Shown: one piece after another, positions 1 to 64,000 of the stretch
Position numbering within the stretch: position 1 is the first letter of the stretch
Layout of the letters: every line of letters starts with the position of its first letter
Assembly: GCA_002311135.1 (NCBI GenBank)
Contig: DBZK01000020.1
Location: 16,903 to 80,902, forward strand
DNA length: 64,000 nt
Direction: 5' to 3'
DNA from: Dehalococcoidia bacterium UBA1162
GTDB taxonomy: Bacteria; Chloroflexota; Dehalococcoidia; GIF9; UBA5629
Translations under genes and position numbers: made by a program
The notes under the pieces: generated by a model
What the model was told of the DNA's origin: nothing
The model's database searches: none
The model's input: only the letters and a program-made list of their open reading frames with translations

Positions 1-1
1 C

Positions 2-334
2 CCGGAAATCCCTGTTACCGCTGCACCCCAGGCCGCGGCCAGGGCCAAACTTTCTATGCCTAACGGCATGGAGATACCGCTTGCCACCGTCAGCAAAATC
101 ATTGGCAGGGGAGAGCTGGCGCGGGCGCTGGCGCTCGATGACCTGGGACTCATCTCGCGAAAGCATTTCGTTATTAACCTCGATGGGAGCCAATTCTCTA
201 TCGAGGATAACAGCAGCGCCAACGGCACACTGCTCAACGGCATCGATATCAAAGGCAAGGGACCGGTCGACCTGAATGATGAAGATAACATAGAGCCGGC
301 CGGGGCCATCAAACTCAAGTTCCACCTGCTCTAA
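2..334 (+). CDS. FHA domain-containing protein, C-terminal part (5' end lies outside the window)
   Basis: Frame 2 is open from the window edge. The C-terminus carries the FHA signature (GRG...SRKHF...SSANGT) and is paralogous to the C-termini of the next two genes, including the shared AKL(S/A)MP(N/D)G segment. Confidence 0.8.
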   Translation, partial: PEIPVTAAPQAAARAKLSMPNGMEIPLATVSKIIGRGELARALALDDLGLISRKHFVINLDGSQFSIEDNSSANGTLLNGIDIKGKGPVDLNDEDNIEPAGAIKLKFHLL

Positions 335-444
335 TAGCCTCATTTTGTCAGAAAACTGTCAGTGACCTGTAAGCCCGCGGTCAAGCAATCGCCTTCCAGA
401 CTGGGTATATTTAATACCAATAGAAATTATTTCAACGGAGTTGA

Positions 445-2010
445 TTGCTGGATATGAAAAAAATATTGATGCCGCTGCTTATACTAACACTGATATGTAC
501 GTCCGCAGTCAGCATTATTTCTCCGGTCCTGGCCCAGGGAGAAGCAACACCTCCCGTCAGCCCCGATGATACCTGGCAGCCTCCCTATGACGGCGGTACT
601 ACGCTCGACCCTTCGGTCGGAGTACAAACCTACGGTCAAAATTGGCCGGCTTTGCAGATACCGTTGCCTTCTCCGGTTGAACCGGGCATCCCCAGTTCGA
701 TTATAAATGCCTACCTGGTTAACAGCTACGGGCAACTGCTGACCAATCTTTATAGCAGTCAGCAGGTTTATCTGATCGTATCGTTCAACGGCCCGGGCTA
801 TTTTTATTTATGGGAGTATTACCCATCGGGCAGCAGCCCTTACGGGCACTGGCTATGTTACCGGTGGTACCGTCCGACCGCAGGTGTGTGGAGGATAGGG
901 CCTTTCGCCGCCCAGCAGTGGGACGCATCCGGCCGATATTACTGGAAAATGTGGTTCATCTCCGGTTTCACCTGGTCGACGCGCACGCTGAGCTTCAACT
1001 ATACCCGGGGCTACTATCCCAACGATGTACCGACCCCCACGCCAACACCTGTGGCAGCCCCCGTGATCAATTCATTTAACGTCAGTTTATCTTCGCTGGA
1101 TCTGGGGCAGACGGCAACGTTGACCTGGACTACCAGCAATGCAAGCAGCGTGACTATCTCGCCGGGAGTGGGCACTGTGGCCTCATCGGGCGCCACTACT
1201 GTGACTCCCTCGGCAACAACTGCCTATACACTTACGGCTGCGGGCAACTCGGGCAATCCCGTATCGTCCACCTTAACCATTACGGTCATGCCCAGGATGG
1301 CTCCTACGCTTAAGGCCGACCAGGCCACCATACAGAGCGGCCACTATGCCACCCTGTCATGGAATGCCCCCTCGGCAACCCAAGTATATATTTCAGGTGT
1401 GGGCAGCTACGGCTCCAGCGGCAGTGCCAGCGTAACGCCCGAAAACACGACCACCTATAATCTTACGGCTACTTATATAGATGGCAGCACACAATCGGCA
1501 TCGGTTACCGTCAACGTGCAATATCCGCCTTACCTGCTTTGGGGCTTGGTCGCCTTGCTGGCCCTGGCCGCCATCATTATAGTAGCGCTTCTGACCAGAA
1601 AACCGGCCAAAGTAGCTCCATCACAGGCCTCAGCCATTCATGCGGCCGGTACCAGCCCTGTCGAGGCTACCATCCCGGCAGGAACAGCCCCTGCGGTGAC
1701 ATCGATAGTGGATATCCCGCCGGCCAAGCTTGCGATGCCTGACGGAAGCGAGATACTGCTGGCAGGCAATTCGAGATCCTTCGGCAGGCATGATTTCAGC
1801 AAGTTCCTTCCTGACGACGGCGTCTCTTACATATCCAGGCAGCATATCAATATCTGGTATGAAAATGAAGGTTACTACATCGAGGACCGCAGCAGCACTA
1901 ACGGCACCCGGCTTAACGGAACGGAGATCAAAGGCACCGGAAGGCATGTCCTGGAGAACGGAGATACCATTGACCTGGCAGATAAATTAAAGATTGATTT
2001 TAAAAAATAG
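445..2010 (+). CDS. Single-pass membrane protein: signal peptide, W/Y-rich domain, two Ig-like repeats, TM helix, cytoplasmic FHA domain
   Basis: N-terminal hydrophobic signal (LLILTLICTSAV). Two roughly 75-aa beta-sandwich-like repeats (TLTWTTSNASSVTISPGVG..., TLSWNAPSATQVYISGVG...). TM segment LLWGLVALLALAAIIIVALL. C-terminal FHA motifs FGRHD...SRQH...STNGT. Confidence 0.85.
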   Translation: MLDMKKILMPLLILTLICTSAVSIISPVLAQGEATPPVSPDDTWQPPYDGGTTLDPSVGVQTYGQNWPALQIPLPSPVEPGIPSSIINAYLVNSYGQLLTNLYSSQQVYLIVSFNGPGYFYLWEYYPSGSSPYGHWLCYRWYRPTAGVWRIGPFAAQQWDASGRYYWKMWFISGFTWSTRTLSFNYTRGYYPNDVPTPTPTPVAAPVINSFNVSLSSLDLGQTATLTWTTSNASSVTISPGVGTVASSGATTVTPSATTAYTLTAAGNSGNPVSSTLTITVMPRMAPTLKADQATIQSGHYATLSWNAPSATQVYISGVGSYGSSGSASVTPENTTTYNLTATYIDGSTQSASVTVNVQYPPYLLWGLVALLALAAIIIVALLTRKPAKVAPSQASAIHAAGTSPVEATIPAGTAPAVTSIVDIPPAKLAMPDGSEILLAGNSRSFGRHDFSKFLPDDGVSYISRQHINIWYENEGYYIEDRSSTNGTRLNGTEIKGTGRHVLENGDTIDLADKLKIDFKK

Positions 2011-2030
2011 TACGATCCAAGGAGGTTACT

Positions 2031-3560
2031 ATGAACTATAAAAAGACCATTCTTGTACTGGCATCGCTGGTGGCATGCGCCATCTTTCTATTCCCTCTGA
2101 CGCCCGCTTACGCGGCACCCAATACAGCGGCGCCGGGAACTGCGGCCGTTCAGCTTAACGACGATGCGGCTACAACTACCGCGGATACAACCACGGTTAC
2201 GCCGCCGGTCGATACTACTTCGACAACGCCGACGGTTACTACTGTGGCTACGGCCCCAGCAGATACAACCCCGACAACGCCGACGGTTACCACTACGACT
2301 ACGGTGTCAACAGATACGGGAACAACCGTACCAGCCGTGTCTGATGCGGCCGGAACTACCCCGCCCCCACCTCCTCCGCCTGCTCCTACAACCACTGATA
2401 CCTCGGCAACAACGCCTTCTCTACCGAATACAACAGGTCCCTTGTTAGCCCCACCGACAGGTCCTTCGGGCACTTCGGGAACACTTGGACACCATCACCC
2501 GTTCACTCCGCCTGCGCCTGGAGATCCTCCGCCTTCTGACCCTTCGGGCACTCTGGGGCATCACCGTCCCCCACACCCTAACCCCAATCCCAATCCTAAT
2601 CCCTATCCGTATCCCTACTATCCGAATACCTATTATCAATATCCGTACTCGTATTACCCCTATTACAACTATTACAACTCGGTGTTTCCTTATAACTATA
2701 ACTATTACCAGGCCTATCCTGTTCAACAGCAGCAGGACTATGCGCCGACAATCAGCTCTTTCACAGCTAATCCCAACTACGTTCAGCCGGGACAGTCGGC
2801 CACTCTGTCATGGGTGGTCAGCAACGCTAACTCGGTCAGTGTTTCACCGTCCGTCGGCTCCGTAGCCATCTCCAACTCGGCCATCGTCACACCCGCAGCC
2901 ACTACCACCTATACCATCACTGCCACCAACAGTGTGGGCACGGTGACAGCCATGACCACGGTCACGGTGGCTCCCTACGTAACCACCTATCCGACATACA
3001 GCAGCCCACCGGTCGATACCAGCACCGTCACTATGCAAGCCAACACGCCGCTCACTCCTGAAGGATCCAACCTGTGGCCTCTCATCGTCCTGCTGATCGC
3101 CCTTATGGCGGTGTCAGCCGCAGTTATCATAGCCCTCGTATCCAGGAAGCACACTGCAGCGGTTCAGCATTCCGGCACTGCATCGGCCTTTACTGCTGCA
3201 ACCGGGACGGCGCCCGCAGCTACACTGCCGGCCACTGGCACGCCGCACACCACGCCTATAGGGGCGGGCACGGCGCGCCTGGTTTCGGCCGACGGTGGAG
3301 AGCTGTCCATCAGGGGCGGCGCCATGCCTCTAGGGCGGAGCGATCTACGTTCCCTGACGACAGCCGACAAGTCCGACCTCATATCCCGTAAACATCTCAC
3401 CATGGAATATGAAAACGGCGACTATTACATAGAAGATAGCAACAGCACCAATGGTACCCGCCTCAACGGCGAATCCATACGGGGCAAGGGCAAACAACTA
3501 TTGAGAAACGGGGATAACATCGAAATAGCGGACGCCGTGAAACTCACATTCAGAACCTAA
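2031..3560 (+). CDS. Single-pass membrane protein: signal peptide, Thr/Pro-rich and Tyr/Pro/Asn-rich low-complexity region, Ig-like repeat, TM helix, cytoplasmic FHA domain
   Basis: AGGAGG sits 7 nt upstream of the ATG. Signal peptide ends in AYA. Ig-like repeat SATLSWVVSNANSVSVSPSVG. TM segment LWPLIVLLIALMAVSAAVIIALV. FHA motifs LGRSD...SRKH...STNGT. Confidence 0.85.
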   Translation: MNYKKTILVLASLVACAIFLFPLTPAYAAPNTAAPGTAAVQLNDDAATTTADTTTVTPPVDTTSTTPTVTTVATAPADTTPTTPTVTTTTTVSTDTGTTVPAVSDAAGTTPPPPPPPAPTTTDTSATTPSLPNTTGPLLAPPTGPSGTSGTLGHHHPFTPPAPGDPPPSDPSGTLGHHRPPHPNPNPNPNPYPYPYYPNTYYQYPYSYYPYYNYYNSVFPYNYNYYQAYPVQQQQDYAPTISSFTANPNYVQPGQSATLSWVVSNANSVSVSPSVGSVAISNSAIVTPAATTTYTITATNSVGTVTAMTTVTVAPYVTTYPTYSSPPVDTSTVTMQANTPLTPEGSNLWPLIVLLIALMAVSAAVIIALVSRKHTAAVQHSGTASAFTAATGTAPAATLPATGTPHTTPIGAGTARLVSADGGELSIRGGAMPLGRSDLRSLTTADKSDLISRKHLTMEYENGDYYIEDSNSTNGTRLNGESIRGKGKQLLRNGDNIEIADAVKLTFRT

Positions 3561-3564
3561 AAGA

Positions 3565-3602
3565 AAAGCCGGCACGTTTTCATACTGCGTGCCGGCTTTT
3601 TG
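3565..3602 (+). terminator. Rho-independent terminator after the FHA gene array
   Basis: GCCGGCACG (3568-3576) pairs with CGTGCCGGC (3588-3596) and is followed by a T-run. Confidence 0.75.
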
Positions 3603-3701
3603 CTGTCCAAAATGGAGCCACCCTGGCTGTCGTTTTTATGCTAGCATTGTAGGGACGGTTGATTTTTACAAGTCAACTATACAGACTAGGAGGTTGAAAC
3701 G

Positions 3702-4493
3702 ATGGCCAGGGCTTTTTGGAAAGGGGTTATCAGCTTCGGCATGGTCGCCATACCCGTTAAAATGTATGTAGCTACCGAGTCCCACACTACCAGCTTTCAT
3801 ATACTACATAAGAAATGCCTGTCGCGCTTGAAACAGATGTGGTTCTGCCCTACCGATAATGAATACCTGCCCCTGCAGGAGACCGTGAGGGGGTACGAAT
3901 ACGCCCCCGGCCAATACGTGGTACTGGAAGAGAGTGATTTCAAGAAGGTCCCGCTCAAAACCCTGCATTCCATCAGCATCGACGGTTTTGTAAATTCCGG
4001 TGAAATCGACCCCATTTATTACCAGGGCAGCCATTACCTGGAGCCGGATGAGCTGGGAGTCAAACCCTTTTCCCTGTTGCGCCAGACCCTGTTGAAGACC
4101 GGTCGCGTCGGCGTCGCCAAGGTAACTTTTCAACGTCAGGAACACTTTTGCTGCCTGCGGCCCTTCGAAAACATCATGATGCTGCACACTATTCACTACC
4201 AGGCCGAGATTCTGCCCAAGGGCGACCTCAAGCCGCCTGTTCAAGAGCTTTCCAAAAATGAGCTGGATATGGCTGCTGCACTGGTTGAGGCTATGACTAA
4301 AAAGTTCCATCCGCAGGATTACCGGAACGACTATCACGAAGCCCTGAAAAAGGTCATCGATGCCAGAGTGAAGGGACTGGAGATCAAGTCGCCCAGAGAA
4401 CCGAAGGCGGCCGTCAAGGACCTCATGGAAGCCCTGCGCACTAGCATTGAAACAGCCAGAAAGGAGACCACCGCCGCGGGTAGAACGAAATAG
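3702..4493 (+). CDS. ku: Ku protein (non-homologous end joining)
   Basis: The N-terminus MARAFWKGVISFGMVAIPVKMY is the classic bacterial Ku start. Size is 263 aa, and AGGAGG lies upstream. Confidence 0.93.
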   Translation: MARAFWKGVISFGMVAIPVKMYVATESHTTSFHILHKKCLSRLKQMWFCPTDNEYLPLQETVRGYEYAPGQYVVLEESDFKKVPLKTLHSISIDGFVNSGEIDPIYYQGSHYLEPDELGVKPFSLLRQTLLKTGRVGVAKVTFQRQEHFCCLRPFENIMMLHTIHYQAEILPKGDLKPPVQELSKNELDMAAALVEAMTKKFHPQDYRNDYHEALKKVIDARVKGLEIKSPREPKAAVKDLMEALRTSIETARKETTAAGRTK

Positions 4494-4541
4494 GCCGGCC
4501 GGTTCGGCGGGATTTGCTATAGGGTGCCACTACAGTGTAGA

Positions 4542-5426
4542 TCAGGCCAGTAATCTGGCCATCTGCCCGGCATTCTTGACAGGGTTATCCTGATATTTAT
4601 TCTTGAAGATGATATGCAGTTCATCGGTTGCATCCGCCATTTTCCGTATGCGCGGCAGCCATTCCCTCAGTTCATCTTCCCTGTATAAATATTTATAGCG
4701 TTCGTGGGCGGGAATATCCTTTTTCTCCCAGTTTTCCGTGTTGCGACCGTGAAATCGTATTATCCCGATCGAGGAGGTGACCTCGGCAAGCGGCTCTACA
4801 CTGGTCTTCAAACCCTGTGGGCCGTCGACACAGACGAGGGCGATATCCAGTTTGCGCAGCAGCTCCAGCGTGCTTTCCCTGTTTCTTTCATTTAACCAGT
4901 CGTTGGTTCGGAATTCTACCGCAAGGTCATATCCCGGCAGCTTCTCTTTGCACTCAGCAATATAGCTCATGTTCCGGTGCTGGGCATGGAACCATGGTGG
5001 AAACTGCAGGAGCAATACTCCAAGTTTACCGGCATCCGACACAGGTTTAACCAGATCGTTAAATAATCGCCACAGGGCATCCACCAGGGGAGGCGGCATG
5101 AGGTTCAGATACAGGTTCTTCTGAGTGTAATCTTCCAGCCCCTTTCGGGCAAAACGGGGCAAGGCGCTGAAGGGAGTCGGGTGCCCGGTAAACAGGCTAA
5201 AGACCTTTATGTCGAAAACAAATCCCGGCGGCGTTTGGGTTAGCCACAGGTTGAGGTTTGTCCTGGTAGGCATGATATGGAAAGCGGAGTCTATCTCGGC
5301 CACTGCAAAATGGGTGCTGTAGTAGGCCAAACGCTCAGCCGGTGTTTTAATGCCTTCAGGATAAAAACCGTTTTTTAACAAGGCCGGGTCGGCCCACGAG
5401 GAAATGCCTATTAAAATTCGACCCAT
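4542..5426 (-). CDS. DUF72 (YecE-like) family protein
   Basis: IGISSWADP... at the N-terminus, with length and overall pattern typical of DUF72. Confidence 0.7.
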   Translation of the reverse strand: MGRILIGISSWADPALLKNGFYPEGIKTPAERLAYYSTHFAVAEIDSAFHIMPTRTNLNLWLTQTPPGFVFDIKVFSLFTGHPTPFSALPRFARKGLEDYTQKNLYLNLMPPPLVDALWRLFNDLVKPVSDAGKLGVLLLQFPPWFHAQHRNMSYIAECKEKLPGYDLAVEFRTNDWLNERNRESTLELLRKLDIALVCVDGPQGLKTSVEPLAEVTSSIGIIRFHGRNTENWEKKDIPAHERYKYLYREDELREWLPRIRKMADATDELHIIFKNKYQDNPVKNAGQMARLLA

Positions 5427-5554
5427 GGATTAAATTCGTTCCTAAGTTAATTTAATCATAAGCATATATGGGACTGCGGTCAATGCTATGCCGTTCCGAA
5501 TCCATATTTGTTACACCGCAAAATGAGCATTTTGCTATCCGGCGGTATAATTTA

Positions 5555-8248
5555 ATGATGTTGAGGGAATACGAGGAGAAACGCGATTTCACCCGTAGCC
5601 CCGAGCCGATTCCACGCTTACCCGGCAGCGAAGGGCCGCTCAAATTCGTCGTTCAAAAACACGCCGCCCGCCGCCTCCATTACGATTTCCGCCTGGAAGT
5701 TGACGGCGTTCTCAAGTCATGGTCCGTGCCCTCCGGCCCGTCGGCCGACCCAAGCATAAAAAGGCTGGCGGTCATGGTGGAAGACCACCCTCTGGACTAT
5801 AGAACATTCGAGGGGGCCATCCCCAGGGGCCAGTACGGTGCGGGAGAGGTGATCGTCTGGGACGAGGGCGATTATTCACCGGAGGACGGCGGCAAGCTGT
5901 TCTTCGATGACCCTGAAACGGCCCAACGGTTAATGGACAAGGGGATTGAGAGCGGCAAACTATCGATTACGCTACGGGGCCGCCGCATGATGGGATCCTG
6001 GACTCTGGTCAAGATGTCCGGCCCCAACAATAACTGGCTACTGATTAAACACAGGGATAAATTCGCCGGGGAAAGTCGCGACCTTCTCAGTGAAAATACG
6101 TCGGTCCGTTCGGGCCTCAGCATCGAGGACATCAGAGCCGGACACCTCCCGCTAACGGGAAGGGACAGTTACCCCGACCCCTCGAATTTGCCCGGGGCCA
6201 GCCGGGAGCCTTTCCCGTCCTCCCTTGCGCCCATGCTGGCCGGGTTGGCCACCACACCGCCGGCGGAGCCCGGGTGGTTGTTCGAGCCCAAGCTGGACGG
6301 CTTCCGTTCTCTGGCAATTATTCAAGGGGGTAGGGCCAAACTGATTTCCCGCAACGGGCTGGATATTAGCGACCGCTATCCCCCGCTGATCAAGGACCTG
6401 AATAACCAAAATTATATCGATCTGGTGCTGGACGGGGAGATAACAGCACTGGACGACGACGGACGGCCATGCTTCCAGTGCCTGCAGGATTACCTGAAAG
6501 CCAATAGAGAAGCCGATCAGGACACGTCATCTGCGCCTCTCATATATTATGTCTTCGATATCCTTTACCTGGATGGATATGGGCTGTGGAATGTCCCTCT
6601 CATTCAACGTAAGAAGTTGCTGGCCAGGAATTTAAAGGATACCGGAATTGTACGCCCCGTGGCCTACTTCGAGGGCAATGGGGTTGAAGTCTACCGTGCC
6701 TCTATCGGGCAGGGGCTGGAGGGGATCATGGCCAAGCGTGAGTCAAGCCTTTACGAGGCTGGCCGGCGCAGCCATAACTGGATAAAAATAAAAGCTACCC
6801 TCAGTGATGACTTTGTAGTCGGCGGCTTCACGCCGGGTTACGGTAACAAGACGCACACATTTGGAGCGCTTCTGCTGGGATATTATGATAGGGAGGGTCA
6901 CCTGGTATACGCCGGACACGTGGGCAGCGGCTTCGATGATCAGAGACTATCGGATTTGCTGGCCCGTATGGAACGCATGGTGTCTAAGGAATGCCCCTTC
7001 ACACCACCACCCTCACTCCATACAGCGGCCACCTGGATACGCCCGGAATTGGTGGCCGAGGTCAAGTTCGCCCAGTGGACGCAGGACGGCCGCCTTCGTC
7101 AGCCCGTCTTTTTACGCCTCCGTGAAGACAAAATGCCGCGCGACGTTCATCGCACCACGATCATATCCGCACCCGGCGATGCCCGACCCCTGAAAGCCGA
7201 CCCGCTTTCTACGGAGTTAGAAAAAATATTAAAGCAGCTTGCCGACCCGCGGGAAGACCTGGAAATCGCCGTGCAGGGGCATAAAATTGCGCTGACCAAC
7301 CTGAACAAAGAACTATGGCCGGGGGTAGACGGCCGCATGCCTTTTACCAAGCGTGATCTGGTCACCTACTTGGCGACTATTTCACCCTTTATTCTGCCCC
7401 ACCTGGAGGACCGCCCCCTTACCCTCAGCCGCTATCCTGGAGGTATTGAGGGCCAGCACTTTTACCAGCGGCACTGGGATAGTCCAAAGCCTGATTTTGT
7501 TGAGACTGTGGCCTTGGCCACAGAACATGAAACGAACATCAAAGACTACCTGGAATGTAACAACCTGGCCACGCTTCTGTGGCTGGGGCAACTGGGCACT
7601 ATCGAATATCATTCGTGGTTCTCACGTGTCAGCACCGCCCCTGAAGGCCGCATCGGCGATACCGGTGGGGAAAATATAGATATTACCGACTACCCCGATT
7701 TCATTATCTTCGATCTCGACCCCTACATATATTCGGGCAAGGAGGCAAAAGGAGCTGAGCCGGAGTTCAATACAGCCGCCTTCGAAGGCGTATGCAAAGT
7801 GGCACTGTGGCTCAAAGAGATGCTGGACTCGCTCTCGCTCTCCTCCTTTATCAAAACTTCGGGGCGTACCGGTCTGCACATCTACGTGCCTATCAACCGG
7901 CAATTTGACTACCGTTCGGTCCGCACAGCGGCTGAAACTATCGCTCGATTCGTCCTGAAAGAGCATCCGCGTGAAGTAACCGTGGATTGGGCCGTGGAAA
8001 AGCGCACCGGCAAGATTTTTATTGATTATAATCAGAATGTGAGGGGCAAGACCCTGGCCTCTGCATACTCTCCCCGCGCCGCTCCCGGGGCGACCGTATC
8101 GGTCCCCCTGCGCTGGGATGAGCTCGGCAAGATATCGCCAACAAGTTTCGATATCAAATCTGTTCCCCGGCGCCTGTCCGAAACCGGGGACCTCTGGGCC
8201 AAAATTTTGGACGCCAAACGAGACTTAAAGAATTTGCTGAAACTGTGA
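5555..8248 (+). CDS. ligD: ATP-dependent DNA ligase LigD with domain order phosphoesterase, ligase, polymerase/primase
   Basis: YEEKRDFTRSPEP and FVVQKHAARRLHYDFRLE mark the PE domain. FEPKLDGFR is ligase motif I (KxDG). The C-terminal AEP primase-polymerase region contains IIFDLDP. The ORF opens at 5468, but the conserved N-terminus starts at the ATG pair 5555/5558. Confidence 0.9.
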   Translation: MMLREYEEKRDFTRSPEPIPRLPGSEGPLKFVVQKHAARRLHYDFRLEVDGVLKSWSVPSGPSADPSIKRLAVMVEDHPLDYRTFEGAIPRGQYGAGEVIVWDEGDYSPEDGGKLFFDDPETAQRLMDKGIESGKLSITLRGRRMMGSWTLVKMSGPNNNWLLIKHRDKFAGESRDLLSENTSVRSGLSIEDIRAGHLPLTGRDSYPDPSNLPGASREPFPSSLAPMLAGLATTPPAEPGWLFEPKLDGFRSLAIIQGGRAKLISRNGLDISDRYPPLIKDLNNQNYIDLVLDGEITALDDDGRPCFQCLQDYLKANREADQDTSSAPLIYYVFDILYLDGYGLWNVPLIQRKKLLARNLKDTGIVRPVAYFEGNGVEVYRASIGQGLEGIMAKRESSLYEAGRRSHNWIKIKATLSDDFVVGGFTPGYGNKTHTFGALLLGYYDREGHLVYAGHVGSGFDDQRLSDLLARMERMVSKECPFTPPPSLHTAATWIRPELVAEVKFAQWTQDGRLRQPVFLRLREDKMPRDVHRTTIISAPGDARPLKADPLSTELEKILKQLADPREDLEIAVQGHKIALTNLNKELWPGVDGRMPFTKRDLVTYLATISPFILPHLEDRPLTLSRYPGGIEGQHFYQRHWDSPKPDFVETVALATEHETNIKDYLECNNLATLLWLGQLGTIEYHSWFSRVSTAPEGRIGDTGGENIDITDYPDFIIFDLDPYIYSGKEAKGAEPEFNTAAFEGVCKVALWLKEMLDSLSLSSFIKTSGRTGLHIYVPINRQFDYRSVRTAAETIARFVLKEHPREVTVDWAVEKRTGKIFIDYNQNVRGKTLASAYSPRAAPGATVSVPLRWDELGKISPTSFDIKSVPRRLSETGDLWAKILDAKRDLKNLLKL

Positions 8249-8270
8249 AGAGCTTTCTATTGGACCCTGA

Positions 8271-8981
8271 CTATACGCGCACTGCACCCGGTTCGATGTG
8301 TTCCATGTCAGTTGCTAATTGCTTTAAAACACCCAGGTGATATACCTTTTTCATCTCGCCCACGATCCATCTGCCTTTGGAGCAACTGACTGCGAAGGCC
8401 ATTATTTTATCGATAAATTCATCTTCGTTGTACGTCGATGTAATTATTCCGCTGGCTGCAGCCTCTTTCCCCGTGAAGCGCCTGCCGCTGAATATGATAT
8501 CCTCCACCATGTACATGGGCATAACTTGTTTCAACAACGCGGCAGTGCCGGGAACGATTGGATATCCTCTATCGACGGCCGGTATGCAGAAATATCCTCG
8601 CTGGGACAGCATAAAGCGGAAATCAAAACAGCAGCTAAGCACAGCACCTCCACCGAAAACATGGCCGTTGATAGCGGCTATGGTCAGCAGCGGATAGGTA
8701 AGCAACCTTCTGCGCAATTCGATATCCTTTGCCAGAAACCGAGTTACCGTCTCTTTATCGCCTTCCGCCAGCCGGGCGTTGATCCAATCGATGTCGAAGC
8801 CATTGGACCATACCCCGGCATGACCCGATTTTATCACCAGGGTCAGAGCATCGGTCTCTTTCTCAATCTCATCCAGCGTAGCAAGTAATGAAAGGCAAAG
8901 GTCGAGATTAAGCCGGTTATCGTCCTGGTCCAGGGTGACAACCGCAACTTTGCCATTCAACTTAAGGTCAAGCTTCGCCAA
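8271..8981 (-). CDS. Enoyl-CoA hydratase/isomerase (crotonase-fold) family protein
   Basis: Crotonase-like layout (VAVVTLDQ..., WSNGFDIDW, GHVFGGGAVL). Close paralog of 10727..11440. Confidence 0.75.
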   Translation of the reverse strand: MAKLDLKLNGKVAVVTLDQDDNRLNLDLCLSLLATLDEIEKETDALTLVIKSGHAGVWSNGFDIDWINARLAEGDKETVTRFLAKDIELRRRLLTYPLLTIAAINGHVFGGGAVLSCCFDFRFMLSQRGYFCIPAVDRGYPIVPGTAALLKQVMPMYMVEDIIFSGRRFTGKEAAASGIITSTYNEDEFIDKIMAFAVSCSKGRWIVGEMKKVYHLGVLKQLATDMEHIEPGAVRV

Positions 8982-9065
8982 ATCTAAATCCTCATACCTG
9001 AATAAAGGAGTATTCGAGAGATGCGCAGATCGGATAGCGAGTCAATTATTCTCCCCGCGGATAAG

Positions 9066-10730
9066 CTACTGCAGGCGCTTAAGAGCTTCGTCCACTTCTT
9101 TTACGCTGCCGAACCCGCCGTTTTTATAGAATCTGATAACCGATCCGGTATCCAGCACAACCCATGATGGTATGGTCTTGAGCTGGCATGTAGAGGCCAG
9201 CTGGCTGGTGGGGTCAATATAAACCGGAACCGTCAATCCATATTCCTTGGCCCAGTCTATCACCTCGGATATTTTGGGGTTGCCGGTAACCAGAAACATC
9301 GTAATATCCTTCCTGGCTCCATGCTCATAGTAATCATTTAAAATGAGAGCCTGTTGCGTGCATATCCCGCACTCTGTATTTACGAAGACCAGTATGACAT
9401 TTTTACCGGCGATATCTCCGTTGGCAAAACCGGTATCATTGAGTGTTTTGAAGCTAAAATCCGGTATTCTGCAGTTGATTTTGCAGCAGATAGGTGCTGT
9501 AGCCAGAGTTGTAAAGGGCGTTGAGCCCAGCTGCGCCGATTCGCCGTATTCATTATCCGACTCTACACTGAAAAAGTAACGTATTTGCGGGTCCAGCCTG
9601 TCCAGATGGATTTTATGTTCGAAAACCATGTCGCTGTCCGACACAGTCTGGTTCTCACTGGTCTTATCCGCCGCAAAGTTGACCAAGCTATTGGCGGGTT
9701 TATTGGTGATCCAGCTTATCCAGGCGTCCGAACTAGTAATATCATAGACGTTGATATTAGTGATAGTCAGTTGACCCGGCATTACTCCGGTCTCAGCAGT
9801 GATAAAAGACCCATCTGATGAAACGGCCTCGTTGCCGCAAACGTCAACAGATTTCACGTGGTAATGATAGGTAGTCTTGGGCTGCAAATTCTGAATAACC
9901 GCACTATGGTCCGTCAGCATAGCCGCATCGTCTGTGGCTTTAAACGGATAGGCTCCCTGAGTTAAACCGTATTCCAGCAGGCTGGTAGATGGTTTGCTGG
10001 TCTTCCAGGAAATCACAGCATGGTCGTTAAACACACTGGAAGTGGTGACTGTGTCGATATACAGGGGGTGCAACTCGCAATCCTGCGCCTCGCTGAGGAC
10101 CGTTTTGATTTCATTGATGGCCAGCACCAGGCCTTCACGTCCGGGTTCAGCGTTATTCCAGCCGACTGTCCCTATTATCTCGCCGGTCTTATTTACTACC
10201 GCTCCGCCAGCTGATCCGGGGTCCAGCGCAGCATCGGCCTGGAATTCTTTGTATATATCGCGGCCCGGAAACCCCGTAATTTTACCCTGGGTAGTAACCA
10301 TGCCTTTAGAGGAAGGGAGATAAGCCGCAACTGAGACTTCGTCCCATAGCTGCACCAGGTCGGAGTCGCCCAGAGGCGCCGGTTGCAGAGCCGGGTAATT
10401 CCCTTTGATTTTTATTACGGCGATATCCCGCAAATAGTCGGTGCATAGCAGTGTTCCATCATAGCGCGGGCCGCCCGGCTTCAATTCTATTGCGATCTTG
10501 CCGCTGCCTATCCTTTGAGCGCTGGTAGCCACATAACCGGCCTTATCTACTATCACACCAGTCAAGGTGTCATTGTCTGTATAAATTCTCACAACCGAAT
10601 CCGCGACTTTACTGGAACACGAGCACAAAATAAGCGAAAAGAGCGCAAGGGCAAAGATCAAGATAACGGCAATCTTGATTTTGTGCGTTCTGGAGTTGAT
10701 TGGAGGGTTTTCTAATAACAATCGAGTCAC
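9066..10730 (-). CDS. Lipoprotein fusing a trypsin-like (S1C-like) domain with substituted catalytic residues, two FN3-like domains and a TlpA-like thioredoxin domain
   Basis: Lipobox LILC. The S1C-like block has TSAQRI where TNAHVV is expected and GSAGGA where GNSGGP is expected. Two FN3-like repeats (ISWKTSKPSTSLLEYG, ISWITNKPANSLVNF). C-terminal CGIC redox motif. The GTG start overlaps the upstream stop as GTGA. Confidence 0.8.
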   Translation of the reverse strand: MTRLLLENPPINSRTHKIKIAVILIFALALFSLILCSCSSKVADSVVRIYTDNDTLTGVIVDKAGYVATSAQRIGSGKIAIELKPGGPRYDGTLLCTDYLRDIAVIKIKGNYPALQPAPLGDSDLVQLWDEVSVAAYLPSSKGMVTTQGKITGFPGRDIYKEFQADAALDPGSAGGAVVNKTGEIIGTVGWNNAEPGREGLVLAINEIKTVLSEAQDCELHPLYIDTVTTSSVFNDHAVISWKTSKPSTSLLEYGLTQGAYPFKATDDAAMLTDHSAVIQNLQPKTTYHYHVKSVDVCGNEAVSSDGSFITAETGVMPGQLTITNINVYDITSSDAWISWITNKPANSLVNFAADKTSENQTVSDSDMVFEHKIHLDRLDPQIRYFFSVESDNEYGESAQLGSTPFTTLATAPICCKINCRIPDFSFKTLNDTGFANGDIAGKNVILVFVNTECGICTQQALILNDYYEHGARKDITMFLVTGNPKISEVIDWAKEYGLTVPVYIDPTSQLASTCQLKTIPSWVVLDTGSVIRFYKNGGFGSVKEVDEALKRLQ

Positions 10731-11440
10731 TTTATCGGCACATTGGCCGGGTCCAGATTCGGCCTTTCAACGTGGTCTATGAGGTAGCCTATGTCCTTAT
10801 ACATTACTTTTTTCATTTCGCCGATGATCCACCTGCCCTTATTCAGGCTTTTAGCGAAGGCGGTAGCCTCTTTCGAAAGCTCGTCCAGCGTGCAGGCTTT
10901 GCGTATAACGTGGAATTTCTCCAGTTCGCCGGCGGTGAAGCGTTTGCCCAAAAATTCAGCCTCCTCCACCATATGCTTGGGCAGTGCCTTTTTTATGAGT
11001 GCGTCCATATAGTGAAGGAATGGAATGTTTATATCGACCTCGGGAAAGCATAAAAAGCCGCGGTCATTGCGCATGAAGCGGAAATCATGACAACAGGCGA
11101 AGATAGCGCCGCTGGCGAAGGCATGTCCCGTTATGGCCGCCACGGTAATCATGGGGTAAAACAACATGCGCTTCATCATCTTGTCCTGCAGGTCCAGGAA
11201 CTTCTGGACATCAGGGTCCTTCCTGCCGATGGCCGGAATAAGCCAGTCCAGGTCCATGCCGTTAGACCATATCTTTTCATGAGTGGCCGTGACCACCAGC
11301 GCGTTAACATTCGTTTTCTTCTCGATGTCGTCAAGGGCGGCCAGCATCTCGTTGCAAAAGGCCAGGTTAAACCTGTTCTCGCCGACATTCATAGTAAGCA
11401 CGGCGATATTCTCATCAACTTTCCATTCAATTGAAGACAA
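10727..11440 (-). CDS. Enoyl-CoA hydratase/isomerase (crotonase-fold) family protein
   Basis: Paralog of 8271..8981 (WSNGMDLDW, GHAFASGAIF). The ORF opens at 11521, but GGAGG plus 8 nt precedes a TTG at 11440, which gives a 238-aa product matching the paralog's length. Confidence 0.75.
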   Translation of the reverse strand: MSSIEWKVDENIAVLTMNVGENRFNLAFCNEMLAALDDIEKKTNVNALVVTATHEKIWSNGMDLDWLIPAIGRKDPDVQKFLDLQDKMMKRMLFYPMITVAAITGHAFASGAIFACCHDFRFMRNDRGFLCFPEVDINIPFLHYMDALIKKALPKHMVEEAEFLGKRFTAGELEKFHVIRKACTLDELSKEATAFAKSLNKGRWIIGEMKKVMYKDIGYLIDHVERPNLDPANVPIK

Positions 11441-11626
11441 GAGAAATGCCTCCGTAAAATTAATCAGGCAACAGCCCTGTAGAGAAACCCTGACCGGGCG
11501 GCAACAACTATTATATACCAAACAGACTGAACTGCTCCAACGCCTGTTGTAATCTTAACGGATTTTTTGCACAATTAGTATGCCCCGGTCCGGCATACAA
11601 TAAATTCACTTAAGGAGATAATTTTC

Positions 11627-12514
11627 ATGGAAAGCGTACTCGTTATCGGCGCGGGCTTTATGGGCGGTGGAATCGCGCAGGTGGCGGCACAGAGTGGATA
11701 CAGGGTTTACCTTCAGGATGCCAGTCCCGAAGCCGTAGACAAAACCATGCAACAGATAAAGTGGTCGACCGACAAACTGGCTGCCAAGGGAAAGATCAAG
11801 GACAGCGCCAAGGCTGTGCAGGACAGGATCAGTGTAGTCAAGGACTTATCGGTTGCGGCCCAGTGCCAGTGGGTGATAGAAGCGGTCTACGAGGATGAGA
11901 ACCTCAAGAAAGGTATCTTCAAAGAGCTGGATAAAATCTGCCCAGTCGATTCAGTTCTGGCTACCAACACGTCATGCATCCCCATTACCCGCATTGCGTC
12001 CGCTACCAAACATCCCGGGCGGGTGGTCGGCATGCATTTCTTCGGCCCCGTTCCCCTCATGATGCTGGTCGAGGTTATCAAGGGCGAAAAAACAACCGAT
12101 GCGGTATTTCAGAAAAGCGTTGACTTTATCCTGTCACTCGAGCACTACCCTGTGAAGGTCAGGAAGGATATACCCAGGTTCGTTATGAACCGTATCAGCT
12201 CGGTTGCCTTCAGGGAAGCGCTCGACCTGGTAAGGAAAGGCATCGCCACAGTCGAGGACGTGGATAAAGGGATGCGCTACGGTTTTAATTGGAACATAGG
12301 GCCTTTTGAAATTGCCGATAACTCCGGGCTGGACACTTACCTGCGTGTGGGCAAGACCTTCGCCGGGTTGGAAGACGCCGGTAATCCCGCATTGTTAATT
12401 ATCATTGAAAAAATGGTCAATGCGGGGCGGCTTGGCCGCAAGGTGGGCAAAGGGTTTTACGACTATACGCCGGATGGCAAAATGATACCATTCGATGTTA
12501 CTACCCTGAAATAA
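11627..12514 (+). CDS. hbd: 3-hydroxyacyl-CoA (3-hydroxybutyryl-CoA) dehydrogenase
   Basis: N-terminal Rossmann motif VIGAGFMGGGIAQ. 295 aa with the typical HBD family layout. Confidence 0.85.
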   Translation: MESVLVIGAGFMGGGIAQVAAQSGYRVYLQDASPEAVDKTMQQIKWSTDKLAAKGKIKDSAKAVQDRISVVKDLSVAAQCQWVIEAVYEDENLKKGIFKELDKICPVDSVLATNTSCIPITRIASATKHPGRVVGMHFFGPVPLMMLVEVIKGEKTTDAVFQKSVDFILSLEHYPVKVRKDIPRFVMNRISSVAFREALDLVRKGIATVEDVDKGMRYGFNWNIGPFEIADNSGLDTYLRVGKTFAGLEDAGNPALLIIIEKMVNAGRLGRKVGKGFYDYTPDGKMIPFDVTTLK

Positions 12515-12578
12515 CAATCTACCTGATAACAGAGACGCCCGCATATTTTCCTGGCCGTGAGGGCTTGTCTAACGGTTT

Positions 12579-13352
12579 TTATAGCTCTACTGTGAGCCCT
12601 TCGTAGCCAACTTCCAGCTCACTTCCCAGCCGCTTACTTGCTTCGGCGAGTTCCGCCCTTAGTTTGTCCTCCCAGAGCGTCGGCACATGAGCGGTTATTA
12701 CCCGCGGTAGATATCCCTTTAATTTCCGAAACTGCTGCAGTTCTTCAATCAGCAGGTTCGGAGTCAGGTGTCCCAACCCGCGCATGGCCTCTCCCATGCT
12801 GTTCAAGCCTGTTATCTCGATAAGTAGCATCTCCGGACTGATATGTTCCCAGCAGCCGGACAGCCCGGGCCCGGTATCGCCTGTATAAAAGAAACTTTTT
12901 CCGCTGCGGGAGGTAACATGGAAACCGACCGAAGGCACTGAGTGGTTAACCGGCACCGGCATAATCATACAGCCCGCTATCACGATGTGCCGGTAGGGCT
13001 CTAAAGGTTTAAGCAGCAGCCTGGGCGCCTCCACTTTGGGCCACTGCGTATAGTCTCTGTACATCTTACCGTCCAGCAGGTATTTGTAAACGACCTCCAG
13101 TGTCTCAGGCAAACCATAAACGTCGACAGTGGAAGGCGGATGAGTATCGTTTGATCCTAGGGTCACCAGGTCACGCGTGTGGTCGAAATGATGATGCGTC
13201 AGGAGCACAGAAGTAATTTGGTGCTGCCTCTGCAGCGAGAGGCTGGCAGTTAAGCCGCCGGCATCCAGCGCTATAACATCGTTCACCAGAAGGCTGGGCA
13301 GCCTGGCTTTATCAGTCTCGGAGTTATGTGCGCCGAGGATTTCAATTTTCAT
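12579..13352 (-). CDS. MBL-fold metallo-hydrolase (possibly class II cyclic-nucleotide phosphodiesterase-like)
   Basis: THHHFDH metal-binding motif. The N-terminal ILGAH...ALDAGG pattern resembles class II phosphodiesterases. Confidence 0.7.
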   Translation of the reverse strand: MKIEILGAHNSETDKARLPSLLVNDVIALDAGGLTASLSLQRQHQITSVLLTHHHFDHTRDLVTLGSNDTHPPSTVDVYGLPETLEVVYKYLLDGKMYRDYTQWPKVEAPRLLLKPLEPYRHIVIAGCMIMPVPVNHSVPSVGFHVTSRSGKSFFYTGDTGPGLSGCWEHISPEMLLIEITGLNSMGEAMRGLGHLTPNLLIEELQQFRKLKGYLPRVITAHVPTLWEDKLRAELAEASKRLGSELEVGYEGLTVEL

Positions 13353-13373
13353 TTACGTCCTCCTACATGACCA

Positions 13374-14051
13374 TTATATATTAGCTCCGGCAATAGCAAA
13401 ATACACCATAAGATAGTGCAGGACAGCCCCGCAGATGATCAGCAGGTGGAAGATCTCGTGAAAGCCGAATATGCCCGGGAAAGGATTGGGCTTTTTAATG
13501 GCATATATTAGAGCGCCCAGGGTGTAAGCGAAGCCGCCCGCAAATAGCAGGTAGAGGGAATTGACCGGCATGGTCAAAATTAGCTGGTTCAGGGCTATCA
13601 GAGCCATCCAGCCCATCAACACATAAATCACGGCCGTCAGCCAGCGCGGCCCTTCGATATAAACCAGCTTGAATACCAGTCCTATTGCAACGAGCAGCCA
13701 CTGTGCTGCAATTATGCCCCAGCGCCAGTAACCCTCCAGGTAGATATAGCTTATGGGCGTATAAGTGCCAGCTATCATGAAGAAGATGGCGATGTGGTCC
13801 AGCCTGCGCCAGGGGTTGGTATTGTCCTCCTCCTTCTTCTGCCCGTGATAGATCGAGCTGCAGGTAAAAATAAAAACAGCGCATAAGCTGTAGATGGTGG
13901 AAAGTACTATTTTGGGAACGGAGCCGGCGGAAACGCAGAGCAGGATCACATAGCCGGCCAATGAGGCGATCGCCCCGGCCAGGTGCGAATAGAAATTTAT
14001 CAGGTCGGATTTTTGAAAAGCCACAGTATTAAAAGTCCTCCTAAAAGGCAA
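13374..14051 (-). CDS. Hemolysin III / PAQR family membrane protein
   Basis: Seven predicted TM segments, with LDH...F and HEIFH motifs typical of the family. TTG start. Confidence 0.75.
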   Translation of the reverse strand: MPFRRTFNTVAFQKSDLINFYSHLAGAIASLAGYVILLCVSAGSVPKIVLSTIYSLCAVFIFTCSSIYHGQKKEEDNTNPWRRLDHIAIFFMIAGTYTPISYIYLEGYWRWGIIAAQWLLVAIGLVFKLVYIEGPRWLTAVIYVLMGWMALIALNQLILTMPVNSLYLLFAGGFAYTLGALIYAIKKPNPFPGIFGFHEIFHLLIICGAVLHYLMVYFAIAGANI

Positions 14052-14139
14052 ACTTTGAATTGCTCACGATGGTCTCCTCTCACATCCTCCAGGGGGAATC
14101 CGCGGGCCGAGTTCTTGTAACTATTTTTGAGGAAACTAT

Positions 14140-14655
14140 TTAACTATCAGAGCCAGACCAGGGAGTCAGTCTTGGCATCCAGCGCGGAACATTCTTTTTA
14201 TATACCAGGTATTCGTCGCCAAACCTCTTATACAGCCCCGGCTCCTCCGACGTGATGAAATAGACATGGTTGATTCCGAAAAAAAGCAGGAAACAGGCAA
14301 AGATTTCTATGGACCCGAAGGCTATGGACTCGCCCAGAAGTACGGCCAGTGCGCCGCTGATCATGGGATTGCGCACATGCTGGTACGGCCCGACAATGAC
14401 CAGTTTTCGGGTTGGCGACCACGGCGCCAGCGTACCCTTGCCTATATACATGAAGAGCCGGATGCAAGTCGCAAGGAAGTACAACCCATTGCCTATAATA
14501 ACGGCCCCCAGCATAACCACCACCCCATCCCAGGGCAGCCCCAGTCCCCAACCTATTCTGAAGCCACTTAGCCGCAGGATGGCCGCCGGTATAATCAGCA
14601 GGACAGTAAATGGGAGTATCAAGGATCTTAACAGGTCGAGGGTCGAAGTTTTCAT
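14140..14655 (-). CDS. Isoprenylcysteine carboxyl / phospholipid methyltransferase-like membrane protein
   Basis: Polytopic membrane protein with VRNPMISG and C-terminal Y..Y...VPRW motifs of the ICMT/PEMT family. Confidence 0.65.
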   Translation of the reverse strand: MKTSTLDLLRSLILPFTVLLIIPAAILRLSGFRIGWGLGLPWDGVVVMLGAVIIGNGLYFLATCIRLFMYIGKGTLAPWSPTRKLVIVGPYQHVRNPMISGALAVLLGESIAFGSIEIFACFLLFFGINHVYFITSEEPGLYKRFGDEYLVYKKNVPRWMPRLTPWSGSDS

Positions 14656-14699
14656 TTCATTTAAAAATGGATCTAAGACAATGGGCTATTATAATAACA

Positions 14700-15569
14700 C
14701 TAAACTACGTTAGACTTCCCCCATCCCCTGCGGGTTAACCCTTTGACCGAGAATTCCTGCCCGGCTTTAATACCGAAGGTATCTTGAAGCCGCACCGCAG
14801 ACAGTTCACAGGCAGCCGGCGAAATATCCATGCCTATCCACTTCCTGTCCAATTTCTGGGCTGCCGCCAGGGTGGTCCCGCAACCGCAAAATGCATCCAT
14901 TACCATATCCCCCTTATTGCTGCCGGCGCTGATAATCCGCTCCAGCAGCGACTGCGGTTTCTGAGCCGGATAATCAAGACGTTCTCGGCTGGTGCGTCCG
15001 ACCATACTGATTTCCCAGTAGTCTTTCATGCCCACCAGTGTGTACCAGCCTTCTTCATCACGGAATTCCTCGACGCCTTTGAACTTATAGGCCTTATGAT
15101 CGCGGTTATACGATTTCTCCCGAAGCCTGTTGAATCGGTAGGCCGGCGTTTTGCTGTAAAAAAGAATGCTATCGTGCTTGCGGCTGAAGCGTTTTCCAGG
15201 GCTTGCGCCGCCAGACTTGTAGCACCATACTATTTCATTCTGAAAATTATCGTAGCCGAATAAATCCGGGGTATCCAACAGAACCTTTATATAGTGGGAG
15301 GCATGCCAGTCACAGTGGTAGAAAAAGCTGCCTGTGGGCTTCAAGACCCTGTGCATCTCTATTAACCGCGGCCTCATATAGTCCAGATAGGCGTTTATAT
15401 TCTCGAATTTATCCACAAAGCTGTGTTTTGCCTCCCGGCTTCCCTTCGCACGGTGTTCCCTGTTGGAATTGAAGGGAGGGTCTATATAAATCAGGTCAAT
15501 ACAATCTCCGGGCATCTTCTTAAGGCCTTCCAGGCAATCACCGCAGTATATTAAATTAGCGTTCTGCAT
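14700..15569 (-). CDS. Site-specific DNA methyltransferase (beta-class N4-C/N6-A, PF01555-like), apparently an orphan
   Basis: DPPF (IYIDPPFNS) near the N-terminus and FCGCGTT near the C-terminus give the beta-class motif order. The ORF opens at 15611, but the ATG at 15569 has a GAGG RBS and avoids overlap with the upstream gene. Confidence 0.85.
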   Translation of the reverse strand: MQNANLIYCGDCLEGLKKMPGDCIDLIYIDPPFNSNREHRAKGSREAKHSFVDKFENINAYLDYMRPRLIEMHRVLKPTGSFFYHCDWHASHYIKVLLDTPDLFGYDNFQNEIVWCYKSGGASPGKRFSRKHDSILFYSKTPAYRFNRLREKSYNRDHKAYKFKGVEEFRDEEGWYTLVGMKDYWEISMVGRTSRERLDYPAQKPQSLLERIISAGSNKGDMVMDAFCGCGTTLAAAQKLDRKWIGMDISPAACELSAVRLQDTFGIKAGQEFSVKGLTRRGWGKSNVV

Positions 15570-16269
15570 TGCCTTCCTCAACTGCATCGGGGAAGTCCGA
15601 AATAACCCCATCTATAGCAAACTCCATTACGGCCCTGATGGCGGCCGCATTCGGGCAGCCCCAGACAAATACCATCGTGCCGTCTTTATGCAGACTGGAA
15701 ACCGATTCTGCGTTGGTATCCCGGCAGCGCAGGCCGATGGCAGCCGATCCCATGGCAGTGGTTATCTCCTCGGGATGGTCCATCGGCCTGTCAGTTATCA
15801 CGGCCCGCATGATATCCGGCGCCAATGCGGCCAGCCGGGATATCAACCCGCAGTCGAAAGATACTATGACGACACGTGCGATATCGGCATGGCCGCGCAA
15901 CATGGCCAGAAATTTCTCCAGCGATTTGACCTGTTTTAGCTCCACGATCAATATCATCTCGGCGCCGCACAGGGCCAGCGTTTCTTCCAAAGAGGGGATC
16001 ATATACTTGCCCCGTATCCTGATCTGCCGGATATCGGCAGCCTGCATGTTGGAGATCTTTCTTCCCTCAATATCATCATTGTGGAAAATGAAGAATTCTC
16101 CGTCGGCTGTCTCCTGCACGTCGAACTCGATGCCGTCTACACCCAATCCCAGTGCGGCTTTGAACGCCTCCAAAGTATTTTCGGGAAAATCACGGCTATA
16201 GCCACGGTGGGCTATATTAATGACCGGCTTCCTGAGCTGTTTAGTGATTGCCCCCTCCCTATCAGTCAC
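15556..16269 (-). CDS. Glycerophosphodiester phosphodiesterase
   Basis: IAHRGYS..FPENTLEAF and GVDGIEFDVQ motifs of the GDPD family. Confidence 0.85.
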   Translation of the reverse strand: MTDREGAITKQLRKPVINIAHRGYSRDFPENTLEAFKAALGLGVDGIEFDVQETADGEFFIFHNDDIEGRKISNMQAADIRQIRIRGKYMIPSLEETLALCGAEMILIVELKQVKSLEKFLAMLRGHADIARVVIVSFDCGLISRLAALAPDIMRAVITDRPMDHPEEITTAMGSAAIGLRCRDTNAESVSSLHKDGTMVFVWGCPNAAAIRAVMEFAIDGVISDFPDAVEEGNAER

Positions 16270-17194
16270 CCGGCCTGTTCTGATCGTTGTCGTCGGCAGC
16301 CAGTTTGCAGAAAAGCCCTTTTCCGGCGCACTGATTGCATTCGAATTGCACCGTCGTGTGACCTATGCCAAACTTCTCCCGCAGAGTGTTTTCGATGCTC
16401 CGGCGGATATTCTCGGCCTGGCTGACCGAGCAATCGTCTATGACCACATGGCTGCTCATGGCATTGAGATTGGATGAAATGCTCCAGACGTGAAGGTCAT
16501 GCACATCCCTGACCTCGGGGATGGCCTTCAGGGCATTCACGACCTCCGAAACCTTTATATCGCCGGGTACGGCTTCCAGCAGAATGCGCAGGCCCTCCCT
16601 GAAGATGCTCCATGCGCCGAACAAAATGATAAGGCTGATGAGTACGCTGATCACCGCATCGACCCAGAAGAGTTTGGTGAACATGATGATGATTGCACCG
16701 ACGATTACGCCCACCGAGGCCAGCGCATCGCCCAGAGCATGCCAGAAAACACTCCTGATATTGATGCTCCAGCCCTGCTCCCTGTACAGCCAGGCGGCCA
16801 CAAATACGTTGGCCGCCAGGCCTATCACAGCCACGACCAGCATCATCCCGCCATTGACCTCGGGCTGCTCGAAGAAGCGCCGGTAGGCCTCGTAGAGGAT
16901 AACACCGGCAATCACCACTATACTGACGGCATTGACGATGGCGATGATCACTCCCACCCTGTGATAGCCGAAGGTCATAAGGCTGCTGGAGGGCCGTTCA
17001 GCCTGCCTGACCGCATACCAGCTCAACAGCAGGGCAATCCCATCAGTAAAAACGTGGCCTGCATCGCTCAAAAGCGCCAGGCTATTAGATAAAACGCCGC
17101 CTGCGACCTCGATGGCCAACACAACGACGGTTATAATAATCCCATAGCCTAATTTTGTAGCGGCTCCCGACCCGCCGTGTTCATGTGCGCTCAC
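16262..17194 (-). CDS. Cation diffusion facilitator (CzcD/ZitB-like) transporter
   Basis: Six TM segments, SLALLSDAGH and HALGDAL motifs, and a C-terminal cytoplasmic domain. Confidence 0.88.
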   Translation of the reverse strand: MSAHEHGGSGAATKLGYGIIITVVVLAIEVAGGVLSNSLALLSDAGHVFTDGIALLLSWYAVRQAERPSSSLMTFGYHRVGVIIAIVNAVSIVVIAGVILYEAYRRFFEQPEVNGGMMLVVAVIGLAANVFVAAWLYREQGWSINIRSVFWHALGDALASVGVIVGAIIIMFTKLFWVDAVISVLISLIILFGAWSIFREGLRILLEAVPGDIKVSEVVNALKAIPEVRDVHDLHVWSISSNLNAMSSHVVIDDCSVSQAENIRRSIENTLREKFGIGHTTVQFECNQCAGKGLFCKLAADDNDQNRPGD

Positions 17195-17283
17195 TTAATT
17201 CCGTCCCGCCTTCTTTCATCATTTTGAATAATAAATATATTACGCCAATTGGTCCAGGGATATGACAATGGTAACATTCCACA

Positions 17284-18375
17284 CTAACTGTTAAACGAAT
17301 CTGACAGGGCCCTGGCTGTCTCAAAGGGATCGCTGTTGACCACATTGGCGCCATAGAACTCCATGGCTCCGATATCCGAAGATAAATCTCCGGTATCGCC
17401 GCGGTCCACCATCCTGGCAATCAGCGGGAAGCCCTCCCATCCGGAAACATCGCCCAGCGGCGGGAAGACAATGCCCAGGTTGAACGATTTTACCTGCAGC
17501 CGGTCGCGGAAACAAGACAGCACGCTATATATAGAACCGGTGAAATAATCGTCAAGGGTGGGACCCAGCACCATAACTTCCTTCTGCTTGAGTGGTGACA
17601 GGTATACGATCGTCCTTGCATCACCGGACTTCCAGGCCAGACCAAGAGCCTGGTGTACCATGAAGAGATCGTTAAAATAGTCTCGGCCATATTTATGGCT
17701 ATATCCGGACACTGCTGTGCATAGTTGCTCGACCCTGGCATAATGGGAGTGACTGCCGATAACCACCTGGGCATGACCGTGCCTTATGCTGGCACCTGCC
17801 CGGTTGGTGCAGTTCCAGAGGAAAAGGCAATATTGGGCCGACGGGTCGTAAGCATGTGCCTTCTGCGCCCATTTCCAGCCCGTCTCTATATAGTCCGCAA
17901 CCTCACTGCGGTTGAAGCTTAAAGGCTCACGGTTTTTAAATATGACCACACAGTGATATTGCTCGAACTTCGCTACATTGCCGGCTGTGATGCAGTATTT
18001 ACCTTTCACCCTGCCAAAGGGGTCCTCGGGTGTGCTTTCCAGAGGCCTGGAAAAGGGGTCGTCATCTATAAGAGGAATATTTGGCGGTTCTTCCGTAGCT
18101 GCCTGATTGTAATCATGAGGACGAAGCGAACGAAGGGGATTGAATATAGCGCTCTCCGCGGTTACCATGTTGGTTACCCTGACCACGTTTTGCTGGGTTA
18201 CCTTATCCACCGAGCCAAAACGTTCCTCTATCCAGGGAACCATCGAAGTGGGCGGTTTGAGTATACCTTTGGCAATATTGACGGAAAAAATATGATTGAA
18301 GACCTGCTGTGTATGCGTCGGCAGAGCTGATACGATTTCACCCAATTCCACTATAGAAGACATCATCACCTGCAC
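17284..18375 (-). CDS. GalT-like (HIT superfamily branch) nucleotidyltransferase family protein
   Basis: NPLRSLRP and GASIRHGHAQV fit the GalT-type NP.R..RP and G.S..H.H.Q patterns. No closer assignment is possible from sequence alone. Confidence 0.5.
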   Translation of the reverse strand: MQVMMSSIVELGEIVSALPTHTQQVFNHIFSVNIAKGILKPPTSMVPWIEERFGSVDKVTQQNVVRVTNMVTAESAIFNPLRSLRPHDYNQAATEEPPNIPLIDDDPFSRPLESTPEDPFGRVKGKYCITAGNVAKFEQYHCVVIFKNREPLSFNRSEVADYIETGWKWAQKAHAYDPSAQYCLFLWNCTNRAGASIRHGHAQVVIGSHSHYARVEQLCTAVSGYSHKYGRDYFNDLFMVHQALGLAWKSGDARTIVYLSPLKQKEVMVLGPTLDDYFTGSIYSVLSCFRDRLQVKSFNLGIVFPPLGDVSGWEGFPLIARMVDRGDTGDLSSDIGAMEFYGANVVNSDPFETARALSDSFNS

Positions 18376-18382
18376 ACGTAAA

Positions 18383-18739
18383 CTAAACTGAGTCCTGTCC
18401 CGGGGAATTGGTTAGCCGCTGTATAAGCTCCGGGGTTTCCTTTTGCCCCATGCCGTAGCTTATCAATAGCGCCAGACGGTCCAGCATGGGTGACGCCGAA
18501 GCCAGGTCGCCTTGCTCTATCAAAGGCAGGGCCTTCTCGAGCAGGTTGGTCTCTTCGTTTAGCTGGCAGGCAAATCCTCCCAGGTTGCCGCAGCAGGGAG
18601 CAATAGCTTCCGACCGCCATAGGTGTGCCTGCTTAATTTCGAGTATTTTCCTCAGCACATCGATGCCTTGCTGCCGTAGCGCCGGGTTGGCCAGCTTCTT
18701 TCGGGCATCTTCAAAGGTATCAATGTTGACAATCAACAT
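18383..18739 (-). CDS. Hypothetical protein (118 aa, helical, one CC..C cluster)
   Basis: A long ORF tightly packed between purH and the GalT-like gene. No family recognised. Confidence 0.5.
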   Translation of the reverse strand: MLIVNIDTFEDARKKLANPALRQQGIDVLRKILEIKQAHLWRSEAIAPCCGNLGGFACQLNEETNLLEKALPLIEQGDLASASPMLDRLALLISYGMGQKETPELIQRLTNSPGQDSV

Positions 18740-18774
18740 GACTCACCGCCTGTCCCTATTTTACCTTCTTCTGG

Positions 18775-20307
18775 CTAATGCTTGAAATGGCGGACGCCCG
18801 TAAATGCCATGGCCATGCCGTATTTATCGGCAGCTTCGATGGACTGCTCGTCTCGTATCGAGCCGCCCACCTGTATAATGGCCGTGACGCCGCCTTTGGC
18901 CGCCAGTTCCACCGTATCCGGGAACGGTATGAAGGCATCGGATCCCATGACACAGCCATTTGACCTGTCGCCGGCACGCTCCAGGGCGATCTGTGCGCTG
19001 ACCGAGCGGTTGGGCTGTCCCGCCCCCATGCCCATCAAGGTGCAATCCTTGACCAGCGTGATGCCGTTGGACTTGATATGCTTAACCGCCTTCCAGGCGA
19101 AGAACAGGTCGTCCCATTCTTTGTTGGTGGGCTTACGTTTGGTCACCACTTTGGGCTTGAACTCCTCCTCGGTGTAGAAGTCCTTGAGCTGCGAAAGGAA
19201 CCCCCCTGTAATGGGACGGAACTCCACGATCTTGCCTTTGGGCACCCTCGCCTCCTGCGGCATGGAAACGAGCCGCAGGGTCTTCTTGCGCCCCAACAGT
19301 TTGAGCGCCTCGTCCGAGTAGCCTGCCGCAATGATAACGTCGAAATGGGTCTTATCCACCTCTGTAGCCAGGTCGAGGTCCATGACCTTATTTACAGCCA
19401 CGATGCCGCCGAAGGCAGCCACCGGATCGCCCGCCAATGCCCGACGATAGGCTTCGGGCAGGTCGTGGTTGCTGGCAAGTCCGCAGGGATTCGTATGCTT
19501 GATAACTGCCACGGTCGGCTCGTCGAAATCGCTGACCACATTCCATGCGGAGTCGATATCCAGGAAATTATTGAAGGAGAGCTCGGGACCTGAGTGGTGC
19601 TTGACCTGAGCGATGCCCCAGACCCTTCTGCCGGCCACCTTCTCCACATATAAAGCAGCAGCCTGATGCGGGTTTTCGCCGTAGCGCAGATTATAGGATT
19701 TCTTAAGCGCCAGGGTGAGATCTCCGGGGAAGGCCTCTCCCTCCAGGAGATACTGCGAGATGGCCGTATCGTAAAGCGCAACGTGCTGAAACGCCTTTTG
19801 CGCCAGTTTCTTACGGAAGGAAAGATCTATCTTGTTATCTTTAAGCCCTGAGAGTATGTATTCATAGTCTGCAGGGTCGACCACCACGAGCACATGAGGG
19901 AAATTTTTCGCTGCGGCACGTATCATCGTGGGCCCGCCGATATCGATATTTTCCAGTGCGTCTTCCAGTGTAACGCCGCTACGGGAGACGGTCTCTACGA
20001 AGGGATAAAGGTTGACCACCACCATATCGATGGGGCTGATCTTATGTTTTTCCAGCTCGTCCATATGCTTGCGCAGGTCGCGCCGCGCCAGTATGCCCCC
20101 GTGCACCATGGGATGCAGCGTTTTCACCCGTCCGTCCAGTATCTCAGGGAAACCCGTGATGTCCGAGACGCTGTGTATTTTGAGGCCGGCCTCCGAGAGC
20201 GATTTCTTGGTGCCTCCCGTGCTGTACACATGTACCTTCAAATCCAGAAGTTGCCGGGCAAAATCGACGATTCCCGCTTTGTTGGATACGCTGAGGATAG
20301 CGCGCAT
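18775..20307 (-). CDS. purH: Bifunctional AICAR formyltransferase / IMP cyclohydrolase
   Basis: MRAILSVSNKAGIVDFAR... and the C-terminal RHFKH are typical of PurH. 510 aa. Confidence 0.95.
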   Translation of the reverse strand: MRAILSVSNKAGIVDFARQLLDLKVHVYSTGGTKKSLSEAGLKIHSVSDITGFPEILDGRVKTLHPMVHGGILARRDLRKHMDELEKHKISPIDMVVVNLYPFVETVSRSGVTLEDALENIDIGGPTMIRAAAKNFPHVLVVVDPADYEYILSGLKDNKIDLSFRKKLAQKAFQHVALYDTAISQYLLEGEAFPGDLTLALKKSYNLRYGENPHQAAALYVEKVAGRRVWGIAQVKHHSGPELSFNNFLDIDSAWNVVSDFDEPTVAVIKHTNPCGLASNHDLPEAYRRALAGDPVAAFGGIVAVNKVMDLDLATEVDKTHFDVIIAAGYSDEALKLLGRKKTLRLVSMPQEARVPKGKIVEFRPITGGFLSQLKDFYTEEEFKPKVVTKRKPTNKEWDDLFFAWKAVKHIKSNGITLVKDCTLMGMGAGQPNRSVSAQIALERAGDRSNGCVMGSDAFIPFPDTVELAAKGGVTAIIQVGGSIRDEQSIEAADKYGMAMAFTGVRHFKH

Positions 20308-20319
20308 ACGAACCCCCCT

Positions 20320-21351
20320 TTATTGTATTATGACTCTTTCGCTGCCGTTGGATTTGATGACCCTGCCCATCTCCACTATATCCGGCAGGCTGTTCTTGAG
20401 CTTGCCAAGTGTATCGCCCTGTTCGGGGCAGATTACAACCATGCCGATGCCCATATTGAATACATGGAACATCTCTTCATCCCTGACATTACCACGTTTT
20501 TGAATAAGCTCGAATATGCCGGGTATCCTCCATGCGGAGCGGTTGATCTGTACCGAAAGGCTTTCAGGCAGTATGCGCGGTATGTTACCCACGAATCCAC
20601 CGCCCGTGATATGCGCCAGGCCGTGAATATTATCCAGGAAGGGTTTGAGCTCATTGTGATAGCAGCGATGCGGCTGCAGCAGGGCCTCTCCCAATGTCAT
20701 CCCCAGCTCGGGATAAAACATCTTCAGTGACAGCGCATCGCGGTCGATGCCGAAAACCTTGCGCACCAGTGAATAGCCGTTGGTATGCAGGCCGCTGGAG
20801 GGCAGGCCCAAAACAACATCCCCTTCGGCGATCCTATCGCCTTTTATGATCCTGGATTTCTCTACAACGCCCACGATGAATCCGGCCAGGTCGTAATCAG
20901 CGGACTTGTACATGCCCGGCATCTCTGCCGTCTCGCCCCCGATCAGGGCGCATTCAACCTCTTTGCAGGCCTGCGATAGCCCCGAAACAATGGCTGCCAC
21001 CTTGTGTGGCATGAGCTTGCCCAGGGCGATATAGTCGAGCATAAACAGCGGGTTGGCGCCACAGCACAGGATGTCGTTAACACAGTGATTGACCAGGTCC
21101 GCGCCCACGGTATCGTGCTTGTCCATCAACACAGCTATCTTAAGCTTGGTACCTACGCCGTCGGCGCTGGAGACCAGCACAGGATCATGATATTGTTTTA
21201 GTTTGAAAAAGGCCCCGAAATGGCCGATATCCGTCAGGACCTCAGGGCCGAAGGTGGAGCGCGCCAGCTCCTTTATGAGGTCCTTGGTCTTATCGGCTGC
21301 TGATATGTCTACGCCGGCCTGGCTATAGGCATCTTTATGTCTCGATTTCAC
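20320..21351 (-). CDS. purM: Phosphoribosylformylglycinamidine cyclo-ligase (AIR synthetase)
   Basis: YSQAGVDI near the N-terminus and the overall PurM layout. The ORF opens at 21450, but GGAG plus 5 nt precedes the GTG at 21351, which gives 343 aa and a 17-nt overlap with the purF end. Confidence 0.9.
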   Translation of the reverse strand: MKSRHKDAYSQAGVDISAADKTKDLIKELARSTFGPEVLTDIGHFGAFFKLKQYHDPVLVSSADGVGTKLKIAVLMDKHDTVGADLVNHCVNDILCCGANPLFMLDYIALGKLMPHKVAAIVSGLSQACKEVECALIGGETAEMPGMYKSADYDLAGFIVGVVEKSRIIKGDRIAEGDVVLGLPSSGLHTNGYSLVRKVFGIDRDALSLKMFYPELGMTLGEALLQPHRCYHNELKPFLDNIHGLAHITGGGFVGNIPRILPESLSVQINRSAWRIPGIFELIQKRGNVRDEEMFHVFNMGIGMVVICPEQGDTLGKLKNSLPDIVEMGRVIKSNGSERVIIQ

Positions 21352-22765
21352 TGAGGCTCCTCGCAGATGTCGTAGGCAGAGTCTCCAGTTGCAGTTTATC
21401 CATCTCGAGTTGAACCGGCATGGGATAGTCTCCGGTGAAGCAGGCGGCACAGAATATATCGCTGGGCTGCCCCACAGATTCGATCAGCCCCTCCATACTC
21501 ATATAACCCAGCGTATCGGCGCCGATAGCATCCCTGATTTCGGATACGGATTTCTGTGCGGCGATTAGCTCCCAACGCGTGGCCATATCTACACCGAAAA
21601 AGCAGGGATAGCGGATGGGCGGCGCACAAATCCTCATATGCACTTCCCGGGCTCCGGCTTTCCTCAACATATTGATGACCCTGGGAGTTGTGGTGCCACG
21701 GACGATGCTGTCATCCACCACGATAAGCCGTTTGCCCGATATCTCCTGTGAAAGCGGGTTGAACTTGAGGCGCACGCCCAGCTCGCGCAGCCTCTGATCA
21801 GGCTCGATAAAGGTGCGGCCTACATAGCGGTTCTTAAGCAGCCCCTCATGGTAAGGGATTCCCGATGCCCTTGCATAGCCTATGCCGGCCGCCGTGGCGG
21901 AATCCGGGACCCCGATCACGATATCGGCATCCACAGGATGCTCGCGCGACAGGATAGCCCCCATCCTCTCGCGGATTGTATATATCAGCTTGCCGTTAAG
22001 TACGCTGTCCGGCCGGGCAAAATAAATATATTCAAAGATGCAGAGGGCTCTGCGTATGCTCTCGATGCGTGTGCTGCGCACGCCGCCAGCATCGATCGTC
22101 ACGATCTCACCAGGCTCGATCTCCCTCACGAACTGTGCGCCGATGTGGTCGAGGGCGCAGGTCTCCGAAGCCAACACCCAACCACCATCCAGGCTGCCCA
22201 GGCAGAGGGGCCTGACACCCATGGGATCTCGCACACCGTAGAGCTTATCGCTGGACAGCACCACCAGGGAATAGGCGCCCTGCAGGCGGCGCATGGCGTA
22301 TTTTATCTTGCCTTCGACATCCTTATCGGGAGCCGACAGCACAAGATCGGCTATCACCTCGGAATCGGTCGAGGAGTTAAAGTTGAAGCCCTTTTCTTCA
22401 AGTTCGACGCGTAGCGAGCCGGAGTTGGTTATATTGCCGTTATGGCCCAGGGCCAGGTTGGTGTCGACTGTCCCGACCAGCACGGGCTGGGCATTGCAGA
22501 GAACGCTGGAGCCTGTGGTGGAATAGCGGTTGTGGCCGATGGCGATGTTGCCTTTAAGCTGTGCCAACTCCTCTTCGTTGAATACTTGTGATACGAGGCC
22601 CATATCCGTATGTATATAGATCTTCCCGCTCTCGGCGGTAGCGATGCCGGCGCTTTCCTGCCCGCGGTGTTGAAGCGCGTATAGGGCAAAGAAAGTTACT
22701 CTGGCTACATCTACTCCGGGGGCGTAAATACCGAAAATGCCGCAACTTTCGTGCAAATCATGCAT
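21335..22765 (-). CDS. purF: Amidophosphoribosyltransferase
   Basis: N-terminal propeptide followed by the CGIFGI nucleophile. PRPP-binding block VVDDSIVRGTT. Confidence 0.95.
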   Translation of the reverse strand: MHDLHESCGIFGIYAPGVDVARVTFFALYALQHRGQESAGIATAESGKIYIHTDMGLVSQVFNEEELAQLKGNIAIGHNRYSTTGSSVLCNAQPVLVGTVDTNLALGHNGNITNSGSLRVELEEKGFNFNSSTDSEVIADLVLSAPDKDVEGKIKYAMRRLQGAYSLVVLSSDKLYGVRDPMGVRPLCLGSLDGGWVLASETCALDHIGAQFVREIEPGEIVTIDAGGVRSTRIESIRRALCIFEYIYFARPDSVLNGKLIYTIRERMGAILSREHPVDADIVIGVPDSATAAGIGYARASGIPYHEGLLKNRYVGRTFIEPDQRLRELGVRLKFNPLSQEISGKRLIVVDDSIVRGTTTPRVINMLRKAGAREVHMRICAPPIRYPCFFGVDMATRWELIAAQKSVSEIRDAIGADTLGYMSMEGLIESVGQPSDIFCAACFTGDYPMPVQLEMDKLQLETLPTTSARSLSEIET

Positions 22766-22884
22766 CGGATTACATATGGATTATAAGGCTTTTAGCGCTT
22801 GACGGTCAATCAATAGCATCGAGATGGGATCGAGCTTCTCCGATCAATACAGCCGCCGGTGGGGCATGGTGAGCGCAGCCTGTT

Positions 22885-23649
22885 CTAGGTTACCTGTTCA
22901 GCCAGCCATTTCATGGCCGTGGTGACAGCTCTCTCATCCTGCCGCAGTCTGTGCCCGGCGCCCGGCAATATAACCTTCTGTTTTGGCTCGCCTGCCTCAA
23001 CGTAAAGCCGATCGGCCTGCTCCACCGGCACGGTCTCGTCCTCATCACCGTGTACCAACAATAACGGCCTGGGAGATATCTTCTTAACATGGTTAATGGG
23101 AGCGATGGTTTTAAAGCCCTCCAGCCATTTATCCACCAAAGGAGGAAAAGCCGGGTCTTTGATTACACCGATCTCCCTGAACCTGTTTATCAACGAATCC
23201 ACAGTCACGCCACTGGCCATGAAATTGAACTCCGCCGGGCAGGCGAAAGTAGCTACCGCGTGTATCCTGGGGTCGCTGGCAGCAAGGTAGACACAGACGG
23301 CCGCGCCTCCCGATGATCCCAGCAGGCATATCCTGGACTTATCGACTTCGGGCAGCATATTTAGAAAGTCGACGGCCGCGGCCAGGTCGTGGGTCCAGCC
23401 CAGCATATCGATATTGCCCTGGCTGGGGCCACAGCCCCGAAAGTTGAAAATCATGGAGACAAAACCGGCTTCGCAGAACCTGGCAGCCAGCTCGGAGTAG
23501 CCGCCCTTTTCATCCGGGTTATACGGTACGGCAGGTATGCCGTGGCAGATACAAATTGCAGGATAAGATTTTTCGCAGTCATCGGGGATATATACCTCCC
23601 CGGCGATCATAAGCTCATCGGCGCAAAGGATGACGGAAGAATTTTTCAC
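22885..23649 (-). CDS. Alpha/beta hydrolase (dienelactone hydrolase / S9-like)
   Basis: GSSGG nucleophile elbow, plus late HGDEDE and GAGH motifs. The start is uncertain: the ORF opens at 23715, and the GTG at 23649 forms a GTGA overlap with the upstream stop. Confidence 0.7.
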   Translation of the reverse strand: MKNSSVILCADELMIAGEVYIPDDCEKSYPAICICHGIPAVPYNPDEKGGYSELAARFCEAGFVSMIFNFRGCGPSQGNIDMLGWTHDLAAAVDFLNMLPEVDKSRICLLGSSGGAAVCVYLAASDPRIHAVATFACPAEFNFMASGVTVDSLINRFREIGVIKDPAFPPLVDKWLEGFKTIAPINHVKKISPRPLLLVHGDEDETVPVEQADRLYVEAGEPKQKVILPGAGHRLRQDERAVTTAMKWLAEQVT

Positions 23650-24341
23650 AGAGTGAATACTCCGAAGGCCGCCAATATCAGGAAGCCCCATGCTAATACA
23701 ACCAGGATGCTCCACACAATTTTATTCCAGTGGAAAATGTTCACGCCGTCCAGCGGGCCGAAGGGTATCAGGTTGAAAGCAGCCAGCCACCAGTTCAACT
23801 GAAATCCGAACTTGGCGATGAGTGTCAAAATGTTGAACGGATATGAGTTGAAGGTCGTGCCAAGTATTTCCAGGTGCCAGCGGAAATCACCGGCCAGGCC
23901 CCACGAGTAACGGAAGTAAAACATGATAAAAAACAGTACCCCCAACACCAGGTTGGTGACCGGTCCTGCACAGGAAATATGACCCTCCTCTTTGATGCTC
24001 AGTTGGCGGGAAGAGATGGTATTCACAGCCCCCGGAGCCAAAAAGATAAATGTGCCGAAGCTCAGGACGGAAGTGGCGATGGCCAGAATCAAGCCGGGCT
24101 TCCAGATCCTGAATTCCGCCCAGCAGCCGTAGCTCTGAGCCACCAGCTTGTGAGCCACCTCGTGAAAGAAGAACCCCAGGCCTATGGCCACAATGCTGAC
24201 CACAACGTAGACGAAGAAATTCATCAGGTTAGTGGAGAAGGGTTCGCCCTCGCGGTTAAAGAACCAGCCGAAGGAGAAGCAGAATCCCATAACCAACATG
24301 CAGATGCCGAGCTGGCCGAGTTCGATTTTACTGAATTTCAT
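23646..24341 (-). CDS. Site-2 protease (M50) family membrane metalloprotease
   Basis: HEVAHKL (HExxH) and NLIPFGPLDG (NxxPxxxLDG) motifs in a polytopic membrane protein. Confidence 0.85.
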   Translation of the reverse strand: MKFSKIELGQLGICMLVMGFCFSFGWFFNREGEPFSTNLMNFFVYVVVSIVAIGLGFFFHEVAHKLVAQSYGCWAEFRIWKPGLILAIATSVLSFGTFIFLAPGAVNTISSRQLSIKEEGHISCAGPVTNLVLGVLFFIMFYFRYSWGLAGDFRWHLEILGTTFNSYPFNILTLIAKFGFQLNWWLAAFNLIPFGPLDGVNIFHWNKIVWSILVVLAWGFLILAAFGVFTL

Positions 24342-25069
24342 ATTTTAAGCGGCCTCATATATATTAGAAATTCCTTATTCCCTTCGGCTCCCAGTATGGG
24401 CGAAGCCGTAAGATTAAGCAACCTGAGGCCGTTTTGATTCATCCACACGATCAAGTTGGCTAAGGTCGCGGCATGGACCGCCGGGGCTTTGACTATACCG
24501 CCCTTGCCGACGTCCTCCCTATCGGCCTCGAATTGTGGCTTGAACAGGACCGCTATATCGCCCGGAGATTTCAGGTGGGGGAGCACGTTGGGTATTACGC
24601 TGGTCACGGATATGAAAGAGAGGTCCATAACCGCCAAATCCACTTTCTGGGGCAGGTCGAACGGGAAATGGGCATTTACTTTCTCCATCACTACCACCCG
24701 GCTATCCCGGCGCAGTCCGTAATCAAGCTGCCCGTAGCCGACGTCCAGCGCATAAACCTTCTTCGCCCCATGCTTCAGCAGGCAGTCGGTGAAGCCCCCT
24801 GTGGAAGCCCCCACATCCAGGCAAGTCAGCCCTTTGACGTCGATTTTAAACTCTTGAAGGGCGTGCTCCAGCTTGAGACCGCCGCGGCTGACGTAGGGCG
24901 GTTTGGCAGCCATTTGTACTTCGGCATCTTCCGCAACCAGGCCTCCTGCTTTAGTCATGACATTCCCGTTAACGGAAACTTCGCCCGCCATGATAACAGC
25001 CTGAGCCTTGATCTTGCTCTCGGCCAGGCCCCTGGTAACCAGCAACATATCCAGCCTTTGTTTTGTCAT
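24338..25069 (-). CDS. tlyA: TlyA family rRNA 2'-O-methyltransferase
   Basis: S4-like N-terminus (RLDMLLVTRGL), FtsJ-like SAM domain (LDVGASTGGFTD). ATGA overlap with the downstream gene. Confidence 0.9.
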   Translation of the reverse strand: MTKQRLDMLLVTRGLAESKIKAQAVIMAGEVSVNGNVMTKAGGLVAEDAEVQMAAKPPYVSRGGLKLEHALQEFKIDVKGLTCLDVGASTGGFTDCLLKHGAKKVYALDVGYGQLDYGLRRDSRVVVMEKVNAHFPFDLPQKVDLAVMDLSFISVTSVIPNVLPHLKSPGDIAVLFKPQFEADREDVGKGGIVKAPAVHAATLANLIVWMNQNGLRLLNLTASPILGAEGNKEFLIYMRPLKI

Positions 25070-25168
25070 ATACCACCCTGCACTCGCCGCCTATATTACC
25101 GCAAGGGGCACGGCCGCGCAAGGTATTCCGTATGTATTTTTGTATATATTCGCGCTCTTGCGGAGGCA

Positions 25169-25197
25169 TTGACTTTGGATTGGCAAGGTGCTATATA
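25169..25197 (+). promoter_or_regulatory. Sigma-70-like promoter for the CoA-transferase/hydratase operon
   Basis: TTGACT, then 17 nt, then TATATA, with a TGn extended -10. Sits about 115 nt upstream of the ATG at 25312. Confidence 0.45.
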
Positions 25198-25311
25198 TAA
25201 TCGAGTATCACAATCTTGCAGCTGGGCGGAGGCGCGTGCGGCTTTTTGTTTAAGTTATACATGGTGAGCATATCCGGGCAATAAATCTGCTTAAAGGAGG
25301 TAAATACACTG

Positions 25312-26469
25312 ATGGGCGGAGCATTATCGGGTATTAAGATCCTCGATTTCGGTCAATATATCGCAGGCCCCTTTGCGGCGCAGTTGCTGGCCGAACAGGG
25401 GGCTGACGTGATCAAAGTTGAGAGGCCGGGGGGTGACCCGTACCGACACGTGGACGGCTTCATGGTCTGGAACCGCAGCAAGAAGGCCATCACGCTGGAC
25501 CTCAAGAAACCTGAGGGATTGAAGATTGCGCTGGATCTGGCCAAGCAGTCGGATGTCATCATCGAAAACTTCAAACCGGGTATGATGGATAAGCTGGGTG
25601 CCGGCTACGAAGCAGTGAAAACCATCAACCCGCGCATCGTCTACTGCTCCATATCCGGCTTCGGCCCGCGGGGTTCCTATTCCAATATTGCCGGCTACGA
25701 CCAACTGGTCAGCGCGCTGGGCTCGGTCTATACCGAGCAAGGCTTCGCTACCCACCCGCTTTACTTAGTGCTTCCTCTGGCCAGCCTGTATTCGGCGGCA
25801 GCGGCAGCCCTGGATATCACGGCCGGGCTGTGCGTGCGTGAGCAGACCGGTAAAGGACAGAAAATCGATATATCCATGTTCCGTGTAATACTTGGTACAT
25901 TCCGGCAATTCCTGGTCGACTTCGAGGGCATGTTCCGTGCGCCCTGGGGTCCGACGGGTCCGATGCCGCTCTATCGTCCCTACCAGTGCAAGGACGGCAA
26001 ATGGCTGTTTACCGGGTTGGGCAACCCCAAATTCTTTACCCTGTTCGCTCTGGCGCTGGGTCACGATGAATGGCTCACCGACCCTCTGTTCGAGGGTGCG
26101 CCCTTCCTGATCTTCCCACCCAGGAACGCCCAGGTGATGGCCATGATCAAAGATATTTACCTGACCAAGACACGTGACGAGTGGATCAAGATGCTCCGCG
26201 ACAACGAGATACCCGTAGCGCCGGTGCAGGCGGTGGCCGAGTTCATGGAAGAGCCGCAGGTCATCGCCAATGATTTGGTGAAAACGCTGAAACAGCCGGG
26301 CGTCGGCATGGTCAAGGAAATGGGCATCCCGATCGAACTCATGCTAACTCCGGGCAAGATAAAAGGGCCGGCGCCCCTGCCAGGACAACATACCAAAGAG
26401 ATACTGAGAACGCTGGGCTACCGCGCAGCGCAAATCAAAGAGTTGAAAAAAGCCGGTGTAGTCAGGTAG
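25312..26469 (+). CDS. Family III CoA-transferase (CaiB/BaiF family)
   Basis: IKILDFGQYIAGPF...LAEQGADVIKVE at the N-terminus, and GYD containing the conserved Asp. Confidence 0.88.
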   Translation: MGGALSGIKILDFGQYIAGPFAAQLLAEQGADVIKVERPGGDPYRHVDGFMVWNRSKKAITLDLKKPEGLKIALDLAKQSDVIIENFKPGMMDKLGAGYEAVKTINPRIVYCSISGFGPRGSYSNIAGYDQLVSALGSVYTEQGFATHPLYLVLPLASLYSAAAAALDITAGLCVREQTGKGQKIDISMFRVILGTFRQFLVDFEGMFRAPWGPTGPMPLYRPYQCKDGKWLFTGLGNPKFFTLFALALGHDEWLTDPLFEGAPFLIFPPRNAQVMAMIKDIYLTKTRDEWIKMLRDNEIPVAPVQAVAEFMEEPQVIANDLVKTLKQPGVGMVKEMGIPIELMLTPGKIKGPAPLPGQHTKEILRTLGYRAAQIKELKKAGVVR

Positions 26470-26480
26470 GAGATGAGAAA

Positions 26481-27668
26481 ATGATGCCATTTGAAAATGT
26501 CAGAATTGCAGATTTCACTACTATGCTGGCTGGCGCCGGCATATGCCGCGAGCTGGCCGACCTGGGCGCTGATGTGGTCAAGATCGAGCCGGTCGACGGA
26601 GACCCCTGGCGCATGCTGGCCGGGGGATTTATGGGCGTCAACCGTGGCAAGCGTTGCGTCGTCATAGACCTGCGTAAGGAAGGCGCCTGCGATATCGCCT
26701 ATAAGCTCATTTCTACCTGTACCATGCTGGTAGAAAATTCCCGGCCAGGTATCATGAAGAAGCTCCGCATGGACTATGACTCGGTCAAGCAGATCAAGCC
26801 TGACATCATATATATTTCCAGTCCGGCCTTCGGCTCACGGGGTCCCGAGGCCACGCGGCCGGGCTATGACCCCGTCCTTCAAGCATGGAGTGGCCAGATG
26901 GAAGGCCAGGGCGGGATCGGACAGACACCCGTCTTTCACAAGATCCAGCTAAACGACGAGATGGGCCCGCTGCTGGGCGCCTTCGGCGCATCGCTGGCGC
27001 TCTTCCACAAGTTGCGGACCGGGCAGGGGCAATTCGCAGAGACTTCCCTTCTGCGCTCCGCCGTTGCGCTGCAATCGGGCAATTTCATCAAATACAAGGG
27101 CATGAAACGCAAGGACCAGGGCAAGCCCGATATCAAGGGGCTGAGCGCCACCAACCGCATGTACCAGGGTATTGACGGCGAGTGGCTTTATGTATATTGC
27201 GCCAGAGAGGAGCACTGGGTTGCCATGTGCGAGGTGCTCGGATTGCAGAAGCTCGTCGGTGATCCCCGCTTTGCCACGGCCGGAGCACGTAAGAAGCATG
27301 ACAGGGAGTTGACCGCTATATTGACCGATAGTTTTCTCATGACGCCAGCCGGCGCCTGGGCACTTCTCCTTCTCGTCAAGGGCGTGCCGGCCGCACGGGC
27401 GCAGAACCTGGAAAGCCTGCTCAAAGACCAGTTCTGTATGGATACCGGCGTTTACGAGTTCCAGCAGCATCCTCAGAACGGCCGAGTGCAGTTGCAGGGT
27501 ATCGTACCCGAATTCTCGGAAACGCCGGGCAAGGTCAGGCGGCCCGCCCCCATGCAGGGCGAGCACACCGACGAGGTCCTGCTGGAGATCGGCTATACCA
27601 GGGAGCAGATCGAGGACTTCAAGGCCAGGAAGCTTGTGGTACAGGCCGTTGTACCTCAGAAAAAATAG
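26481..27668 (+). CDS. Family III CoA-transferase (CaiB/BaiF family)
   Basis: ADLGADVVKIEP and PGYDPVLQAWSGQM motifs. Confidence 0.88.
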   Translation: MMPFENVRIADFTTMLAGAGICRELADLGADVVKIEPVDGDPWRMLAGGFMGVNRGKRCVVIDLRKEGACDIAYKLISTCTMLVENSRPGIMKKLRMDYDSVKQIKPDIIYISSPAFGSRGPEATRPGYDPVLQAWSGQMEGQGGIGQTPVFHKIQLNDEMGPLLGAFGASLALFHKLRTGQGQFAETSLLRSAVALQSGNFIKYKGMKRKDQGKPDIKGLSATNRMYQGIDGEWLYVYCAREEHWVAMCEVLGLQKLVGDPRFATAGARKKHDRELTAILTDSFLMTPAGAWALLLLVKGVPAARAQNLESLLKDQFCMDTGVYEFQQHPQNGRVQLQGIVPEFSETPGKVRRPAPMQGEHTDEVLLEIGYTREQIEDFKARKLVVQAVVPQKK

Positions 27669-27693
27669 GGATAAAAACTATTTGAAAGGTAAA

Positions 27694-28425
27694 TTGGAGA
27701 TCACGCATCCGGCTGAAGGCCTGGCCCTATTGACTATTAACGGCACGGGAAAAAATAACCATGCCGATGTCGGGCTGGCCGGCGAGTTGCGCCAGCTCTG
27801 CGAGGACATCAACTTCGATTCGGGCATCCGGGCGGTCATAATAACTGGCGCCGCCCGCAAAGGCTTCTGCAGCGGAACGGCCGGCGGCAAAAAGTCCGCC
27901 TTCTCACTGTCAGGCCCGGTTGCCGCCTTGAATTGCCCCGTCATCGCCGCCATCAGCGGTGAAGCCTCGGGCATGGGGCTTGAGCTGGCCCTGGCCTGCG
28001 ATATCCGCCTGGCTTCGGTGAGGGCCCGCTTCTCCCTGCCTCATATTGAAAAGGGTCTAGTTCCCTCGGACGGTGCTACCCAGAGGCTGCCGCGCCTGGT
28101 GGGCAGGGCCAAGGCCATGGAACTTATGCTGACCGGGGAAACTATAACAGCCCGGGACGCCCTGCAAATTGGTCTGGTCAACAGGGTATTGCCCCAGAAG
28201 GAGTTGCTGCCATACGCTCTCGAAATGGGAAGGAATATGGCTGGCAAAGCCTCACTGGCGCTTAAATACTGCAAAGAGGCGGTAATGGAGGGGCTGGATA
28301 TGGCGCTCGGGCAGGGCTTGCACCTTGAGGGCGATTTATACTTCCTTTTGCACACTACCGCCGACAGGACCGAAGGGATCACAGCCTTCAAAGAGAAACG
28401 CAAGCCCAGGTTCAAAGGGAAATAG
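27694..28425 (+). CDS. Enoyl-CoA hydratase/isomerase family protein (divergent oxyanion-hole motif)
   Basis: Crotonase layout (LALLTING..., AAISGEASGMGLELALACD). The ORF opens at 27634 inside the upstream gene. A TTG at 27682 or 27694 after GAAAGG is the more likely start. Confidence 0.7.
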   Translation: MEITHPAEGLALLTINGTGKNNHADVGLAGELRQLCEDINFDSGIRAVIITGAARKGFCSGTAGGKKSAFSLSGPVAALNCPVIAAISGEASGMGLELALACDIRLASVRARFSLPHIEKGLVPSDGATQRLPRLVGRAKAMELMLTGETITARDALQIGLVNRVLPQKELLPYALEMGRNMAGKASLALKYCKEAVMEGLDMALGQGLHLEGDLYFLLHTTADRTEGITAFKEKRKPRFKGK

Positions 28426-28453
28426 GTATTTAAGCTCACTAGCGGAGTTGGTC

Positions 28454-29161
28454 ATGTCCGGCTACGAGACCATAACATACGAAAAAAAGAATAAAATAGC
28501 CTTTATCACGCTCAACCGTCCTCAGGTGCTGAATATCTATAACGTGCGCATGCGCGACGAGCTTTATGAGGTCCTGGGGGCCGTCAAAGAGGATTCAGAG
28601 GTATACGCCGTCATCCTGAAGGGAGCGGGCGAAAAGGCTTTCTGCGCAGGCGCAGATTTGAGCGAGTTCCTGTCTGCGCCCTCACCCACAGGCGCTCGAC
28701 GTTCACGCTGGCTGCGCGACGTTTGGGGTAGATTTTTAAGCCTGCCGCAACCTGTTATCGCAGCTCTGCACGGCTACGTGCTGGGGTCTGGCATCGAGAT
28801 GTCCATGTGCTGCGATATCAGGATAGCCTCGGAGGATGCACAGTTCGGCCTTCCCGAGGTGGCGCTGGGCATCATCCCCGCCGCGGGAGCCACTCAGACC
28901 GTCCCCCGCACTATCGGCCTCGGCAGGGCGCTGGATCTTCTGCTGACCGGCCGCCGCATCAACGCACAGGAAGCTTTGCAAATGAAACTGATCAACCGCG
29001 TTGTGCTGAAGGAAAGGCTCTTTCCCGAAGCCGAGTCCCTGGCGGATAAAATAGCCGGCTGGGACCAATGCGCCGTGCGGGCTATCAAGCAGGCAGTCTC
29101 AAGGGGCCTTGACCTGCCGCTGGAGGAGGGGCTGAAGCTGGAAAAAGAAATTATAATTTAA
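28454..29161 (+). CDS. Enoyl-CoA hydratase
   Basis: Canonical ITLNRP, GEKAFCAGADL and GYVLGSGIEMSMCCD motifs. GGAG lies 6 nt upstream of the ATG at 28454; the ORF opens at 28325. Confidence 0.88.
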   Translation: MSGYETITYEKKNKIAFITLNRPQVLNIYNVRMRDELYEVLGAVKEDSEVYAVILKGAGEKAFCAGADLSEFLSAPSPTGARRSRWLRDVWGRFLSLPQPVIAALHGYVLGSGIEMSMCCDIRIASEDAQFGLPEVALGIIPAAGATQTVPRTIGLGRALDLLLTGRRINAQEALQMKLINRVVLKERLFPEAESLADKIAGWDQCAVRAIKQAVSRGLDLPLEEGLKLEKEIII

Positions 29162-29205
29162 TATCAGTAACAAAGGCTGAAAAGAGTACTTTTATTTATT
29201 TCACG

Positions 29206-30474
29206 TTAGATTGCCCAACGTAAATAATATAGAAAATAGGGATCGTTTATATTCATTATTTCTTTTTCTTCGTCCCAATCTAATACGCGATCTTCGCCCA
29301 GTTTTGCATTAACCGATTTATGCATCTGCTGGACGGCTTGTATAATGCCTACCCCGCGTGGAGGATCATGAGGAACTATTTGTTCAACACGGTCCTTAAT
29401 TGTTGCATATGGCAAACTCAATAATGGTTCACCGTGTGCCAATGCCTTTAAAATTACATAGTATATATCGCCAGAAATACCATTAGATAGAGAATATGTC
29501 TTGCGCTCTGACCCACGCGGCTTAGGGCCCGTTTTAATTATATCAAAAGCCGTTTGGCAATTTGCGAGGGAAGTTGTATTCTTGAATAAAGCTTTAGCTT
29601 CTTCCGCATTAAAATCAATCGTTCTAGCCAGTTTTAATTTTTCCTCAATATTCTTTTCCCGACATAACTGAAGACACAAAGCCTGCATTAACTGGGGCGA
29701 GGAAACGCTCTCAGCAGTGAGATTTTCTATAAGACTTGGACTAATGTTGATGTTTAGATAAGGGAACCCTTTCTCTGCGATAATTTTTAATTCTTCGCGT
29801 TTCCAATATGGTATATCAATGCTTACAACCCTGCCACGAAGATCAGGATTGGCCCTAATTGCTTGATCGCTTCTATGCGACACAGATACTACAACGATTG
29901 TTGCCCCAGCACGAGCGGCTTCTTTAAATTGTTCCGCAAGAGATTTTTGAACGTCTTTGCTTATATAATGGAAATCATCGACTACAATTGTATATCCTTG
30001 GGACGTAATATAATTGAGCAACTCTACTCCATCCGGTCCTGTATAATTCCTGAGTTCAGTAGTACCCACTGATTGGGATATTGTGGATCCAAGATCTCCT
30101 TTACCGCTTACAATCATTGGTATTTGAACTGACGCCCCAATACTAGTTGAACGTTGTGATTCAGTATTTTTGGAACTGGACTGAGCCCATTCCATGGGAA
30201 GACCAATCTGATTCCTTAGTTTTTTCCAAAAGGGTTCTTGAGCTGATATTCCGCCACCAGTAACCAGAAGCATTTTTCGTTTTCCAACTACTGATTCGCA
30301 CAATACAGTTTTCCCTGATTTCGATGGGCCTGATACAGACGAAATAAAACCTTTTGTTTCAATAGCTTCAAGTAACTTCCATTCAAGTTTAAGATCATCC
30401 CGATCATAATACGTATATTTAGGTAATGATCCCGGTGTAAATACGTCTACTGGCCTTATCGTTATATTATTCAT
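29206..30474 (-). CDS. P-loop NTPase (AAA+/Arch_ATPase-like) with a helical, wHTH-like C-terminal region, encoded on a low-GC insert
   Basis: Walker A GPSKSGKT. Walker B TIVVDDFHY. Sensor-like VVVSVSHR. The gene and both flanks are visibly AT-rich compared with their neighbours. Confidence 0.7.
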   Translation of the reverse strand: MNNITIRPVDVFTPGSLPKYTYYDRDDLKLEWKLLEAIETKGFISSVSGPSKSGKTVLCESVVGKRKMLLVTGGGISAQEPFWKKLRNQIGLPMEWAQSSSKNTESQRSTSIGASVQIPMIVSGKGDLGSTISQSVGTTELRNYTGPDGVELLNYITSQGYTIVVDDFHYISKDVQKSLAEQFKEAARAGATIVVVSVSHRSDQAIRANPDLRGRVVSIDIPYWKREELKIIAEKGFPYLNINISPSLIENLTAESVSSPQLMQALCLQLCREKNIEEKLKLARTIDFNAEEAKALFKNTTSLANCQTAFDIIKTGPKPRGSERKTYSLSNGISGDIYYVILKALAHGEPLLSLPYATIKDRVEQIVPHDPPRGVGIIQAVQQMHKSVNAKLGEDRVLDWDEEKEIMNINDPYFLYYLRWAI

Positions 30475-30649
30475 ACTGGCTGCAAATTGGCATTAATATT
30501 TAAAAATACATATATGTATATTATATCATATCACATTACATAAATATTAAAGGGTCTATTAATTTCAAGCAGTTATACTTAATGACCAACTTATATTTCA
30601 AGTTTTTCAAATACCATAAATTATCACATATCAATTGAAATAAACTTTG

Positions 30650-31312
30650 TTAAAATCCGTGCCAGGTGCATACCTCGCTAAGGGGGACCCTCTCCGTGCG
30701 GAACTTGTTCACGGCAGCATCGTTATCCGGATAGCCTATGGCCATAGCGATGACAAGCTGCCTTGAATGGGGTACATTAAGCTTTTTCCTCACGATATCC
30801 GGGTAGCTGGCCCCGGCGGCCAGCATGATCGATCCCAGGCCGTAGTTGAGGGCAGCCAGGCTGATGGTCTGGGCCAACAAACCGACGTTCATCATGGCCC
30901 ACACGCTCACATCACGTTCAGTGAAAATAAAGATGGCGCTGGGTGCATCGAAGAAGCGGTACATCTGCACAAACCAGTTCAACTGTTTTTCCACGTCGTC
31001 CCGCCGGATGCCCAGCAGCTCGTAGAGCCGCAGGCCGTTCTCCCTGCGGCGCTCCTTATAGGGTGAAGGCCATTCGGGGCGCGGTATGTCTGGCCCGCGC
31101 TCATCCTGGGCAAAAGCCCGGGAGGCCATGGTTTCCTTAAGGTCTTTCATCACATCGCCGCCCGCCACAGCGAACTCCCAGGTCTGGGTATTGGCCCACG
31201 AAGGGGCACGCAGGGAAACGCTGAGCAGCTCTTCCAGTACTTTTTTCGGCACCGGGTCGGATTTGAAAGCACGCACGCTGTACCGGGATTTTATAGTCTC
31301 TAAAACATCCAT
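30650..31312 (-). CDS. Nitroreductase family protein
   Basis: RYSVRAF...PVP near the N-terminus and the usual nitroreductase-fold length. Confidence 0.85.
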   Translation of the reverse strand: MDVLETIKSRYSVRAFKSDPVPKKVLEELLSVSLRAPSWANTQTWEFAVAGGDVMKDLKETMASRAFAQDERGPDIPRPEWPSPYKERRRENGLRLYELLGIRRDDVEKQLNWFVQMYRFFDAPSAIFIFTERDVSVWAMMNVGLLAQTISLAALNYGLGSIMLAAGASYPDIVRKKLNVPHSRQLVIAMAIGYPDNDAAVNKFRTERVPLSEVCTWHGF

Positions 31313-31455
31313 ATCGTTACCCCCTTAGAGAGTTCTCTTATTGCGCCGATAGCTCTATATTATATGCCGCAGGAGGATTTATTCCGGCGGTTTTGACCGC
31401 CGCCGCCCATAATCATAAACTTATTGATAAACGGGGAAAATAAAGTTCTGGAGGT

Positions 31456-32061
31456 ATGGACATGGGTGATATTATCAAGCTCCCACCGGCCAAATTAAAG
31501 GGCACTATGTCAGTGGAAGAGGCATTGCACGCCAGGAGGTCTACCAGAGAGTACGCAACCACAGCCTTGAAACTTCAGGATGTCTCGCAGCTTCTGTGGG
31601 CAGCCCAGGGCATCACTGCTGCCGCCAAGGGCCTGCGCACCGCTCCCTCCCCAATCGCAGTTTACCTGGTGCAGGCTTACCTGGTGGCCGGCAATGTGGA
31701 AGGGTTAAAGCCGGGCGTATATTCTTACAAGCCGCAGAACCATGGCCTTGAGCTGGTTAAGAGCGGAGGATTGGAGGCGCAGCTCGGGACGCTGGGCCAG
31801 CAGGTCTTCGGCGCCGCCCCTGCACTGGTGGTGATCGCGTCACTGGACGATAAAGCTTCCAAGACATTCGGCGATTTTGCCGTAAGGGCTTCCAGCCTGG
31901 AGATCGGCCATGTGGCCGAGAACGTCGCCCTGCAGGCGACCGCCATGGGCCTGGGACTGGTTACCGCCAGCGGCTTCGATAACGGCAAAGCGCGCGATAT
32001 TCTGGGACTGCCGGCCTCGGAAACGCCGGTTTATCTTATACCGGTAGGCCGGATGGTTTAA
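31456..32061 (+). CDS. SagB/ThcOx-type nitroreductase-fold dehydrogenase
   Basis: RRSTREY...LSQLLWAAQGIT...RTAPS pattern. Confidence 0.75.
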   Translation: MDMGDIIKLPPAKLKGTMSVEEALHARRSTREYATTALKLQDVSQLLWAAQGITAAAKGLRTAPSPIAVYLVQAYLVAGNVEGLKPGVYSYKPQNHGLELVKSGGLEAQLGTLGQQVFGAAPALVVIASLDDKASKTFGDFAVRASSLEIGHVAENVALQATAMGLGLVTASGFDNGKARDILGLPASETPVYLIPVGRMV

Positions 32062-32069
32062 AATATCCT

Positions 32070-32663
32070 ATGCCTTCGGAAGATATCATCGGCCGCAAGC
32101 TGCGGGAGTGGACTGCGGGTCAAAGCCCGCGCCAGGCCATGATGACGCTCTTCTATAAGATACGGGATATCCCCTACGGCATCTTGCCGGAGCTCAACAG
32201 CCCCAAGCAATACTTGCGCATATTGGAAACCAACATGGGTTCCTGCACGCCCAAGCACCTGCTCTTATGCAACATGTACTTAAAGCTGGGCATGGATGTC
32301 CTCTACGCGGTCTATCCCTACCGCTGGGCCGAATTTGAGGAGCTTTATCCGCCAGATCTGTGGAAGCTGGCTCAAAAGATGGCACCCGTCAACCACCTGG
32401 CCTGCAGGGTTTACTTTGAAGGCAGGTATGTGCTGGTAGATGCCACCGTCGACCCGCCGCTGGGCAGGATCGGACTGCCCTTTACCCAAAGCTGGGACGG
32501 GAAATCAGATACGCCGCTCCCGGTACTGCCGATCGGGGAAGAGGAACTATACCATCCTTCCGAAGCCGAATTTATGCTGCCGCCCGACCTGGATGACAAT
32601 GCACGCGCTTTTTATGATGGACTAAACAGGTATTTTCAGGATATACGGAATGGAAAGCTGTAA
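32070..32663 (+). CDS. Transglutaminase-like cysteine peptidase-fold protein
   Basis: GSCTPKH (Cys), HLACRVY (His) and LVDATVD (Asp) occur in the order expected for the triad. Confidence 0.65.
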   Translation: MPSEDIIGRKLREWTAGQSPRQAMMTLFYKIRDIPYGILPELNSPKQYLRILETNMGSCTPKHLLLCNMYLKLGMDVLYAVYPYRWAEFEELYPPDLWKLAQKMAPVNHLACRVYFEGRYVLVDATVDPPLGRIGLPFTQSWDGKSDTPLPVLPIGEEELYHPSEAEFMLPPDLDDNARAFYDGLNRYFQDIRNGKL

Positions 32664-34191
32664 GGCTGACCTGGTGCTGCGCAACTGCCATGCGGTGACG
32701 CTCGATGCCCGCCGCCCTCATGGCAGCACCATCTATGCCAGAGATGGAAGGATTTTAAAGGTCAGCAGCAAGGTTATCGAACGCGGTCTGGCGTCCCCTT
32801 TTGCTCAGGTAATCGATTGCAAGGGCAAGACAGTAATACCGGCCTTCCATGATGCCCACTGCCACATCGTGGCCTACGCCGAGAGCCTGCTCAATATCAG
32901 CCTCGGCCCTGACTGCGTAAATTCCATCGAGGATATAGTACTGAAAATCAGGCAGGCTGCCGCAACCACGCCGCCCGGCCAGTGGATAAGGTGCAGTGGC
33001 TATAACAAGTTTTACCTGGCGGAAAAAAGGCATCCCACGCGAAATGACCTGGACAGGGCAACGACCTCCCATCCCATCAAACTGACGCACCGCAGCGGGC
33101 ATGCACACGTTTTAAATACTCCGGCCATGTCGCTCGCAGGAATCCACAATGAGAGCGAGGAGCCGCCGGGATGCATGATCGAGCGCGACCTGGAGACAGG
33201 CCTGCCCAATGGACTGCTCTACGGCATGGGCGCCTACCTGAGCAACGCTATTCCAGCCGTCGGCTCCGACGAGCTGGATAGCGCGGTGAAAAAAACCGGC
33301 CAAACCCTGCTGAGCCTGGGCATAACCACTGTACAGGACGCTTCTCCGGGCAACGGCCTTGCACGCTGGAATCAATTCCTAAACTGGAAGAGGAGGGGTA
33401 TTTTCCCACCCAGAACCATCCTCATGTTCGGCGTCGACGAAGCACAGGGACTGCCCTTAGAGGACCGGGAAACGGGGCTCGCAAGTGGGGCGGTCAAGAT
33501 CATGCTGGATGAGGTAAGGGGCTGTCTGAACCCAACCCCGGATGAACTGAACCGGCTGGCCTGGGATATTCACAGCAGGGGCCTGCAGATGGCAATTCAC
33601 GCTGTGGAAGAGCCCACGGTTGCAGCAGCCGTACATGCCCTTAGCTATGCTCTCAGGGAATTGCCGGATAAAACGCGGCGCCACCGCATAGAGCACTGCT
33701 CAATCTGCAATTTGCCAACAGCCAGACAGCTTCGTAGACTGGGGTCAATCGTGGTAACCAATCCCGCCTTTATTTTTTACAGTGGTGAGCGCTACCTGTC
33801 CACTGTGTCGCAGCGGCAGCTGAGGCACCTGTATGCTCTGAATACCATGCTGAAGGCTGGCCTGAAGCCTGCCGCCGGATCGGATGCTCCTATAGCACCA
33901 CCCGACCCGTTGAAGGGGATTTATGCTGCGGTAACACGCCGGGCTGAGACGGGCCGGCAGATGCTCAAGGGCGAAGCGGTCTCAGTAATAGACGCCCTGC
34001 GTCTCTACACCACCAATGCAGCATGGTCTTGCTTCAAGGAAAAAGAGTCGGGCAGTATATCCAAAGGTAAATATGCTGACCTGGCCGTCCTGAGTGACGA
34101 TCCCTTCCAGGTGGACCCGCAAGGCCTTAAGAACATCAAGGTGGAGATGACCGTGCTTGCCGGGAAGGTTGTTTATGATCGGATATCCTAA
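32650..34191 (+). CDS. Amidohydrolase family (Amidohydro_3 / YtcJ-like) metal-dependent hydrolase
   Basis: HDAHCH metal motif, a late HAVE motif and C-terminal GSDAP. Overlaps the upstream gene by 14 nt. Confidence 0.8.
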   Translation: MESCKADLVLRNCHAVTLDARRPHGSTIYARDGRILKVSSKVIERGLASPFAQVIDCKGKTVIPAFHDAHCHIVAYAESLLNISLGPDCVNSIEDIVLKIRQAAATTPPGQWIRCSGYNKFYLAEKRHPTRNDLDRATTSHPIKLTHRSGHAHVLNTPAMSLAGIHNESEEPPGCMIERDLETGLPNGLLYGMGAYLSNAIPAVGSDELDSAVKKTGQTLLSLGITTVQDASPGNGLARWNQFLNWKRRGIFPPRTILMFGVDEAQGLPLEDRETGLASGAVKIMLDEVRGCLNPTPDELNRLAWDIHSRGLQMAIHAVEEPTVAAAVHALSYALRELPDKTRRHRIEHCSICNLPTARQLRRLGSIVVTNPAFIFYSGERYLSTVSQRQLRHLYALNTMLKAGLKPAAGSDAPIAPPDPLKGIYAAVTRRAETGRQMLKGEAVSVIDALRLYTTNAAWSCFKEKESGSISKGKYADLAVLSDDPFQVDPQGLKNIKVEMTVLAGKVVYDRIS

Positions 34192-36581
34192 CCTATTACC
34201 TCGTTTTCAAGATAGCTTTTGAACCGCTCTTCATCCATCCCCAGAATATCCCGGAAAACGTACCTGTTGCTCTCGCCCAGCAGGGGCGATGCTTTTTTAA
34301 AGCTGGCTGGAGTGCCGTTCATCTTGATGGGATTGCCGTCAGAACGTATCTTACCCAGAACAGGATGCATCAGGTCGATGAAGAAGCCGCGTTCTTTCAG
34401 GTGCAAGTCCCGGGCCAGGTCACGCGCATCATTGACGACAGCCGCGGCAATACCGGCAGCCTGAAGCTGTTCAACCAGCTGCTCCCTCTCGTGGCGGGCA
34501 GTCCAGTCAGCCATATTTTCATCCAGCTCCTCGAAGTTGTCCCAGCGGTCCTGCATGCTCAAAAACTTTCCCAGTCGCGTCCATTCAGGGTTGCCCATGA
34601 CCCTGCACAAAGAGTCCCATTCCTCATCACTAAAAACCGCTATGGCTATCCAGCGGTCCTCTCCCCTGCACTGGTAGCAGCCGTAAGGCGCAGCCATCCT
34701 TCCCAACGGCCTGTTGGGCGCAGGACCGGCTACACGGCCGTTTGCAAAGTAGTCGAGCAGCTCCGGGCCTAGAAGGCTGCAGGTTGCTTCGTACTCGGAG
34801 ATATCGATATAAGACCCTGCGCCGGAAGCGTCCCGGCGCCGCAGAGCCGCCACCGCAGCCAGCGCAGCATAAAGTCCCGAAATGTGGTCGGCATAGGCAA
34901 AGCCCAGTCCCGTAGGAGCGCCGGATTCGTAAGAGGTCAATGCGGTCAACCCGCTCAACGCCTGTACGGTCGGGCCCAGTGCCGCAAATTCGCGCCAGGG
35001 TCCCGAATGCCCAAAGCCGGAGAGGCTGACCATGACCAGGTCCTGTTTGACGGTCTTTAATTGATCATAGTTCAAACCCCAGTTGTCCATAACACGCGGC
35101 GTAAAATTCTCCATCAGCACATCGCACTTCTTGACCAGGTCCATCACGATTCCACGGGCCTCGGGCCTGCTCAGGTCAAGCGTAACTCCCAGCTTATTGC
35201 GATTCCAGGTGGCGAAATAGCCGGTATCGTTTTGCTCGGCGCCCGTAGCCGTCTTTTTCGACTGTATCTTGATAACTTCAGCGCCGAAGTCGGCCAGCAG
35301 ACGTGTGGCGTAGGGCCCTGCCAGCATCCAGGTGAAATCAAGTATACGCACGCCTTCCAGCGGCAGCTTCCCCTCCGGCTGGTCCTTCACCTTATTAATT
35401 TTTGCTGGCCCTGCACCCTGAACCGTCCGAAAAACCTTCTCATTGTGTTCACCAGGTGAGGGCGCCCCCTGCAAGATATAATCCGGCCCTCCTGAGAAAT
35501 TTATCACCGGACGGGGCGCCTTGAACTCTTTCTTACCAAACGGGCGGGCGTTGACGAAGTAGCCCCTGGCATTGAGCTGCTCGTCTGCGGCCACTTCGCC
35601 CATATTATTGAGCACCGCCCAGGGAAAGCGCATTGATTGACCCAGCTTGAATATATCCCTGTTACTCTGCATACACGTCCAGAGCGTAAACACGCCCTCG
35701 ATATCATCGATGTGGTCCCGGCGGAAGGTCTCGTCGCTCCAGGCAAGGTGTTTGAGATCGGCAGCCATCGATTTCTGTTCCAGAAGCTCCACCAGCGTAT
35801 TCCATTCCCGGTTAAAGGTCAGCAGTACGTAGCCGTCCTTACAGGGGAATATATCCGACGTACTGTTCCACTGCAGGCTGCCCTGCCGGCAGGCGACCTT
35901 GCCGTCATAAAAATACTGCACGAGGACATGCTCCAGGGCAGCAGCTGCCGCTTCCTGCATGGAAATATCGATATGCTGTCCCCGGCCGCTATGTTCACGC
36001 GCCCTCAGCGCCAGTGTGACCCCCAGCGCGGCGAACAATGATGAGAGATAGCGGGTCTGCCCGCCGCACGGTTTGAGCGGTTGTCTGCCGGGACGGCCGC
36101 AGATATACATCTGGCCTCCCGCCGCGGAGGCGATGAGATCGCACGATTTGTGCCGGCTGTTAGGGCCGGACTGGCCAAAGCCGGTTACCGAGGCCAGCAC
36201 CAGGCGGGGGTTATCGCTTGAAAGCGTTGGATAGCCCAGGTTTATGCCGTCGAGGTAACCGGGCATAAAAGACTCGATAATCACATCGCTGACGGCGGCG
36301 ATGTCCAACAATTTCCGCCTGTCCTGAGGATTTTTTAGATCAAAGCTGACCCCGAGCTTGCCGCCGTTATCATAGAGGAATGAAAGGCTGCTGTGTGGGC
36401 CGGATGTGTTATCAAAGAATGGGCCGTTGTGCCTGGACGGGTCCCCGGCCAGCCCCTCCACCTTTAGCACCTCTGCGCCCAGGTCATGTAATAATTTTGA
36501 ACTGAAGGCGGCCTTCTCATCCGCCAGGTCGAGGACGCGTATACCGGACAGTGGCGCCTTAACTTCATCGGGGCAGGACAT
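34188..36581 (-). CDS. Tandem-fused double family III CoA-transferase (two CaiB/BaiF domains in one 797-aa chain)
   Basis: Two full-length repeats of the family signature: IRVLDLADEKAAF...LGAEVLKVE and VRILDFTWMLAGPY...FGAEVIKIQ. Confidence 0.85.
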   Translation of the reverse strand: MSCPDEVKAPLSGIRVLDLADEKAAFSSKLLHDLGAEVLKVEGLAGDPSRHNGPFFDNTSGPHSSLSFLYDNGGKLGVSFDLKNPQDRRKLLDIAAVSDVIIESFMPGYLDGINLGYPTLSSDNPRLVLASVTGFGQSGPNSRHKSCDLIASAAGGQMYICGRPGRQPLKPCGGQTRYLSSLFAALGVTLALRAREHSGRGQHIDISMQEAAAAALEHVLVQYFYDGKVACRQGSLQWNSTSDIFPCKDGYVLLTFNREWNTLVELLEQKSMAADLKHLAWSDETFRRDHIDDIEGVFTLWTCMQSNRDIFKLGQSMRFPWAVLNNMGEVAADEQLNARGYFVNARPFGKKEFKAPRPVINFSGGPDYILQGAPSPGEHNEKVFRTVQGAGPAKINKVKDQPEGKLPLEGVRILDFTWMLAGPYATRLLADFGAEVIKIQSKKTATGAEQNDTGYFATWNRNKLGVTLDLSRPEARGIVMDLVKKCDVLMENFTPRVMDNWGLNYDQLKTVKQDLVMVSLSGFGHSGPWREFAALGPTVQALSGLTALTSYESGAPTGLGFAYADHISGLYAALAAVAALRRRDASGAGSYIDISEYEATCSLLGPELLDYFANGRVAGPAPNRPLGRMAAPYGCYQCRGEDRWIAIAVFSDEEWDSLCRVMGNPEWTRLGKFLSMQDRWDNFEELDENMADWTARHEREQLVEQLQAAGIAAAVVNDARDLARDLHLKERGFFIDLMHPVLGKIRSDGNPIKMNGTPASFKKASPLLGESNRYVFRDILGMDEERFKSYLENEVIG

Positions 36582-36611
36582 ACAGCCCTATTATATCATC
36601 GGGATATGCAG

Positions 36612-36755
36612 TTAATCGGAAGAGGGCAGCGATTTGGGTTTTTGAAGCTCCATGTCTTTGCCGTCGCAGGCGACCGTGCCGTCGCCGGTCTTAGTGCAGA
36701 GGACTTCGGTGCTGCATGTATCGCACTTATATCTTTTGCCAAGCTGGTTTGCCAT
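36612..36755 (-). CDS. Desulforedoxin-like / zinc-ribbon mini-protein (47 aa, absent from the ORF track)
   Basis: GGAG RBS. Product: MANQLGKRYKCDTCSTEVLCTKTGDGTVACDGKDMELQKPKSLPSSD. It has CxxC plus distal Cys residues and is a paralog of 36783..36902. Confidence 0.6.
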   Translation of the reverse strand: MANQLGKRYKCDTCSTEVLCTKTGDGTVACDGKDMELQKPKSLPSSD

Positions 36756-36782
36756 TTTATCTCTCCTGAAAAACGGCCCTGG

Positions 36783-36902
36783 TTATTTCTTTAATTCCAT
36801 GGGCTTGTTGCAGCAGGTCAACTGGCCGTTGCCGCCCTTGGTAACGATAAACTCGGAACCGCAAACCGTGCAAACGTATTTTTTGCCTACCTGGTTGGCC
36901 AT
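36783..36902 (-). CDS. Desulforedoxin-like mini-protein (39 aa, absent from the ORF track)
   Basis: GGAGGG RBS. Product: MANQVGKKYVCTVCGSEFIVTKGGNGQLTCCNKPMELKK. The CxxC...CC spacing and G-rich turn match the desulforedoxin pattern. Confidence 0.65.
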   Translation of the reverse strand: MANQVGKKYVCTVCGSEFIVTKGGNGQLTCCNKPMELKK

Positions 36903-36958
36903 TGTAATTCCCTCCAGAGCTTAATTTTAATCCCGGACTAACTCTGTATGCAAGCTGT

Positions 36959-37657
36959 TTAGAGCTCCATCTCCTTAAAATCGGCAGCTACTTTCAAGGG
37001 GGCGGCCGTCATTTTTTGAATGTCCTCAGCAGTGACCCCCGGAATAGCTTCCTTCAATACTAGCCCATCGGGGGTGACATCGATGACGGCATAATTGGTA
37101 ACGATTACATCCACACAGGCTTTGGCCGTGAGCGGGTAGCTGCATTCGCTCATGATCTTGGGCTCGCCGCCGGGTGTGAAATGCTCCATGGCAACAATGA
37201 CCTTGCGGGCACCGACGGCCAGATCCATCGAGCCGCCGATATTGCCCACCTTGCCCAGTCCGCGGCTGGGGTTGTTCCAGCCCGCCAGGTCGCCCTTAGC
37301 CGATACCTGCAGGGCTCCCAGCACTGCCACATTCATGCGTCCACCCCTGATCATGGCAAACGACGTTTCAATGTCAAAATAGCTCGAGCCCGGCATAGCG
37401 CATATGAACTGGCAACTGGCATTGATGCGGTCCTGCTCCTCCTGGCCTTCTTCGGCCAGCGGCCCGCTTTTGAGCATGCCTATCTCGGCCTGTAATATAA
37501 TATCCCGGCCCTCTATCCAGTTGGAAACCAGGGTGGGGATGCCGATGCCCAGGTTGACGTACGAACCTTCCTCCAGCATATTGGCGATCCTGAGAGCAAT
37601 CATCTCACGCTCCAGCGGGGGCATCTCGGGTATAATAACTTTCTTCAACCCACTCAT
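36959..37657 (-). CDS. 3-oxoacid CoA-transferase (family I), subunit B
   Basis: Typical subunit B sequence with the glutamate motif (LQAEIGM), 232 aa, immediately after the subunit A gene. Confidence 0.88.
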   Translation of the reverse strand: MSGLKKVIIPEMPPLEREMIALRIANMLEEGSYVNLGIGIPTLVSNWIEGRDIILQAEIGMLKSGPLAEEGQEEQDRINASCQFICAMPGSSYFDIETSFAMIRGGRMNVAVLGALQVSAKGDLAGWNNPSRGLGKVGNIGGSMDLAVGARKVIVAMEHFTPGGEPKIMSECSYPLTAKACVDVIVTNYAVIDVTPDGLVLKEAIPGVTAEDIQKMTAAPLKVAADFKEMEL

Positions 37658-37672
37658 TTTGATATCACCCCT

Positions 37673-38374
37673 CTAAACGCTGGCCTTTTCCAATTTCGGC
37701 CTACCGACCTCGACCACGCGTTTGACGAATATCCCCGGCGTATGAATAAAATCCGGGTCCAGCCCGCCTGCATCGACCAGTGTTTCCACCTCGGCAATGG
37801 TGACCTTCCCGGCCATGGCCATGGCGTTATTATAGTTGCGGGCAGTACAGTGATAGACCAAATTGCCTTCACGGTCGCCCTTCCAGGCATGGATGAAGGC
37901 AAAGTCCACCGGCAGAGCTGTCTCCAGCACGTTTTCGATACCGTTGAAAACCCTGATTTCCTTACCTTCAGCGACCACGGTGCCGACGCCGGTGGGCGTA
38001 TAGAAGGCGGGCAAACCCGCCCCGGCGCAGCGCAGCTTCTCGACGAAGGTGCCTATAGGATACACCTCCACCTTTATCCTTCCCTGCCGGACTGCCTGCT
38101 CGAAGGGATGCTCTAACCCTTTGGTCGCCGAGCGCGGGAAAGGATAGTTGGAGATCACCTTTTTCACCTGGCCGTTGACTACCAGTTCCAGAATTTCCTC
38201 GTTGCCCGTGCCGACCTGTTGGGCCACTATCGTAAGGCCCTTAACACCGGTTTTAGCCAGCGCTCTGGTCAGCTCCAGCGGCCTGCCAGCCGAGAAGAAA
38301 CCGGCAAAGGCTATGACGGCGCCGTCGAAAACGTCCTTAATTGCTTCTTCAACCGAAGCATATGCCTTGTCCAT
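37673..38374 (-). CDS. 3-oxoacid CoA-transferase (family I), subunit A
   Basis: N-terminal ...AIKDVFDGAVIAFAGF and the general AtoD/ScoA layout. Confidence 0.88.
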   Translation of the reverse strand: MDKAYASVEEAIKDVFDGAVIAFAGFFSAGRPLELTRALAKTGVKGLTIVAQQVGTGNEEILELVVNGQVKKVISNYPFPRSATKGLEHPFEQAVRQGRIKVEVYPIGTFVEKLRCAGAGLPAFYTPTGVGTVVAEGKEIRVFNGIENVLETALPVDFAFIHAWKGDREGNLVYHCTARNYNNAMAMAGKVTIAEVETLVDAGGLDPDFIHTPGIFVKRVVEVGRPKLEKASV

Positions 38375-38527
38375 ACCACATCTCCTGAAAAATTATGTTA
38401 TAGATTACGCCAGACTGCAGCCTTTTGTCCAATTTTGGTTGACTGATCAATTAATGGAATAAATTCTATCGCCGGGATCAGAAATTGTCTATGCGGAGGA
38501 AACTGCTTGACAGCGTAACCGGGGTTA

Positions 38528-38983
38528 TCAGGGCCAGGTAAATAGCAACGCCAGTGCTATGCCAAGCACGGCCCCCACGAACACCTCCCACTTGGAATGG
38601 CCTATGATCTCGGAAAGGCGCTGGGTGAATTCTTTATTGCCCTTAAAAAGCTCGTCCAGCATCTTGTTGAGCATGGTGGACTGATATCCCACCGTCCTCC
38701 TCACGCCAGCAGCGTCGTACATCACGATAAAGGCCACCGCCAGTGAGATGGCGAAGAACGGCGAGTCGAACCCGTAGAGCAGCCCCATGGTAGTAGCCAG
38801 GGCCGCCATCAGCGCAGCATGTGCGCTGGGCATGCCGCCCGGGCTGTACATAAGGGACAGGTCCAGCCGCTTTTCATTGGCCAGGTGGATAATGACCTTG
38901 AATAGCTGTGCGAAGAACCAGGCCACCAGCGGCACCCAGATGGCCTTAAAGGCAATGAAACTTATAGCAGCCTGGCTAAACAT
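38528..38983 (-). CDS. Divergent PAP2 (DUF212) family membrane protein
   Basis: GGMPSAHAA motif in a small polytopic protein. Confidence 0.75.
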   Translation of the reverse strand: MFSQAAISFIAFKAIWVPLVAWFFAQLFKVIIHLANEKRLDLSLMYSPGGMPSAHAALMAALATTMGLLYGFDSPFFAISLAVAFIVMYDAAGVRRTVGYQSTMLNKMLDELFKGNKEFTQRLSEIIGHSKWEVFVGAVLGIALALLFTWP

Positions 38984-38992
38984 AGTCGCTAA

Positions 38993-39643
38993 TCACTTAT
39001 CCTGTTCTAATTTTACAATTATCGGGGCGCCCGGCCTATATTTGATCTGCAGCGCCTTGCCGATCATCATGCCCAGCAATATCAGCGGGTATACGATCAG
39101 CATCCAGTTGGCAGGGAATGGGGACGGCGTAATTATATTAAAGGGCTGGACCGCCACGTGCGCAAACTGCATGCCAAAAAATATGATAACCAGCGCTATC
39201 ATACCGATGCCGAATCCGTAGCTGGAACTTTTCACTATCAAGGCTGCCATGCCGGCAATAGCGGCTGCAATTATGGTCGGAACGGTTGCTATGGTGATCA
39301 GTACGCCCGCTATGACCGTAGCACCCAGGCCGCCCTGGAACTTGATAAACGGCGACCATTGGTGCCCCGCTATGGTGACTATTCCGGCCAGCAATATTAC
39401 CGGTAAAGCTGCGCCCATCAACCAGGCAATCCATACCGCCAGTATGGCCTTACCTATATCCATGAATACCACCATCAGGAATGATAACGGGCCTACCCGC
39501 TTGTAAACAGCGGCGGCGCTGATGCGCCCGTCCGGCTCATCGCGGATATCGATTTTGCCATTGAACCTGGCTACGACGTAGGCTGAAGATATGGCACCCA
39601 GCAGGTAAGCGATAGGTATAGAGATTAGGCTGATCCAGTTCAT
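38993..39643 (-). CDS. PlsY-like membrane protein with a degenerate substrate-binding motif
   Basis: The YLLGAISSAYVVAR N-terminus resembles PlsY, but the SGN.GATN block reads DGRISAAA. Confidence 0.5.
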   Translation of the reverse strand: MNWISLISIPIAYLLGAISSAYVVARFNGKIDIRDEPDGRISAAAVYKRVGPLSFLMVVFMDIGKAILAVWIAWLMGAALPVILLAGIVTIAGHQWSPFIKFQGGLGATVIAGVLITIATVPTIIAAAIAGMAALIVKSSSYGFGIGMIALVIIFFGMQFAHVAVQPFNIITPSPFPANWMLIVYPLILLGMMIGKALQIKYRPGAPIIVKLEQDK

Positions 39644-39684
39644 GGTGGCAACCGCTAGTATACCATAAAAAGTGGCGGTTTAAA

Positions 39685-40974
39685 TCACTTTTCGTCCTCG
39701 GGGCTGGCGCCAAGGGTCAGGAAATCCCTGGCTTCTTTGGAAAATGACATGCTCACGGCCAGGATAAAGACCAGCACGCCGCAGGTGGCATATATTGCCG
39801 GGATATTTTTGTTGGCGATATCGGCGATAACCCCCGCTACACCCATTCCCAGGGGGGCCAGGCCGCTGGTCAGGGTAGCCAGCAGTCCGAACACCCTGCC
39901 CCTTATCTTGCTGTTGGAAGAGAGCTGCAGGATAGTAGTAGCCTTGACCATAAAGACGCCTGCCAGCAGGCCGACCAGGAAAATCACTCCCAGCACAATG
40001 TATGGCTGCGTAAGGAAGCCCAGTATGCCCATGCCGACTGCGGCGCCCAGCAGGGATGTGATAATCATGCGGCTCTGGGCACGTCCGCGTACGTTGGCCG
40101 TCCCCGCTATGACATAGCCCAAGACCGAGCCCACGCCCAGGGACATAAGCAGGTAGCCGTACCACGAGGCATTCAGCTTCAAATAGTCTTCCACATAGAA
40201 GGGCAGCAGCAAAGCCATGGGTGCAATAAACAGGTAAAGCATGGCCGCCACTAAAAATAGCACCCTCATACCTTTACGGTTCCACACGTAATGCAGGCCC
40301 TCCCGGGTATCGGCAATAAAGGTCTTGAATGCCACGCTGCCTTTTTTCGCTTTATCCGGGATAACCTGTGGGATCTTAATCATGGCTTCTGTGCCGGATG
40401 AGAAGAGATAAGTGAAGCCGTTGATCAGGAACAGCATTGGGGCTCCCGTGACCGAATACAGGAGGCCTCCCAGTCCCTGTCCGATAAACAATGACACGAA
40501 GAGGGCCAACTGGTTGAGCGAATTGGCTGGATCGAGCTTATTCTCCGGGACCAGGTCGGGAATGGCGGCCTGCACTGCCGGGGTAAAGAAAGCGAAGATG
40601 ATGGCGCCCGCCATAGCCACGATGAAAAGCCAGATCACATCCACGCCGATAATCCGCGGCATATAGAAAAGCAAGGCGGCCAGCGATAAGACAAAAATCC
40701 CGTTGATCAGGTCTCCGTAGACCAGGATCTTTTTACGCGAGAAATTATCCGCAAAGGTGCCGCCCAGCGGCCCCATGAGCACGCCTGGCAGGCTGGAAAG
40801 CATCATCATCAGCCCCATCAGGCTGGCTGAGCCGGTGGCCTCCTTGATGTAGAACAGCATGGCCAGGCCGAAGGCGCGCTGCCCTACCTGGCTGACCAAC
40901 TGTCCCTGCCAGAGAAGCAGGAAATCACGGTTCCAGAGCTTGGTCGGCCTTTTTATCGAATGCTCGTTATCCAT
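39685..40974 (-). CDS. MFS transporter
   Basis: About 12 TM segments with MFS-type loop motifs. 429 aa. Confidence 0.8.
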   Translation of the reverse strand: MDNEHSIKRPTKLWNRDFLLLWQGQLVSQVGQRAFGLAMLFYIKEATGSASLMGLMMMLSSLPGVLMGPLGGTFADNFSRKKILVYGDLINGIFVLSLAALLFYMPRIIGVDVIWLFIVAMAGAIIFAFFTPAVQAAIPDLVPENKLDPANSLNQLALFVSLFIGQGLGGLLYSVTGAPMLFLINGFTYLFSSGTEAMIKIPQVIPDKAKKGSVAFKTFIADTREGLHYVWNRKGMRVLFLVAAMLYLFIAPMALLLPFYVEDYLKLNASWYGYLLMSLGVGSVLGYVIAGTANVRGRAQSRMIITSLLGAAVGMGILGFLTQPYIVLGVIFLVGLLAGVFMVKATTILQLSSNSKIRGRVFGLLATLTSGLAPLGMGVAGVIADIANKNIPAIYATCGVLVFILAVSMSFSKEARDFLTLGASPEDEK

Positions 40975-41201
40975 AACGATTATTCATTAAAAAGTTGTTG
41001 TACGGTTTTTTGGTCGGGCACCGCTATTCAGGTAACGCCCGGGCGGATAATCAAGATTATATAATTTTTTCGCAATTGGTTCTACATAGCCACGATAGAG
41101 GGCGGGCTAATCAGGATCGTTTGGCAACTGCCGGACTTGTCATATATCCCCCAAACTGTATAAAATCAACGCCGGATTGTTTAAGTAAAAGGAGTACCAA
41201 C

Positions 41202-42401
41202 ATGAAATTAGCCAGAGAAGTTGTCATCATAGACTATTTACGTTCGCCGTTTTCCAGGTCTCGGCCCAAGGAACCCGAGAAGGACCTGCTCAACGGCTAT
41301 ACCATGGACGAAGTCATAGGTATGTTATGGAAGGAGCTCGTAAAGAGGAACAACCTTGATGCAAAGGTCATCGATGAAGCGGTGGTCGGGGTGGCCAGGC
41401 CTGTAATGGAAATGTGGACATATGGGGGGAAATTGCCTGCCTTTTTCGCCGAGCTTCCCGTGGAAATAGCCAGCCAGCAGGTGGACCAGCAGTGCGGTTC
41501 CTCGCTGGATGCATTAAGGACTGGTGCCATGGCCATATCCGAGGGTTTCGCTGACGTAGTACTGTGTGCCGGGATGGAGCACATGACACATATTCCCCTG
41601 GGCGGAGCGAACCCGGCTGTGAAGATCAGCCCCAAGTTGAGCACTGACCCAAGATACAAGAAATACGATATCGATTTTTCAAGGAATATGGGCTTCACAG
41701 CGCAGAAGCTGCAAGAACTGGCAGGCTTCACTCGGGAGCAAATGGACAAGTGGTCGCTACGCTCGCACCAGCTTGCCGCTAAGGCACAGAAAGAGGGATT
41801 TTTCAAGGAGGAGATACTGCCCATCGAGATCACGCTACAGGACGGCAGCAAGCAGATGTATGATTACGATGCCTGCGTAAGGGCAGATACTACGATTGAA
41901 ACTCTGCTGCAGCTTAAGCCGGCCTACAAGCCTGACGGCTCCATCACTGCGGGTAACTCTTCCCCTCTCAACGCCGGGGCAACATCCATGCTTATCATGT
42001 CCCGGGATAAGGCCAAAAAGCTGGGCATGAAGCCCATAGCCAGCTTTGTCTCCTTCGGCGTGGCCGGCGTTGACCCCACCATTATGGGCTCCGGCCCGGT
42101 GCCCGCTTCGAAGAAGGCGCTGGAATATGCCGGTATGAAAGCCAAAGATATCGACTTCTGGGAGATCAACGAGGCCTTCTCAGTTGTGGCGCTTTACTGC
42201 ATGAGGGAGCTTGGCATTGCGGAGGAGAAAGTGAACGTCAAGGGCGGCGCCGTGGCCATCGGGCATCCGCTCGGCGCTACCGGCCTCAGGCTGGTGGGCA
42301 CGCTGGCCAGGATACTCAAGATGGAGGGAGGCAAATACGGCCTCGCCACGCAGTGCTGCGGCGGCGGCCAGGGCGTAACCGCCATCATCAAGAAGGAATA
42401 G
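41202..42401 (+). CDS. Thiolase (acetyl-CoA C-acyltransferase) family protein
   Basis: GGAG RBS before the ATG at 41202 (the ORF opens at 40995). VDQQCGSS carries the active-site Cys, and the C-terminus has CCGGGQG. Paralog of 53739..54932. Confidence 0.9.
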   Translation: MKLAREVVIIDYLRSPFSRSRPKEPEKDLLNGYTMDEVIGMLWKELVKRNNLDAKVIDEAVVGVARPVMEMWTYGGKLPAFFAELPVEIASQQVDQQCGSSLDALRTGAMAISEGFADVVLCAGMEHMTHIPLGGANPAVKISPKLSTDPRYKKYDIDFSRNMGFTAQKLQELAGFTREQMDKWSLRSHQLAAKAQKEGFFKEEILPIEITLQDGSKQMYDYDACVRADTTIETLLQLKPAYKPDGSITAGNSSPLNAGATSMLIMSRDKAKKLGMKPIASFVSFGVAGVDPTIMGSGPVPASKKALEYAGMKAKDIDFWEINEAFSVVALYCMRELGIAEEKVNVKGGAVAIGHPLGATGLRLVGTLARILKMEGGKYGLATQCCGGGQGVTAIIKKE

Positions 42402-42426
42402 CCCGAACTAGATTGGTGGTATAGGA

Positions 42427-42465
42427 AAGAGGCCTGCCGCTTCAGCGGCAGGCCTCTTCTGTTTT
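42427..42465 (+). terminator. Rho-independent terminator after the thiolase gene
   Basis: 14-bp stem AAGAGGCCTGCCGC / GCGGCAGGCCTCTT with loop TTCA, followed by CTGTTTT. Confidence 0.8.
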
Positions 42466-42488
42466 GCTCATCAATTTGCCGTGTAAGC

Positions 42489-42520
42489 GTCACCACTGCA
42501 CAAATATCGGCATGTCTATC
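42489..42520 (+). repeat. Modular repeat family, copy R0 (Y module plus start of Z)
   Basis: GTCACCACTGCACAAATATCGGCATGTCTATC matches the Y-Z junction of the other copies. Confidence 0.6.
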
Positions 42521-42530
42521 GCGACATTTG

Positions 42531-43322
42531 TCAACCGAGATTAATAACTGCCCGGTGGTACAGGTAAATCAACCTGCAGTTGATCTCAATGCTATCCTCC
42601 GGGGAAGGGAAAGGTCCGCTCGCTCCCAGGGATTTTGTTAGCCTGTCATCGAAAGCTGCCTGCGGGAAAGCATTTCTGAGTTCTGCAGCAGTGGCGTTCA
42701 GGTTTTGAAGAGAGGAGGAAGTCATACCCTGACCTAAAAACGAATAATTAAAATTATTCTGGAAGATCTCGATGCTGGGTTCTATCGACGACTGGTCATA
42801 GAGTCGTATGAAACGTATAGTTTGAAAGGCCACATTCTTAATTTTCTCTTTGACAGGGCTCCAAACGGGGATGCCACCCAGTAATATCGTTCTGGGCAGG
42901 CTAAACTTCATTCTGGTCTTTGTTGACTCATTCTCCATATATTTTTGTATCGTCCCCTGCAGAATTAAAAATACATTCCCGGTCTGCACGCTCCTCTCTT
43001 TATTATTATTGTCCCGGAATGTGACCTTTCCCTCCTCACGTTTCAGAGTATGTGCCCTGAATCGTCCAGTTGGGGGCTTGTGAAGCTCAAAGTCTTTATA
43101 CATAAATGCCACAATGCCAATGGCATTCAGACTTTGAACGATAGCTTTGGCTGCCTCGGCAGTTGGGTAACTGGCAATGATCCTGGGAATCTTCCCGGCC
43201 AGTAGAAGGCGTGTTCCATAGAGGTCCTTGTTGACTATAGCTGCGGCTTTCTCCACCAAACTCGCTTCAAGCACGTCCGGCGGAGCTATCGCAACGTCTA
43301 TGACGCCTAATTCCGATGGCAT
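42531..43322 (-). CDS. Hypothetical protein (263 aa)
   Basis: Long ORF with lower GC than the core. No family recognised. Confidence 0.55.
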   Translation of the reverse strand: MPSELGVIDVAIAPPDVLEASLVEKAAAIVNKDLYGTRLLLAGKIPRIIASYPTAEAAKAIVQSLNAIGIVAFMYKDFELHKPPTGRFRAHTLKREEGKVTFRDNNNKERSVQTGNVFLILQGTIQKYMENESTKTRMKFSLPRTILLGGIPVWSPVKEKIKNVAFQTIRFIRLYDQSSIEPSIEIFQNNFNYSFLGQGMTSSSLQNLNATAAELRNAFPQAAFDDRLTKSLGASGPFPSPEDSIEINCRLIYLYHRAVINLG

Positions 43323-43483
43323 ACCACTTACTCAGTATTACCTTAGCACGACTTTTGAAGAATGGTAAAGTACGGTATCGCAGAGGAAGCTTTTGAACAC
43401 TTAGCGCAGAATCTTTTCGAAGCGGTAGGTTATCGCATCAACTAAAGGCAGACTGAACTACTGAATACGGTCGTCTCGATCTA

Positions 43484-43550
43484 CGCTAACATTGAACGAA
43501 CATCGGCATGTATGTTAATCCATAATTACAAATCAGAGGGCCAAGGTTGC
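43484..43550 (+). repeat. Modular repeat family, copy R1 (Y + W modules)
   Basis: ATTGAACGAACATCGGCATG followed by TATGTTAATCCATAATTACAA. Confidence 0.7.
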
Positions 43551-43562
43551 AGTTAAAAGAAA

Positions 43563-43587
43563 ATGGGTTCGAATCCCATCAGCCCCA
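43563..43587 (+). other. Isolated tRNA 3' fragment (T-arm plus 3' acceptor strand), a possible att-site remnant
   Basis: ATGGG-TTCGAAT-CCCAT is a T stem-loop. CAGCCCC-A fits an acceptor 3' strand plus discriminator. No matching 5' half (GGGGCTG) or anticodon arm lies upstream. Confidence 0.55.
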
Positions 43588-43601
43588 CTATATCAGCAGC
43601 G

Positions 43602-43745
43602 TCACCTTCTCTGGTCGAACCTACGCCTCAGCAGCAAGGAGGCGATGGTGACCTTCTGTATCTCGATGGTGCCGCCGGCAAGGCCCCAGCCCCAGGCGTC
43701 GTGCATCATGCGTTCCACCGGGTAGTCCTTAGAGTAAATGGATAC
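43602..43745 (-). pseudogene. C-terminal remnant of an acyl-CoA dehydrogenase
   Basis: YSKDYPVERMMHDA...GGTIEIQKVTIASLLL resembles the conserved ACAD C-terminus (YPVER..RDA...YEGT.EIQ). The N-terminal roughly 330 aa are absent. Confidence 0.6.
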
Positions 43746-43934
43746 TTTTTTAAGTAACCAGGGTAACATTAATATGGATGGCGATTTAGCAAACCCCAAC
43801 TCTCATAACCGATAGTTGCCAGAACTTACCAGCGTTCTTTAATATCAATTGACCTTTCCCCTCGAAACAACAGCACCTTGTTTTAAAGTCCTTTGAGAAT
43901 CAAATACCCCCCGTTGATATTATGCGATCTCAAA

Positions 43935-44393
43935 CTATTTGCGGTCGTCTAAACGCCGGTTTATTTTTTCAATTTTTTCGTTTAGATTCTCCAGATGTTG
44001 CAGAATAGTTTCAATCTCTCTTTCTGCTTCGATGTTTATTTCATAGTCCGCATTGGCTTTTTTCTCGGCGTGACGACCCTGGAGATTCTGGCCTATCATT
44101 ATCAATGGCATAAGGAAGATCTGAATCATATTGGAGATAAAAAGCCATAAGACAAAAGCAGGCAAAGGGTCAAATCTTAATGCAACAGGCGCCAATGCAT
44201 TCCAGGAAAGCCAAAAAATAGTCCATGCAAAAATAATGAAGAAAAATCCCATAGTGCCGATGCGCTCGGTGATCCAAAGTGCAATCCGGTCAAGATAAGT
44301 CAGGCTTTTCCTGTGTTCAATGTTTATGTTACGTATTTGTTTACGTAACTTCTTAAGCTCATCAAGCGAAAGCGGTGATTTTTGTTTCTCCAC
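43935..44393 (-). CDS. DUF1003 family membrane protein
   Basis: Two TM segments followed by QNLQGRHAEKKA and a coiled C-terminus. GTG start. Confidence 0.7.
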   Translation of the reverse strand: MEKQKSPLSLDELKKLRKQIRNINIEHRKSLTYLDRIALWITERIGTMGFFFIIFAWTIFWLSWNALAPVALRFDPLPAFVLWLFISNMIQIFLMPLIMIGQNLQGRHAEKKANADYEINIEAEREIETILQHLENLNEKIEKINRRLDDRK

Positions 44394-44478
44394 TAGCTAC
44401 AGTCCATTATACATTTCGTGAAACGGATATTTGCAGCAGACAGACTGCCCAAATATCTTGGTTACGTTGTTAAAAGAG

Positions 44479-44628
44479 CTAAAATATCATCCTGAGCAGC
44501 CAGATAATTATAAGAATTACCCCTATGACAAGGGCTATGTGAATTAGCCATCCTAAAGCAGGTATTGCGATAAAACCCACGAGCCACAAAACCAGAATAA
44601 TGATACCGATGATTAATAGAATATCCAT
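44479..44628 (-). CDS. Small two-TM membrane protein (49 aa, absent from the ORF track)
   Basis: GAGGTG RBS. Product: MDILLIIGIIILVLWLVGFIAIPALGWLIHIALVIGVILIIIWLLRMIF. Confidence 0.55.
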   Translation of the reverse strand: MDILLIIGIIILVLWLVGFIAIPALGWLIHIALVIGVILIIIWLLRMIF

Positions 44629-44637
44629 AACACCTCT

Positions 44638-44675
44638 CAATATTCGATTATCTGTTAACAGATAATCGAATATTG
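44638..44675. repeat. Perfect 38-bp palindrome (19+19, centred on GTTAAC)
   Basis: CAATATTCGATTATCTGTT|AACAGATAATCGAATATTG, verified base by base. Lies between the csbD-like stop and the RBS of the next small ORF. No U-tract follows. Confidence 0.9.
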
Positions 44676-44697
44676 TAAATTTAAACTAACTAGTCTT

Positions 44698-44871
44698 CTA
44701 TTGTTTTTTTATAACTCTTTCAATCTTGCCGCTCTGTTCCTGCACTTTTCCGACTGCCTGCTGCGCATCACCTTTGATTTCCTGTGATTTATTGCCGGTT
44801 ATTTTACCGGTCTCTTCATTGACTTTGCCCTTGACCTGGTTCCATTTTCCTTTAGCAATATTGTTATCCAT
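44698..44871 (-). CDS. CsbD-like general stress protein (57 aa, absent from the ORF track)
   Basis: GGAGG RBS. Product: MDNNIAKGKWNQVKGKVNEETGKITGNKSQEIKGDAQQAVGKVQEQSGKIERVIKKQ, which fits the CsbD pattern. Confidence 0.75.
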   Translation of the reverse strand: MDNNIAKGKWNQVKGKVNEETGKITGNKSQEIKGDAQQAVGKVQEQSGKIERVIKKQ

Positions 44872-44927
44872 GTATAGTACCTCCTAAAAAACTTTATTAA
44901 ATAAATACTAGCAGAGTGAACATGTGG

Positions 44928-44968
44928 AAGTAATATAATCGAGGCACAATATGTTAAATAGTTATGAT
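44928..44968 (-). promoter_or_regulatory. Shared promoter-like motif, copy A (upstream of the csbD-like gene)
   Basis: Minus strand reads TCATAACTATTTAAC-N13-GATTATATTACT, ending about 55 nt before the start codon. Confidence 0.45.
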
Positions 44969-45096
44969 ATTGGCGGCGTTATCGGTGAATAGATTGATGA
45001 AATAGGGGATGGGCACATATTGACAGTGTCAACACAAAACAGCACAATAATATGCCAAAGCGGTATGCGGTATAAAGTTATACAAGGAGAAAAACT

Positions 45097-45225
45097 ATGC
45101 TGAACACTATCTTACTAATCCTTGGGCTGATCTGTTTCATCCTGGCGACAATTGGTATCTTTGCCAGTAGAATAAATCTAATAGCACTCGGACTAGCGTT
45201 CTGGATCTTGACACAAATTATTTAA
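45097..45225 (+). CDS. Small membrane protein (42 aa, absent from the ORF track)
   Basis: AGGAGA RBS 7 nt upstream. Product: MLNTILLILGLICFILATIGIFASRINLIALGLAFWILTQII. Confidence 0.5.
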   Translation: MLNTILLILGLICFILATIGIFASRINLIALGLAFWILTQII

Positions 45226-45379
45226 TGCCGACAAAGGAAAGGCTGGAAGTTTAGCCCCGGCCCTGTTGGTGATATCGCTATTTAATAGGGTGGTTAAGTA
45301 CCATTGGCGGTACGGCAATTGTGCAATTCCACCTGACTGACAGTCAGGTGGCCTATCTCAAGGCTTTGGGGGACTATCC

Positions 45380-45775
45380 CTACCTCTGGGGTATCACGAC
45401 ATTGGAACTAATGGTATAAGTTGTCGAAACGGAAAAAGTCTCACTAGTGCTTACTGCAGTCAATGTTACGGTCCTTGTTCCCGTGGGCGAATCTGCGGGT
45501 TCAGTATAACTACTCTCGCCAGCATTATACAAAACATTGGAGAAATAGGTTACAGTCCCTCCAGTGGCTATCGCGTTTGTAAGAGTTAACTTGGCAGGTT
45601 TGTTTACTGAGAAATGTATTATGACGGGACTACTATTAATACCGTAGACGTTATTGTCCGTCCATATGCGCGCGTCCAACTTAGCAGATCCAGAAGGTTG
45701 TACGCAGGATACGGGAATAAGAAGGACCAGAAGAAGGACAGCAAAAGCAGAGAGCCTTGCCTTTATCATGACCAC
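45380..45775 (-). CDS. Small secreted protein (131 aa) with a signal peptide
   Basis: GGAGG RBS, hydrophobic N-terminus (AFAVLLLVLLIPVSC), and a T/S-rich beta-type remainder. Confidence 0.6.
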   Translation of the reverse strand: MVMIKARLSAFAVLLLVLLIPVSCVQPSGSAKLDARIWTDNNVYGINSSPVIIHFSVNKPAKLTLTNAIATGGTVTYFSNVLYNAGESSYTEPADSPTGTRTVTLTAVSTSETFSVSTTYTISSNVVIPQR

Positions 45776-45800
45776 CTCCTATCAGAATTGGTGAAAGCGT

Positions 45801-45853
45801 AACATAGTCTTCGATATGTACGTTAATCCATAATAACAATAGAGCTAAAGTTG
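45801..45853 (+). repeat. Modular repeat family, copy R2 (partial Y + W)
   Basis: ATATGTACGTTAATCCATAATAACAATAGAGCTAAAGT is nearly identical to the W module of R3. Confidence 0.75.
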
Positions 45854-45957
45854 CTAACCTTTCTTGACCATTGACTATTTCTCTTTTAATCTTCAGACTA
45901 TGGTTATAACTGGATCAGTTGGGGGGCAGGTCAAATATCCTCTTTAGGTAAAGACTA

Positions 45958-46092
45958 TTAACTGCCGAGATGACTAAAGAATTGCGAGATTGCAGAATAG
46001 TTTATGATTACTAAGACCAGAATAATTATCACAACAATAGACAATATAATTATCCCCATAACAGATCCTACAATTCTCCCTATACATCCCAT
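45958..46092 (-). CDS. Small membrane protein (44 aa, absent from the ORF track)
   Basis: GGAG RBS. Product: MGCIGRIVGSVMGIIILSIVVIIILVLVIINYSAISQFFSHLGS. Confidence 0.45.
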   Translation of the reverse strand: MGCIGRIVGSVMGIIILSIVVIIILVLVIINYSAISQFFSHLGS

Positions 46093-46236
46093 GTTTATTA
46101 CTCCTTCTTGATTTATATTATGTATCTGTGGCGACTATTATACAAATCGCTACCAAATGACCTATTTTTACCTGATTCAAGGGTAATTCCTTATCTCTTT
46201 TATGTTGCGAGTCCCCATAATAAAAATTATCTGAAT

Positions 46237-46938
46237 TCATTTTTGCTTTACATCGAGCTTAACAACCGGTTTAATAATGACCTTATCCTGGCCGGTAACA
46301 TTAACCGATTTTTCAGCATCAAAATCGAACGTTAGCACCGTAGTCTTACCTTCAACAACGTCAAAGGAATTCACAAATTTAAGCTCACCGCTCGGGATCG
46401 TTGCTGACTCAATGGTATTGTCGGAAAAACCTACGCTTGCACTATCTATAACTAATCTTACCTGCGTATATTTCCCTGCTAGCACTTCACCTGCCGCAAA
46501 AAGCTCGTCGAGTCCCTTAATTTTGAGTAGGTCAAAAGTACTGTTCCCGGTAATATTGATTTTTATCCAGGTATCACCGCCCTGCTGCTGATTCTGCGGC
46601 CCCTGATCCTGTGCGTCGCCCTTGGTGGTATTGTCGCTGATTGGTTTATTTCCCTGGTTTTCCTGGCCAGTGCCAGTTGTATGGATTTCGATGCTTGAAA
46701 TCGTAAGCATCACACTAGTGATCTCTTTCTTTTGCGGAGGAGCATCGGTCATATGTACTTCTATATGACCTGTGCCGGCTCCGGTTGTGTAACTAGGGCT
46801 ACCTGCTGGGCCCTGAACATTGCTGCCAGTATTGCCCTGGGTCGGTTGAGCTTGCTGTCCTGAAGTACAAGCTGCCAATGGCAGTGTAAAAATACAGGCT
46901 ATGAGCAATATCGTTAATATAGACAATAATCTCTTCAT
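46237..46938 (-). CDS. DUF4382-like lipoprotein
   Basis: Lipobox LAAC. HIEVHMTDAPP...SIEIH...FDLL...GKYTQVRLVI...PSGELKF...LTFDFDAEKS matches the DUF4382 pattern. Confidence 0.65.
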   Translation of the reverse strand: MKRLLSILTILLIACIFTLPLAACTSGQQAQPTQGNTGSNVQGPAGSPSYTTGAGTGHIEVHMTDAPPQKKEITSVMLTISSIEIHTTGTGQENQGNKPISDNTTKGDAQDQGPQNQQQGGDTWIKINITGNSTFDLLKIKGLDELFAAGEVLAGKYTQVRLVIDSASVGFSDNTIESATIPSGELKFVNSFDVVEGKTTVLTFDFDAEKSVNVTGQDKVIIKPVVKLDVKQK

Positions 46939-46990
46939 CTCTTCCCCCGCATATTTATAGTTTTAAAAATAATAGCAAGATGAGAATGGA

Positions 46991-47032
46991 ATAGTGATAT
47001 AATCTGGCGTGAATTTGTTAAATAGTTATGAC
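46991..47032 (-). promoter_or_regulatory. Shared promoter-like motif, copy B (upstream of the DUF4382 lipoprotein gene)
   Basis: Minus strand reads TCATAACTATTTAAC-N13-GATTATATCACT, ending about 55 nt before the start codon. Confidence 0.45.
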
Positions 47033-47131
47033 ATTCATATGACCCCTCCGGAATAAGTTAGCAAAACCGATAGAATTTTAATTTATACTGGACTATAAAC
47101 CGGTGTTGGGTCATCTTAGCCGTAAGAATTG

Positions 47132-47273
47132 ATCACCACTGGACCAACATTGGCATGTCTATCCGGCCATGCGTACGATTATTCTGTGCCATTTTTTGTT
47201 TCAATCTAATGCTGGTCAATATCGGGCGAACATCGGTATATACGTTAATCCATAATAACAATAGAGCTAAAGT
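47132..47273 (+). repeat. Modular repeat family, copy R3 (Y-Z-X-Y-W)
   Basis: The 64-nt core differs from copy R7 at 2 positions by hand alignment. It ends with the W module. Confidence 0.85.
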
Positions 47274-47360
47274 ATCTGTTAATCTTCCAGTTTATTAACA
47301 CTCCATAAGATGGCAAAATCGGGATGTATTACTTGAAATATTAGATAATTAGCCGATTCA

Positions 47361-47777
47361 CTAAAATTTAATATAGCCATAATAACCAAGCAGGCCAATT
47401 ATCAGCAGTGTTATCCCTATAATAAGGACGATAGGTGCTATTAATGATGCAATACCCCAAAACTTCCATTTACGCTGACTTTTTCGAAACTGTTCTATGC
47501 TATCCCATTTTTTATACTGCCATGCCCATTCGTTGCCTTTTATTCCAAGAATTATCATCACAGCTATCCCAATGAGTGGGAATGGTATTAATGCAAGAAG
47601 GGAAATCCATACGCGATGACTTATACCCCAGATCCATGTCAGTGAGAAAGCTCCCCAATTCCAACCTTTAATTTCAGGGGGAACGATGGATGAGAACCCT
47701 TGCCCCGATGTATTTAGGATAGTGTCATTGATTTGAGCATTCGGTGAATTTTGCTGCATAACATCATTATATTTCAT
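47361..47777 (-). CDS. Membrane protein (DUF2628-like)
   Basis: The GWNWGAFSLTWIWG motif and three TM segments resemble DUF2628 proteins. Confidence 0.55.
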   Translation of the reverse strand: MKYNDVMQQNSPNAQINDTILNTSGQGFSSIVPPEIKGWNWGAFSLTWIWGISHRVWISLLALIPFPLIGIAVMIILGIKGNEWAWQYKKWDSIEQFRKSQRKWKFWGIASLIAPIVLIIGITLLIIGLLGYYGYIKF

Positions 47778-47939
47778 TTCTGATTTGATTATTTATATGA
47801 ACTAGATTTATCTCCCACAGAAATGAGGATTAATAATCCTGTAAATACAGAAATTGTAGCTATTTTATTTATTGTTACAGTGCATGCTAATATCTTGTAA
47901 GCAAAATATACGCCAGCAAAATTACGAACGAGGTGAAAA

Positions 47940-48992
47940 ATGATTGATCCCATTTACGAAAAGTTGCCGGGAGCACTTAACGCTCGGTCCATGGCGTACC
48001 CCGCGGTCAAATGTAAGGAGTTCTATGATCTGGTCACCTTCCTTTTCACCCCTGAAGAGGCTGCTACATTCGTCGCCATGCCGCTGGGGCTGGCTACGGT
48101 TGAGGAAATAGCTGAAAACCTCTCCATGAAGGACCTGAAGAAACTGGCAGGCCAGCTCGAGACGATGGCCGACAAAGGCCTCATCCATATACGTGATAGG
48201 AGCGGCAAGAAATTATACGAAGCACTTCCCTTCGTGCCTGGCATCACAGAGTACCAGCTCATGAGGGGCATAGTGGATGAGCGCCATAAGAAGATCGCCA
48301 CTCTTCTTAGGGATTACTCCAAGGCTATGATCAATACACTCATGTCCACCAACCCTCCTCCGATGGAGTTTCACGCTCCCGGAAAGAAGGTGGCCGTGGA
48401 TAGGGAGATCGAGCACAAATCAACCATCGTGCCATTCAAAGAGCTGAAAGATCTGATAATGGATACGGAATATATCTCGGTTGGGACCTGCATCTGCAGG
48501 CACCAGGCGGCCCTGCTGGGCAAACCGTCGGACAAGCCGGTTAACAACTGCATGGTCCTCGGAGAGTCGGCTAAATTCGCCGCCGAAAGGGGCTTCACAA
48601 CACGCCTTACCAAAGAAGAGGCAATCAAAAGGATCGAGGAAGCCGAAGATGCGGGCCTTATCCACACATTCGCCAACAGCCCGGACCTTTACTCGAACCT
48701 GCTCTGCAACTGCTACAAGGATCGCTGCATGATCATTAAGGGCGTAAGCAAATCGCCCGTCCCCAGCCTGGCCGTAAATGCAAGGTGGGTGGTCCAAATT
48801 AATGAAGATGACTGCACGGCCTGCGAGGCCTGCATCCCGCGCTGCCAGATGGACGCCCTTAAGATGGTTGAAGGCAAGCTGGTGCGGGATGAGAAACGTT
48901 GCATAGGCTGCGGCATCTGCGTGTGGACCTGCCCCGCCGATGCTATGACCCTCGAGCAGAGGCCCGCCGCAAAAATACCTCTGAAATCATAA
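47940..48992 (+). CDS. 4Fe-4S dicluster domain-containing protein
   Basis: C-terminal CTACEACIPRC and CIGCGICVWTCP ferredoxin motifs, with additional Cys motifs (CICRH, CNCYKDRC). AGGTGA RBS. Confidence 0.75.
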   Translation: MIDPIYEKLPGALNARSMAYPAVKCKEFYDLVTFLFTPEEAATFVAMPLGLATVEEIAENLSMKDLKKLAGQLETMADKGLIHIRDRSGKKLYEALPFVPGITEYQLMRGIVDERHKKIATLLRDYSKAMINTLMSTNPPPMEFHAPGKKVAVDREIEHKSTIVPFKELKDLIMDTEYISVGTCICRHQAALLGKPSDKPVNNCMVLGESAKFAAERGFTTRLTKEEAIKRIEEAEDAGLIHTFANSPDLYSNLLCNCYKDRCMIIKGVSKSPVPSLAVNARWVVQINEDDCTACEACIPRCQMDALKMVEGKLVRDEKRCIGCGICVWTCPADAMTLEQRPAAKIPLKS

Positions 48993-49010
48993 TTAAATAA
49001 GGCTTAATAA

Positions 49011-49047
49011 ACAGGGCCGCAGCATTTATAGTTGCGGCCCTGTTTTT
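49011..49047 (+). terminator. Rho-independent terminator
   Basis: ACAGGGCCGCA / TGCGGCCCTGT stem followed by TTTTT. Confidence 0.8.
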
Positions 49048-49093
49048 AATATGTCATTGCATATCGGGGAAACAATCCATTGGCCTAAGACAC

Positions 49094-49256
49094 GTTCTGT
49101 GCCACTCTATATTTCAGTCTAACGCCAGTCACCATTGCACGAACATAGGCATGTCTATCCGGCCATGCATACGATTATTCTGTGCCATTCTTTATTTCAA
49201 TTTAACTATGGAACCTTGCGCGAACGTAGGGATTACAGTTAATTCATACGTATAAC
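49094..49256 (+). repeat. Modular repeat family, copy R4 (X-Y-Z-X-Y-W')
   Basis: The longest copy. Its core has 4 mismatches to R7 by hand alignment and ends in the W' variant GGGATTACAGTTAATTCATACGTATA. Confidence 0.85.
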
Positions 49257-49310
49257 AGGAAAATGGTATAACTCACTAAATGCCGCCATATTTCAGGTCA
49301 GTACGCAATA

Positions 49311-49346
49311 ATTTCCTGCCATCAGGGGGGCCTGATGGCAGGAAAT
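49311..49346 (-). terminator. Hairpin terminator downstream of the lipoprotein gene (perfect 16-bp stem)
   Basis: ATTTCCTGCCATCAGG-GGGG-CCTGATGGCAGGAAAT, 28 nt after the stop at 49374. Only a weak T-tract follows. Confidence 0.55.
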
Positions 49347-49373
49347 TCAATTATGCCTGTCGCCAATGATCTG

Positions 49374-50039
49374 TTAACGGCAATTGACTGTGTAATTTAT
49401 CGGGAGCGATGTTATGTTATTGGGAGTCAAAACATTGATTTTATATGAACCGGAAGCCGTTTCACCTAAATCATAATTTAATGATATTGCTTGTGAACCT
49501 GCTGCATTAAAGGTCATGCTTTGGATATGACCCCAGTTGTCATCGCTTCTTTCCCACCTGTAAGTAACTGTGCCGGGACCATTGACAGTGATAGTAGCGT
49601 AAAAGGTGAAGGTTCTTGGACAAGGACCGTTATAGGTTGATTGTGCAGAACTACCTATAACACTGGTTACTGCGAATGGCACGGGTGCCGGTGAGTACGC
49701 CGTGTTGTTGACTGTAATCTGTGCTGTGCTGCTAGCGTTGCTGGCGGCATTGGTAGCAGTTAAAGTATAAGTAGTGATTGTAGCGGGTGATATTACCTTG
49801 CTCCCTACGGCGTCAACCTGACCAATACCGTTATCTATATTAACCGAGCTAGCTCCGGTAACATTCCATGCCAGTGTTTGTGTGCCACCAGTAGATGGAC
49901 TGCTACTAAAGGTCCCTATAACCGGAACCTGTCCTGCCGGTGGGTTAGCCGATGATGTGGGAGGTGACATTGTAATACAACCCGGGATGAGAATCACCAA
50001 TGATAGTAATGATAATGAAAGAAAGACTAATTTTTTCAA
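49374..50039 (-). CDS. Lipoprotein with an Ig-like repeat of the same type as in the FHA proteins
   Basis: GGAGG plus 8 nt precedes the TTG at 50039 (the ORF opens at 50093). Lipobox IPGC. Module TLAWNVTGASSVNIDNGIGQV...TTYTLTATN. Confidence 0.7.
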   Translation of the reverse strand: MKKLVFLSLSLLSLVILIPGCITMSPPTSSANPPAGQVPVIGTFSSSPSTGGTQTLAWNVTGASSVNIDNGIGQVDAVGSKVISPATITTYTLTATNAASNASSTAQITVNNTAYSPAPVPFAVTSVIGSSAQSTYNGPCPRTFTFYATITVNGPGTVTYRWERSDDNWGHIQSMTFNAAGSQAISLNYDLGETASGSYKINVLTPNNITSLPINYTVNCR

Positions 50040-50105
50040 TGTAGTTACCTCCAAATATTTATTGTCCGTGAAATGATATAGGAAGCTTAACATCCGGGAA
50101 ATGGA

Positions 50106-50147
50106 TTAGTAATACAATTGGGAGGTAAAAAGTTGAATAGTTATGAT
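50106..50147 (-). promoter_or_regulatory. Shared promoter-like motif, copy C (upstream of the Ig-like lipoprotein gene)
   Basis: Minus strand reads TCATAACTATTCAAC-N13-AATTGTATTACT, ending about 65 nt before the TTG start. Confidence 0.4.
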
Positions 50148-50204
50148 ATTTAGGTGCCTGTCGTAAACTTCACTTAAGAGATAATTGGCATAGTCCGAGT
50201 GGGA

Positions 50205-50287
50205 TCATTTGCCACCATTCTTTATTTCAATCTAACGCTCGTCACCACTGCACGAACATAGGGATTACAGTTAATTCATAAGTATAT
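50205..50287 (+). repeat. Modular repeat family, copy R5 (X-Y-W')
   Basis: CCATTCTTTATTTCAATCTAACGCTCGTCACCACTGCACGAACATAGGGATTACAGTTAATTCATA. Confidence 0.8.
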
Positions 50288-50333
50288 TTGCGACCTAGCC
50301 AACGGACGTACCGAGACCTCTTGTGTAATCGCC

Positions 50334-50444
50334 CTAGGCGAAAGGCAGCCTTAAAAGGTCAAGGATCGTTTTCAGGATCCGTTTATCGGCAGTCCGGTTC
50401 TTATTGTAGCTCTCTCCAATAACGTCGTAGGCTGCGTCACCCAT
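50334..50444 (-). pseudogene. N-terminal remnant (36 codons) of a class I SAM-dependent methyltransferase
   Basis: MGDAAYDVIGESYNKNRTADKRILKTILDLLRLPFA* matches the YD.IG..Y...R..D.RI leader of these enzymes. It stops before the GxGxG SAM motif. Confidence 0.45.
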
Positions 50445-50765
50445 CTTAGTTAAGAGAAGAACCCTGGAAATACGATTATCAGAGGGTATCTTATCACACT
50501 GCAGGAGAAAAGACAGGCTTATATGAGGATTTATCGGAGGTCAATTAATGGAAAAATAACGCGGGGTCGGGGTAGAATGATGAATCAGCCAGGCTATTTA
50601 TATTTAAAAATGAGCTGCCGCCGGCGATTGATCAGCTTGATAGATTACATAAAGGGGTCTAAAATAGCGCAAGGGCAAACTGGCAGGTCTAGAGCTACAA
50701 AATCGTGAATGGGGGCGAGTGTTTAAGGCGCTGCATCGGCTGTTTTCTGCAGGGATAAGGAGTGT

Positions 50766-51572
50766 ATGCTTATGAAACGCAGTAATTTCCATGTTTACCT
50801 AGTCCTTCCGGCTGTAATAGCCTTGCTCGGAATGGTTTTCGCAAGCTGCACGCTTCTCAAACTGGCCGCGCCCTCGGCTCCGGCGACCCCGCCGGCCCCG
50901 GCCGCTTCAGTCGCGTCCGCCAACGTGACACCCGCAACTCCTGCAACTCCAGAAGTACCTAGCACTCCACCCGCCGTGGAGAAGCCAGCGCCAACTCCCA
51001 ATGGTACATTGCCCGTCATAAGCTATTTCTCCGCATCGCTCAATACCATTCCGCCCAACGGCATCAGCATACTGGTATGGAGCGTGAGCGGGGCCGATTC
51101 GGTAAGCATCGACAACGGCATCGGAAAGGTGGACGCCCAGGGCCGCCATGCCGTCCTGCCCGTTGCCAGCACTACCTATACGCTCGCGGCAACCAGTTCG
51201 GCGGACAGCACGACGGCACAGGTAACAGTGTCTATCTCACCACACCAGGCCGCCTCGCCGCAATACAGTCCAGGCTACTATCTCACTCGTGTCGGCCAGA
51301 CGGCTGTGGTCGGATCCCCGCTGACTATCAACCAGAACGCAGAAACTTCCAAGGGCTTCAAGTGGGTGGTTGATTACTATGATTCGACAATACTTTCATA
51401 TGTGGGCAGCAACACTATAAAGCTTAACGCCATTGCCCGGGGTGTGGACACCCAGCAGCAATTTATCTTTATGCCGCTGCATTCAGGCGATACAATGATA
51501 CTTGTTTCCTATGTTAACGACAAGACTCCGACACGATTTGATTCCACGATCTATAACATCCATATCCAGTAA
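50766..51572 (+). CDS. Secreted protein or lipoprotein: Pro/Ala linker, Ig-like repeat, C-terminal chagasin-like (I42) inhibitor-like domain
   Basis: Signal with FASC. Ig-like module ILVWSVSGADSVSIDNGIGKV...TTYTLAATS. The C-terminal NAETSKGFKW...FIFMPLHSGDT resembles NPTTGY.W...F.F....G of chagasin-type inhibitors. Confidence 0.6.
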   Translation: MLMKRSNFHVYLVLPAVIALLGMVFASCTLLKLAAPSAPATPPAPAASVASANVTPATPATPEVPSTPPAVEKPAPTPNGTLPVISYFSASLNTIPPNGISILVWSVSGADSVSIDNGIGKVDAQGRHAVLPVASTTYTLAATSSADSTTAQVTVSISPHQAASPQYSPGYYLTRVGQTAVVGSPLTINQNAETSKGFKWVVDYYDSTILSYVGSNTIKLNAIARGVDTQQQFIFMPLHSGDTMILVSYVNDKTPTRFDSTIYNIHIQ

Positions 51573-51624
51573 TGGCAGAAGAAGGATGTATCCTTGCGGG
51601 GACGGGCGGAGTCCCTGAACCAAA

Positions 51625-51639
51625 CACGAACATCGGCAT
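51625..51639 (+). repeat. Modular repeat family, short seed match (Y core only)
   Basis: CACGAACATCGGCAT is identical to the Y-module core. It is too short to be certain. Confidence 0.3.
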
Positions 51640-51899
51640 CACTGTTCCGCTGTAGGTATATTTACATCGAGGGTCAGGGGTATGCCTTGTCAAAGACATA
51701 GCTTTAATATAGACATTTAGGTCTACCAGTTGGGGTACCCCACTCATTGACATCCTATATTGGGATAGTATAATACTGACGAGAACGCTAGCGCCCCTCG
51801 GAGTTTGGTTGAATGCTAAAATTTGGCAGGTATGAATGAACTCTAGTGATACAATCCAAGAGCCTGGTATAAACATTTATTGAAATACGGGGTATAAAA

Positions 51900-53267
51900 A
51901 TGGAAAGGAAGAGGCTTTCCGTGGGAACGAAGCTCGGTTACGGTGTCGCCGATCTAGGCAACAACCTGTTTATCCAGGCGCTTGGTTTCGTGCTGCTAAT
52001 TTATCTTACCGACACAGTGGGTCTTTCTGCAGCCCTGGCAGGAACTGCCCTTATGATCGGCCGTATCTGGGATGCTTTTTACGACCCTATAATAGGCTAT
52101 ATCTCCGACAGGACCAAAACCAGGATGGGACGCCGCAGGCCGTTCATGCTGGGCGGCGCAATACCCTGGTTTATAGTCATGATCATCATGTTTACCAACC
52201 CTTCGCTGATCATTGGCTCGGGAATCAGCCAGGCAGTGCTTTTTGCCTATGCTCTGATTGTCTACATGGTCCTATGCACTGCATACTCCACAGTTAACGT
52301 CCCTTACTATTCGTGGGCGCCGGAATTGACCTCAGATTATCATGAGCGCACATCTCTAAACGGGTACCGCTCCGCTTTTGCATTTTTCGGCAATCTTATA
52401 GCATTGGGCACTGCCCTTCCGATCGTCGCTCTCAGCCAGAATAAAAGCGTGGGATTCGTTTTAATGGGGCTGATATTCGGCGGCGTAATGCTGATTACGA
52501 CATTAACCACGGTATTCGCGACAAAAGAACCTGCCGACCTGAAACCGGCAAAGTCCCTGGACATCGGGAAAACCTATCTAGCAGTGTTTAAGAACAGGCC
52601 TTATGTCCTCATCCTGCTGTCATACATAATCAACTTCACCGGCATTACCATCATCTCCGGTATAGCGATTTACTACTTCAAATATATCCTCGTCGCCGAA
52701 AATATGGTGACATACGCCATGTTAATACTGCTGGTGACCTCGGTGGTTTTCATACCGGTAAGCGTCGTTATAGCCAAAAAGACGGGGAAAAAGCCCGTTT
52801 ACGGTGCAGCCAGCGTTATCACGGCAGCCTCGGTCATGATGCTCTTTTTCTTCGGCCACACTCTGGGTTTGAATTTCGCCCTGGTAATGATGTTTTTCCT
52901 GGGGATAGGCCTGGGCTTTACATATGTGCCTCCATTCGCAATGGTGGCCGATGCCATAGAGTATGACTACCTGGTGACGGGAGAGCGCAGGGAGGGGGCG
53001 TTCTTTGGCATCTGGACATGGGGGCTCAAGCTAGGCCAGGCGCTGGCAGTTTTTCTCATGGGCGTGATACTTGAAGCAATGGGCTACGTGGCAAATGCTA
53101 TGCCGCAGTCAGCGAGCGCCCAGCTAGGCATCCGGCTTTTCCTAGGGCCTATATCCGCTGCCATTTTCATCCTGTCGGCGGTGGTCCTATATTTCTACCC
53201 TATAACTGAAAAGCGTTATAAAGAGATACTTGCAGAGATCGCCGAGAGAGATGCGAAGAAGGCCTGA
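51900..53267 (+). CDS. MFS transporter, glycoside-pentoside-hexuronide (GPH):cation symporter family
   Basis: RIWDAFYDPIIGYISDRTKTRMGRRRPF signature loop and about 12 TM segments. Confidence 0.85.
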   Translation: MERKRLSVGTKLGYGVADLGNNLFIQALGFVLLIYLTDTVGLSAALAGTALMIGRIWDAFYDPIIGYISDRTKTRMGRRRPFMLGGAIPWFIVMIIMFTNPSLIIGSGISQAVLFAYALIVYMVLCTAYSTVNVPYYSWAPELTSDYHERTSLNGYRSAFAFFGNLIALGTALPIVALSQNKSVGFVLMGLIFGGVMLITTLTTVFATKEPADLKPAKSLDIGKTYLAVFKNRPYVLILLSYIINFTGITIISGIAIYYFKYILVAENMVTYAMLILLVTSVVFIPVSVVIAKKTGKKPVYGAASVITAASVMMLFFFGHTLGLNFALVMMFFLGIGLGFTYVPPFAMVADAIEYDYLVTGERREGAFFGIWTWGLKLGQALAVFLMGVILEAMGYVANAMPQSASAQLGIRLFLGPISAAIFILSAVVLYFYPITEKRYKEILAEIAERDAKKA

Positions 53268-53738
53268 GCTGGCACAGGGGAGGGCGGCGGGCCTCCGTTA
53301 CCCGGTTTCTTAGAGCCTGAAATCGAGGATGTCCGGGAACCTCTCCCTTATATAGAGCATGGCACCCAGCATATGCACCATGCACCACGACCCGGCACAG
53401 AAACCAGGAGACTGCTGAGGGAAAAGGCGGTGAATATCAAGGAGAAAGCCACCAAGGCAGTCAGTTGCATAAACGAATCTGCCGGTTCCATAAGCAAAGG
53501 GTAAGATTAAAACGGCCATCAATCTAATACAGAGCACACTATCACCGAATGGTGATGGCTCAATTGGAACTATTGAAAAACGTACTTTATTCCGACACTA
53601 TTGAGAGTGCACTGCTGAGGCATCCTGTCAACTAACCGGTTGATCGCCTTCCAACCCGTGCAGTGCATAGGCACCCTAAACGTCTACTTGGGTAGGAGGT
53701 ATCGGATACAAGCTAAAAAGATAGGGTAACCCAGATAA

Positions 53739-54932
53739 CTATTCCTTCTTTATTATGCAGGCAACGCCCTGTCCCATGCCACAGCACATGCTGGCTGATC
53801 CATAGGTGCCTCCTTCCATTTGTAGTATCCTGGCGAGTGTACCTATAAGGCGGACGCCTGAGGCGCCAAGCGGATGTCCGATAGCGAGAGCGCCTCCTTT
53901 AACGTTGACCCTGTTGCCGTCTATACCGAGTTCTTTAATAGCGTACATCGGGACTATGCTGAAGGCTTCATTGATTTCGAAATAGTCTATAGTTTTGATA
54001 TCGAGGCCGGCATTTTTAAGCGCTTTCTTTGTTGCCGGGACCGGGCCTTCTCCCATGGTCGACGGCTCCACGCCCGCAACGCCAAATGATATAAAGCTGG
54101 CCATTGGTTTAAGTCTGAGTTTGTTGGCCTTTTCACGTGACATAACAAGCATACAGGTGGCGCCTGCATTCATGGGTGAAGAATTTCCTGCCGTGATCTG
54201 GCCCTCCGGCTTATAGGCGGGCTTCAATGACGAGAGAATTTCAAGTGTCGTGTCGCCACGTACGCAAGCGTCATAATCGAAAAGCTGTTTGGTGCCATCA
54301 GCAAGCGTTACTTCAATTGGAAGTATTTCGTCTTTGAAATAGCCCTCCTTCTGAGCAGCAGCCGCCAAATGGTGGGACCTGACAGCGAATTCATCCATGT
54401 CCTTCCTAGTGTAGTCGGTCTTCTTAAGCAATTTCTCAGCCGTCAGTCCATTGCTAGCAGCATTGGCCATGTCCATATACGCATATTGCGGATCGGTAAA
54501 AAGTTCGTACGGTGGTTTCATGGCGCCGCCCCCGTCCATGGGCACGTGTGTCATGTGTTCGGTCCCGCATACAAAAATAATATCGGCATAACCAGTGGCT
54601 ATACTCATAACCGCTGTCCTCACGCCGTTAAAAGAAGATCCACATGCAGTATCGACCTGCTGGGCTGCAATGGTAACCGGCAATTTGCCAAGGAGCACCG
54701 GGAACCTACCACCGCCGGTATACGTCTCGAGGAAAGGATTTGCCACTCCGACTATGCATTCATCTATTTCTTCGGGATTGATCTTCGTTCGGTTGATGAT
54801 GGCGTTCATCAACATTCCGGCAACGTGGTCCATTCTCCAGCAATTGAGCAAGTCCTTATCCGGGTCCTTCGGCCTGGAACGTGAAAACGGGGAACGTAAG
54901 TAATCAACAAGTACTACATCGCGCGCTAACAT
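53739..54932 (-). CDS. Thiolase (acetyl-CoA C-acyltransferase) family protein
   Basis: Paralog of 41202..42401. Both share the N-terminus DYLRSPFSRSRPK.P.KDLL, the VDTACGSS active-site Cys and C-terminal CCGMGQG. Confidence 0.9.
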   Translation of the reverse strand: MLARDVVLVDYLRSPFSRSRPKDPDKDLLNCWRMDHVAGMLMNAIINRTKINPEEIDECIVGVANPFLETYTGGGRFPVLLGKLPVTIAAQQVDTACGSSFNGVRTAVMSIATGYADIIFVCGTEHMTHVPMDGGGAMKPPYELFTDPQYAYMDMANAASNGLTAEKLLKKTDYTRKDMDEFAVRSHHLAAAAQKEGYFKDEILPIEVTLADGTKQLFDYDACVRGDTTLEILSSLKPAYKPEGQITAGNSSPMNAGATCMLVMSREKANKLRLKPMASFISFGVAGVEPSTMGEGPVPATKKALKNAGLDIKTIDYFEINEAFSIVPMYAIKELGIDGNRVNVKGGALAIGHPLGASGVRLIGTLARILQMEGGTYGSASMCCGMGQGVACIIKKE

Positions 54933-55097
54933 GAAAATACTCCTCAGATTTTTATTTATTTATAGTACAACTACAATATTGCGAAGAAAGTCGCAACTGG
55001 ATCATGCGTCTGCTGTCGTCCCTGTCAACATGCATCGATACAGGCCTTTCGCAGTCATCGACCAGTAGCTTATTTATACCGGCTATATTAAATGTGC

Positions 55098-55529
55098 TTA
55101 AGCCTTGGGTTTCTTGGCAACGGCGGCCTTGAGAATCAGGATAGCCACGTCCTCATCGCGCTGGTTCTTGATGTGCCACTGGTTAGAGATCACACCCATG
55201 TCACCTTTGTCCTTAATTTCGATAATCTCTGTTACTAGGTGTATCGTATCGCCGAGTTTAACCGGGGTTGTGAATCTCACCTTATCCATGCCATAAAATG
55301 CAATTACAGCGATGTCGTAAGGGGCTACAAACCCGGATGCAATGGAGAGAACCAGGAAGCCGTGCGCTATGCGGCCGCCGAAAATGGTCTTTTTTGCAAG
55401 CTCCGCGTCCACATGTATTCCGTACCAGTCACCGCTTAGAGCGGCGAACATCACGATGTCTGCCTCCGTTACCGTTCGGCTGCGGGTTACAATTTTCTGC
55501 CCTACTTTGAAATCCTCAAAATATAGCAT
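55098..55529 (-). CDS. MaoC-like (R)-specific enoyl-CoA hydratase / dehydratase
   Basis: Hot-dog fold pattern FAALSGDWYGIHVD...IAHG. Confidence 0.85.
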   Translation of the reverse strand: MLYFEDFKVGQKIVTRSRTVTEADIVMFAALSGDWYGIHVDAELAKKTIFGGRIAHGFLVLSIASGFVAPYDIAVIAFYGMDKVRFTTPVKLGDTIHLVTEIIEIKDKGDMGVISNQWHIKNQRDEDVAILILKAAVAKKPKA

Positions 55530-55543
55530 AGCACTCCTTAATA

Positions 55544-57235
55544 CTACTTTTTTTGTTTGGCTGCTTCCTCTTCAACAAGGACACGGCGCAGTACCTTGCC
55601 AACCGCAGTCTTGGGTAGAGTTTCGCGGAATTCCACAAATCTAGGCACCTTGTAGGCCACGAGTTTCTCCCGGCAGCAGCCCTGGATATCCTCGGCCGTC
55701 GCTGACGCCCCCTCATTAAGTACAATCCACGCCTTTACTGCTTCGCCCTGTTTTGCGTCGGGGATACCGGCCACGCAGACCTCGGCAACAGGCGGGTACT
55801 TGGTTATGATCTCTTCAACCTCGCGTGGCCAAACCTGGAAGCCGCTGGGCTTGATTAGATCTTTCTTACGCGAGGTTAAAAATATATGTCCCTCTTCATC
55901 CATATAGCCGATATCGCCGGTGTAAAGCCATCCATCCCGGAGCATTTCTTTTGTTTCTTCCGGTCTGTTCCAGTAGCCAACCATTAACTGCGGCGCCTTC
56001 ATTATGATTTCGCCCTCAACACCGGGGGGCATATCGCCATCGCCAGTAGATATATCGCCTATTCTCACAACGACGTCGGGCAAAGGCAGACCCGTAGACC
56101 CCTGTTTCCATTTGCCTAAGTACGGCGTTATACAAGAAGCCATCGTAGACTCTGTAAGGCCATAGCCTTCTATCAGTCGACCACCGGTCAGATCTTCAAA
56201 CCGTTTCTTGGTTTCGGCCATGAGCGGAGCCGCACCTGAGATGCAGAATCTCATCGATTTAAAATCAACTTTTCCGGCTTTTACCCTGGGATGCTCCAAC
56301 AATGATATGAATAAGGCAGGTACGGCCGGGAAGAATGCGGGCTTATCGCGTTGAATGGTCTTAACGAGATCATCGCGATCACGGGGATTGGCCACCAGCG
56401 ATATAGGAAGATGCGCCACTATGGCGGTGGACATTATGCCGTAAGTAGCAAACGCATGGAATAATGGCATCAGCCCCATTATGACGTCCTTGTAAATGAC
56501 TGCCTGACTTCCAAACCAGGCAAAGTATTGAAGACCGGTTATAACTTGTGAATGATGGGTCCCAATTACACCCTTCGGTATACCCGTGGTTCCTCCGCTG
56601 AAAAGTATCAGCGCATAGTCTTCGGGCGATATTTTTACATCCGGACGCCTGGCTCCCGCATGTTTTCGCAGCAAATCTTGCATCCAGTAGTCGCCAGGTT
56701 GTAATTTAATATAGTGTCCTCCTTTTTTCTCCATAAGTAGCGTAAAGGCCGCTCGTGTTACGGGCGGCAGATATTCTTTGATATTGGTAGCAACGACCAA
56801 CTTGACCTTGGTGTTCGGCTGGATTTTCTTAAACTGATTATAGAAGGTGGTCAGTACCACAACTGTCTCTGCTCCACAATCCACCAGAGCATGCTCCAGC
56901 TCGGGTTCGGTATAAAGAGGATTAAGGTGCACCAGAATCCCGCCCGCTTTCCACGTCCCCCAACGGCAGATTATCGCCTGGGGACAGTTGGGCATGATTA
57001 GCGCCACTCTATCACCTTTTTTCACTCCTTTAGCCACCAGTGCGGTGGCGAATTCGTCACTCAACTTCTGCACTTCAGAATAGGAAAGTTTGCTTCCCTT
57101 AAACAAGAGCATGGGATAATCAGGATGCTCCCGGACAGCATCATCTACATAATCGATCAACGTTTTCTGCGGATAGGGTTGAAGAGAATGCGGTACACCG
57201 GCGTCGTAATTGCTTAGCCATCTGTATTGAGTCAA
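55544..57235 (-). CDS. Long-chain fatty acid-CoA ligase (AMP-binding)
   Basis: AMP-binding motif LFSGGTTGIPKGV, plus YGLTE and GDIGYMDEEG motifs. Confidence 0.9.
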   Translation of the reverse strand: MTQYRWLSNYDAGVPHSLQPYPQKTLIDYVDDAVREHPDYPMLLFKGSKLSYSEVQKLSDEFATALVAKGVKKGDRVALIMPNCPQAIICRWGTWKAGGILVHLNPLYTEPELEHALVDCGAETVVVLTTFYNQFKKIQPNTKVKLVVATNIKEYLPPVTRAAFTLLMEKKGGHYIKLQPGDYWMQDLLRKHAGARRPDVKISPEDYALILFSGGTTGIPKGVIGTHHSQVITGLQYFAWFGSQAVIYKDVIMGLMPLFHAFATYGIMSTAIVAHLPISLVANPRDRDDLVKTIQRDKPAFFPAVPALFISLLEHPRVKAGKVDFKSMRFCISGAAPLMAETKKRFEDLTGGRLIEGYGLTESTMASCITPYLGKWKQGSTGLPLPDVVVRIGDISTGDGDMPPGVEGEIIMKAPQLMVGYWNRPEETKEMLRDGWLYTGDIGYMDEEGHIFLTSRKKDLIKPSGFQVWPREVEEIITKYPPVAEVCVAGIPDAKQGEAVKAWIVLNEGASATAEDIQGCCREKLVAYKVPRFVEFRETLPKTAVGKVLRRVLVEEEAAKQKK

Positions 57236-57359
57236 GTTAAACCTCCTGATACCTCTAAATTTGTTGAATTGGCGTTCCTGAGTTTAGATAATATAATTAT
57301 TTCCTTGTTATTCCCCAAAATTACCTGGCCTTGGCCGGCGTGGCCAGTTACCTTCCGAG

Positions 57360-57569
57360 TCAAAAGGCGACCTTAGCGCCCATCTTTACCTGACTCATAC
57401 CTGCCTTTTGCCAGCCGCCGACGGGCATTCTAATATTATCCCCAAGTCCTATAAGCATATGTCCATCGATAAGACAGGACTGCATGATTGCCGGATATTG
57501 CTCTGTGCTTTGAAAATCGCCGATCCTGATTGTGCTCCGTGATGATTGCTTTTGGTTCCACAATTCCAC
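57360..57569 (-). pseudogene. Possible C-terminal remnant of a BKACE (3-keto-5-aminohexanoate cleavage, DUF849) family enzyme
   Basis: DGHMLIGLGDNI resembles the conserved GGHVRVGLEDNI block near the BKACE C-terminus. Only about 45 aa of similarity, with no upstream coding continuation. Confidence 0.3.
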
Positions 57570-57800
57570 CCTTTTACAAAATAGAATAAACCTTTGATGA
57601 ATCGATCAATATGCCACGTCAAACGTTTCTTTTATATTTGACCTCTGCCTAGACTATTTGTGAGTTAACGATAAAACATCGTTTTGGCCCAGTATTATTA
57701 CCTGGATACTTTACTATGTTAAATTGAAAGAAAACCGATAAAAAACAATGTTTCTCTATTATATTACGCTAATGCATTCAATACAGTCCATTGTCCGAAT

Positions 57801-57893
57801 TCCAATCTAACACCGGTCACCATTGAACGAACATCGGGATGTTCATCCGACCATGCGTACGATCACTCAATACCATTTTTTGTTTCAATCTAG
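57801..57893 (+). repeat. Modular repeat family, copy R6 (X-Y-Z-X, the most diverged)
   Basis: TCCAATCTAACACCGGTCACCATTGAACGAACATCGGGATGTTCATCCGACCATGCGTACGATCACTCAATACCATTTTTTGTTTCAATCTAG. Confidence 0.75.
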
Positions 57894-58111
57894 ATAACAA
57901 TGATGAAGTTTGGCTCAAATCATATATTTAGGGAAAAGAGAATAGAGATGAACGGAGACTCAAGTACAGGCTTTTTTTCACCTTTCCTTCTGTATTTTAC
58001 CTATGACCCGGCGTATCGCAAGTCCAAAAATAGAACCATAAGTCTCGTTAAAGTGAACCGTATAGCAGCAGATTTCTTTATCACAAATCCTATAAGATTA
58101 ATCCACTGAGA

Positions 58112-61100
58112 ATGGATATATTTGACGTGGCAACCGGCCCCCAGGCTAAGGGTAGTAAGGCGCATGCGGAGGCACTTGAGAGGAAGTTGAATAACGTCCT
58201 CTGTCCAGTTTCGGCCGACATAGTTATCGACAGTCTGCCGGGCTTGTTTTACATGTGCGATATGGAAGGCAAATTTGTACGCTGGAACCAAAATGATTTG
58301 AAACTGACCGGCTATACAGACGAAGAGGTACCTAGTCTGAATGCACTTGACATTATTTCACCTGAACATAGAAAGTTAGCATTGGATAAGATGCTGGAAG
58401 CATTTAATAACGGTGTCGCCATTGCAGAAATAGACATCCTAACTAAAACCGGAGAGAAGATACCACACCACGTCACAGTTAAACGTGTTTCCATAGGTGA
58501 AAAGACATATTTGGTGGGTATGGGTATAGATATCACCGATCGAAAGAAAGCCGACGAAGCGCTGGTTGAGAGTGAGGATCAACTCAAAGCCTCTCTGGAG
58601 AATGCTCCGGACGGCGTCTATATGAATGACCACAAGGGCAACTTTCTCTACGTTAACCGCAAGTGCGAGGAGATATCAGGTTACCAGCGTGAAGAGGTTA
58701 TAGGTAAAAACTTCCTGGAGGTGAATCTTATCCCTGAGAATGACCTGAGCAGGGCTGTAGAGTTGTTTCAGGATACTATTAAGGGTGGATCCACGGGTTC
58801 GGTTGCATTGGAACTCATCAGGAAGGACGGCCGCCGTATACCTATAGAAATCAGAGCCAATGTCGTGCGCTATAAAGGCCAGGCAGTCATGCTCTCCTTT
58901 GTCAGGGATATAAGCGAGCGGAAGCGGGTTGAGTCAGCCCTGCAGGAGAGCGAACAAAGCTACCGCCGGCTGGCTGATTACCATAAGCAGCTCAACGATA
59001 TTTCAATTTTATTTATAGAGGCAGCTGACAAGCAAAACCTGTTCGATAGAATTGCAGAGTCCTTCCGCCTTCTTACGGGTGCTATGGCGGCGACTTTTTC
59101 GCTTTATGATCAGCAAACCCGGGACTTGAAAGTCGTATCATTATCAATCGACCCTGTTTCCAGACAAAAAGTAGACTTCATTTTGGGACCCGATTTGTTT
59201 GAGATGCGCATGCCGATTAGTGCAGATGTTATGGAGCAAATGCTCAGTCAGGGCATTAGAAGACTAAAAGACCTGCACGAACTTTCATTCGGGGTAATAC
59301 CCCGGGATATCTCTGATGCAGCCATGGAAGCTACCGGGTGCCAACAGATAATTGGCCTGGCCATTAGTTATGCTTCAGAGCTGATTGGCGCCTGTGCAGC
59401 ATATTTGCCGGGAGATCAGCCCGTGGTGCCGGACGACGCATTAAAAACCTACGCATACATATCAGGGCTGGCGGTTAAACGCAAGCGGTCGGAGGAAACT
59501 CTGCAAAAGACCGAGAATATCTATCGCCTGCTGGCTGAAAACATGACGGACACCTTGTGGATGATGGACATGGATCTGAATATTACATGGATGAGCCCGT
59601 CAAGTGTGAAGGCAAGGGGCATGAGCCTGGACGAAATAGCTGCCATACCGCCGGATAAACAGGCCACTCCTGAATCGTTTGGAAGAGCAATGATACTCTT
59701 TGAGAAGATGCTCCGAATTGAAAGGGAAGAACGCAATCCAACTCCCGGCGCTGCTGTTTCAATGGAAATGGAGTTCTATAGCGGAGGCGGTACTACACGC
59801 TGGTTCGATTGCACATTCCAGTTCATCAGGGACAAGCAGGGAAAGGCGACGGGTATTCTTGCACAGGGAAGGGATATAACCGAGCGCAAACGGGCGGAGG
59901 AAACTCTGATAAAGACCGAGAATATCTATCGCCTGCTGGCTGAAAACATCTCCGACACCGTGTGGATGATGGACATGGATCTGAATATTACGTGGGCGAG
60001 CCCGTCAAGTGCGAAATTAAGGGGCTTCAGCATGGATGAAATACTTGCCCTGCCGCTGGACAGGCAACTGACCCCTGAGTCACTTGGAAAAGCAGTGAAC
60101 TTGTGGGGGAAATGGATGCATGTTGAGCAGAAAGGACGCACTCCAGACCCTAACGGCTCCATTTCGATAGAGTTGGAGTTCATCTGCAAAGACGGCCATA
60201 CCGTCTTGCTCGACTGCGCACTCCAGTTCATCAGGGACGAAAAGGGAAAGGCAACGGGCATTCTTGCTGCGGGAAGGGATATAACTGAGCGCAGGCAGGC
60301 AGAGCAGGTACTGCGGGAGAGTGAGGCGCAATACCGCTTACTGTCGGAGCACATGGCAGAAGGTTTATTTCTATTGGATATGAACCTTAAGATTACGTAC
60401 ATAAGCCCCTCCGTGGAAAAAATACGCGGCTTTACGCCTCTGGAGGCCATGGAAATGCCGCTAGAGAAACATATTACGCCGGAGTCGCTCAAACTGGCGT
60501 TAGAAGTGTTTTCAGAGGAGCTACCCAAGGTGGAGTCTGGCCCTAACTATAATCCCATCCCCATGTTAGAACTTGAGTATTACTGCAAGGATGGAACCAC
60601 CGCATGGGCGGAAAATAAGTTCAGTATTATACGGGACTCTAGCGGCAATCCGCTCTCCATCCTGGGCGAGATCCATGACATCACCGATCGCAGGCGGGCG
60701 GAGGAAGCGCTACGGGAGAGCGAGGCGCAGTACCGCCTGCTATCCGAACACACGACTGACACCGTATGGCTGATGGATATGAACCTTAAACCCACCTACC
60801 AGAGTCCCTCCGCGGAAAAACTGCGCGGCTACACACCTCAGGAGGTTTTGGACCTGCCGCTGGAGAAGCAAGTTGCACCCGATTCGCTCAGACTGGCGTT
60901 AAAAGTGTTTTCAGAAGAGCTACCTAAAATGAATGCTGATCCGGGCTATAATCCTGTCATCAAATTGGATATTGAGTATTTCCGCAAGGACGGCACAACC
61001 GTGTGGGCGGAAAGTAATTTCAGTCTCATACGGGACCCGAGCGGCAAGCCCATATCCATCCTGGCCGAGGCCCGGGACATCACCGAGCGCAAGCTATCTG

Positions 61101-61714
61101 AAGAAAAACTTGAAAAAAGCTACGAATCCCTCAAGAAAACCTTTAATGACGCCATCAATACCATGGTCAAAATCATGGAAATGCGAGATCCATATACTGC
61201 AGGCCATCAGCAGAAAGTAACCGCCCTGGCAACCGCCATAGCCAGAGAAATGGAATTAGTGGATACCCGAATTGATCAGCTCAAGATGGCGGCAATAATT
61301 CATGATATTGGGAAAATATATATTCCTTCTGATATACTCAGCAAGCCCGGAAAACTTAGCGACATAGAATTTAGATTGATCAAAACCCATTCCCGGAATG
61401 GCTACGATATTGTGAAAGGCATGGATTTTCCTAGTTCTGCTGCAGAGGCTATTTTGCAGCACCATGAAAGGCTGGATGGTTCGGGTTATCCTAATAATCT
61501 AAAGGATGACGATATAACCCTTGAAGCAAAAATACTGGCGGTTGCAGATGTAGTTGAAGCCATGTCTTCACACAGGCCATACCGGCCTGCATTGGGCATT
61601 GATAAGGCACTTGAGGAAATATCAAAGAACAAGGGCAAGTTATATGATCCCGATGTGGCGGATGTTTGCCTAAAGCTCTTCACCAGCGGCAAGTTCGAGT
61701 TTAAACCTGTTTGA
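58112..61714 (+). CDS. Multi-PAS / GAF sensor protein with a C-terminal HD-GYP domain (putative c-di-GMP phosphodiesterase)
   Basis: Repeated PAS modules, each followed by DIT(D/E)RK(K/R)AEE linkers. The HD-GYP domain has IHDIGKI and HHERLDGSGYP. Confidence 0.88.
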   Translation: MDIFDVATGPQAKGSKAHAEALERKLNNVLCPVSADIVIDSLPGLFYMCDMEGKFVRWNQNDLKLTGYTDEEVPSLNALDIISPEHRKLALDKMLEAFNNGVAIAEIDILTKTGEKIPHHVTVKRVSIGEKTYLVGMGIDITDRKKADEALVESEDQLKASLENAPDGVYMNDHKGNFLYVNRKCEEISGYQREEVIGKNFLEVNLIPENDLSRAVELFQDTIKGGSTGSVALELIRKDGRRIPIEIRANVVRYKGQAVMLSFVRDISERKRVESALQESEQSYRRLADYHKQLNDISILFIEAADKQNLFDRIAESFRLLTGAMAATFSLYDQQTRDLKVVSLSIDPVSRQKVDFILGPDLFEMRMPISADVMEQMLSQGIRRLKDLHELSFGVIPRDISDAAMEATGCQQIIGLAISYASELIGACAAYLPGDQPVVPDDALKTYAYISGLAVKRKRSEETLQKTENIYRLLAENMTDTLWMMDMDLNITWMSPSSVKARGMSLDEIAAIPPDKQATPESFGRAMILFEKMLRIEREERNPTPGAAVSMEMEFYSGGGTTRWFDCTFQFIRDKQGKATGILAQGRDITERKRAEETLIKTENIYRLLAENISDTVWMMDMDLNITWASPSSAKLRGFSMDEILALPLDRQLTPESLGKAVNLWGKWMHVEQKGRTPDPNGSISIELEFICKDGHTVLLDCALQFIRDEKGKATGILAAGRDITERRQAEQVLRESEAQYRLLSEHMAEGLFLLDMNLKITYISPSVEKIRGFTPLEAMEMPLEKHITPESLKLALEVFSEELPKVESGPNYNPIPMLELEYYCKDGTTAWAENKFSIIRDSSGNPLSILGEIHDITDRRRAEEALRESEAQYRLLSEHTTDTVWLMDMNLKPTYQSPSAEKLRGYTPQEVLDLPLEKQVAPDSLRLALKVFSEELPKMNADPGYNPVIKLDIEYFRKDGTTVWAESNFSLIRDPSGKPISILAEARDITERKLSEEKLEKSYESLKKTFNDAINTMVKIMEMRDPYTAGHQQKVTALATAIAREMELVDTRIDQLKMAAIIHDIGKIYIPSDILSKPGKLSDIEFRLIKTHSRNGYDIVKGMDFPSSAAEAILQHHERLDGSGYPNNLKDDDITLEAKILAVADVVEAMSSHRPYRPALGIDKALEEISKNKGKLYDPDVADVCLKLFTSGKFEFKPV

Positions 61715-61844
61715 TATCCGCTGAATGTCGGCAGGTTAACGAAATGATGCAGGCTGGATTGATATATCAGGACAGGCTGATATCCAACTGATCGCTGGCG
61801 GTAAAGATTTTATACTGCATGTTGATTCTGAAGGATGCCCTCCC

Positions 61845-62417
61845 CTATTGGTTGACTATGGTTTTCAAATCCCAATCATACCCTGCCGCTTTCTCACCCC
61901 CGGTTAGCGGCCCAAGAGAAACGACTTTTTGAGCCTGATAATATAGCTGGGCATCGCTTAACTTTAAGTTGCCGGGAACTTGGAAACACACCACTGTCTT
62001 CTTAGTTTGACCGATAGGAACGGTCAGAAGTGGTGGCTTATCCATATCTAATAGCTCTGGTATCCGATAATACTTACCCCCGGCCACGACATTCCAATGA
62101 TCGTAACCGCTAATATCCGGGTCTCTTGGTTGTTCGGTTGGTGCATTAGTTGGTGCTGGCGGTGGACCCGTGATTTCATACCCATTATTGGTGAAAACAA
62201 TATCCACGACCCAATAAGTCTCGTTATTCGGAGGGCTGTAAACTGACCCCTGCGCTCTCAGAAACCCAACTATGGTAACATGCCCACTTATATCCGCTGG
62301 GTATCGCGTTTGTCCGGTTGGCGTGTTAGTCGGAACTGACGACTGACAGCCTAAAATTAATAGGACAACGACCAAACATAGTGTAAGCGGGATAAAAGGG
62401 AAACATCGATTTTTCAT
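61845..62417 (-). CDS. Lipoprotein (190 aa), function unknown
   Basis: GGGAG plus 7 nt precedes the ATG at 62417 (the ORF opens at a TTG at 62489). Lipobox ILGC. Contains an internal PTNTPTGQ / PTNAPTEQ duplication. Confidence 0.65.
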   Translation of the reverse strand: MKNRCFPFIPLTLCLVVVLLILGCQSSVPTNTPTGQTRYPADISGHVTIVGFLRAQGSVYSPPNNETYWVVDIVFTNNGYEITGPPPAPTNAPTEQPRDPDISGYDHWNVVAGGKYYRIPELLDMDKPPLLTVPIGQTKKTVVCFQVPGNLKLSDAQLYYQAQKVVSLGPLTGGEKAAGYDWDLKTIVNQ

Positions 62418-62543
62418 CACGTCACTCCCTTCATTAAGACACAGCCAGCCCCTTGTCGTATTTGTATTATAAGATACTATGAGACTCAACCGCCATGATA
62501 CAAATCATTCGTTCAAAAAGTCAATCAACTGAGCCTTCTCACT

Positions 62544-62633
62544 ATTGAACAAACATCGGCATGTCTATCCGGCCATGCGTACGATTATTCTGTGCCATTC
62601 TTTGTTTCAATCTAAGTCTGGTCAACATCGGAC
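62544..62633 (+). repeat. Modular repeat family, copy R7 (Y-Z-X-Y')
   Basis: Reference copy of the 64-nt core: AACATCGGCATGTCTATCCGGCCATGCGTACGATTATTCTGTGCCATTCTTTGTTTCAATCTAA. Confidence 0.85.
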
Positions 62634-62779
62634 GACCAAGTGGCTGATAATCAAATCTGTCACCGATGCGCTGAACCAGTATAGGCCATTGACAAAGATA
62701 CATATTGATGAGACAATTCCGCAACTGGGTCACGCGTGATTTATATGCCTGATGCTTATGGCCGTTGTTGGGAGGTTAA

Positions 62780-64000
62780 CTGAATAAGAAGCAGTATCCC
62801 CAGATTTTGGTTTCCCTGCTGGTTTTAACCTCCTTGCTGTTATCAGGGCTGGCTATATTGCCGGGTTCGGCTATAGCGGATCTGGCGTCTACTTCCTGGC
62901 CTATGTTCCACCATGACCTGAAGCATACGGGCAGGAGCCCATATCTTGGGCCTCAGACAAACGCGGTCAAGTGGTCTTATCAAACAGGTGACTGGGTTGA
63001 ATCTTCCCCGGCTATCGGCAGCGATGGCACCATATATGTCGGCTCGGATAACGATAATCTTTATGCTATCAATTCCAATGGCACTCTGAAGTGGTCTTAT
63101 CAAACAGGTAGCTGGGTTGAATCTTCCCCGGCTATCGGCAGCGATGGCACTATTTATGTTGGTTCAATTGATGGTAACCTTTATGCTATCAATCCCAGCG
63201 GCAATCTGAAGTGGTCTTATCAAACAGGTAACATTGTAGCCTCCTCCCCAACTATCGGCAGCGATGGCACCATATATATCGAGTCATGGCCAGGTAAGCT
63301 TTATGCTATCAATCCCAACGGCACTCTGAAATGGTCAAGTAACATTGCTTGCCTTTACTCTTCACCGGCTATCGGCAGCGACGGCACTATATATGCCGGC
63401 GCATTTCATGGGTTTTATGCTTTAAATCCCGACGGCAGCCTGAAGTGGTCTTATAACACAAGTGATGAGTTTTTCTCTTCGCCGGCTGTCGGCAGCGATG
63501 GCACTATTTATGTTGGTTCAATTGATGGTAACCTTTATGCTATCAAAGATAACGGCACCAGCTCCACCCTGAAGTGGTCTTATCAAACGGGTGAGCCGGT
63601 ATTCTGTTCCCCGGCTATCGGCAGTGACGGCACGGTATATGTGGGCTCATATGACGGTAAGCTTTATGCTATTAATCCCGACGGCACTTTGAAGTGGTCT
63701 TATCAAACAGGTGACATTGTATTTTCCTCTCCGGCTATTGGCAGAAATGGCACTATTTATGTTGGTTCAGTTGACGGTAAGATTTATGCTATCAATCCCA
63801 ATGGCTCTCTGAAGTGGTCTTATCTCACAGGTAACATGCCGTTTACGGGCACTCTGAATGGATCTCTTAACACAGGTAATTCGTTCATGGGCCTTCTGAA
63901 TCAGCTTACTACCACCACGGGTAAGTCGACCCAGGGCACTTTGAGCGGGTCTTATACCGGTGTCGTCGACTCTTCCCCGTCTATTGGCAGCGATGGCACG
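62780..64000 (+). CDS. Secreted PQQ-like (BamB-type) beta-propeller repeat protein (3' end lies outside the window)
   Basis: Open frame to the window end. Signal peptide KKQYPQILVSLLVLTSLLLSGLAILPGSAIA. At least 8 repeats of LKWSYQTG....SSPAIGSDGTIYVGS.DG.LYAINP.G. An in-frame TAA at 62777 leaves CTG 62780 (4 nt after GGAGG) or a later TTG as the start. Confidence 0.8.
   Translation, partial: MNKKQYPQILVSLLVLTSLLLSGLAILPGSAIADLASTSWPMFHHDLKHTGRSPYLGPQTNAVKWSYQTGDWVESSPAIGSDGTIYVGSDNDNLYAINSNGTLKWSYQTGSWVESSPAIGSDGTIYVGSIDGNLYAINPSGNLKWSYQTGNIVASSPTIGSDGTIYIESWPGKLYAINPNGTLKWSSNIACLYSSPAIGSDGTIYAGAFHGFYALNPDGSLKWSYNTSDEFFSSPAVGSDGTIYVGSIDGNLYAIKDNGTSSTLKWSYQTGEPVFCSPAIGSDGTVYVGSYDGKLYAINPDGTLKWSYQTGDIVFSSPAIGRNGTIYVGSVDGKIYAINPNGSLKWSYLTGNMPFTGTLNGSLNTGNSFMGLLNQLTTTTGKSTQGTLSGSYTGVVDSSPSIGSDGT

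Follow-up and report, generated by a model that had tools for sequence, protein, structure and literature searches.

The gene at the centre of this study lies on the reverse strand of the window, a 64,000-nucleotide stretch of Dehalococcoidia DNA, at positions 9066..10730 (-). It starts with GTG and encodes a 554-aa lipoprotein in which a dead HtrA-like domain is followed by a pair of FN3 domains and then by a ResA/TlpA-like thioredoxin domain, an assignment that draws on the open reading frame, Pfam and NCBIfam matches, an AF2 model (pLDDT 83.6) and comparison across its family. Directly upstream is an EchA3-like crotonase-fold gene (10727..11440 (-); 237 aa; ORF, Pfam and synteny) with a TTG start behind a GGAGG site, and its TGA stop overlaps the GTG start of the lipoprotein gene as GTGA (10727-10730). 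A second crotonase-fold gene (8271..8981 (-); 236 aa; ORF and Pfam) lies 84 nt past the lipoprotein stop; it starts with TTG and has a GAGGA ribosome-binding site to itself. On the other side, a divergently transcribed 3-hydroxyacyl-CoA dehydrogenase gene (11627..12514 (+); Pfam 3HCDH_N and 3HCDH; synteny) forms with the upstream crotonase a conserved metabolic neighbourhood. Both crotonases match ECH_1 in Pfam (1e-22 and 3e-21), and their closest solved proteins are of the short EchA3 type. The overlap and the 84-nt spacing had been read correctly in the initial annotation, but the two crotonases, described there as close paralogs, are only 40% identical and are thus paralogues of a more distant kind.

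A functional tie between the exported protein and its neighbours, the two crotonases and the dehydrogenase, would account for a layout that is conserved and translationally coupled. A co-directional crotonase lies directly upstream in all of the ~29 loci with enough flanking sequence, basal clades included, the 4-nt overlap recurs in several clades, and 11 of the 12 sister-genus genomes devoid of the lipoprotein gene are devoid of the crotonase orthologue too. In other clades, however, the overlap gives way to gaps of 13-160 nt, and the adjacency is not specific, since a whole 10-kb block (GDPD, Mtase, PEMT, HlyIII, MBL, HCDH, ECH, the lipoprotein gene and LigD) is syntenic. The crotonases carry no export signal, whereas the lipoprotein is extracytoplasmic, and the closest crotonase orthologue from beyond the clade (54% identity) has a purely metabolic setting, beside carboxyltransferase and thiolase genes with no such lipoprotein. 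The downstream crotonase, moreover, is found only in some clades and is missing in most. The succession of crotonase, exported protein and crotonase pointed out in the initial annotation is therefore present here but clade-specific as a sandwich, and the conservation of the entire block weakens the significance that it seemed to imply. A functional tie strikes us as very improbable, and shared descent within an operon, rather than a functional partnership, most likely accounts for the position of the upstream crotonase. Two short RNA matches in one peat metatranscriptome, at 9132-9276 and 8653-8889, come from low-depth contigs for which DNA carry-over is possible; none of the matches in this metatranscriptome, searched as contigs, spans a gene junction, and a promoter and terminator scan returned counts not above those of shuffled sequence.

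The lipoprotein opens with a signal peptide and lipobox (residues 1-38; 10617..10730 (-); family consensus and model), in which a hydrophobic helix, with residues 14-36 helical in the AF2 model, precedes L35-C-S-C38. The predicted lipidation site, Cys38, is conserved in 43/43 family sequences covering the N-terminus, the lipobox consensus across the family is L-[SC]-[SGA]-C, and the genome holds two Lgt genes. These are the features of a bacterial lipoprotein, from which export and membrane tethering are predicted. The head domain (residues 44-220; 10071..10601 (-)) adopts the HtrA/S1C fold and is assigned as a pseudoprotease on PDB alignment, Foldseek, family columns and dN/dS, with the codons checked. 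Pfam Trypsin_2 matches residues 57-187 (6e-17), and Foldseek places the head at a TM of about 0.8 and an rmsd of about 3 Å from the protease domains of HTRA1 and DegS. No PDZ domain was matched by Pfam in the protein, which carries instead two FN3 domains and a Redoxin domain. FN3-like domain 1 (residues 221-315; 9786..10070 (-); PF16656/PF00041) is all-beta in the model and FN3-like domain 2 (residues 316-410; 9501..9785 (-)) is supported by Pfam and by the model; Pur_ac_phosph_N/fn3 is matched in them at 235-311 and 323-398, and Redoxin/AhpC-TSA at residues 419-550 (4e-13). The S1C/HtrA-like fold, the two FN3-like domains and the TlpA-like thioredoxin domain with its CGIC motif, first proposed from the letters alone, are hence all recovered by profile and structure comparison.

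The catalytic positions of the head were assigned by phmmer against the PDB, in an alignment to HhoA and DegS that is ungapped from the DAA anchor to the N anchor. TSAQ72RI pairs with TNAHVV, placing Gln72 (10515-10517) where the catalytic His would be; RD102IAVIKI pairs with the Asp block and retains the catalytic Asp102 (10425-10427); and PGSA174GG pairs with PGNSGG, with Ala174 (10209-10211) in place of the nucleophile Ser. The two substitutions and the retained Asp are precisely those of the initial annotation. The head nevertheless shares with HtrA, DegP and DegS the motifs GSG, LGDSD and QxDAAxxPG. Ser173, considered as an alternative nucleophile, was rejected: it pairs with the Asn of GNSGG, at a position that varies among L/A/S/Q/M/T across the family.

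The loss of the triad is a family trait and is not isolated to one sequence. Among 47 relatives from uncultured Dehalococcoidia of about six genera, the Ser position holds Ala in 44/47, Thr in 2/47 and Ser in 1/47, the His position holds His in 11/47 and Q/G/N/R/K/S/D in 36/47, and the Asp position holds Asp in 42/47 and G/N in the other 5, while the CxxC motif of the thioredoxin domain is invariant (47/47). A wider full-protein representative search was dominated by giant FN3-repeat proteins, and its useful distant additions were P0134 and P0186 only. The same genomes also encode a sister family of protease-thioredoxin lipoproteins, which resembles the present one in its HtrA-like head, its CX4C linker, its CxxC thioredoxin domain and its taxonomic range, and which differs from it in having 0 or 1 FN3 domains instead of two and a conserved triad (His 57/59, Asp 59/59, Ser 58/59). 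At similar divergence, the contrast between the two families is marked (Fisher p = 9e-28 for Ser and 3e-16 for His). Neither the intact-triad paralogue of the source genome (378 aa) nor the FN3-FN3-Trx paralogues of that genome had been noticed in the initial annotation.

These comparisons bear on the idea that the head is still a protease, with non-canonical residues, for instance a Ser or Thr close by, doing the catalysis. Ser173 does adjoin Ala174 in the window's clade, and two relatives have Thr at 174. Yet the alignment that sets Ser173 against an Asn is ungapped between conserved anchors, position 173 is variable, His and Asp are replaced in the numbers given above, and the sister family displays the conservation to be expected when activity is needed, all of which makes residual proteolysis barely credible. 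The pseudoprotease proposed earlier is, on the other hand, strongly supported: 46/47 relatives have no nucleophile, the His position drifts, a sister family keeps its triad intact, and the domain evolves at a dN/dS of about 0.14.

The order in which the triad was dismantled can be read from a tree built with a quick method and rooted on the intact-triad paralogue and sister family, with the root on a long branch. It runs from a basal g13 clade (H-D-S) through g4 (H-D-Y) to the main clade (x-D-A). There is a single change of state at the Ser position, on a branch supported at 99% by SH-aLRT, and there are five at the His position, comprising at least four later losses inside the Ser-less clade and P0186 (R-D-S) in the basal clade. 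Ser was thus lost once and His decayed repeatedly afterwards. Purifying selection persists nevertheless: dN/dS is 0.13-0.15 for the protease domain, 0.08-0.20 for the FN3 domains and 0.06-0.12 for the thioredoxin domain, and the value for the dead domain indicates that it is still functional. A decaying pseudogene was likewise rejected, given a dN/dS of about 0.12 and intact frames in six genera.

One alternative, an unlikely one, holds that the dead head is a scaffold only, which would trimerise or act as a spacer and keep three thioredoxin domains displayed at a fixed height above the membrane with no client binding, the protein then functioning as other FN3-FN3-Trx paralogues do. HtrA protease domains do form trimers. 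The FN3-FN3-Trx chassis, besides, is reused in at least four other paralogues, several of them in the same genome and with unrelated N-terminal parts, so the head may be interchangeable. An invariant Cys298 (9837-9839) in FN3-like domain 1 co-occurs with Cys96 of the head, as though the latter were stapled to the former. A pure scaffold, however, would not call for conservation of the former active-site strand and the L1 loop, and both rank with the most conserved stretches of the domain: the L1-loop region is conserved above the domain average, the strand QxDAAxDP..AG[SG]A is almost unchanged in the family, A168 is invariant, and Q164, A167, A174, G175 and A177 stand at 90% or more in the family columns. 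We therefore prefer a head that binds client proteins, and a peptide-binding, substrate-capturing role is what we infer for the dead domain.

The Cys-rich linker between FN3-like domain 2 and the thioredoxin domain (C415-C416-K-I-N-C420; 9471..9488 (-); family comparison) is the homologue of a CxxVGC (CX4C) motif found ahead of the thioredoxin domain throughout the protease-thioredoxin superfamily. Cys96/Cys298 and Cys416/Cys515 (Cys515 at 9186-9188), two pairs that the intact-triad sister proteins do not have, are proposed as putative disulfides on covariation alone. The thioredoxin domain itself (9069..9470 (-)) is ResA/TlpA-like by its NCBIfam ResA match (1.3e-10), by its best PDB matches (ResA, Etrx and StoA for residues 411-554) and by its invariant columns. 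It carries the CxxC motif C454-G-I-C457 (9360-9371), an invariant cis-Pro521 (9168-9170) and, aligned with Glu80 of ResA, an equally invariant Gln460 (9351-9353). The motif, NTECGICTQQ, departs from the W-C-x-x-C-x-x-E signature and has no Trp before CxxC, in contrast to all other TlpA-like paralogues of the genome, which retain W...CxxCxxE. The missing Trp and the Gln at the Glu80 position make the redox direction of the domain uncertain. One source labels the protein a peroxiredoxin, a label that we reject: read by eye, T-E-C-G-I-C is like the T-W-C-E-P-C of ResA and not like PxxxT/SxxC, and the named proteins that match best are ResA, StoA and Etrx rather than Prx.

The genomic context narrows the redox roles open to this domain. 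Two DsbD_TM genes are present, one of them within a TrxA-CcdA-TlpA-TlpA operon that lies on another contig, so that CcdA can be linked to the lipoprotein by inference only. The 98.7%-complete genome has no PF01578 match (CcsA/CcmC/CcmF), for which reason a part in cytochrome c maturation was rejected, and it has no VKOR-type oxidant; with both absent, the classical role of ResA is unavailable. Nor was an Etrx-like exported Msr client found in it, MsrB being apparently cytoplasmic and MsrA cut by a contig end. An extracytoplasmic thiol-disulfide oxidoreductase, as the initial annotation had it, is supported all the same by the sequence, the lipobox and the CcdA pathway of the genome.

The domain architecture, the inactivated triad, the succession of evolutionary steps and the purifying selection are established here, as is a genome that has CcdA but no cytochrome c maturation. 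We consider it probable, if well short of certain, that the protein is a lipid-anchored thiol-disulfide oxidoreductase, recharged by CcdA and fitted with a client-binding ex-protease head. It would sit on the outer side of the cytoplasmic membrane, with its chemistry in the C-terminal CxxC domain. Its ancestor was an active protease-thioredoxin lipoprotein, of a type that these genomes still encode in a paralogue; the line gained two FN3 spacers while its triad was intact, then lost the nucleophile Ser and thereafter suffered repeated decay of the His. The head may now hold unfolded or damaged exported proteins, the tethered thioredoxin domain may reduce or reshuffle their cysteines, and the CxxC motif would be recharged through the TrxA-CcdA pathway of the cell. 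The laboratory variant DegP S210A, in which Ser is likewise changed to Ala, is a non-cleaving chaperone or substrate trap, and binding without cutting by the present head would be comparable, although here inactivity has come by descent and not by design. The likeness to HtrA, DegP and DegS ends there: the protein has no PDZ domain, has lost its His as well, is anchored by a lipid and is fused to FN3 and thioredoxin domains. Eukaryotic PDI also tethers a redox-inactive client-binding domain to a catalytic CxxC thioredoxin domain, but the analogy is functional only, since the binding domain of PDI (b') has a thioredoxin fold, that of the lipoprotein is an ex-protease, and the two architectures are not homologous. 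A more elaborate proposal, and a distinctly unlikely one, is a two-armed quality control of Cys-containing surface proteins derived from one ancestral gene, in which the active HtrA-thioredoxin protein would reduce and degrade and its dead, FN3-extended descendant would hold and repair as a PDI-like holdase-reductase, with the ex-protease cleft as client site and the CX4C linker as a second redox relay, in organisms that have neither cytochrome c maturation nor VKOR-type oxidants.

Degenerate HtrA-family domains with non-catalytic work have been described before. In magnetotactic bacteria, MamO combines such a degenerate active site with di-His binding of transition metals and a TauE-like membrane domain, and promotes proteolysis by MamE; such pseudoproteases have evolved repeatedly within a lineage (PMC4794232). 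The head described here shares the family and the degenerate triad with MamO but scores only 21.8 bits against the MamO cut-off of 800 (NCBIfam), the protein has no TauE match, and the other MamO traits just named are not apparent in it. By the same precedent (PMC4794232), the dead protein might be a partner or regulator of its active protease-thioredoxin paralogue, in mixed oligomers or by handing over clients, as a repair-or-degrade pair. Among 120 genomes of the order, the intact-triad paralogue is confined to the genera of the dead protein (g1, g2, g4, g6 and g13). Duplication in the ancestor of the clade would nonetheless yield the same co-occurrence, the sole sampled g7 genome (a fragmented assembly) has no paralogue, and the two genes are unlinked in the source genome (G000, contig C28 for the dead protein and C39 for the paralogue), with neighbours of the paralogue that are uninformative on function. 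Such a partnership is accordingly quite improbable, and the client-binding oxidoreductase is retained as the preferred reading. Among the top Foldseek matches of the head is the S1C-like domain of RsgI9 from Clostridium thermocellum (PDB 7sjy), a cellulose-binding anti-sigma factor in which this domain is an extracytoplasmic binding module (PMC12203970); it is paired there with an NTF2 domain, and RsgI9 has no redox domain. On the thioredoxin side, ResA, TlpA, CcmG, StoA and the pneumococcal surface thioredoxins Etrx1/2 (PMC3914529) are similar in their membrane-tethered extracytoplasmic thioredoxin fold, CxxC motif and cis-Pro loop, with a CcdA route in the present genome, and they differ from the lipoprotein in its missing Trp, its Gln at the Glu80 position and its large non-redox head.

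The components are thus of known kinds, and their combination provides a natural case of passage from enzyme to non-enzyme, most likely towards a protein-gripping module. In the literature searched, of which coverage was partial, no report of an HtrA-thioredoxin fusion was found. Pseudoenzymes abound, but the history of only a few can be read, and here one uncultured clade has kept the full series, from an active protease-thioredoxin protein with no FN3 domain, through one FN3 domain and then two alongside an intact triad, to loss of the Ser and repeated decay of the His, with the active sister family as a built-in control. Nature has fixed the very Ser-to-Ala substitution by which HtrA proteins are turned into substrate traps in the laboratory, and has tethered the result to a thioredoxin. 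Should the holdase-reductase reading hold true, it would add a new architecture to the extracytoplasmic thiol-redox systems and give a hint of the way in which Dehalococcoidia of peat, strict anaerobes, might shield their surface proteins during oxidative episodes. The labels that these genes currently bear, "trypsin-like peptidase" and "peroxiredoxin", are both misleading.

The gene at 9066..10730 (-), read from a GTG start, encodes a 554-aa lipoprotein in which Pfam places Trypsin_2 at residues 57-187 (6e-17), two FN3-type domains (Pur_ac_phosph_N/fn3) at residues 235-311 and 323-398, and Redoxin/AhpC-TSA at residues 419-550 (4e-13). The fusion of a trypsin-like head to two FN3 domains and a thioredoxin (Trx), put forward in the initial annotation, is thereby borne out, and the AlphaFold2 model (input of 47 relatives; mean pLDDT 83.6, pTM 0.65) agrees, with a signal helix predicted ahead of a beta-barrel head, a pair of all-beta domains and a tail of mixed alpha/beta fold. 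By name, NCBIfam matches the head best to HtrA/DegS/DegP and the tail best to ResA, every score lying far under its equivalog cut-off. In Foldseek the head superposes on the protease domains of HTRA1, DegS and H. pylori HtrA (TM ~0.8, rmsd ~3 Å), and the matches also include the S1C-like sensor domain of RsgI9, a similar domain that binds cellulose (PMC12203970; PDB 7sjy).

Aligned by phmmer against the PDB, the head runs gap-free with HhoA and DegS between the conserved DAA and N anchors, with TSAQ72RI on TNAHVV, RD102IAV on the Asp block and PGSA174GG on PGNSGG. The catalytic triad had therefore been read correctly: Gln stands in for His and Ala for Ser, and Asp is unchanged. Ser173, a candidate substitute nucleophile, was rejected, as it pairs with the Asn of GNSGG and varies across the family. 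A word-indexed search returned about 47 proteins of identical four-part architecture (33-97% identity), and in the 47-sequence alignment the nucleophile column holds Ala 44 times, Thr twice and Ser once; the His column reads Q19/H11/G4/N4/R3/K3 plus others, and the catalytic Asp is present in 42 of 47. The identification of the head as a pseudoprotease is strongly supported, and the original prediction extends to nearly the whole family, in which Ser is almost always lost and His mostly so; a sister family retains the triad.

All of these relatives come from metagenomes or MAGs with the label Dehalococcoidia or Chloroflexota. A scan of GTDB species representatives gave about 25 full-length loci, all from uncultured Dehalococcoidia of peat, fen, lake sediment and soil, and the source organism turned up again in 19 metagenome runs from peat or wetland. 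Across 120 genomes of the order, only six genera (g1, g2, g4, g6, g7 and g13), all of one family, have full-length copies. The dead-head family is confined to an uncultured clade, and its evolutionary record is unusually clear. Public labels for these proteins and their sisters read "trypsin-like peptidase domain-containing", "redoxin family" or "peroxiredoxin".

The sister family was reached by a tblastn search of the source genome with the protein as query, which recovered a 378-aa lipoprotein outside the window (contig C39:64686-65822 (+)) with an intact SNH / D / GSSGGP HtrA head joined straight to a CxxC thioredoxin, without FN3. Its family comprises about 80 clusters, found only in Dehalococcoidia and in the same genera as the dead family, some members having one FN3 domain; past it, matches drop to ordinary HtrA-PDZ proteases. 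At comparable divergence, the sister family retains His in 57 of 59 sequences, Asp in 59 of 59 and Ser in 58 of 59, a difference from the dead family with Fisher p = 9e-28 for Ser and 3e-16 for His. Once more distant two-FN3 members from the representative search and the genomes are included, the triad reads H-D-S in basal genus g13 (one member R-D-S), H-D-Y in basal genus g4 and x-D-A in the main clade. A maximum-likelihood tree, computed by a quick method and with the long-branched C39 paralogue as its outgroup root, places g13 at the base, then g4, then the main clade. On this tree the Ser state changes once (branch SH-aLRT 99%) and the His state five times, with at least four later losses inside the Ser-less clade and one in the basal R-D-S protein P0186. 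Since g4 carries Tyr and the main clade Ala, two independent Ser losses are possible; with one loss or two, and P0186 aside, the confinement of His erosion to lineages already devoid of Ser is the mark of abandoned catalysis. Elsewhere in the superfamily, the active protease-thioredoxin gene is tandemly duplicated (P0271 and P0272, on one 41-kb contig; also G114:C12:16658-19004), and one copy reads Y-D-I where H-D-S is expected; here a pseudoprotease has probably arisen independently a second time.

When the window is compared codon by codon with five congeners, dN/dS comes to 0.13-0.145 for the protease head, 0.08-0.20 for the FN3 domains and 0.06-0.12 for the thioredoxin domain. The mean pairwise identity of the head (0.57) equals that of the FN3 domains, and the former active-site strand (Q164, A167, A168, then A174-G175-[SG]-A177) ranks with the most conserved stretches. 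The dead head, then, remains in use. The laboratory substitution S210A in DegP abolishes cleavage and retains substrate binding, and it is mainly the resemblance of the natural change in this conserved dead head to that substitution that makes a holding or binding role plausible; the former protease would, we infer, capture substrate. MamO offers a precedent for a dead HtrA-family domain, its degenerate site acting through metal binding and MamE activation, and among magnetotactic bacteria three taxa evolved pseudoproteases independently of one another (PMC4794232). Tethered extracytoplasmic thioredoxins of the same sort as the tail (ResA, TlpA, CcmG, StoA, Etrx1/2) are likewise well known. 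A limited literature search found no description of an HtrA-type head, active or dead, fused to a TlpA-type thioredoxin; both components are thus established and their fusion is apparently undescribed.

The coupling to crotonase genes was also examined. The upstream crotonase (10727..11440 (-)) ends in a TGA that overlaps the GTG start as a GTGA at 10727-10730, as first noted, and the downstream crotonase (8271..8981 (-)) begins 84 nt past the gene with its own GAGGA site; the genes probably belong to one operon. The two crotonases, described initially as close paralogues, are paralogous yet merely 40% identical. Both are short (~236 aa) and closest to mycobacterial EchA3-type enoyl-CoA hydratase/isomerase proteins, and on inspection by eye each lacks part of the canonical hydratase Glu pair. 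A function shared with the lipoprotein would fit the upstream crotonase being directly upstream and co-directional at every related locus with enough flank, basal g13 and g4 included (with ATGA or GTGA 4-nt overlaps in several clades, gaps of 13-31 nt in others and ~130-160 nt in one), and its orthologue being missing from 11 of the 12 sister-genus genomes without the lipoprotein. We nonetheless regard it as very improbable: synteny extends over the entire block (GDPD, Mtase, PEMT, HlyIII, MBL, HCDH, ECH, lipoprotein, LigD), within which the lipoprotein evolves fastest (44-53% identity against 60-78% for its neighbours), and the closest outside crotonase orthologue sits among a carboxyltransferase and a thiolase. 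Moreover, the ECH, exported protein, ECH order stands in the window, but the downstream member is limited to some clades. The coupling is real in gene order and probably incidental. In two MAGs the gene appears fused in frame with the upstream crotonase, or split (L030, 5281-7655; L028, 6001-7538), probably through assembly frameshift errors. In a sister genus lacking the lipoprotein, the block's MBL-fold orthologue adjoins a canonical HtrA-PDZ lipoprotein with intact triad (L059, G006:C1:385677-386825).

At the redox end, the CxxC cysteines, Gln460 and P521 of the cis-Pro loop are invariant in the 47-sequence alignment, T519 and I520 reach at least 90%, and every one of the 43 sequences covering the lipobox has its Cys. 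Cys96 (head) and Cys298 (first FN3) occur together in every two-FN3 protein and in no sister with zero or one FN3; Cys416 and Cys515 are both found in g4 and the main clade, and neither in g13 or the sister family. A CX4C directly before the thioredoxin (C415...C420; CxxVGC in sisters) is common to the whole superfamily, two sister sequences having lost both cysteines jointly. From covariation we read these as a putative interdomain staple, a thioredoxin-domain staple and a small disulfide loop, and each pattern may represent one evolutionary event. ResA Glu80 tunes Cys pKa and apocytochrome recognition; the top PDB match of the thioredoxin is the ResA E80Q mutant, and because the family has an invariant Gln at that position and no Trp before the CxxC, the domain may work either as a reductant or as an isomerase/oxidant.

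The source genome (2.23 Mb, 98.7% complete) contains neither CcsA/CcmC/CcmF nor VKOR, which excludes a classical ResA/CcmG role. An Etrx-MsrAB-type route (PMC3914529) is unsupported, since MsrB looks cytoplasmic and the MsrA gene is interrupted by a contig end. The genome also encodes two Lgt, three canonical HtrA proteases and two DsbD_TM/CcdA genes. One of the latter follows TrxA in an operon (C7:20646-25319 (+)) and precedes two TlpA-like proteins, first a lipoprotein (CIEC) and then a membrane protein (WCGPC), and a 785-aa protein. That last protein has, in order, a coiled-coil region in the cytoplasm, a TM helix, a Trx-like domain lacking CxxC, FN3-FN3 and a C-terminal CPAC thioredoxin. 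The other CcdA-like gene (C7:57784-61150 (-)) has an ArsR-type regulator and a small lipoprotein to one side and an ArsC-like phosphatase and an ACR3-type arsenite carrier to the other, a context suggestive of a thiol-redox connection with arsenic resistance. On the window's own contig, outside the window (C28:291142-296664 (-)), three tandem genes each encode cytoplasmic zinc-ribbon repeats, a TM segment and an extracytoplasmic FN3-FN3-TlpA-like thioredoxin; many members of the bacterial family carry several such paralogues per genome. Given these paralogues with other heads, FN3-FN3-Trx is an extracytoplasmic chassis that is used repeatedly and whose heads can be exchanged, and all those paralogues in the source genome, unlike the dead-head protein, keep W...CxxCxxE. 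Within the window, positions 44001-48000 have a G+C content of 0.39-0.40, against ~0.50-0.55 in the remainder, and may be a horizontally acquired island.

Follow-up and report, generated by a model that had tools for sequence, protein, structure and literature searches.

The window, by which we mean the whole stretch of 64,000 nucleotides analysed here, carries in its right-hand part an array of short intergenic repeats with genes between them. Eight repeat loci (R0 to R7) lie within the window, spanning 42.49–62.65 kb, and a ninth copy, R8, is located just beyond its right end at approximately 64.67–64.74 kb (64665–64741); all copies, R8 included, are confined to one 22-kb stretch. The earlier note on this DNA had described a co-oriented family built from four modules, X, Y, Z and W or W′, and the family proved real, being recovered by module searches, a repeat search and blastn (word size 7), with no match to any of the four modules in 100 shuffled sequences. 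By the same searches, every copy has a single orientation and 1–42.4 kb is free of copies, as had been stated. The mismatches reported over the 64-nt core were essentially reproduced (two between R3 and R7, four between R7 and R4), R3 and R4 differing at five positions, and the X–Y–Z unit, previously put at approximately 85 nt, has a measured period of 83 nt (81 nt in R4). The GC content is 0.41–0.47 inside the array versus 0.54 leftward of it, a difference that fits a foreign origin of the array.

All copies lie on the minus strand, which is the reading direction of dnaN (see below). R0 (42490–42513) is a core, ATGCCGATATTTGTGCAGTGGTGA, whose Z arm is cut down to some 9 nt (to 42522). The array ends with this copy, which adjoins the terminator of a convergent thiolase gene. 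The cargo between R1 and R0 is a minus-strand gene (42531–43322) for a 263-aa protein with no Pfam match, showing 78% DNA identity with the relative L137. R1 (43486–43535) comprises a core (43486–43509) and a W-type element arm (43510–43535). Beside it, a 46-nt tRNA/tmRNA-like 3′ end (T arm plus acceptor strand; 43545–43590, plus strand) runs opposite to the dnaN copies and is probably a displaced att fragment from another island type; apart from this fragment, neither the window nor 24 related loci yielded a tRNA or tmRNA gene. The truncated gene remnants mentioned in the earlier note are also real: the 138 nt at 43599–43736 (minus strand) repeat the 3′ end of an acyl-CoA dehydrogenase gene and are 97% identical to the intact end at approximately 64739–64876. 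The intact gene sits just right of the window.

Further rightward, small cargo genes that read in the same direction as dnaN occupy 43935–46938 on the minus strand and encode a DUF1003 protein (43935–44393), a 131-aa secreted protein (45380–45775) and a DUF4382 protein (46237–46938). Among them, R2 (45807–45851) retains, after a W arm, no more than roughly the first 7 nt of the core before unrelated sequence begins, and a W-like arm beginning TTTTTATTATGG without a dnaN core, missing from the earlier list, lies at 46197–46226 on the minus strand. R3 (47133–47273) is a double site that reads, in the dnaN direction, W arm (47273–47240), degenerate core (47239–47216), X, Z arm and core (47156–47133). 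Genes on mixed strands follow in 47361–50150, namely those for a 138-aa membrane protein (47361–47777, minus), a 350-aa 4Fe-4S protein (47940–48992, plus) and a 239-aa lipoprotein (49374–50093, minus). A promoter-like block, D10, is shared by 44903–44971, 46967–47035 and 50082–50150, the last at the lipoprotein gene. R4 (49095–49254), again a double site, reads W′ arm (49254–49234), degenerate core (49233–49210), X, Z arm, core (49152–49129) and X with a hairpin, and R5 (50205–50286) has a W′ arm (50286–50266), a core (50265–50242) and an X-type flank (50241–50205).

The 7.5-kb block between R5 and R6 (50766–57235) encodes an I42-like inhibitor, an MFS transporter, a thiolase, a MaoC dehydratase and an acyl-CoA ligase. 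R6 (57799–57892) comprises X (57892–57867), a Z-like arm (57866–57841), a core (57840–57817) and a partial X flank. Between R6 and R7 (58112–62417) lie genes for a 1200-aa PAS/HD-domain protein (plus) and a 190-aa lipoprotein (61845–62417, minus), and the double site R7 (62539–62645) has a degenerate core (62645–62622), X, a Z arm and a core (62562–62539). The R7–R8 block (62807–64000, plus) holds a PQQ-type beta-propeller gene that continues past the window end. Copy-to-copy spacings range from 83 to 7575 nt with genes inside the intervals, whereas CRISPR arrays have identical short repeats at a regular spacing of approximately 60–80 nt and unique spacers between them. Together with the inverted-repeat and fold tests given below, this agrees with the earlier exclusion of a CRISPR array, an IS end and a canonical attC site.

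What the earlier note overlooked is the identity of the core. The minus strand of module Y spells the final 8 codons and the stop codon of Dehalococcoidia dnaN (..MPMFVQW*), the gene for the beta clamp of DNA polymerase III. The 24-nt core Y follows the pattern ATG CCN ATG TTY GTN CAR TGG TGA and encodes MPMFVQW plus stop, the invariant end of Dehalococcoidia DnaN, and module X is the sequence after the stop of a dnaN-type end. By comparison, we infer that Z, W and W′, which lie upstream of the core, are element-side (P) arms. The degenerate Y pattern was searched for in the GTDB species representatives (596 Gb), where it matched at least 119 loci versus approximately 4 expected by chance according to our own calculation for 596 Gb; the taxa of the matches listed are nearly all Dehalococcoidia or Chloroflexota. 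Among the matches listed, 67 copies, about half, end full dnaN ORFs (..SSPGVIRPVG.DNYVHVVMPMFVQW), 69 are non-coding and 11 lie within another open frame. R8 reads HPGFIRPVGVDNYDHVVMPMFVQW and then X, keeping 25 dnaN codons, and its translation fits the DnaN C-terminus common to 65 of the 120 closest DnaN proteins found. We read R8 as an old 25-codon pseudo-dnaN fragment directly after the acyl-CoA dehydrogenase gene that may have served as a secondary attB. The gene dnaN is absent within 8 kb of the window's array, which begins at the pseudo-dnaN fragment instead, and this species' own dnaN locus was looked for and not found.

The units are short, intergenic, repeated and modular, as those of a non-autonomous transposable element of the MITE or REP-like type would be, the dnaN-like stretch then being contained in it by chance. 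This origin, one of the candidates of the earlier note, is highly improbable: the copies lack terminal inverted repeats and target-site duplications (the window has four weak inverted pairs, none at copies), they all face one way within one 22-kb stretch, and plasmid and phage collections gave no match to the repeats. The blocks between copies may nevertheless be non-autonomous in another sense, as cassettes moved in trans. A role as a functional transcript, be it a small RNA with a structure of its own or the message for a 19-aa peptide, MAQNNRTHGRIDMPMFVQW, from the Z–Y part of the minus strand, would suit the ATG-to-stop frame kept in four copies, whose differences fall mostly at third codon positions. 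However, such codon-like variation is accounted for by descent of the copies from different dnaN alleles, no Shine–Dalgarno sequence is present at the copies whereas the real cassette genes have GGAGG, and R7 carries TAG in place of the Trp codon. Furthermore, no Rfam family matched at the gathering score and folding z-scores ranged from −0.9 to +1.2 on both strands, so the structured RNA family that had been suggested gains no backing and a function of the transcript is scarcely credible. An attC site is an imperfect palindrome of 57–141 nt with an R″/R′ consensus that folds as a single strand; inspection of the copies revealed no GTTRRRY/RYYYAAC pair, and the same folding z-scores apply.

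The sites are symmetric about a defined point. In the 69 non-coding copies among the matches listed, the CC of the Pro codon is the centre of a mirror: 5.97 of 10 positions agree with their mirror partners, compared with 2.1–3.6 for shifted centres and 3.5 for real dnaN ends. The mirror extends only approximately 9 bp on either side of CC; the R6 core is a perfect 7-bp mirror, GAACATC CC GATGTTC. When R3b, R4b and R7b were compared, mismatches amounted to 3% of the 43 nt left of CC, 23% of the 19 core nt to the right and 81% in the flank beyond the core. The step in identity within the window, from 97% to 77%, thus falls exactly at CC. Dyad symmetry and an identity step at a central dinucleotide are as expected of serine-recombinase att sites.

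In relatives, the copies are found with dnaN and with recombinase genes. Non-coding copies elsewhere often form co-oriented arrays just downstream of dnaN among the matches listed, and co-oriented non-coding copies follow dnaN in at least 10 loci (L011, L023, L027, L031, L053, L062, L068, L112, L120 and L123). A large serine recombinase (LSR) gene abuts a copy in 16 loci among the matches listed, where clustering of neighbouring ORFs yielded 17 proteins with Resolvase, Recombinase and Zn_ribbon_recom domains; the nearest solved structures to these are the SPbeta, TP901-1 and A118 integrases. Thirteen of the 17 recombinases are encoded on the opposite strand by an ORF reading through the core, and the core so spanned is a real dnaN end in four loci (L013, L025, L078 and L121). 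L031 is a complete 4.1-kb element consisting of the dnaN end, a recombinase gene, four small ORFs and a second copy; both of its ends carry CCGATGTTTGTTCAATGGTGA.TAAATCCT, and its site sequence is CAAACATC-CC-GATGTTTG. The same copy-plus-recombinase layout was found in L142, a predicted proviral contig, and the sequences of the strains L133 and L134, which encode an identical DnaN protein, diverge approximately 16 nt past the stop. Arms of the Z and W families are also present in genomes that are not related, for example L010, L118, L057, L007 and L069, though no recombinase-bearing element was found to carry any of the Z- and W-type arms of the window; copies linked to a recombinase mostly have arms of other families. 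By tblastn, no LSR gene is present in the window or in the 8.4 kb rightward, a part of the window ORFs having been scanned for other recombinase types, and within that part the annotated genes around the array include no recombinase, IntI included.

Another reading is a segmental duplication, in which a dnaN 3′ fragment with its terminator would have been copied once to this locus and multiplied together with neighbouring DNA by unequal crossing-over and homologous or illegitimate recombination without a dedicated recombinase. The 138-nt direct repeat of the acyl-CoA dehydrogenase end (97%) brackets most of the array, the downstream flanks of R4 and R8 share 80% identity over 143 nt, tandem units repeat every 83 nt, thiolase and ligase paralogues lie within and beside the array, and 12-nt W repeats bound a cassette indel. 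However, duplication fails to explain why the same core and mirror-symmetric left arm stand beside serine recombinases in dozens of genomes, why identity steps down exactly at CC, and why Z and W arms occur in the unrelated genomes named above; we consider it improbable.

Considering these results, the repeats are likely to be junctions of the attL/attR type, belonging to elements that LSRs integrate with the dnaN 3′ end as their target and that have accreted into an array. This supports the serial recombination (att) scars of the earlier note, since the core is the dnaN 3′ end, the copies of relatives lie beside LSR genes and downstream of dnaN, and symmetry and identity step coincide at CC. 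Most likely, a repeat was left at each insertion of foreign DNA by a serine recombinase, and the 20 kb represent stacked acquired gene blocks. By analogy with known systems, an LSR would cut at the CC of the Pro codon and join the element to the chromosome; the element would bring a new dnaN-like end, and the old end would come to lie beyond the insert. With each further insertion aimed at the newest end, elements would be stacked head to tail, one co-oriented dnaN-end copy remaining between each cargo block and the next. Here, the stack is not at dnaN and would hang on the R8 pseudo-dnaN fragment. As no recombinase gene was found in the array, its blocks are relics that have become fixed or else passive cassettes that a recombinase from elsewhere moves. 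The secondary pseudo-dnaN site, the lack of an encoded recombinase and the many single-gene cassettes of approximately 1 kb make this array unusual. Several observations stand against the att reading: conservative site-specific recombination cannot account for the dnaN upstream (B) arm in R8, simple accretion does not predict double cores 83 nt apart, no recombinase gene was found nearby, dnaN is absent within 8 kb, the window's Z- and W-type arms were not met on recombinase-bearing elements, contigs of the same population do not differ in content, and the breakpoints of the one mapped polymorphism lie in W arms.

This polymorphism emerged from the comparison with L137/L140, where the flanking genes are as in the window's genome. 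This relative lacks the DUF4382 cassette plus R3, carries the 138-aa and I42 genes at another position and, from the acyl-CoA dehydrogenase gene to MFS_3, has only 3.2 kb with a decayed R8 and no further copy. The sole mappable cassette-level polymorphism, that of the DUF4382 cassette versus L140, breaks in W-arm repeats, one breakpoint being the arm at 46197–46226, and not at CC. No presence/absence variation was detected across five plus four metagenome contigs of the population (99.4–100% identical).

As an alternative, in an integron-like platform, promoter-bearing single-gene units of approximately 1 kb with a dnaN-mimic site would be mobile, a recombinase elsewhere in the genome would insert, excise and shuffle them, and the 83-nt double site would be a functional part of the cassette-borne site instead of a scar. 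In line with this, 23 of 32 intervals between successive co-oriented copies elsewhere are shorter than 1.6 kb, too short for a recombinase gene, and only two hold one, though the loci are only 8 kb long and long intervals are under-sampled. Window intervals of 996, 1113 and 1913 nt contain one or two genes each, three cassettes have the D10 block in common, and cassette content and order are unlike those of L140. The cargo is typical of small accessory genes (SnoaL, DUF1801, kinase, cyclase and membrane proteins), and double cores 83 nt apart occur in this array and in three other genomes. However, no trans-acting recombinase was identified, the mapped polymorphism breaks away from CC, the nine contigs of one population show no presence/absence variation, and decayed once-autonomous islands could look alike, which makes such a platform rather unlikely. 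We likewise give only a small, if real, chance to the broader idea that the Dehalococcoidia have an integron-like system with a serine recombinase in place of a tyrosine recombinase, in which promoter-bearing single-gene cassettes with dnaN-end mimics, frequently in the form of the 83-nt double site, are captured and shuffled in trans at dnaN and at secondary pseudo-dnaN pads.

As junctions of LSR-integrated elements, the copies would make the dnaN 3′ end a widespread integration hot spot in the Dehalococcoidia, with more than 100 species-level genomes hit. These bacteria matter for organohalide respiration and for carbon cycling in the subsurface, and hardly any genetic tools exist for them; a serine recombinase with a defined attB of approximately 50 bp, a length taken by analogy with known LSR-type enzymes, at a gene end that is conserved universally would offer them an integration tool ready for use. 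Small cassettes without a recombinase and secondary landing pads suggest a route by which streamlined genomes gain accessory genes. For annotation, the finding accounts for 'pseudo-dnaN' fragments and intergenic repeats that are otherwise mislabelled.

In the literature, we found no published description of a dnaN-end att array, and as far as we found, the serine-recombinase islands described so far in the Dehalococcoidia belong to the ssrA system. The Dehalococcoides ssrA islands are tandem with direct repeats of the target's 3′ end (McMurdie et al., 2011; PMC3146451), a reverse-strand serine recombinase gene (DsiB/DsiA, approximately 540 aa) adjoins attL, and some islands that lack an integration module are regarded as fixed or as mobilisable in cis (PMC3146451). 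The arrays described here share with them the bacterial class, a tandem arrangement behind an essential gene present in one copy, direct repeats of the target 3′ end, units devoid of an integration module, a conserved sequence beside the repeat on the element side and, a likeness drawn from layout, a reverse-strand serine recombinase of approximately 540 aa by attL. They differ in that the target is the protein-coding dnaN 3′ end instead of a tmRNA gene and the repeat is 24 nt plus flank instead of 20 nt; the window's array furthermore lies at a secondary pseudo-target and has many single-gene blocks of approximately 1 kb and 83-nt double sites. In SCCmec and other SCC elements, the CcrAB serine recombinases insert into the 3′ end of rlmH/orfX with the frame kept, and composite tandem elements of 20–60 kb, usually with ccr genes, are parted by direct repeats. 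Serine recombinase, frame-preserving insertion at a conserved protein-coding gene 3′ end and tandem composites are shared, whereas phylum, target gene and recombinase subfamily differ and most units here are tiny and without a recombinase. The ssrA islands themselves have been compared with SCC (PMC3146451). In tDNA islands (the Islander concept), the target is cut in two on insertion and made whole again by the island, whose distal end is recognisable by the displaced fragment (PMC4383910); the same split–restore–displace logic applies here, with an LSR and a protein-coding target in place of tyrosine integrases and tRNA/tmRNA genes. Integron arrays and CALINs likewise present co-oriented single-gene cassettes of approximately 1 kb with a repeated recombination site between them, in some cases without a nearby integrase, and carry similar cargo (SnoaL, DUF1801 and small membrane proteins). 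An integron array is headed by the gene of the tyrosine recombinase IntI with attI and Pc; no IntI gene was seen among the annotated genes around the window's array. Unlike integron arrays, the present arrays show no attC fold and no R″/R′ consensus; their site mimics a gene end with a short mirror about CC, and the cassettes bring their own promoters.

Repeat finding and blastn (word size 7, all copies as queries) placed eight repeat loci within the window, R0 (42490-42513), R1 (43486-43535), R2 (45807-45851), R3 (47133-47273), R4 (49095-49254), R5 (50205-50286), R6 (57799-57892) and R7 (62539-62645), all on the same strand; in R2 the W arm is followed by just ~7 nt from the start of the core. 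The earlier note had counted nine copies, R0-R7 and one 15-nt seed match. A ninth locus, R8, lies past the right end of the window, at about 64.67-64.74 kb, on metagenome contigs from this population (L125-L128; identity 99.98-100%), with no further copies on these up to 72.4 kb. The four modules of that note, Y (the 24-nt core), X (the stretch after the core) and, in minus-strand reading, the upstream arms Z and W/W', were recovered where it had put them, with 0 matches to any of them in shuffles of the window. The single orientation and the absence of copies from 1-42.4 kb were likewise borne out, as were the two differences between R3 and R7 and the four between R7 and R4 in the 64-nt core. 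The proposed unit of about 85 nt is indeed a tandem periodicity, its measured period being 83 nt (81 nt in R4). Pairs of cores at a distance of exactly 83 nt, with a degenerate first member, were seen three times in the window and again in L057, L062 and L084, loci of other genomes in which the intervening sequence is different. The G+C content is 0.47 in the array overall and 0.41 in 43.5-47.4 kb, compared with 0.54 to the left.

On the minus strand, module Y reads ...(I/M)PMFVQW-stop, with most differences between copies falling at third codon positions. A degenerate DNA pattern built from this reading, which fits six of the eight window copies, was scanned against one genome per GTDB species and matched at least 119 loci, against a chance expectation of ~4 in 596 Gb (own calculation); among the matches listed, nearly all were in Dehalococcoidia or Chloroflexota MAGs. 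Extraction and translation of the matches listed gave 67 dnaN ends, 69 non-coding copies and 11 copies in another open frame, and the true dnaN ends, about half of the listed loci, read ...SSPGVIRPVG.DNYVHVVMPMFVQW-stop. Module Y thus represents the last eight codons and the stop of dnaN, and the core almost certainly derives from this gene. The codon-like variation of Y is inheritance from different dnaN alleles, not the sign of a peptide gene; a small-peptide reading (MAQNNRTHGRIDMPMFVQW) was rejected because this variation was traced to dnaN descent, no ribosome-binding site is present and a stop codon lies inside R7. A structured RNA, one candidate of the earlier note, is disfavoured by the lack of any Rfam family and by non-significant folding z-scores of -0.9 to +1.2 on both strands.

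R8 retains 25 dnaN codons (HPGFIRPVGVDNYDHVVMPMFVQW-stop) and continues into CAGCATTAGATTGAAATAAAGAATGGCACAGAATGTGCC, made up of module X and a small hairpin; X is thus the sequence following a dnaN-type stop. Upstream of the core, the dnaN coding sequence is replaced by the arms Z, W or W'; Z-like arms are found elsewhere in L010, L118, L057, L084 and L068, and W-like arms in L007, L069 and L075. A metagenome scan for this species' own dnaN gave only the array locus again, and a DnaN protein search recovered a related clade (PlsY identity only about 58%) and not this lineage. Strains of a related clade with identical DnaN proteins carry different genes after dnaN, the DNA diverging about 16 nt past the stop.

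Dehalococcoidia-type dnaN ends or copies were also seen on short contigs binned outside Chloroflexota (L008, L079 (Hyphomicrobiales), L010 (Halobacteriota), L012 (Bryobacteraceae), L019 and L085), which are probably mis-binned. In L046 (4095-4696), a real dnaN end with a TAG stop is followed 578 nt on by a second 25-codon dnaN 3' fragment (GKGVIRPAGDKNYRHVVMPMFVQW-stop), of the same type as R8, suggesting another insertion point, some 60-75 nt before the stop. The phage-like contig L143 (IMG/VR UViG_3300038549_000064) carries a complete dnaN ending MPMFVQW-stop at 8814-9947, together with terminase- or portal-sized ORFs; the two readings are a clamp encoded by the phage and a provirus boundary at dnaN.

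All ORFs of 120 aa or more in the listed loci (of at least 119) were clustered. Apart from DnaN and artefactual ORFs antisense to it, the largest cluster among these loci contained 17 proteins from 16 loci, with full-length members of about 530-580 aa, Resolvase, Recombinase and Zn_ribbon_recom domains, and the SPbeta, TP901-1 and A118 serine integrases as nearest solved relatives. Thirteen of the 17 genes lie on the strand opposite dnaN, directly downstream of a core copy, with the ORF reading through the core; in four loci, this core ends a genuine dnaN. Integration and excision would thus alter the C-terminal tail of the recombinase. This antisense read-through (..SHHCTNMGM.. or ..VTIEQTSA..) was seen in L009, L015, L020, L025, L031, L040, L044, L055, L078, L121 and others. 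L031 is a complete 4.1-kb element consisting of a dnaN end, the recombinase, four small ORFs and a second copy, and its two ends have CCGATGTTTGTTCAATGGTGA.TAAATCCT in common. The same layout of copy and recombinase, adjoined by phage-like genes, is present in L142, a predicted proviral contig from IMG/VR, and co-oriented arrays stand downstream of dnaN in at least 10 loci. The window and the 8.4 kb adjoining it on the right contain no serine recombinase gene, and the viral contigs searched yielded no free attP site with either a W or a Z arm.

The 69 non-coding copies among the matches listed are mirror-symmetric about the CC of the core's proline codon (consensus ..ACARACAT(C/G) CC NATGTYGT..), the L031 site being CAAACATC-CC-GATGTTTG. 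Centred on CC, a mean of 5.97 of 10 positions are mirrored, compared with 2.1-3.6 when the centre is shifted by 1-6 nt and 3.5 in real dnaN ends. An independent test within the window is the identity step in R3b, R4b and R7b, the second cores of the double sites R3, R4 and R7, which have a common Z arm: mismatches amount to 3% of 43 nt left of CC, 23% in the 19 nt of the core on its right side and 81% past the stop. Such a junction at CC between nearly identical element arms and older, diverged dnaN-type ends is the pattern expected of attR (P-O-B'). Considering the neighbouring genes, the symmetry and this identity step, we infer that the copies are probably att junctions of a serine recombinase. 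A mobile element of MITE or IS type fits poorly with the single orientation, the lack of terminal inverted repeats and the lack of any match in plasmid or phage collections.

The flanks of the array are chromosomal. In the relative GCA_049510995.1 (L137, L138 and L140; PlsY 85% identical to that of the window), they are conserved, with a glycyl-radical enzyme, a CoA ligase and an acyl-CoA dehydrogenase on one side and MFS_3, PlsY, DUF212 and CoA transferases on the other. A search for the exact PFL protein did not recover it, and the context further right was followed in the relative only, in L140. Only 3.2 kb separates the dehydrogenase from MFS_3 in this relative, and R8 is present there in decayed form (ATATCTATGTTCGTCCAATGATGA), with no other copy between the two genes. 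The 263-aa gene of the last block is common to both genomes, the DUF4382 cassette and R3 are absent together from the relative, and there the 138-aa and I42 genes with one intact non-coding copy lie upstream of the glycyl-radical cluster, not downstream of the dehydrogenase. The array is thus variable between relatives; no length variation was found among nine long contigs of the sampled population. It hangs on an old pseudo-dnaN fragment, R8, which we take to be a secondary attB; use of pseudo-attB sites by serine integrases is known and is named in the title of PMC5937489.

Several observations go beyond a simple model of recombinase elements inserted at dnaN 3' ends, which leaves the recurrent 83-nt double cores unexplained. 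The upstream (B) arm of dnaN in R8 cannot have been moved by conservative recombination, and the L046 fragment is similar. A 138-nt direct repeat of the dehydrogenase 3' end (97% identical; 43599-43736 and about 64739-64876, L125 7542-7679), likewise unexplained, brackets almost the whole array, suggesting a Campbell-type insertion or segmental duplication on top of site-specific events. Mapped breakpoints of cassette polymorphism fall in the W-arm repeats TT(G/T)TTATTATGG, not at CC. Furthermore, 23 of 32 copy-to-copy intervals in other genomes, measured on 8-kb loci in which long intervals are under-sampled, are below 1.6 kb and could not hold a recombinase gene; short intervals contain single accessory genes (SnoaL, DUF1801, kinase, cyclase and membrane proteins, among others). 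Together, these five points leave room for an integron-like cassette system with a recombinase acting in trans. No extended palindrome was seen, nor an integron integrase among the annotated genes around the array, in keeping with the earlier view that the repeats are not attC sites, and spacings of 83-7575 nt with genes between them agree with its dismissal of a CRISPR array.

Other features accompany the array. A 69-nt block (AATATCATAACTATTTAACA..ATTATATTACT) at 44903-44971, 46967-47035 and 50082-50150 (-) lies about 40 nt upstream of GGAGG and a start codon in three unrelated small cassette genes, two of its three copies being about 95 nt downstream of a core; it is probably a common promoter or leader. 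Thiolase paralogues flanking the array (41202-42401, +) and inside it (53739-54932, -) have 68% DNA identity over 640 nt, and acyl-CoA ligase paralogues also occur both inside and beside it. A protein of 1200 aa with multiple PAS domains and an HD domain at the C-terminus (58112-61714, +) contains two pairs of ~400-nt internal repeats (73-75% identity), and a PQQ-type beta-propeller gene (62940-64000, +) contains tandem repeats of 117-129 nt (about 40 aa; 70-100% identity).

Beside R1, 43545-43590 (+) resembles a tRNA or tmRNA 3' end, with T arm and acceptor strand, lacking the 5' part and ending in ACTA instead of ACCA; the Rfam tmRNA model gave E = 0.021 when 42-51 kb was searched and 0.0011 for a 201-nt region. 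ARAGORN found neither a tRNA nor a tmRNA gene in the window, where no Rfam match reached the gathering score, and none was found in 24 related loci tested. The suspicion raised by this fragment that the repeats are ssrA (tmRNA) copies was thus dropped. The fragment is an item separate from the dnaN repeats, is oriented opposite to them and looks like a displaced att piece of an ssrA- or tRNA-targeting island.

Full-text literature searches found no paper tying dnaN to island integration in Dehalococcoidia or naming dnaN as attB. The closest described system is that of the ssrA genomic islands of Dehalococcoides, which are tandem, have 20-bp repeats of the end of the tmRNA gene at their boundaries and carry a CcrB-like serine recombinase of roughly 540 aa, encoded on the reverse strand beside attL, some lacking an integration module (PMC3146451). 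SCCmec at the rlmH 3' end and tDNA islands (PMC4383910) follow the same logic as the dnaN-end copies. The array is set apart from these systems by its new target gene, its secondary landing pad, its recombinase-less mini-cassettes and its recurrent double site.
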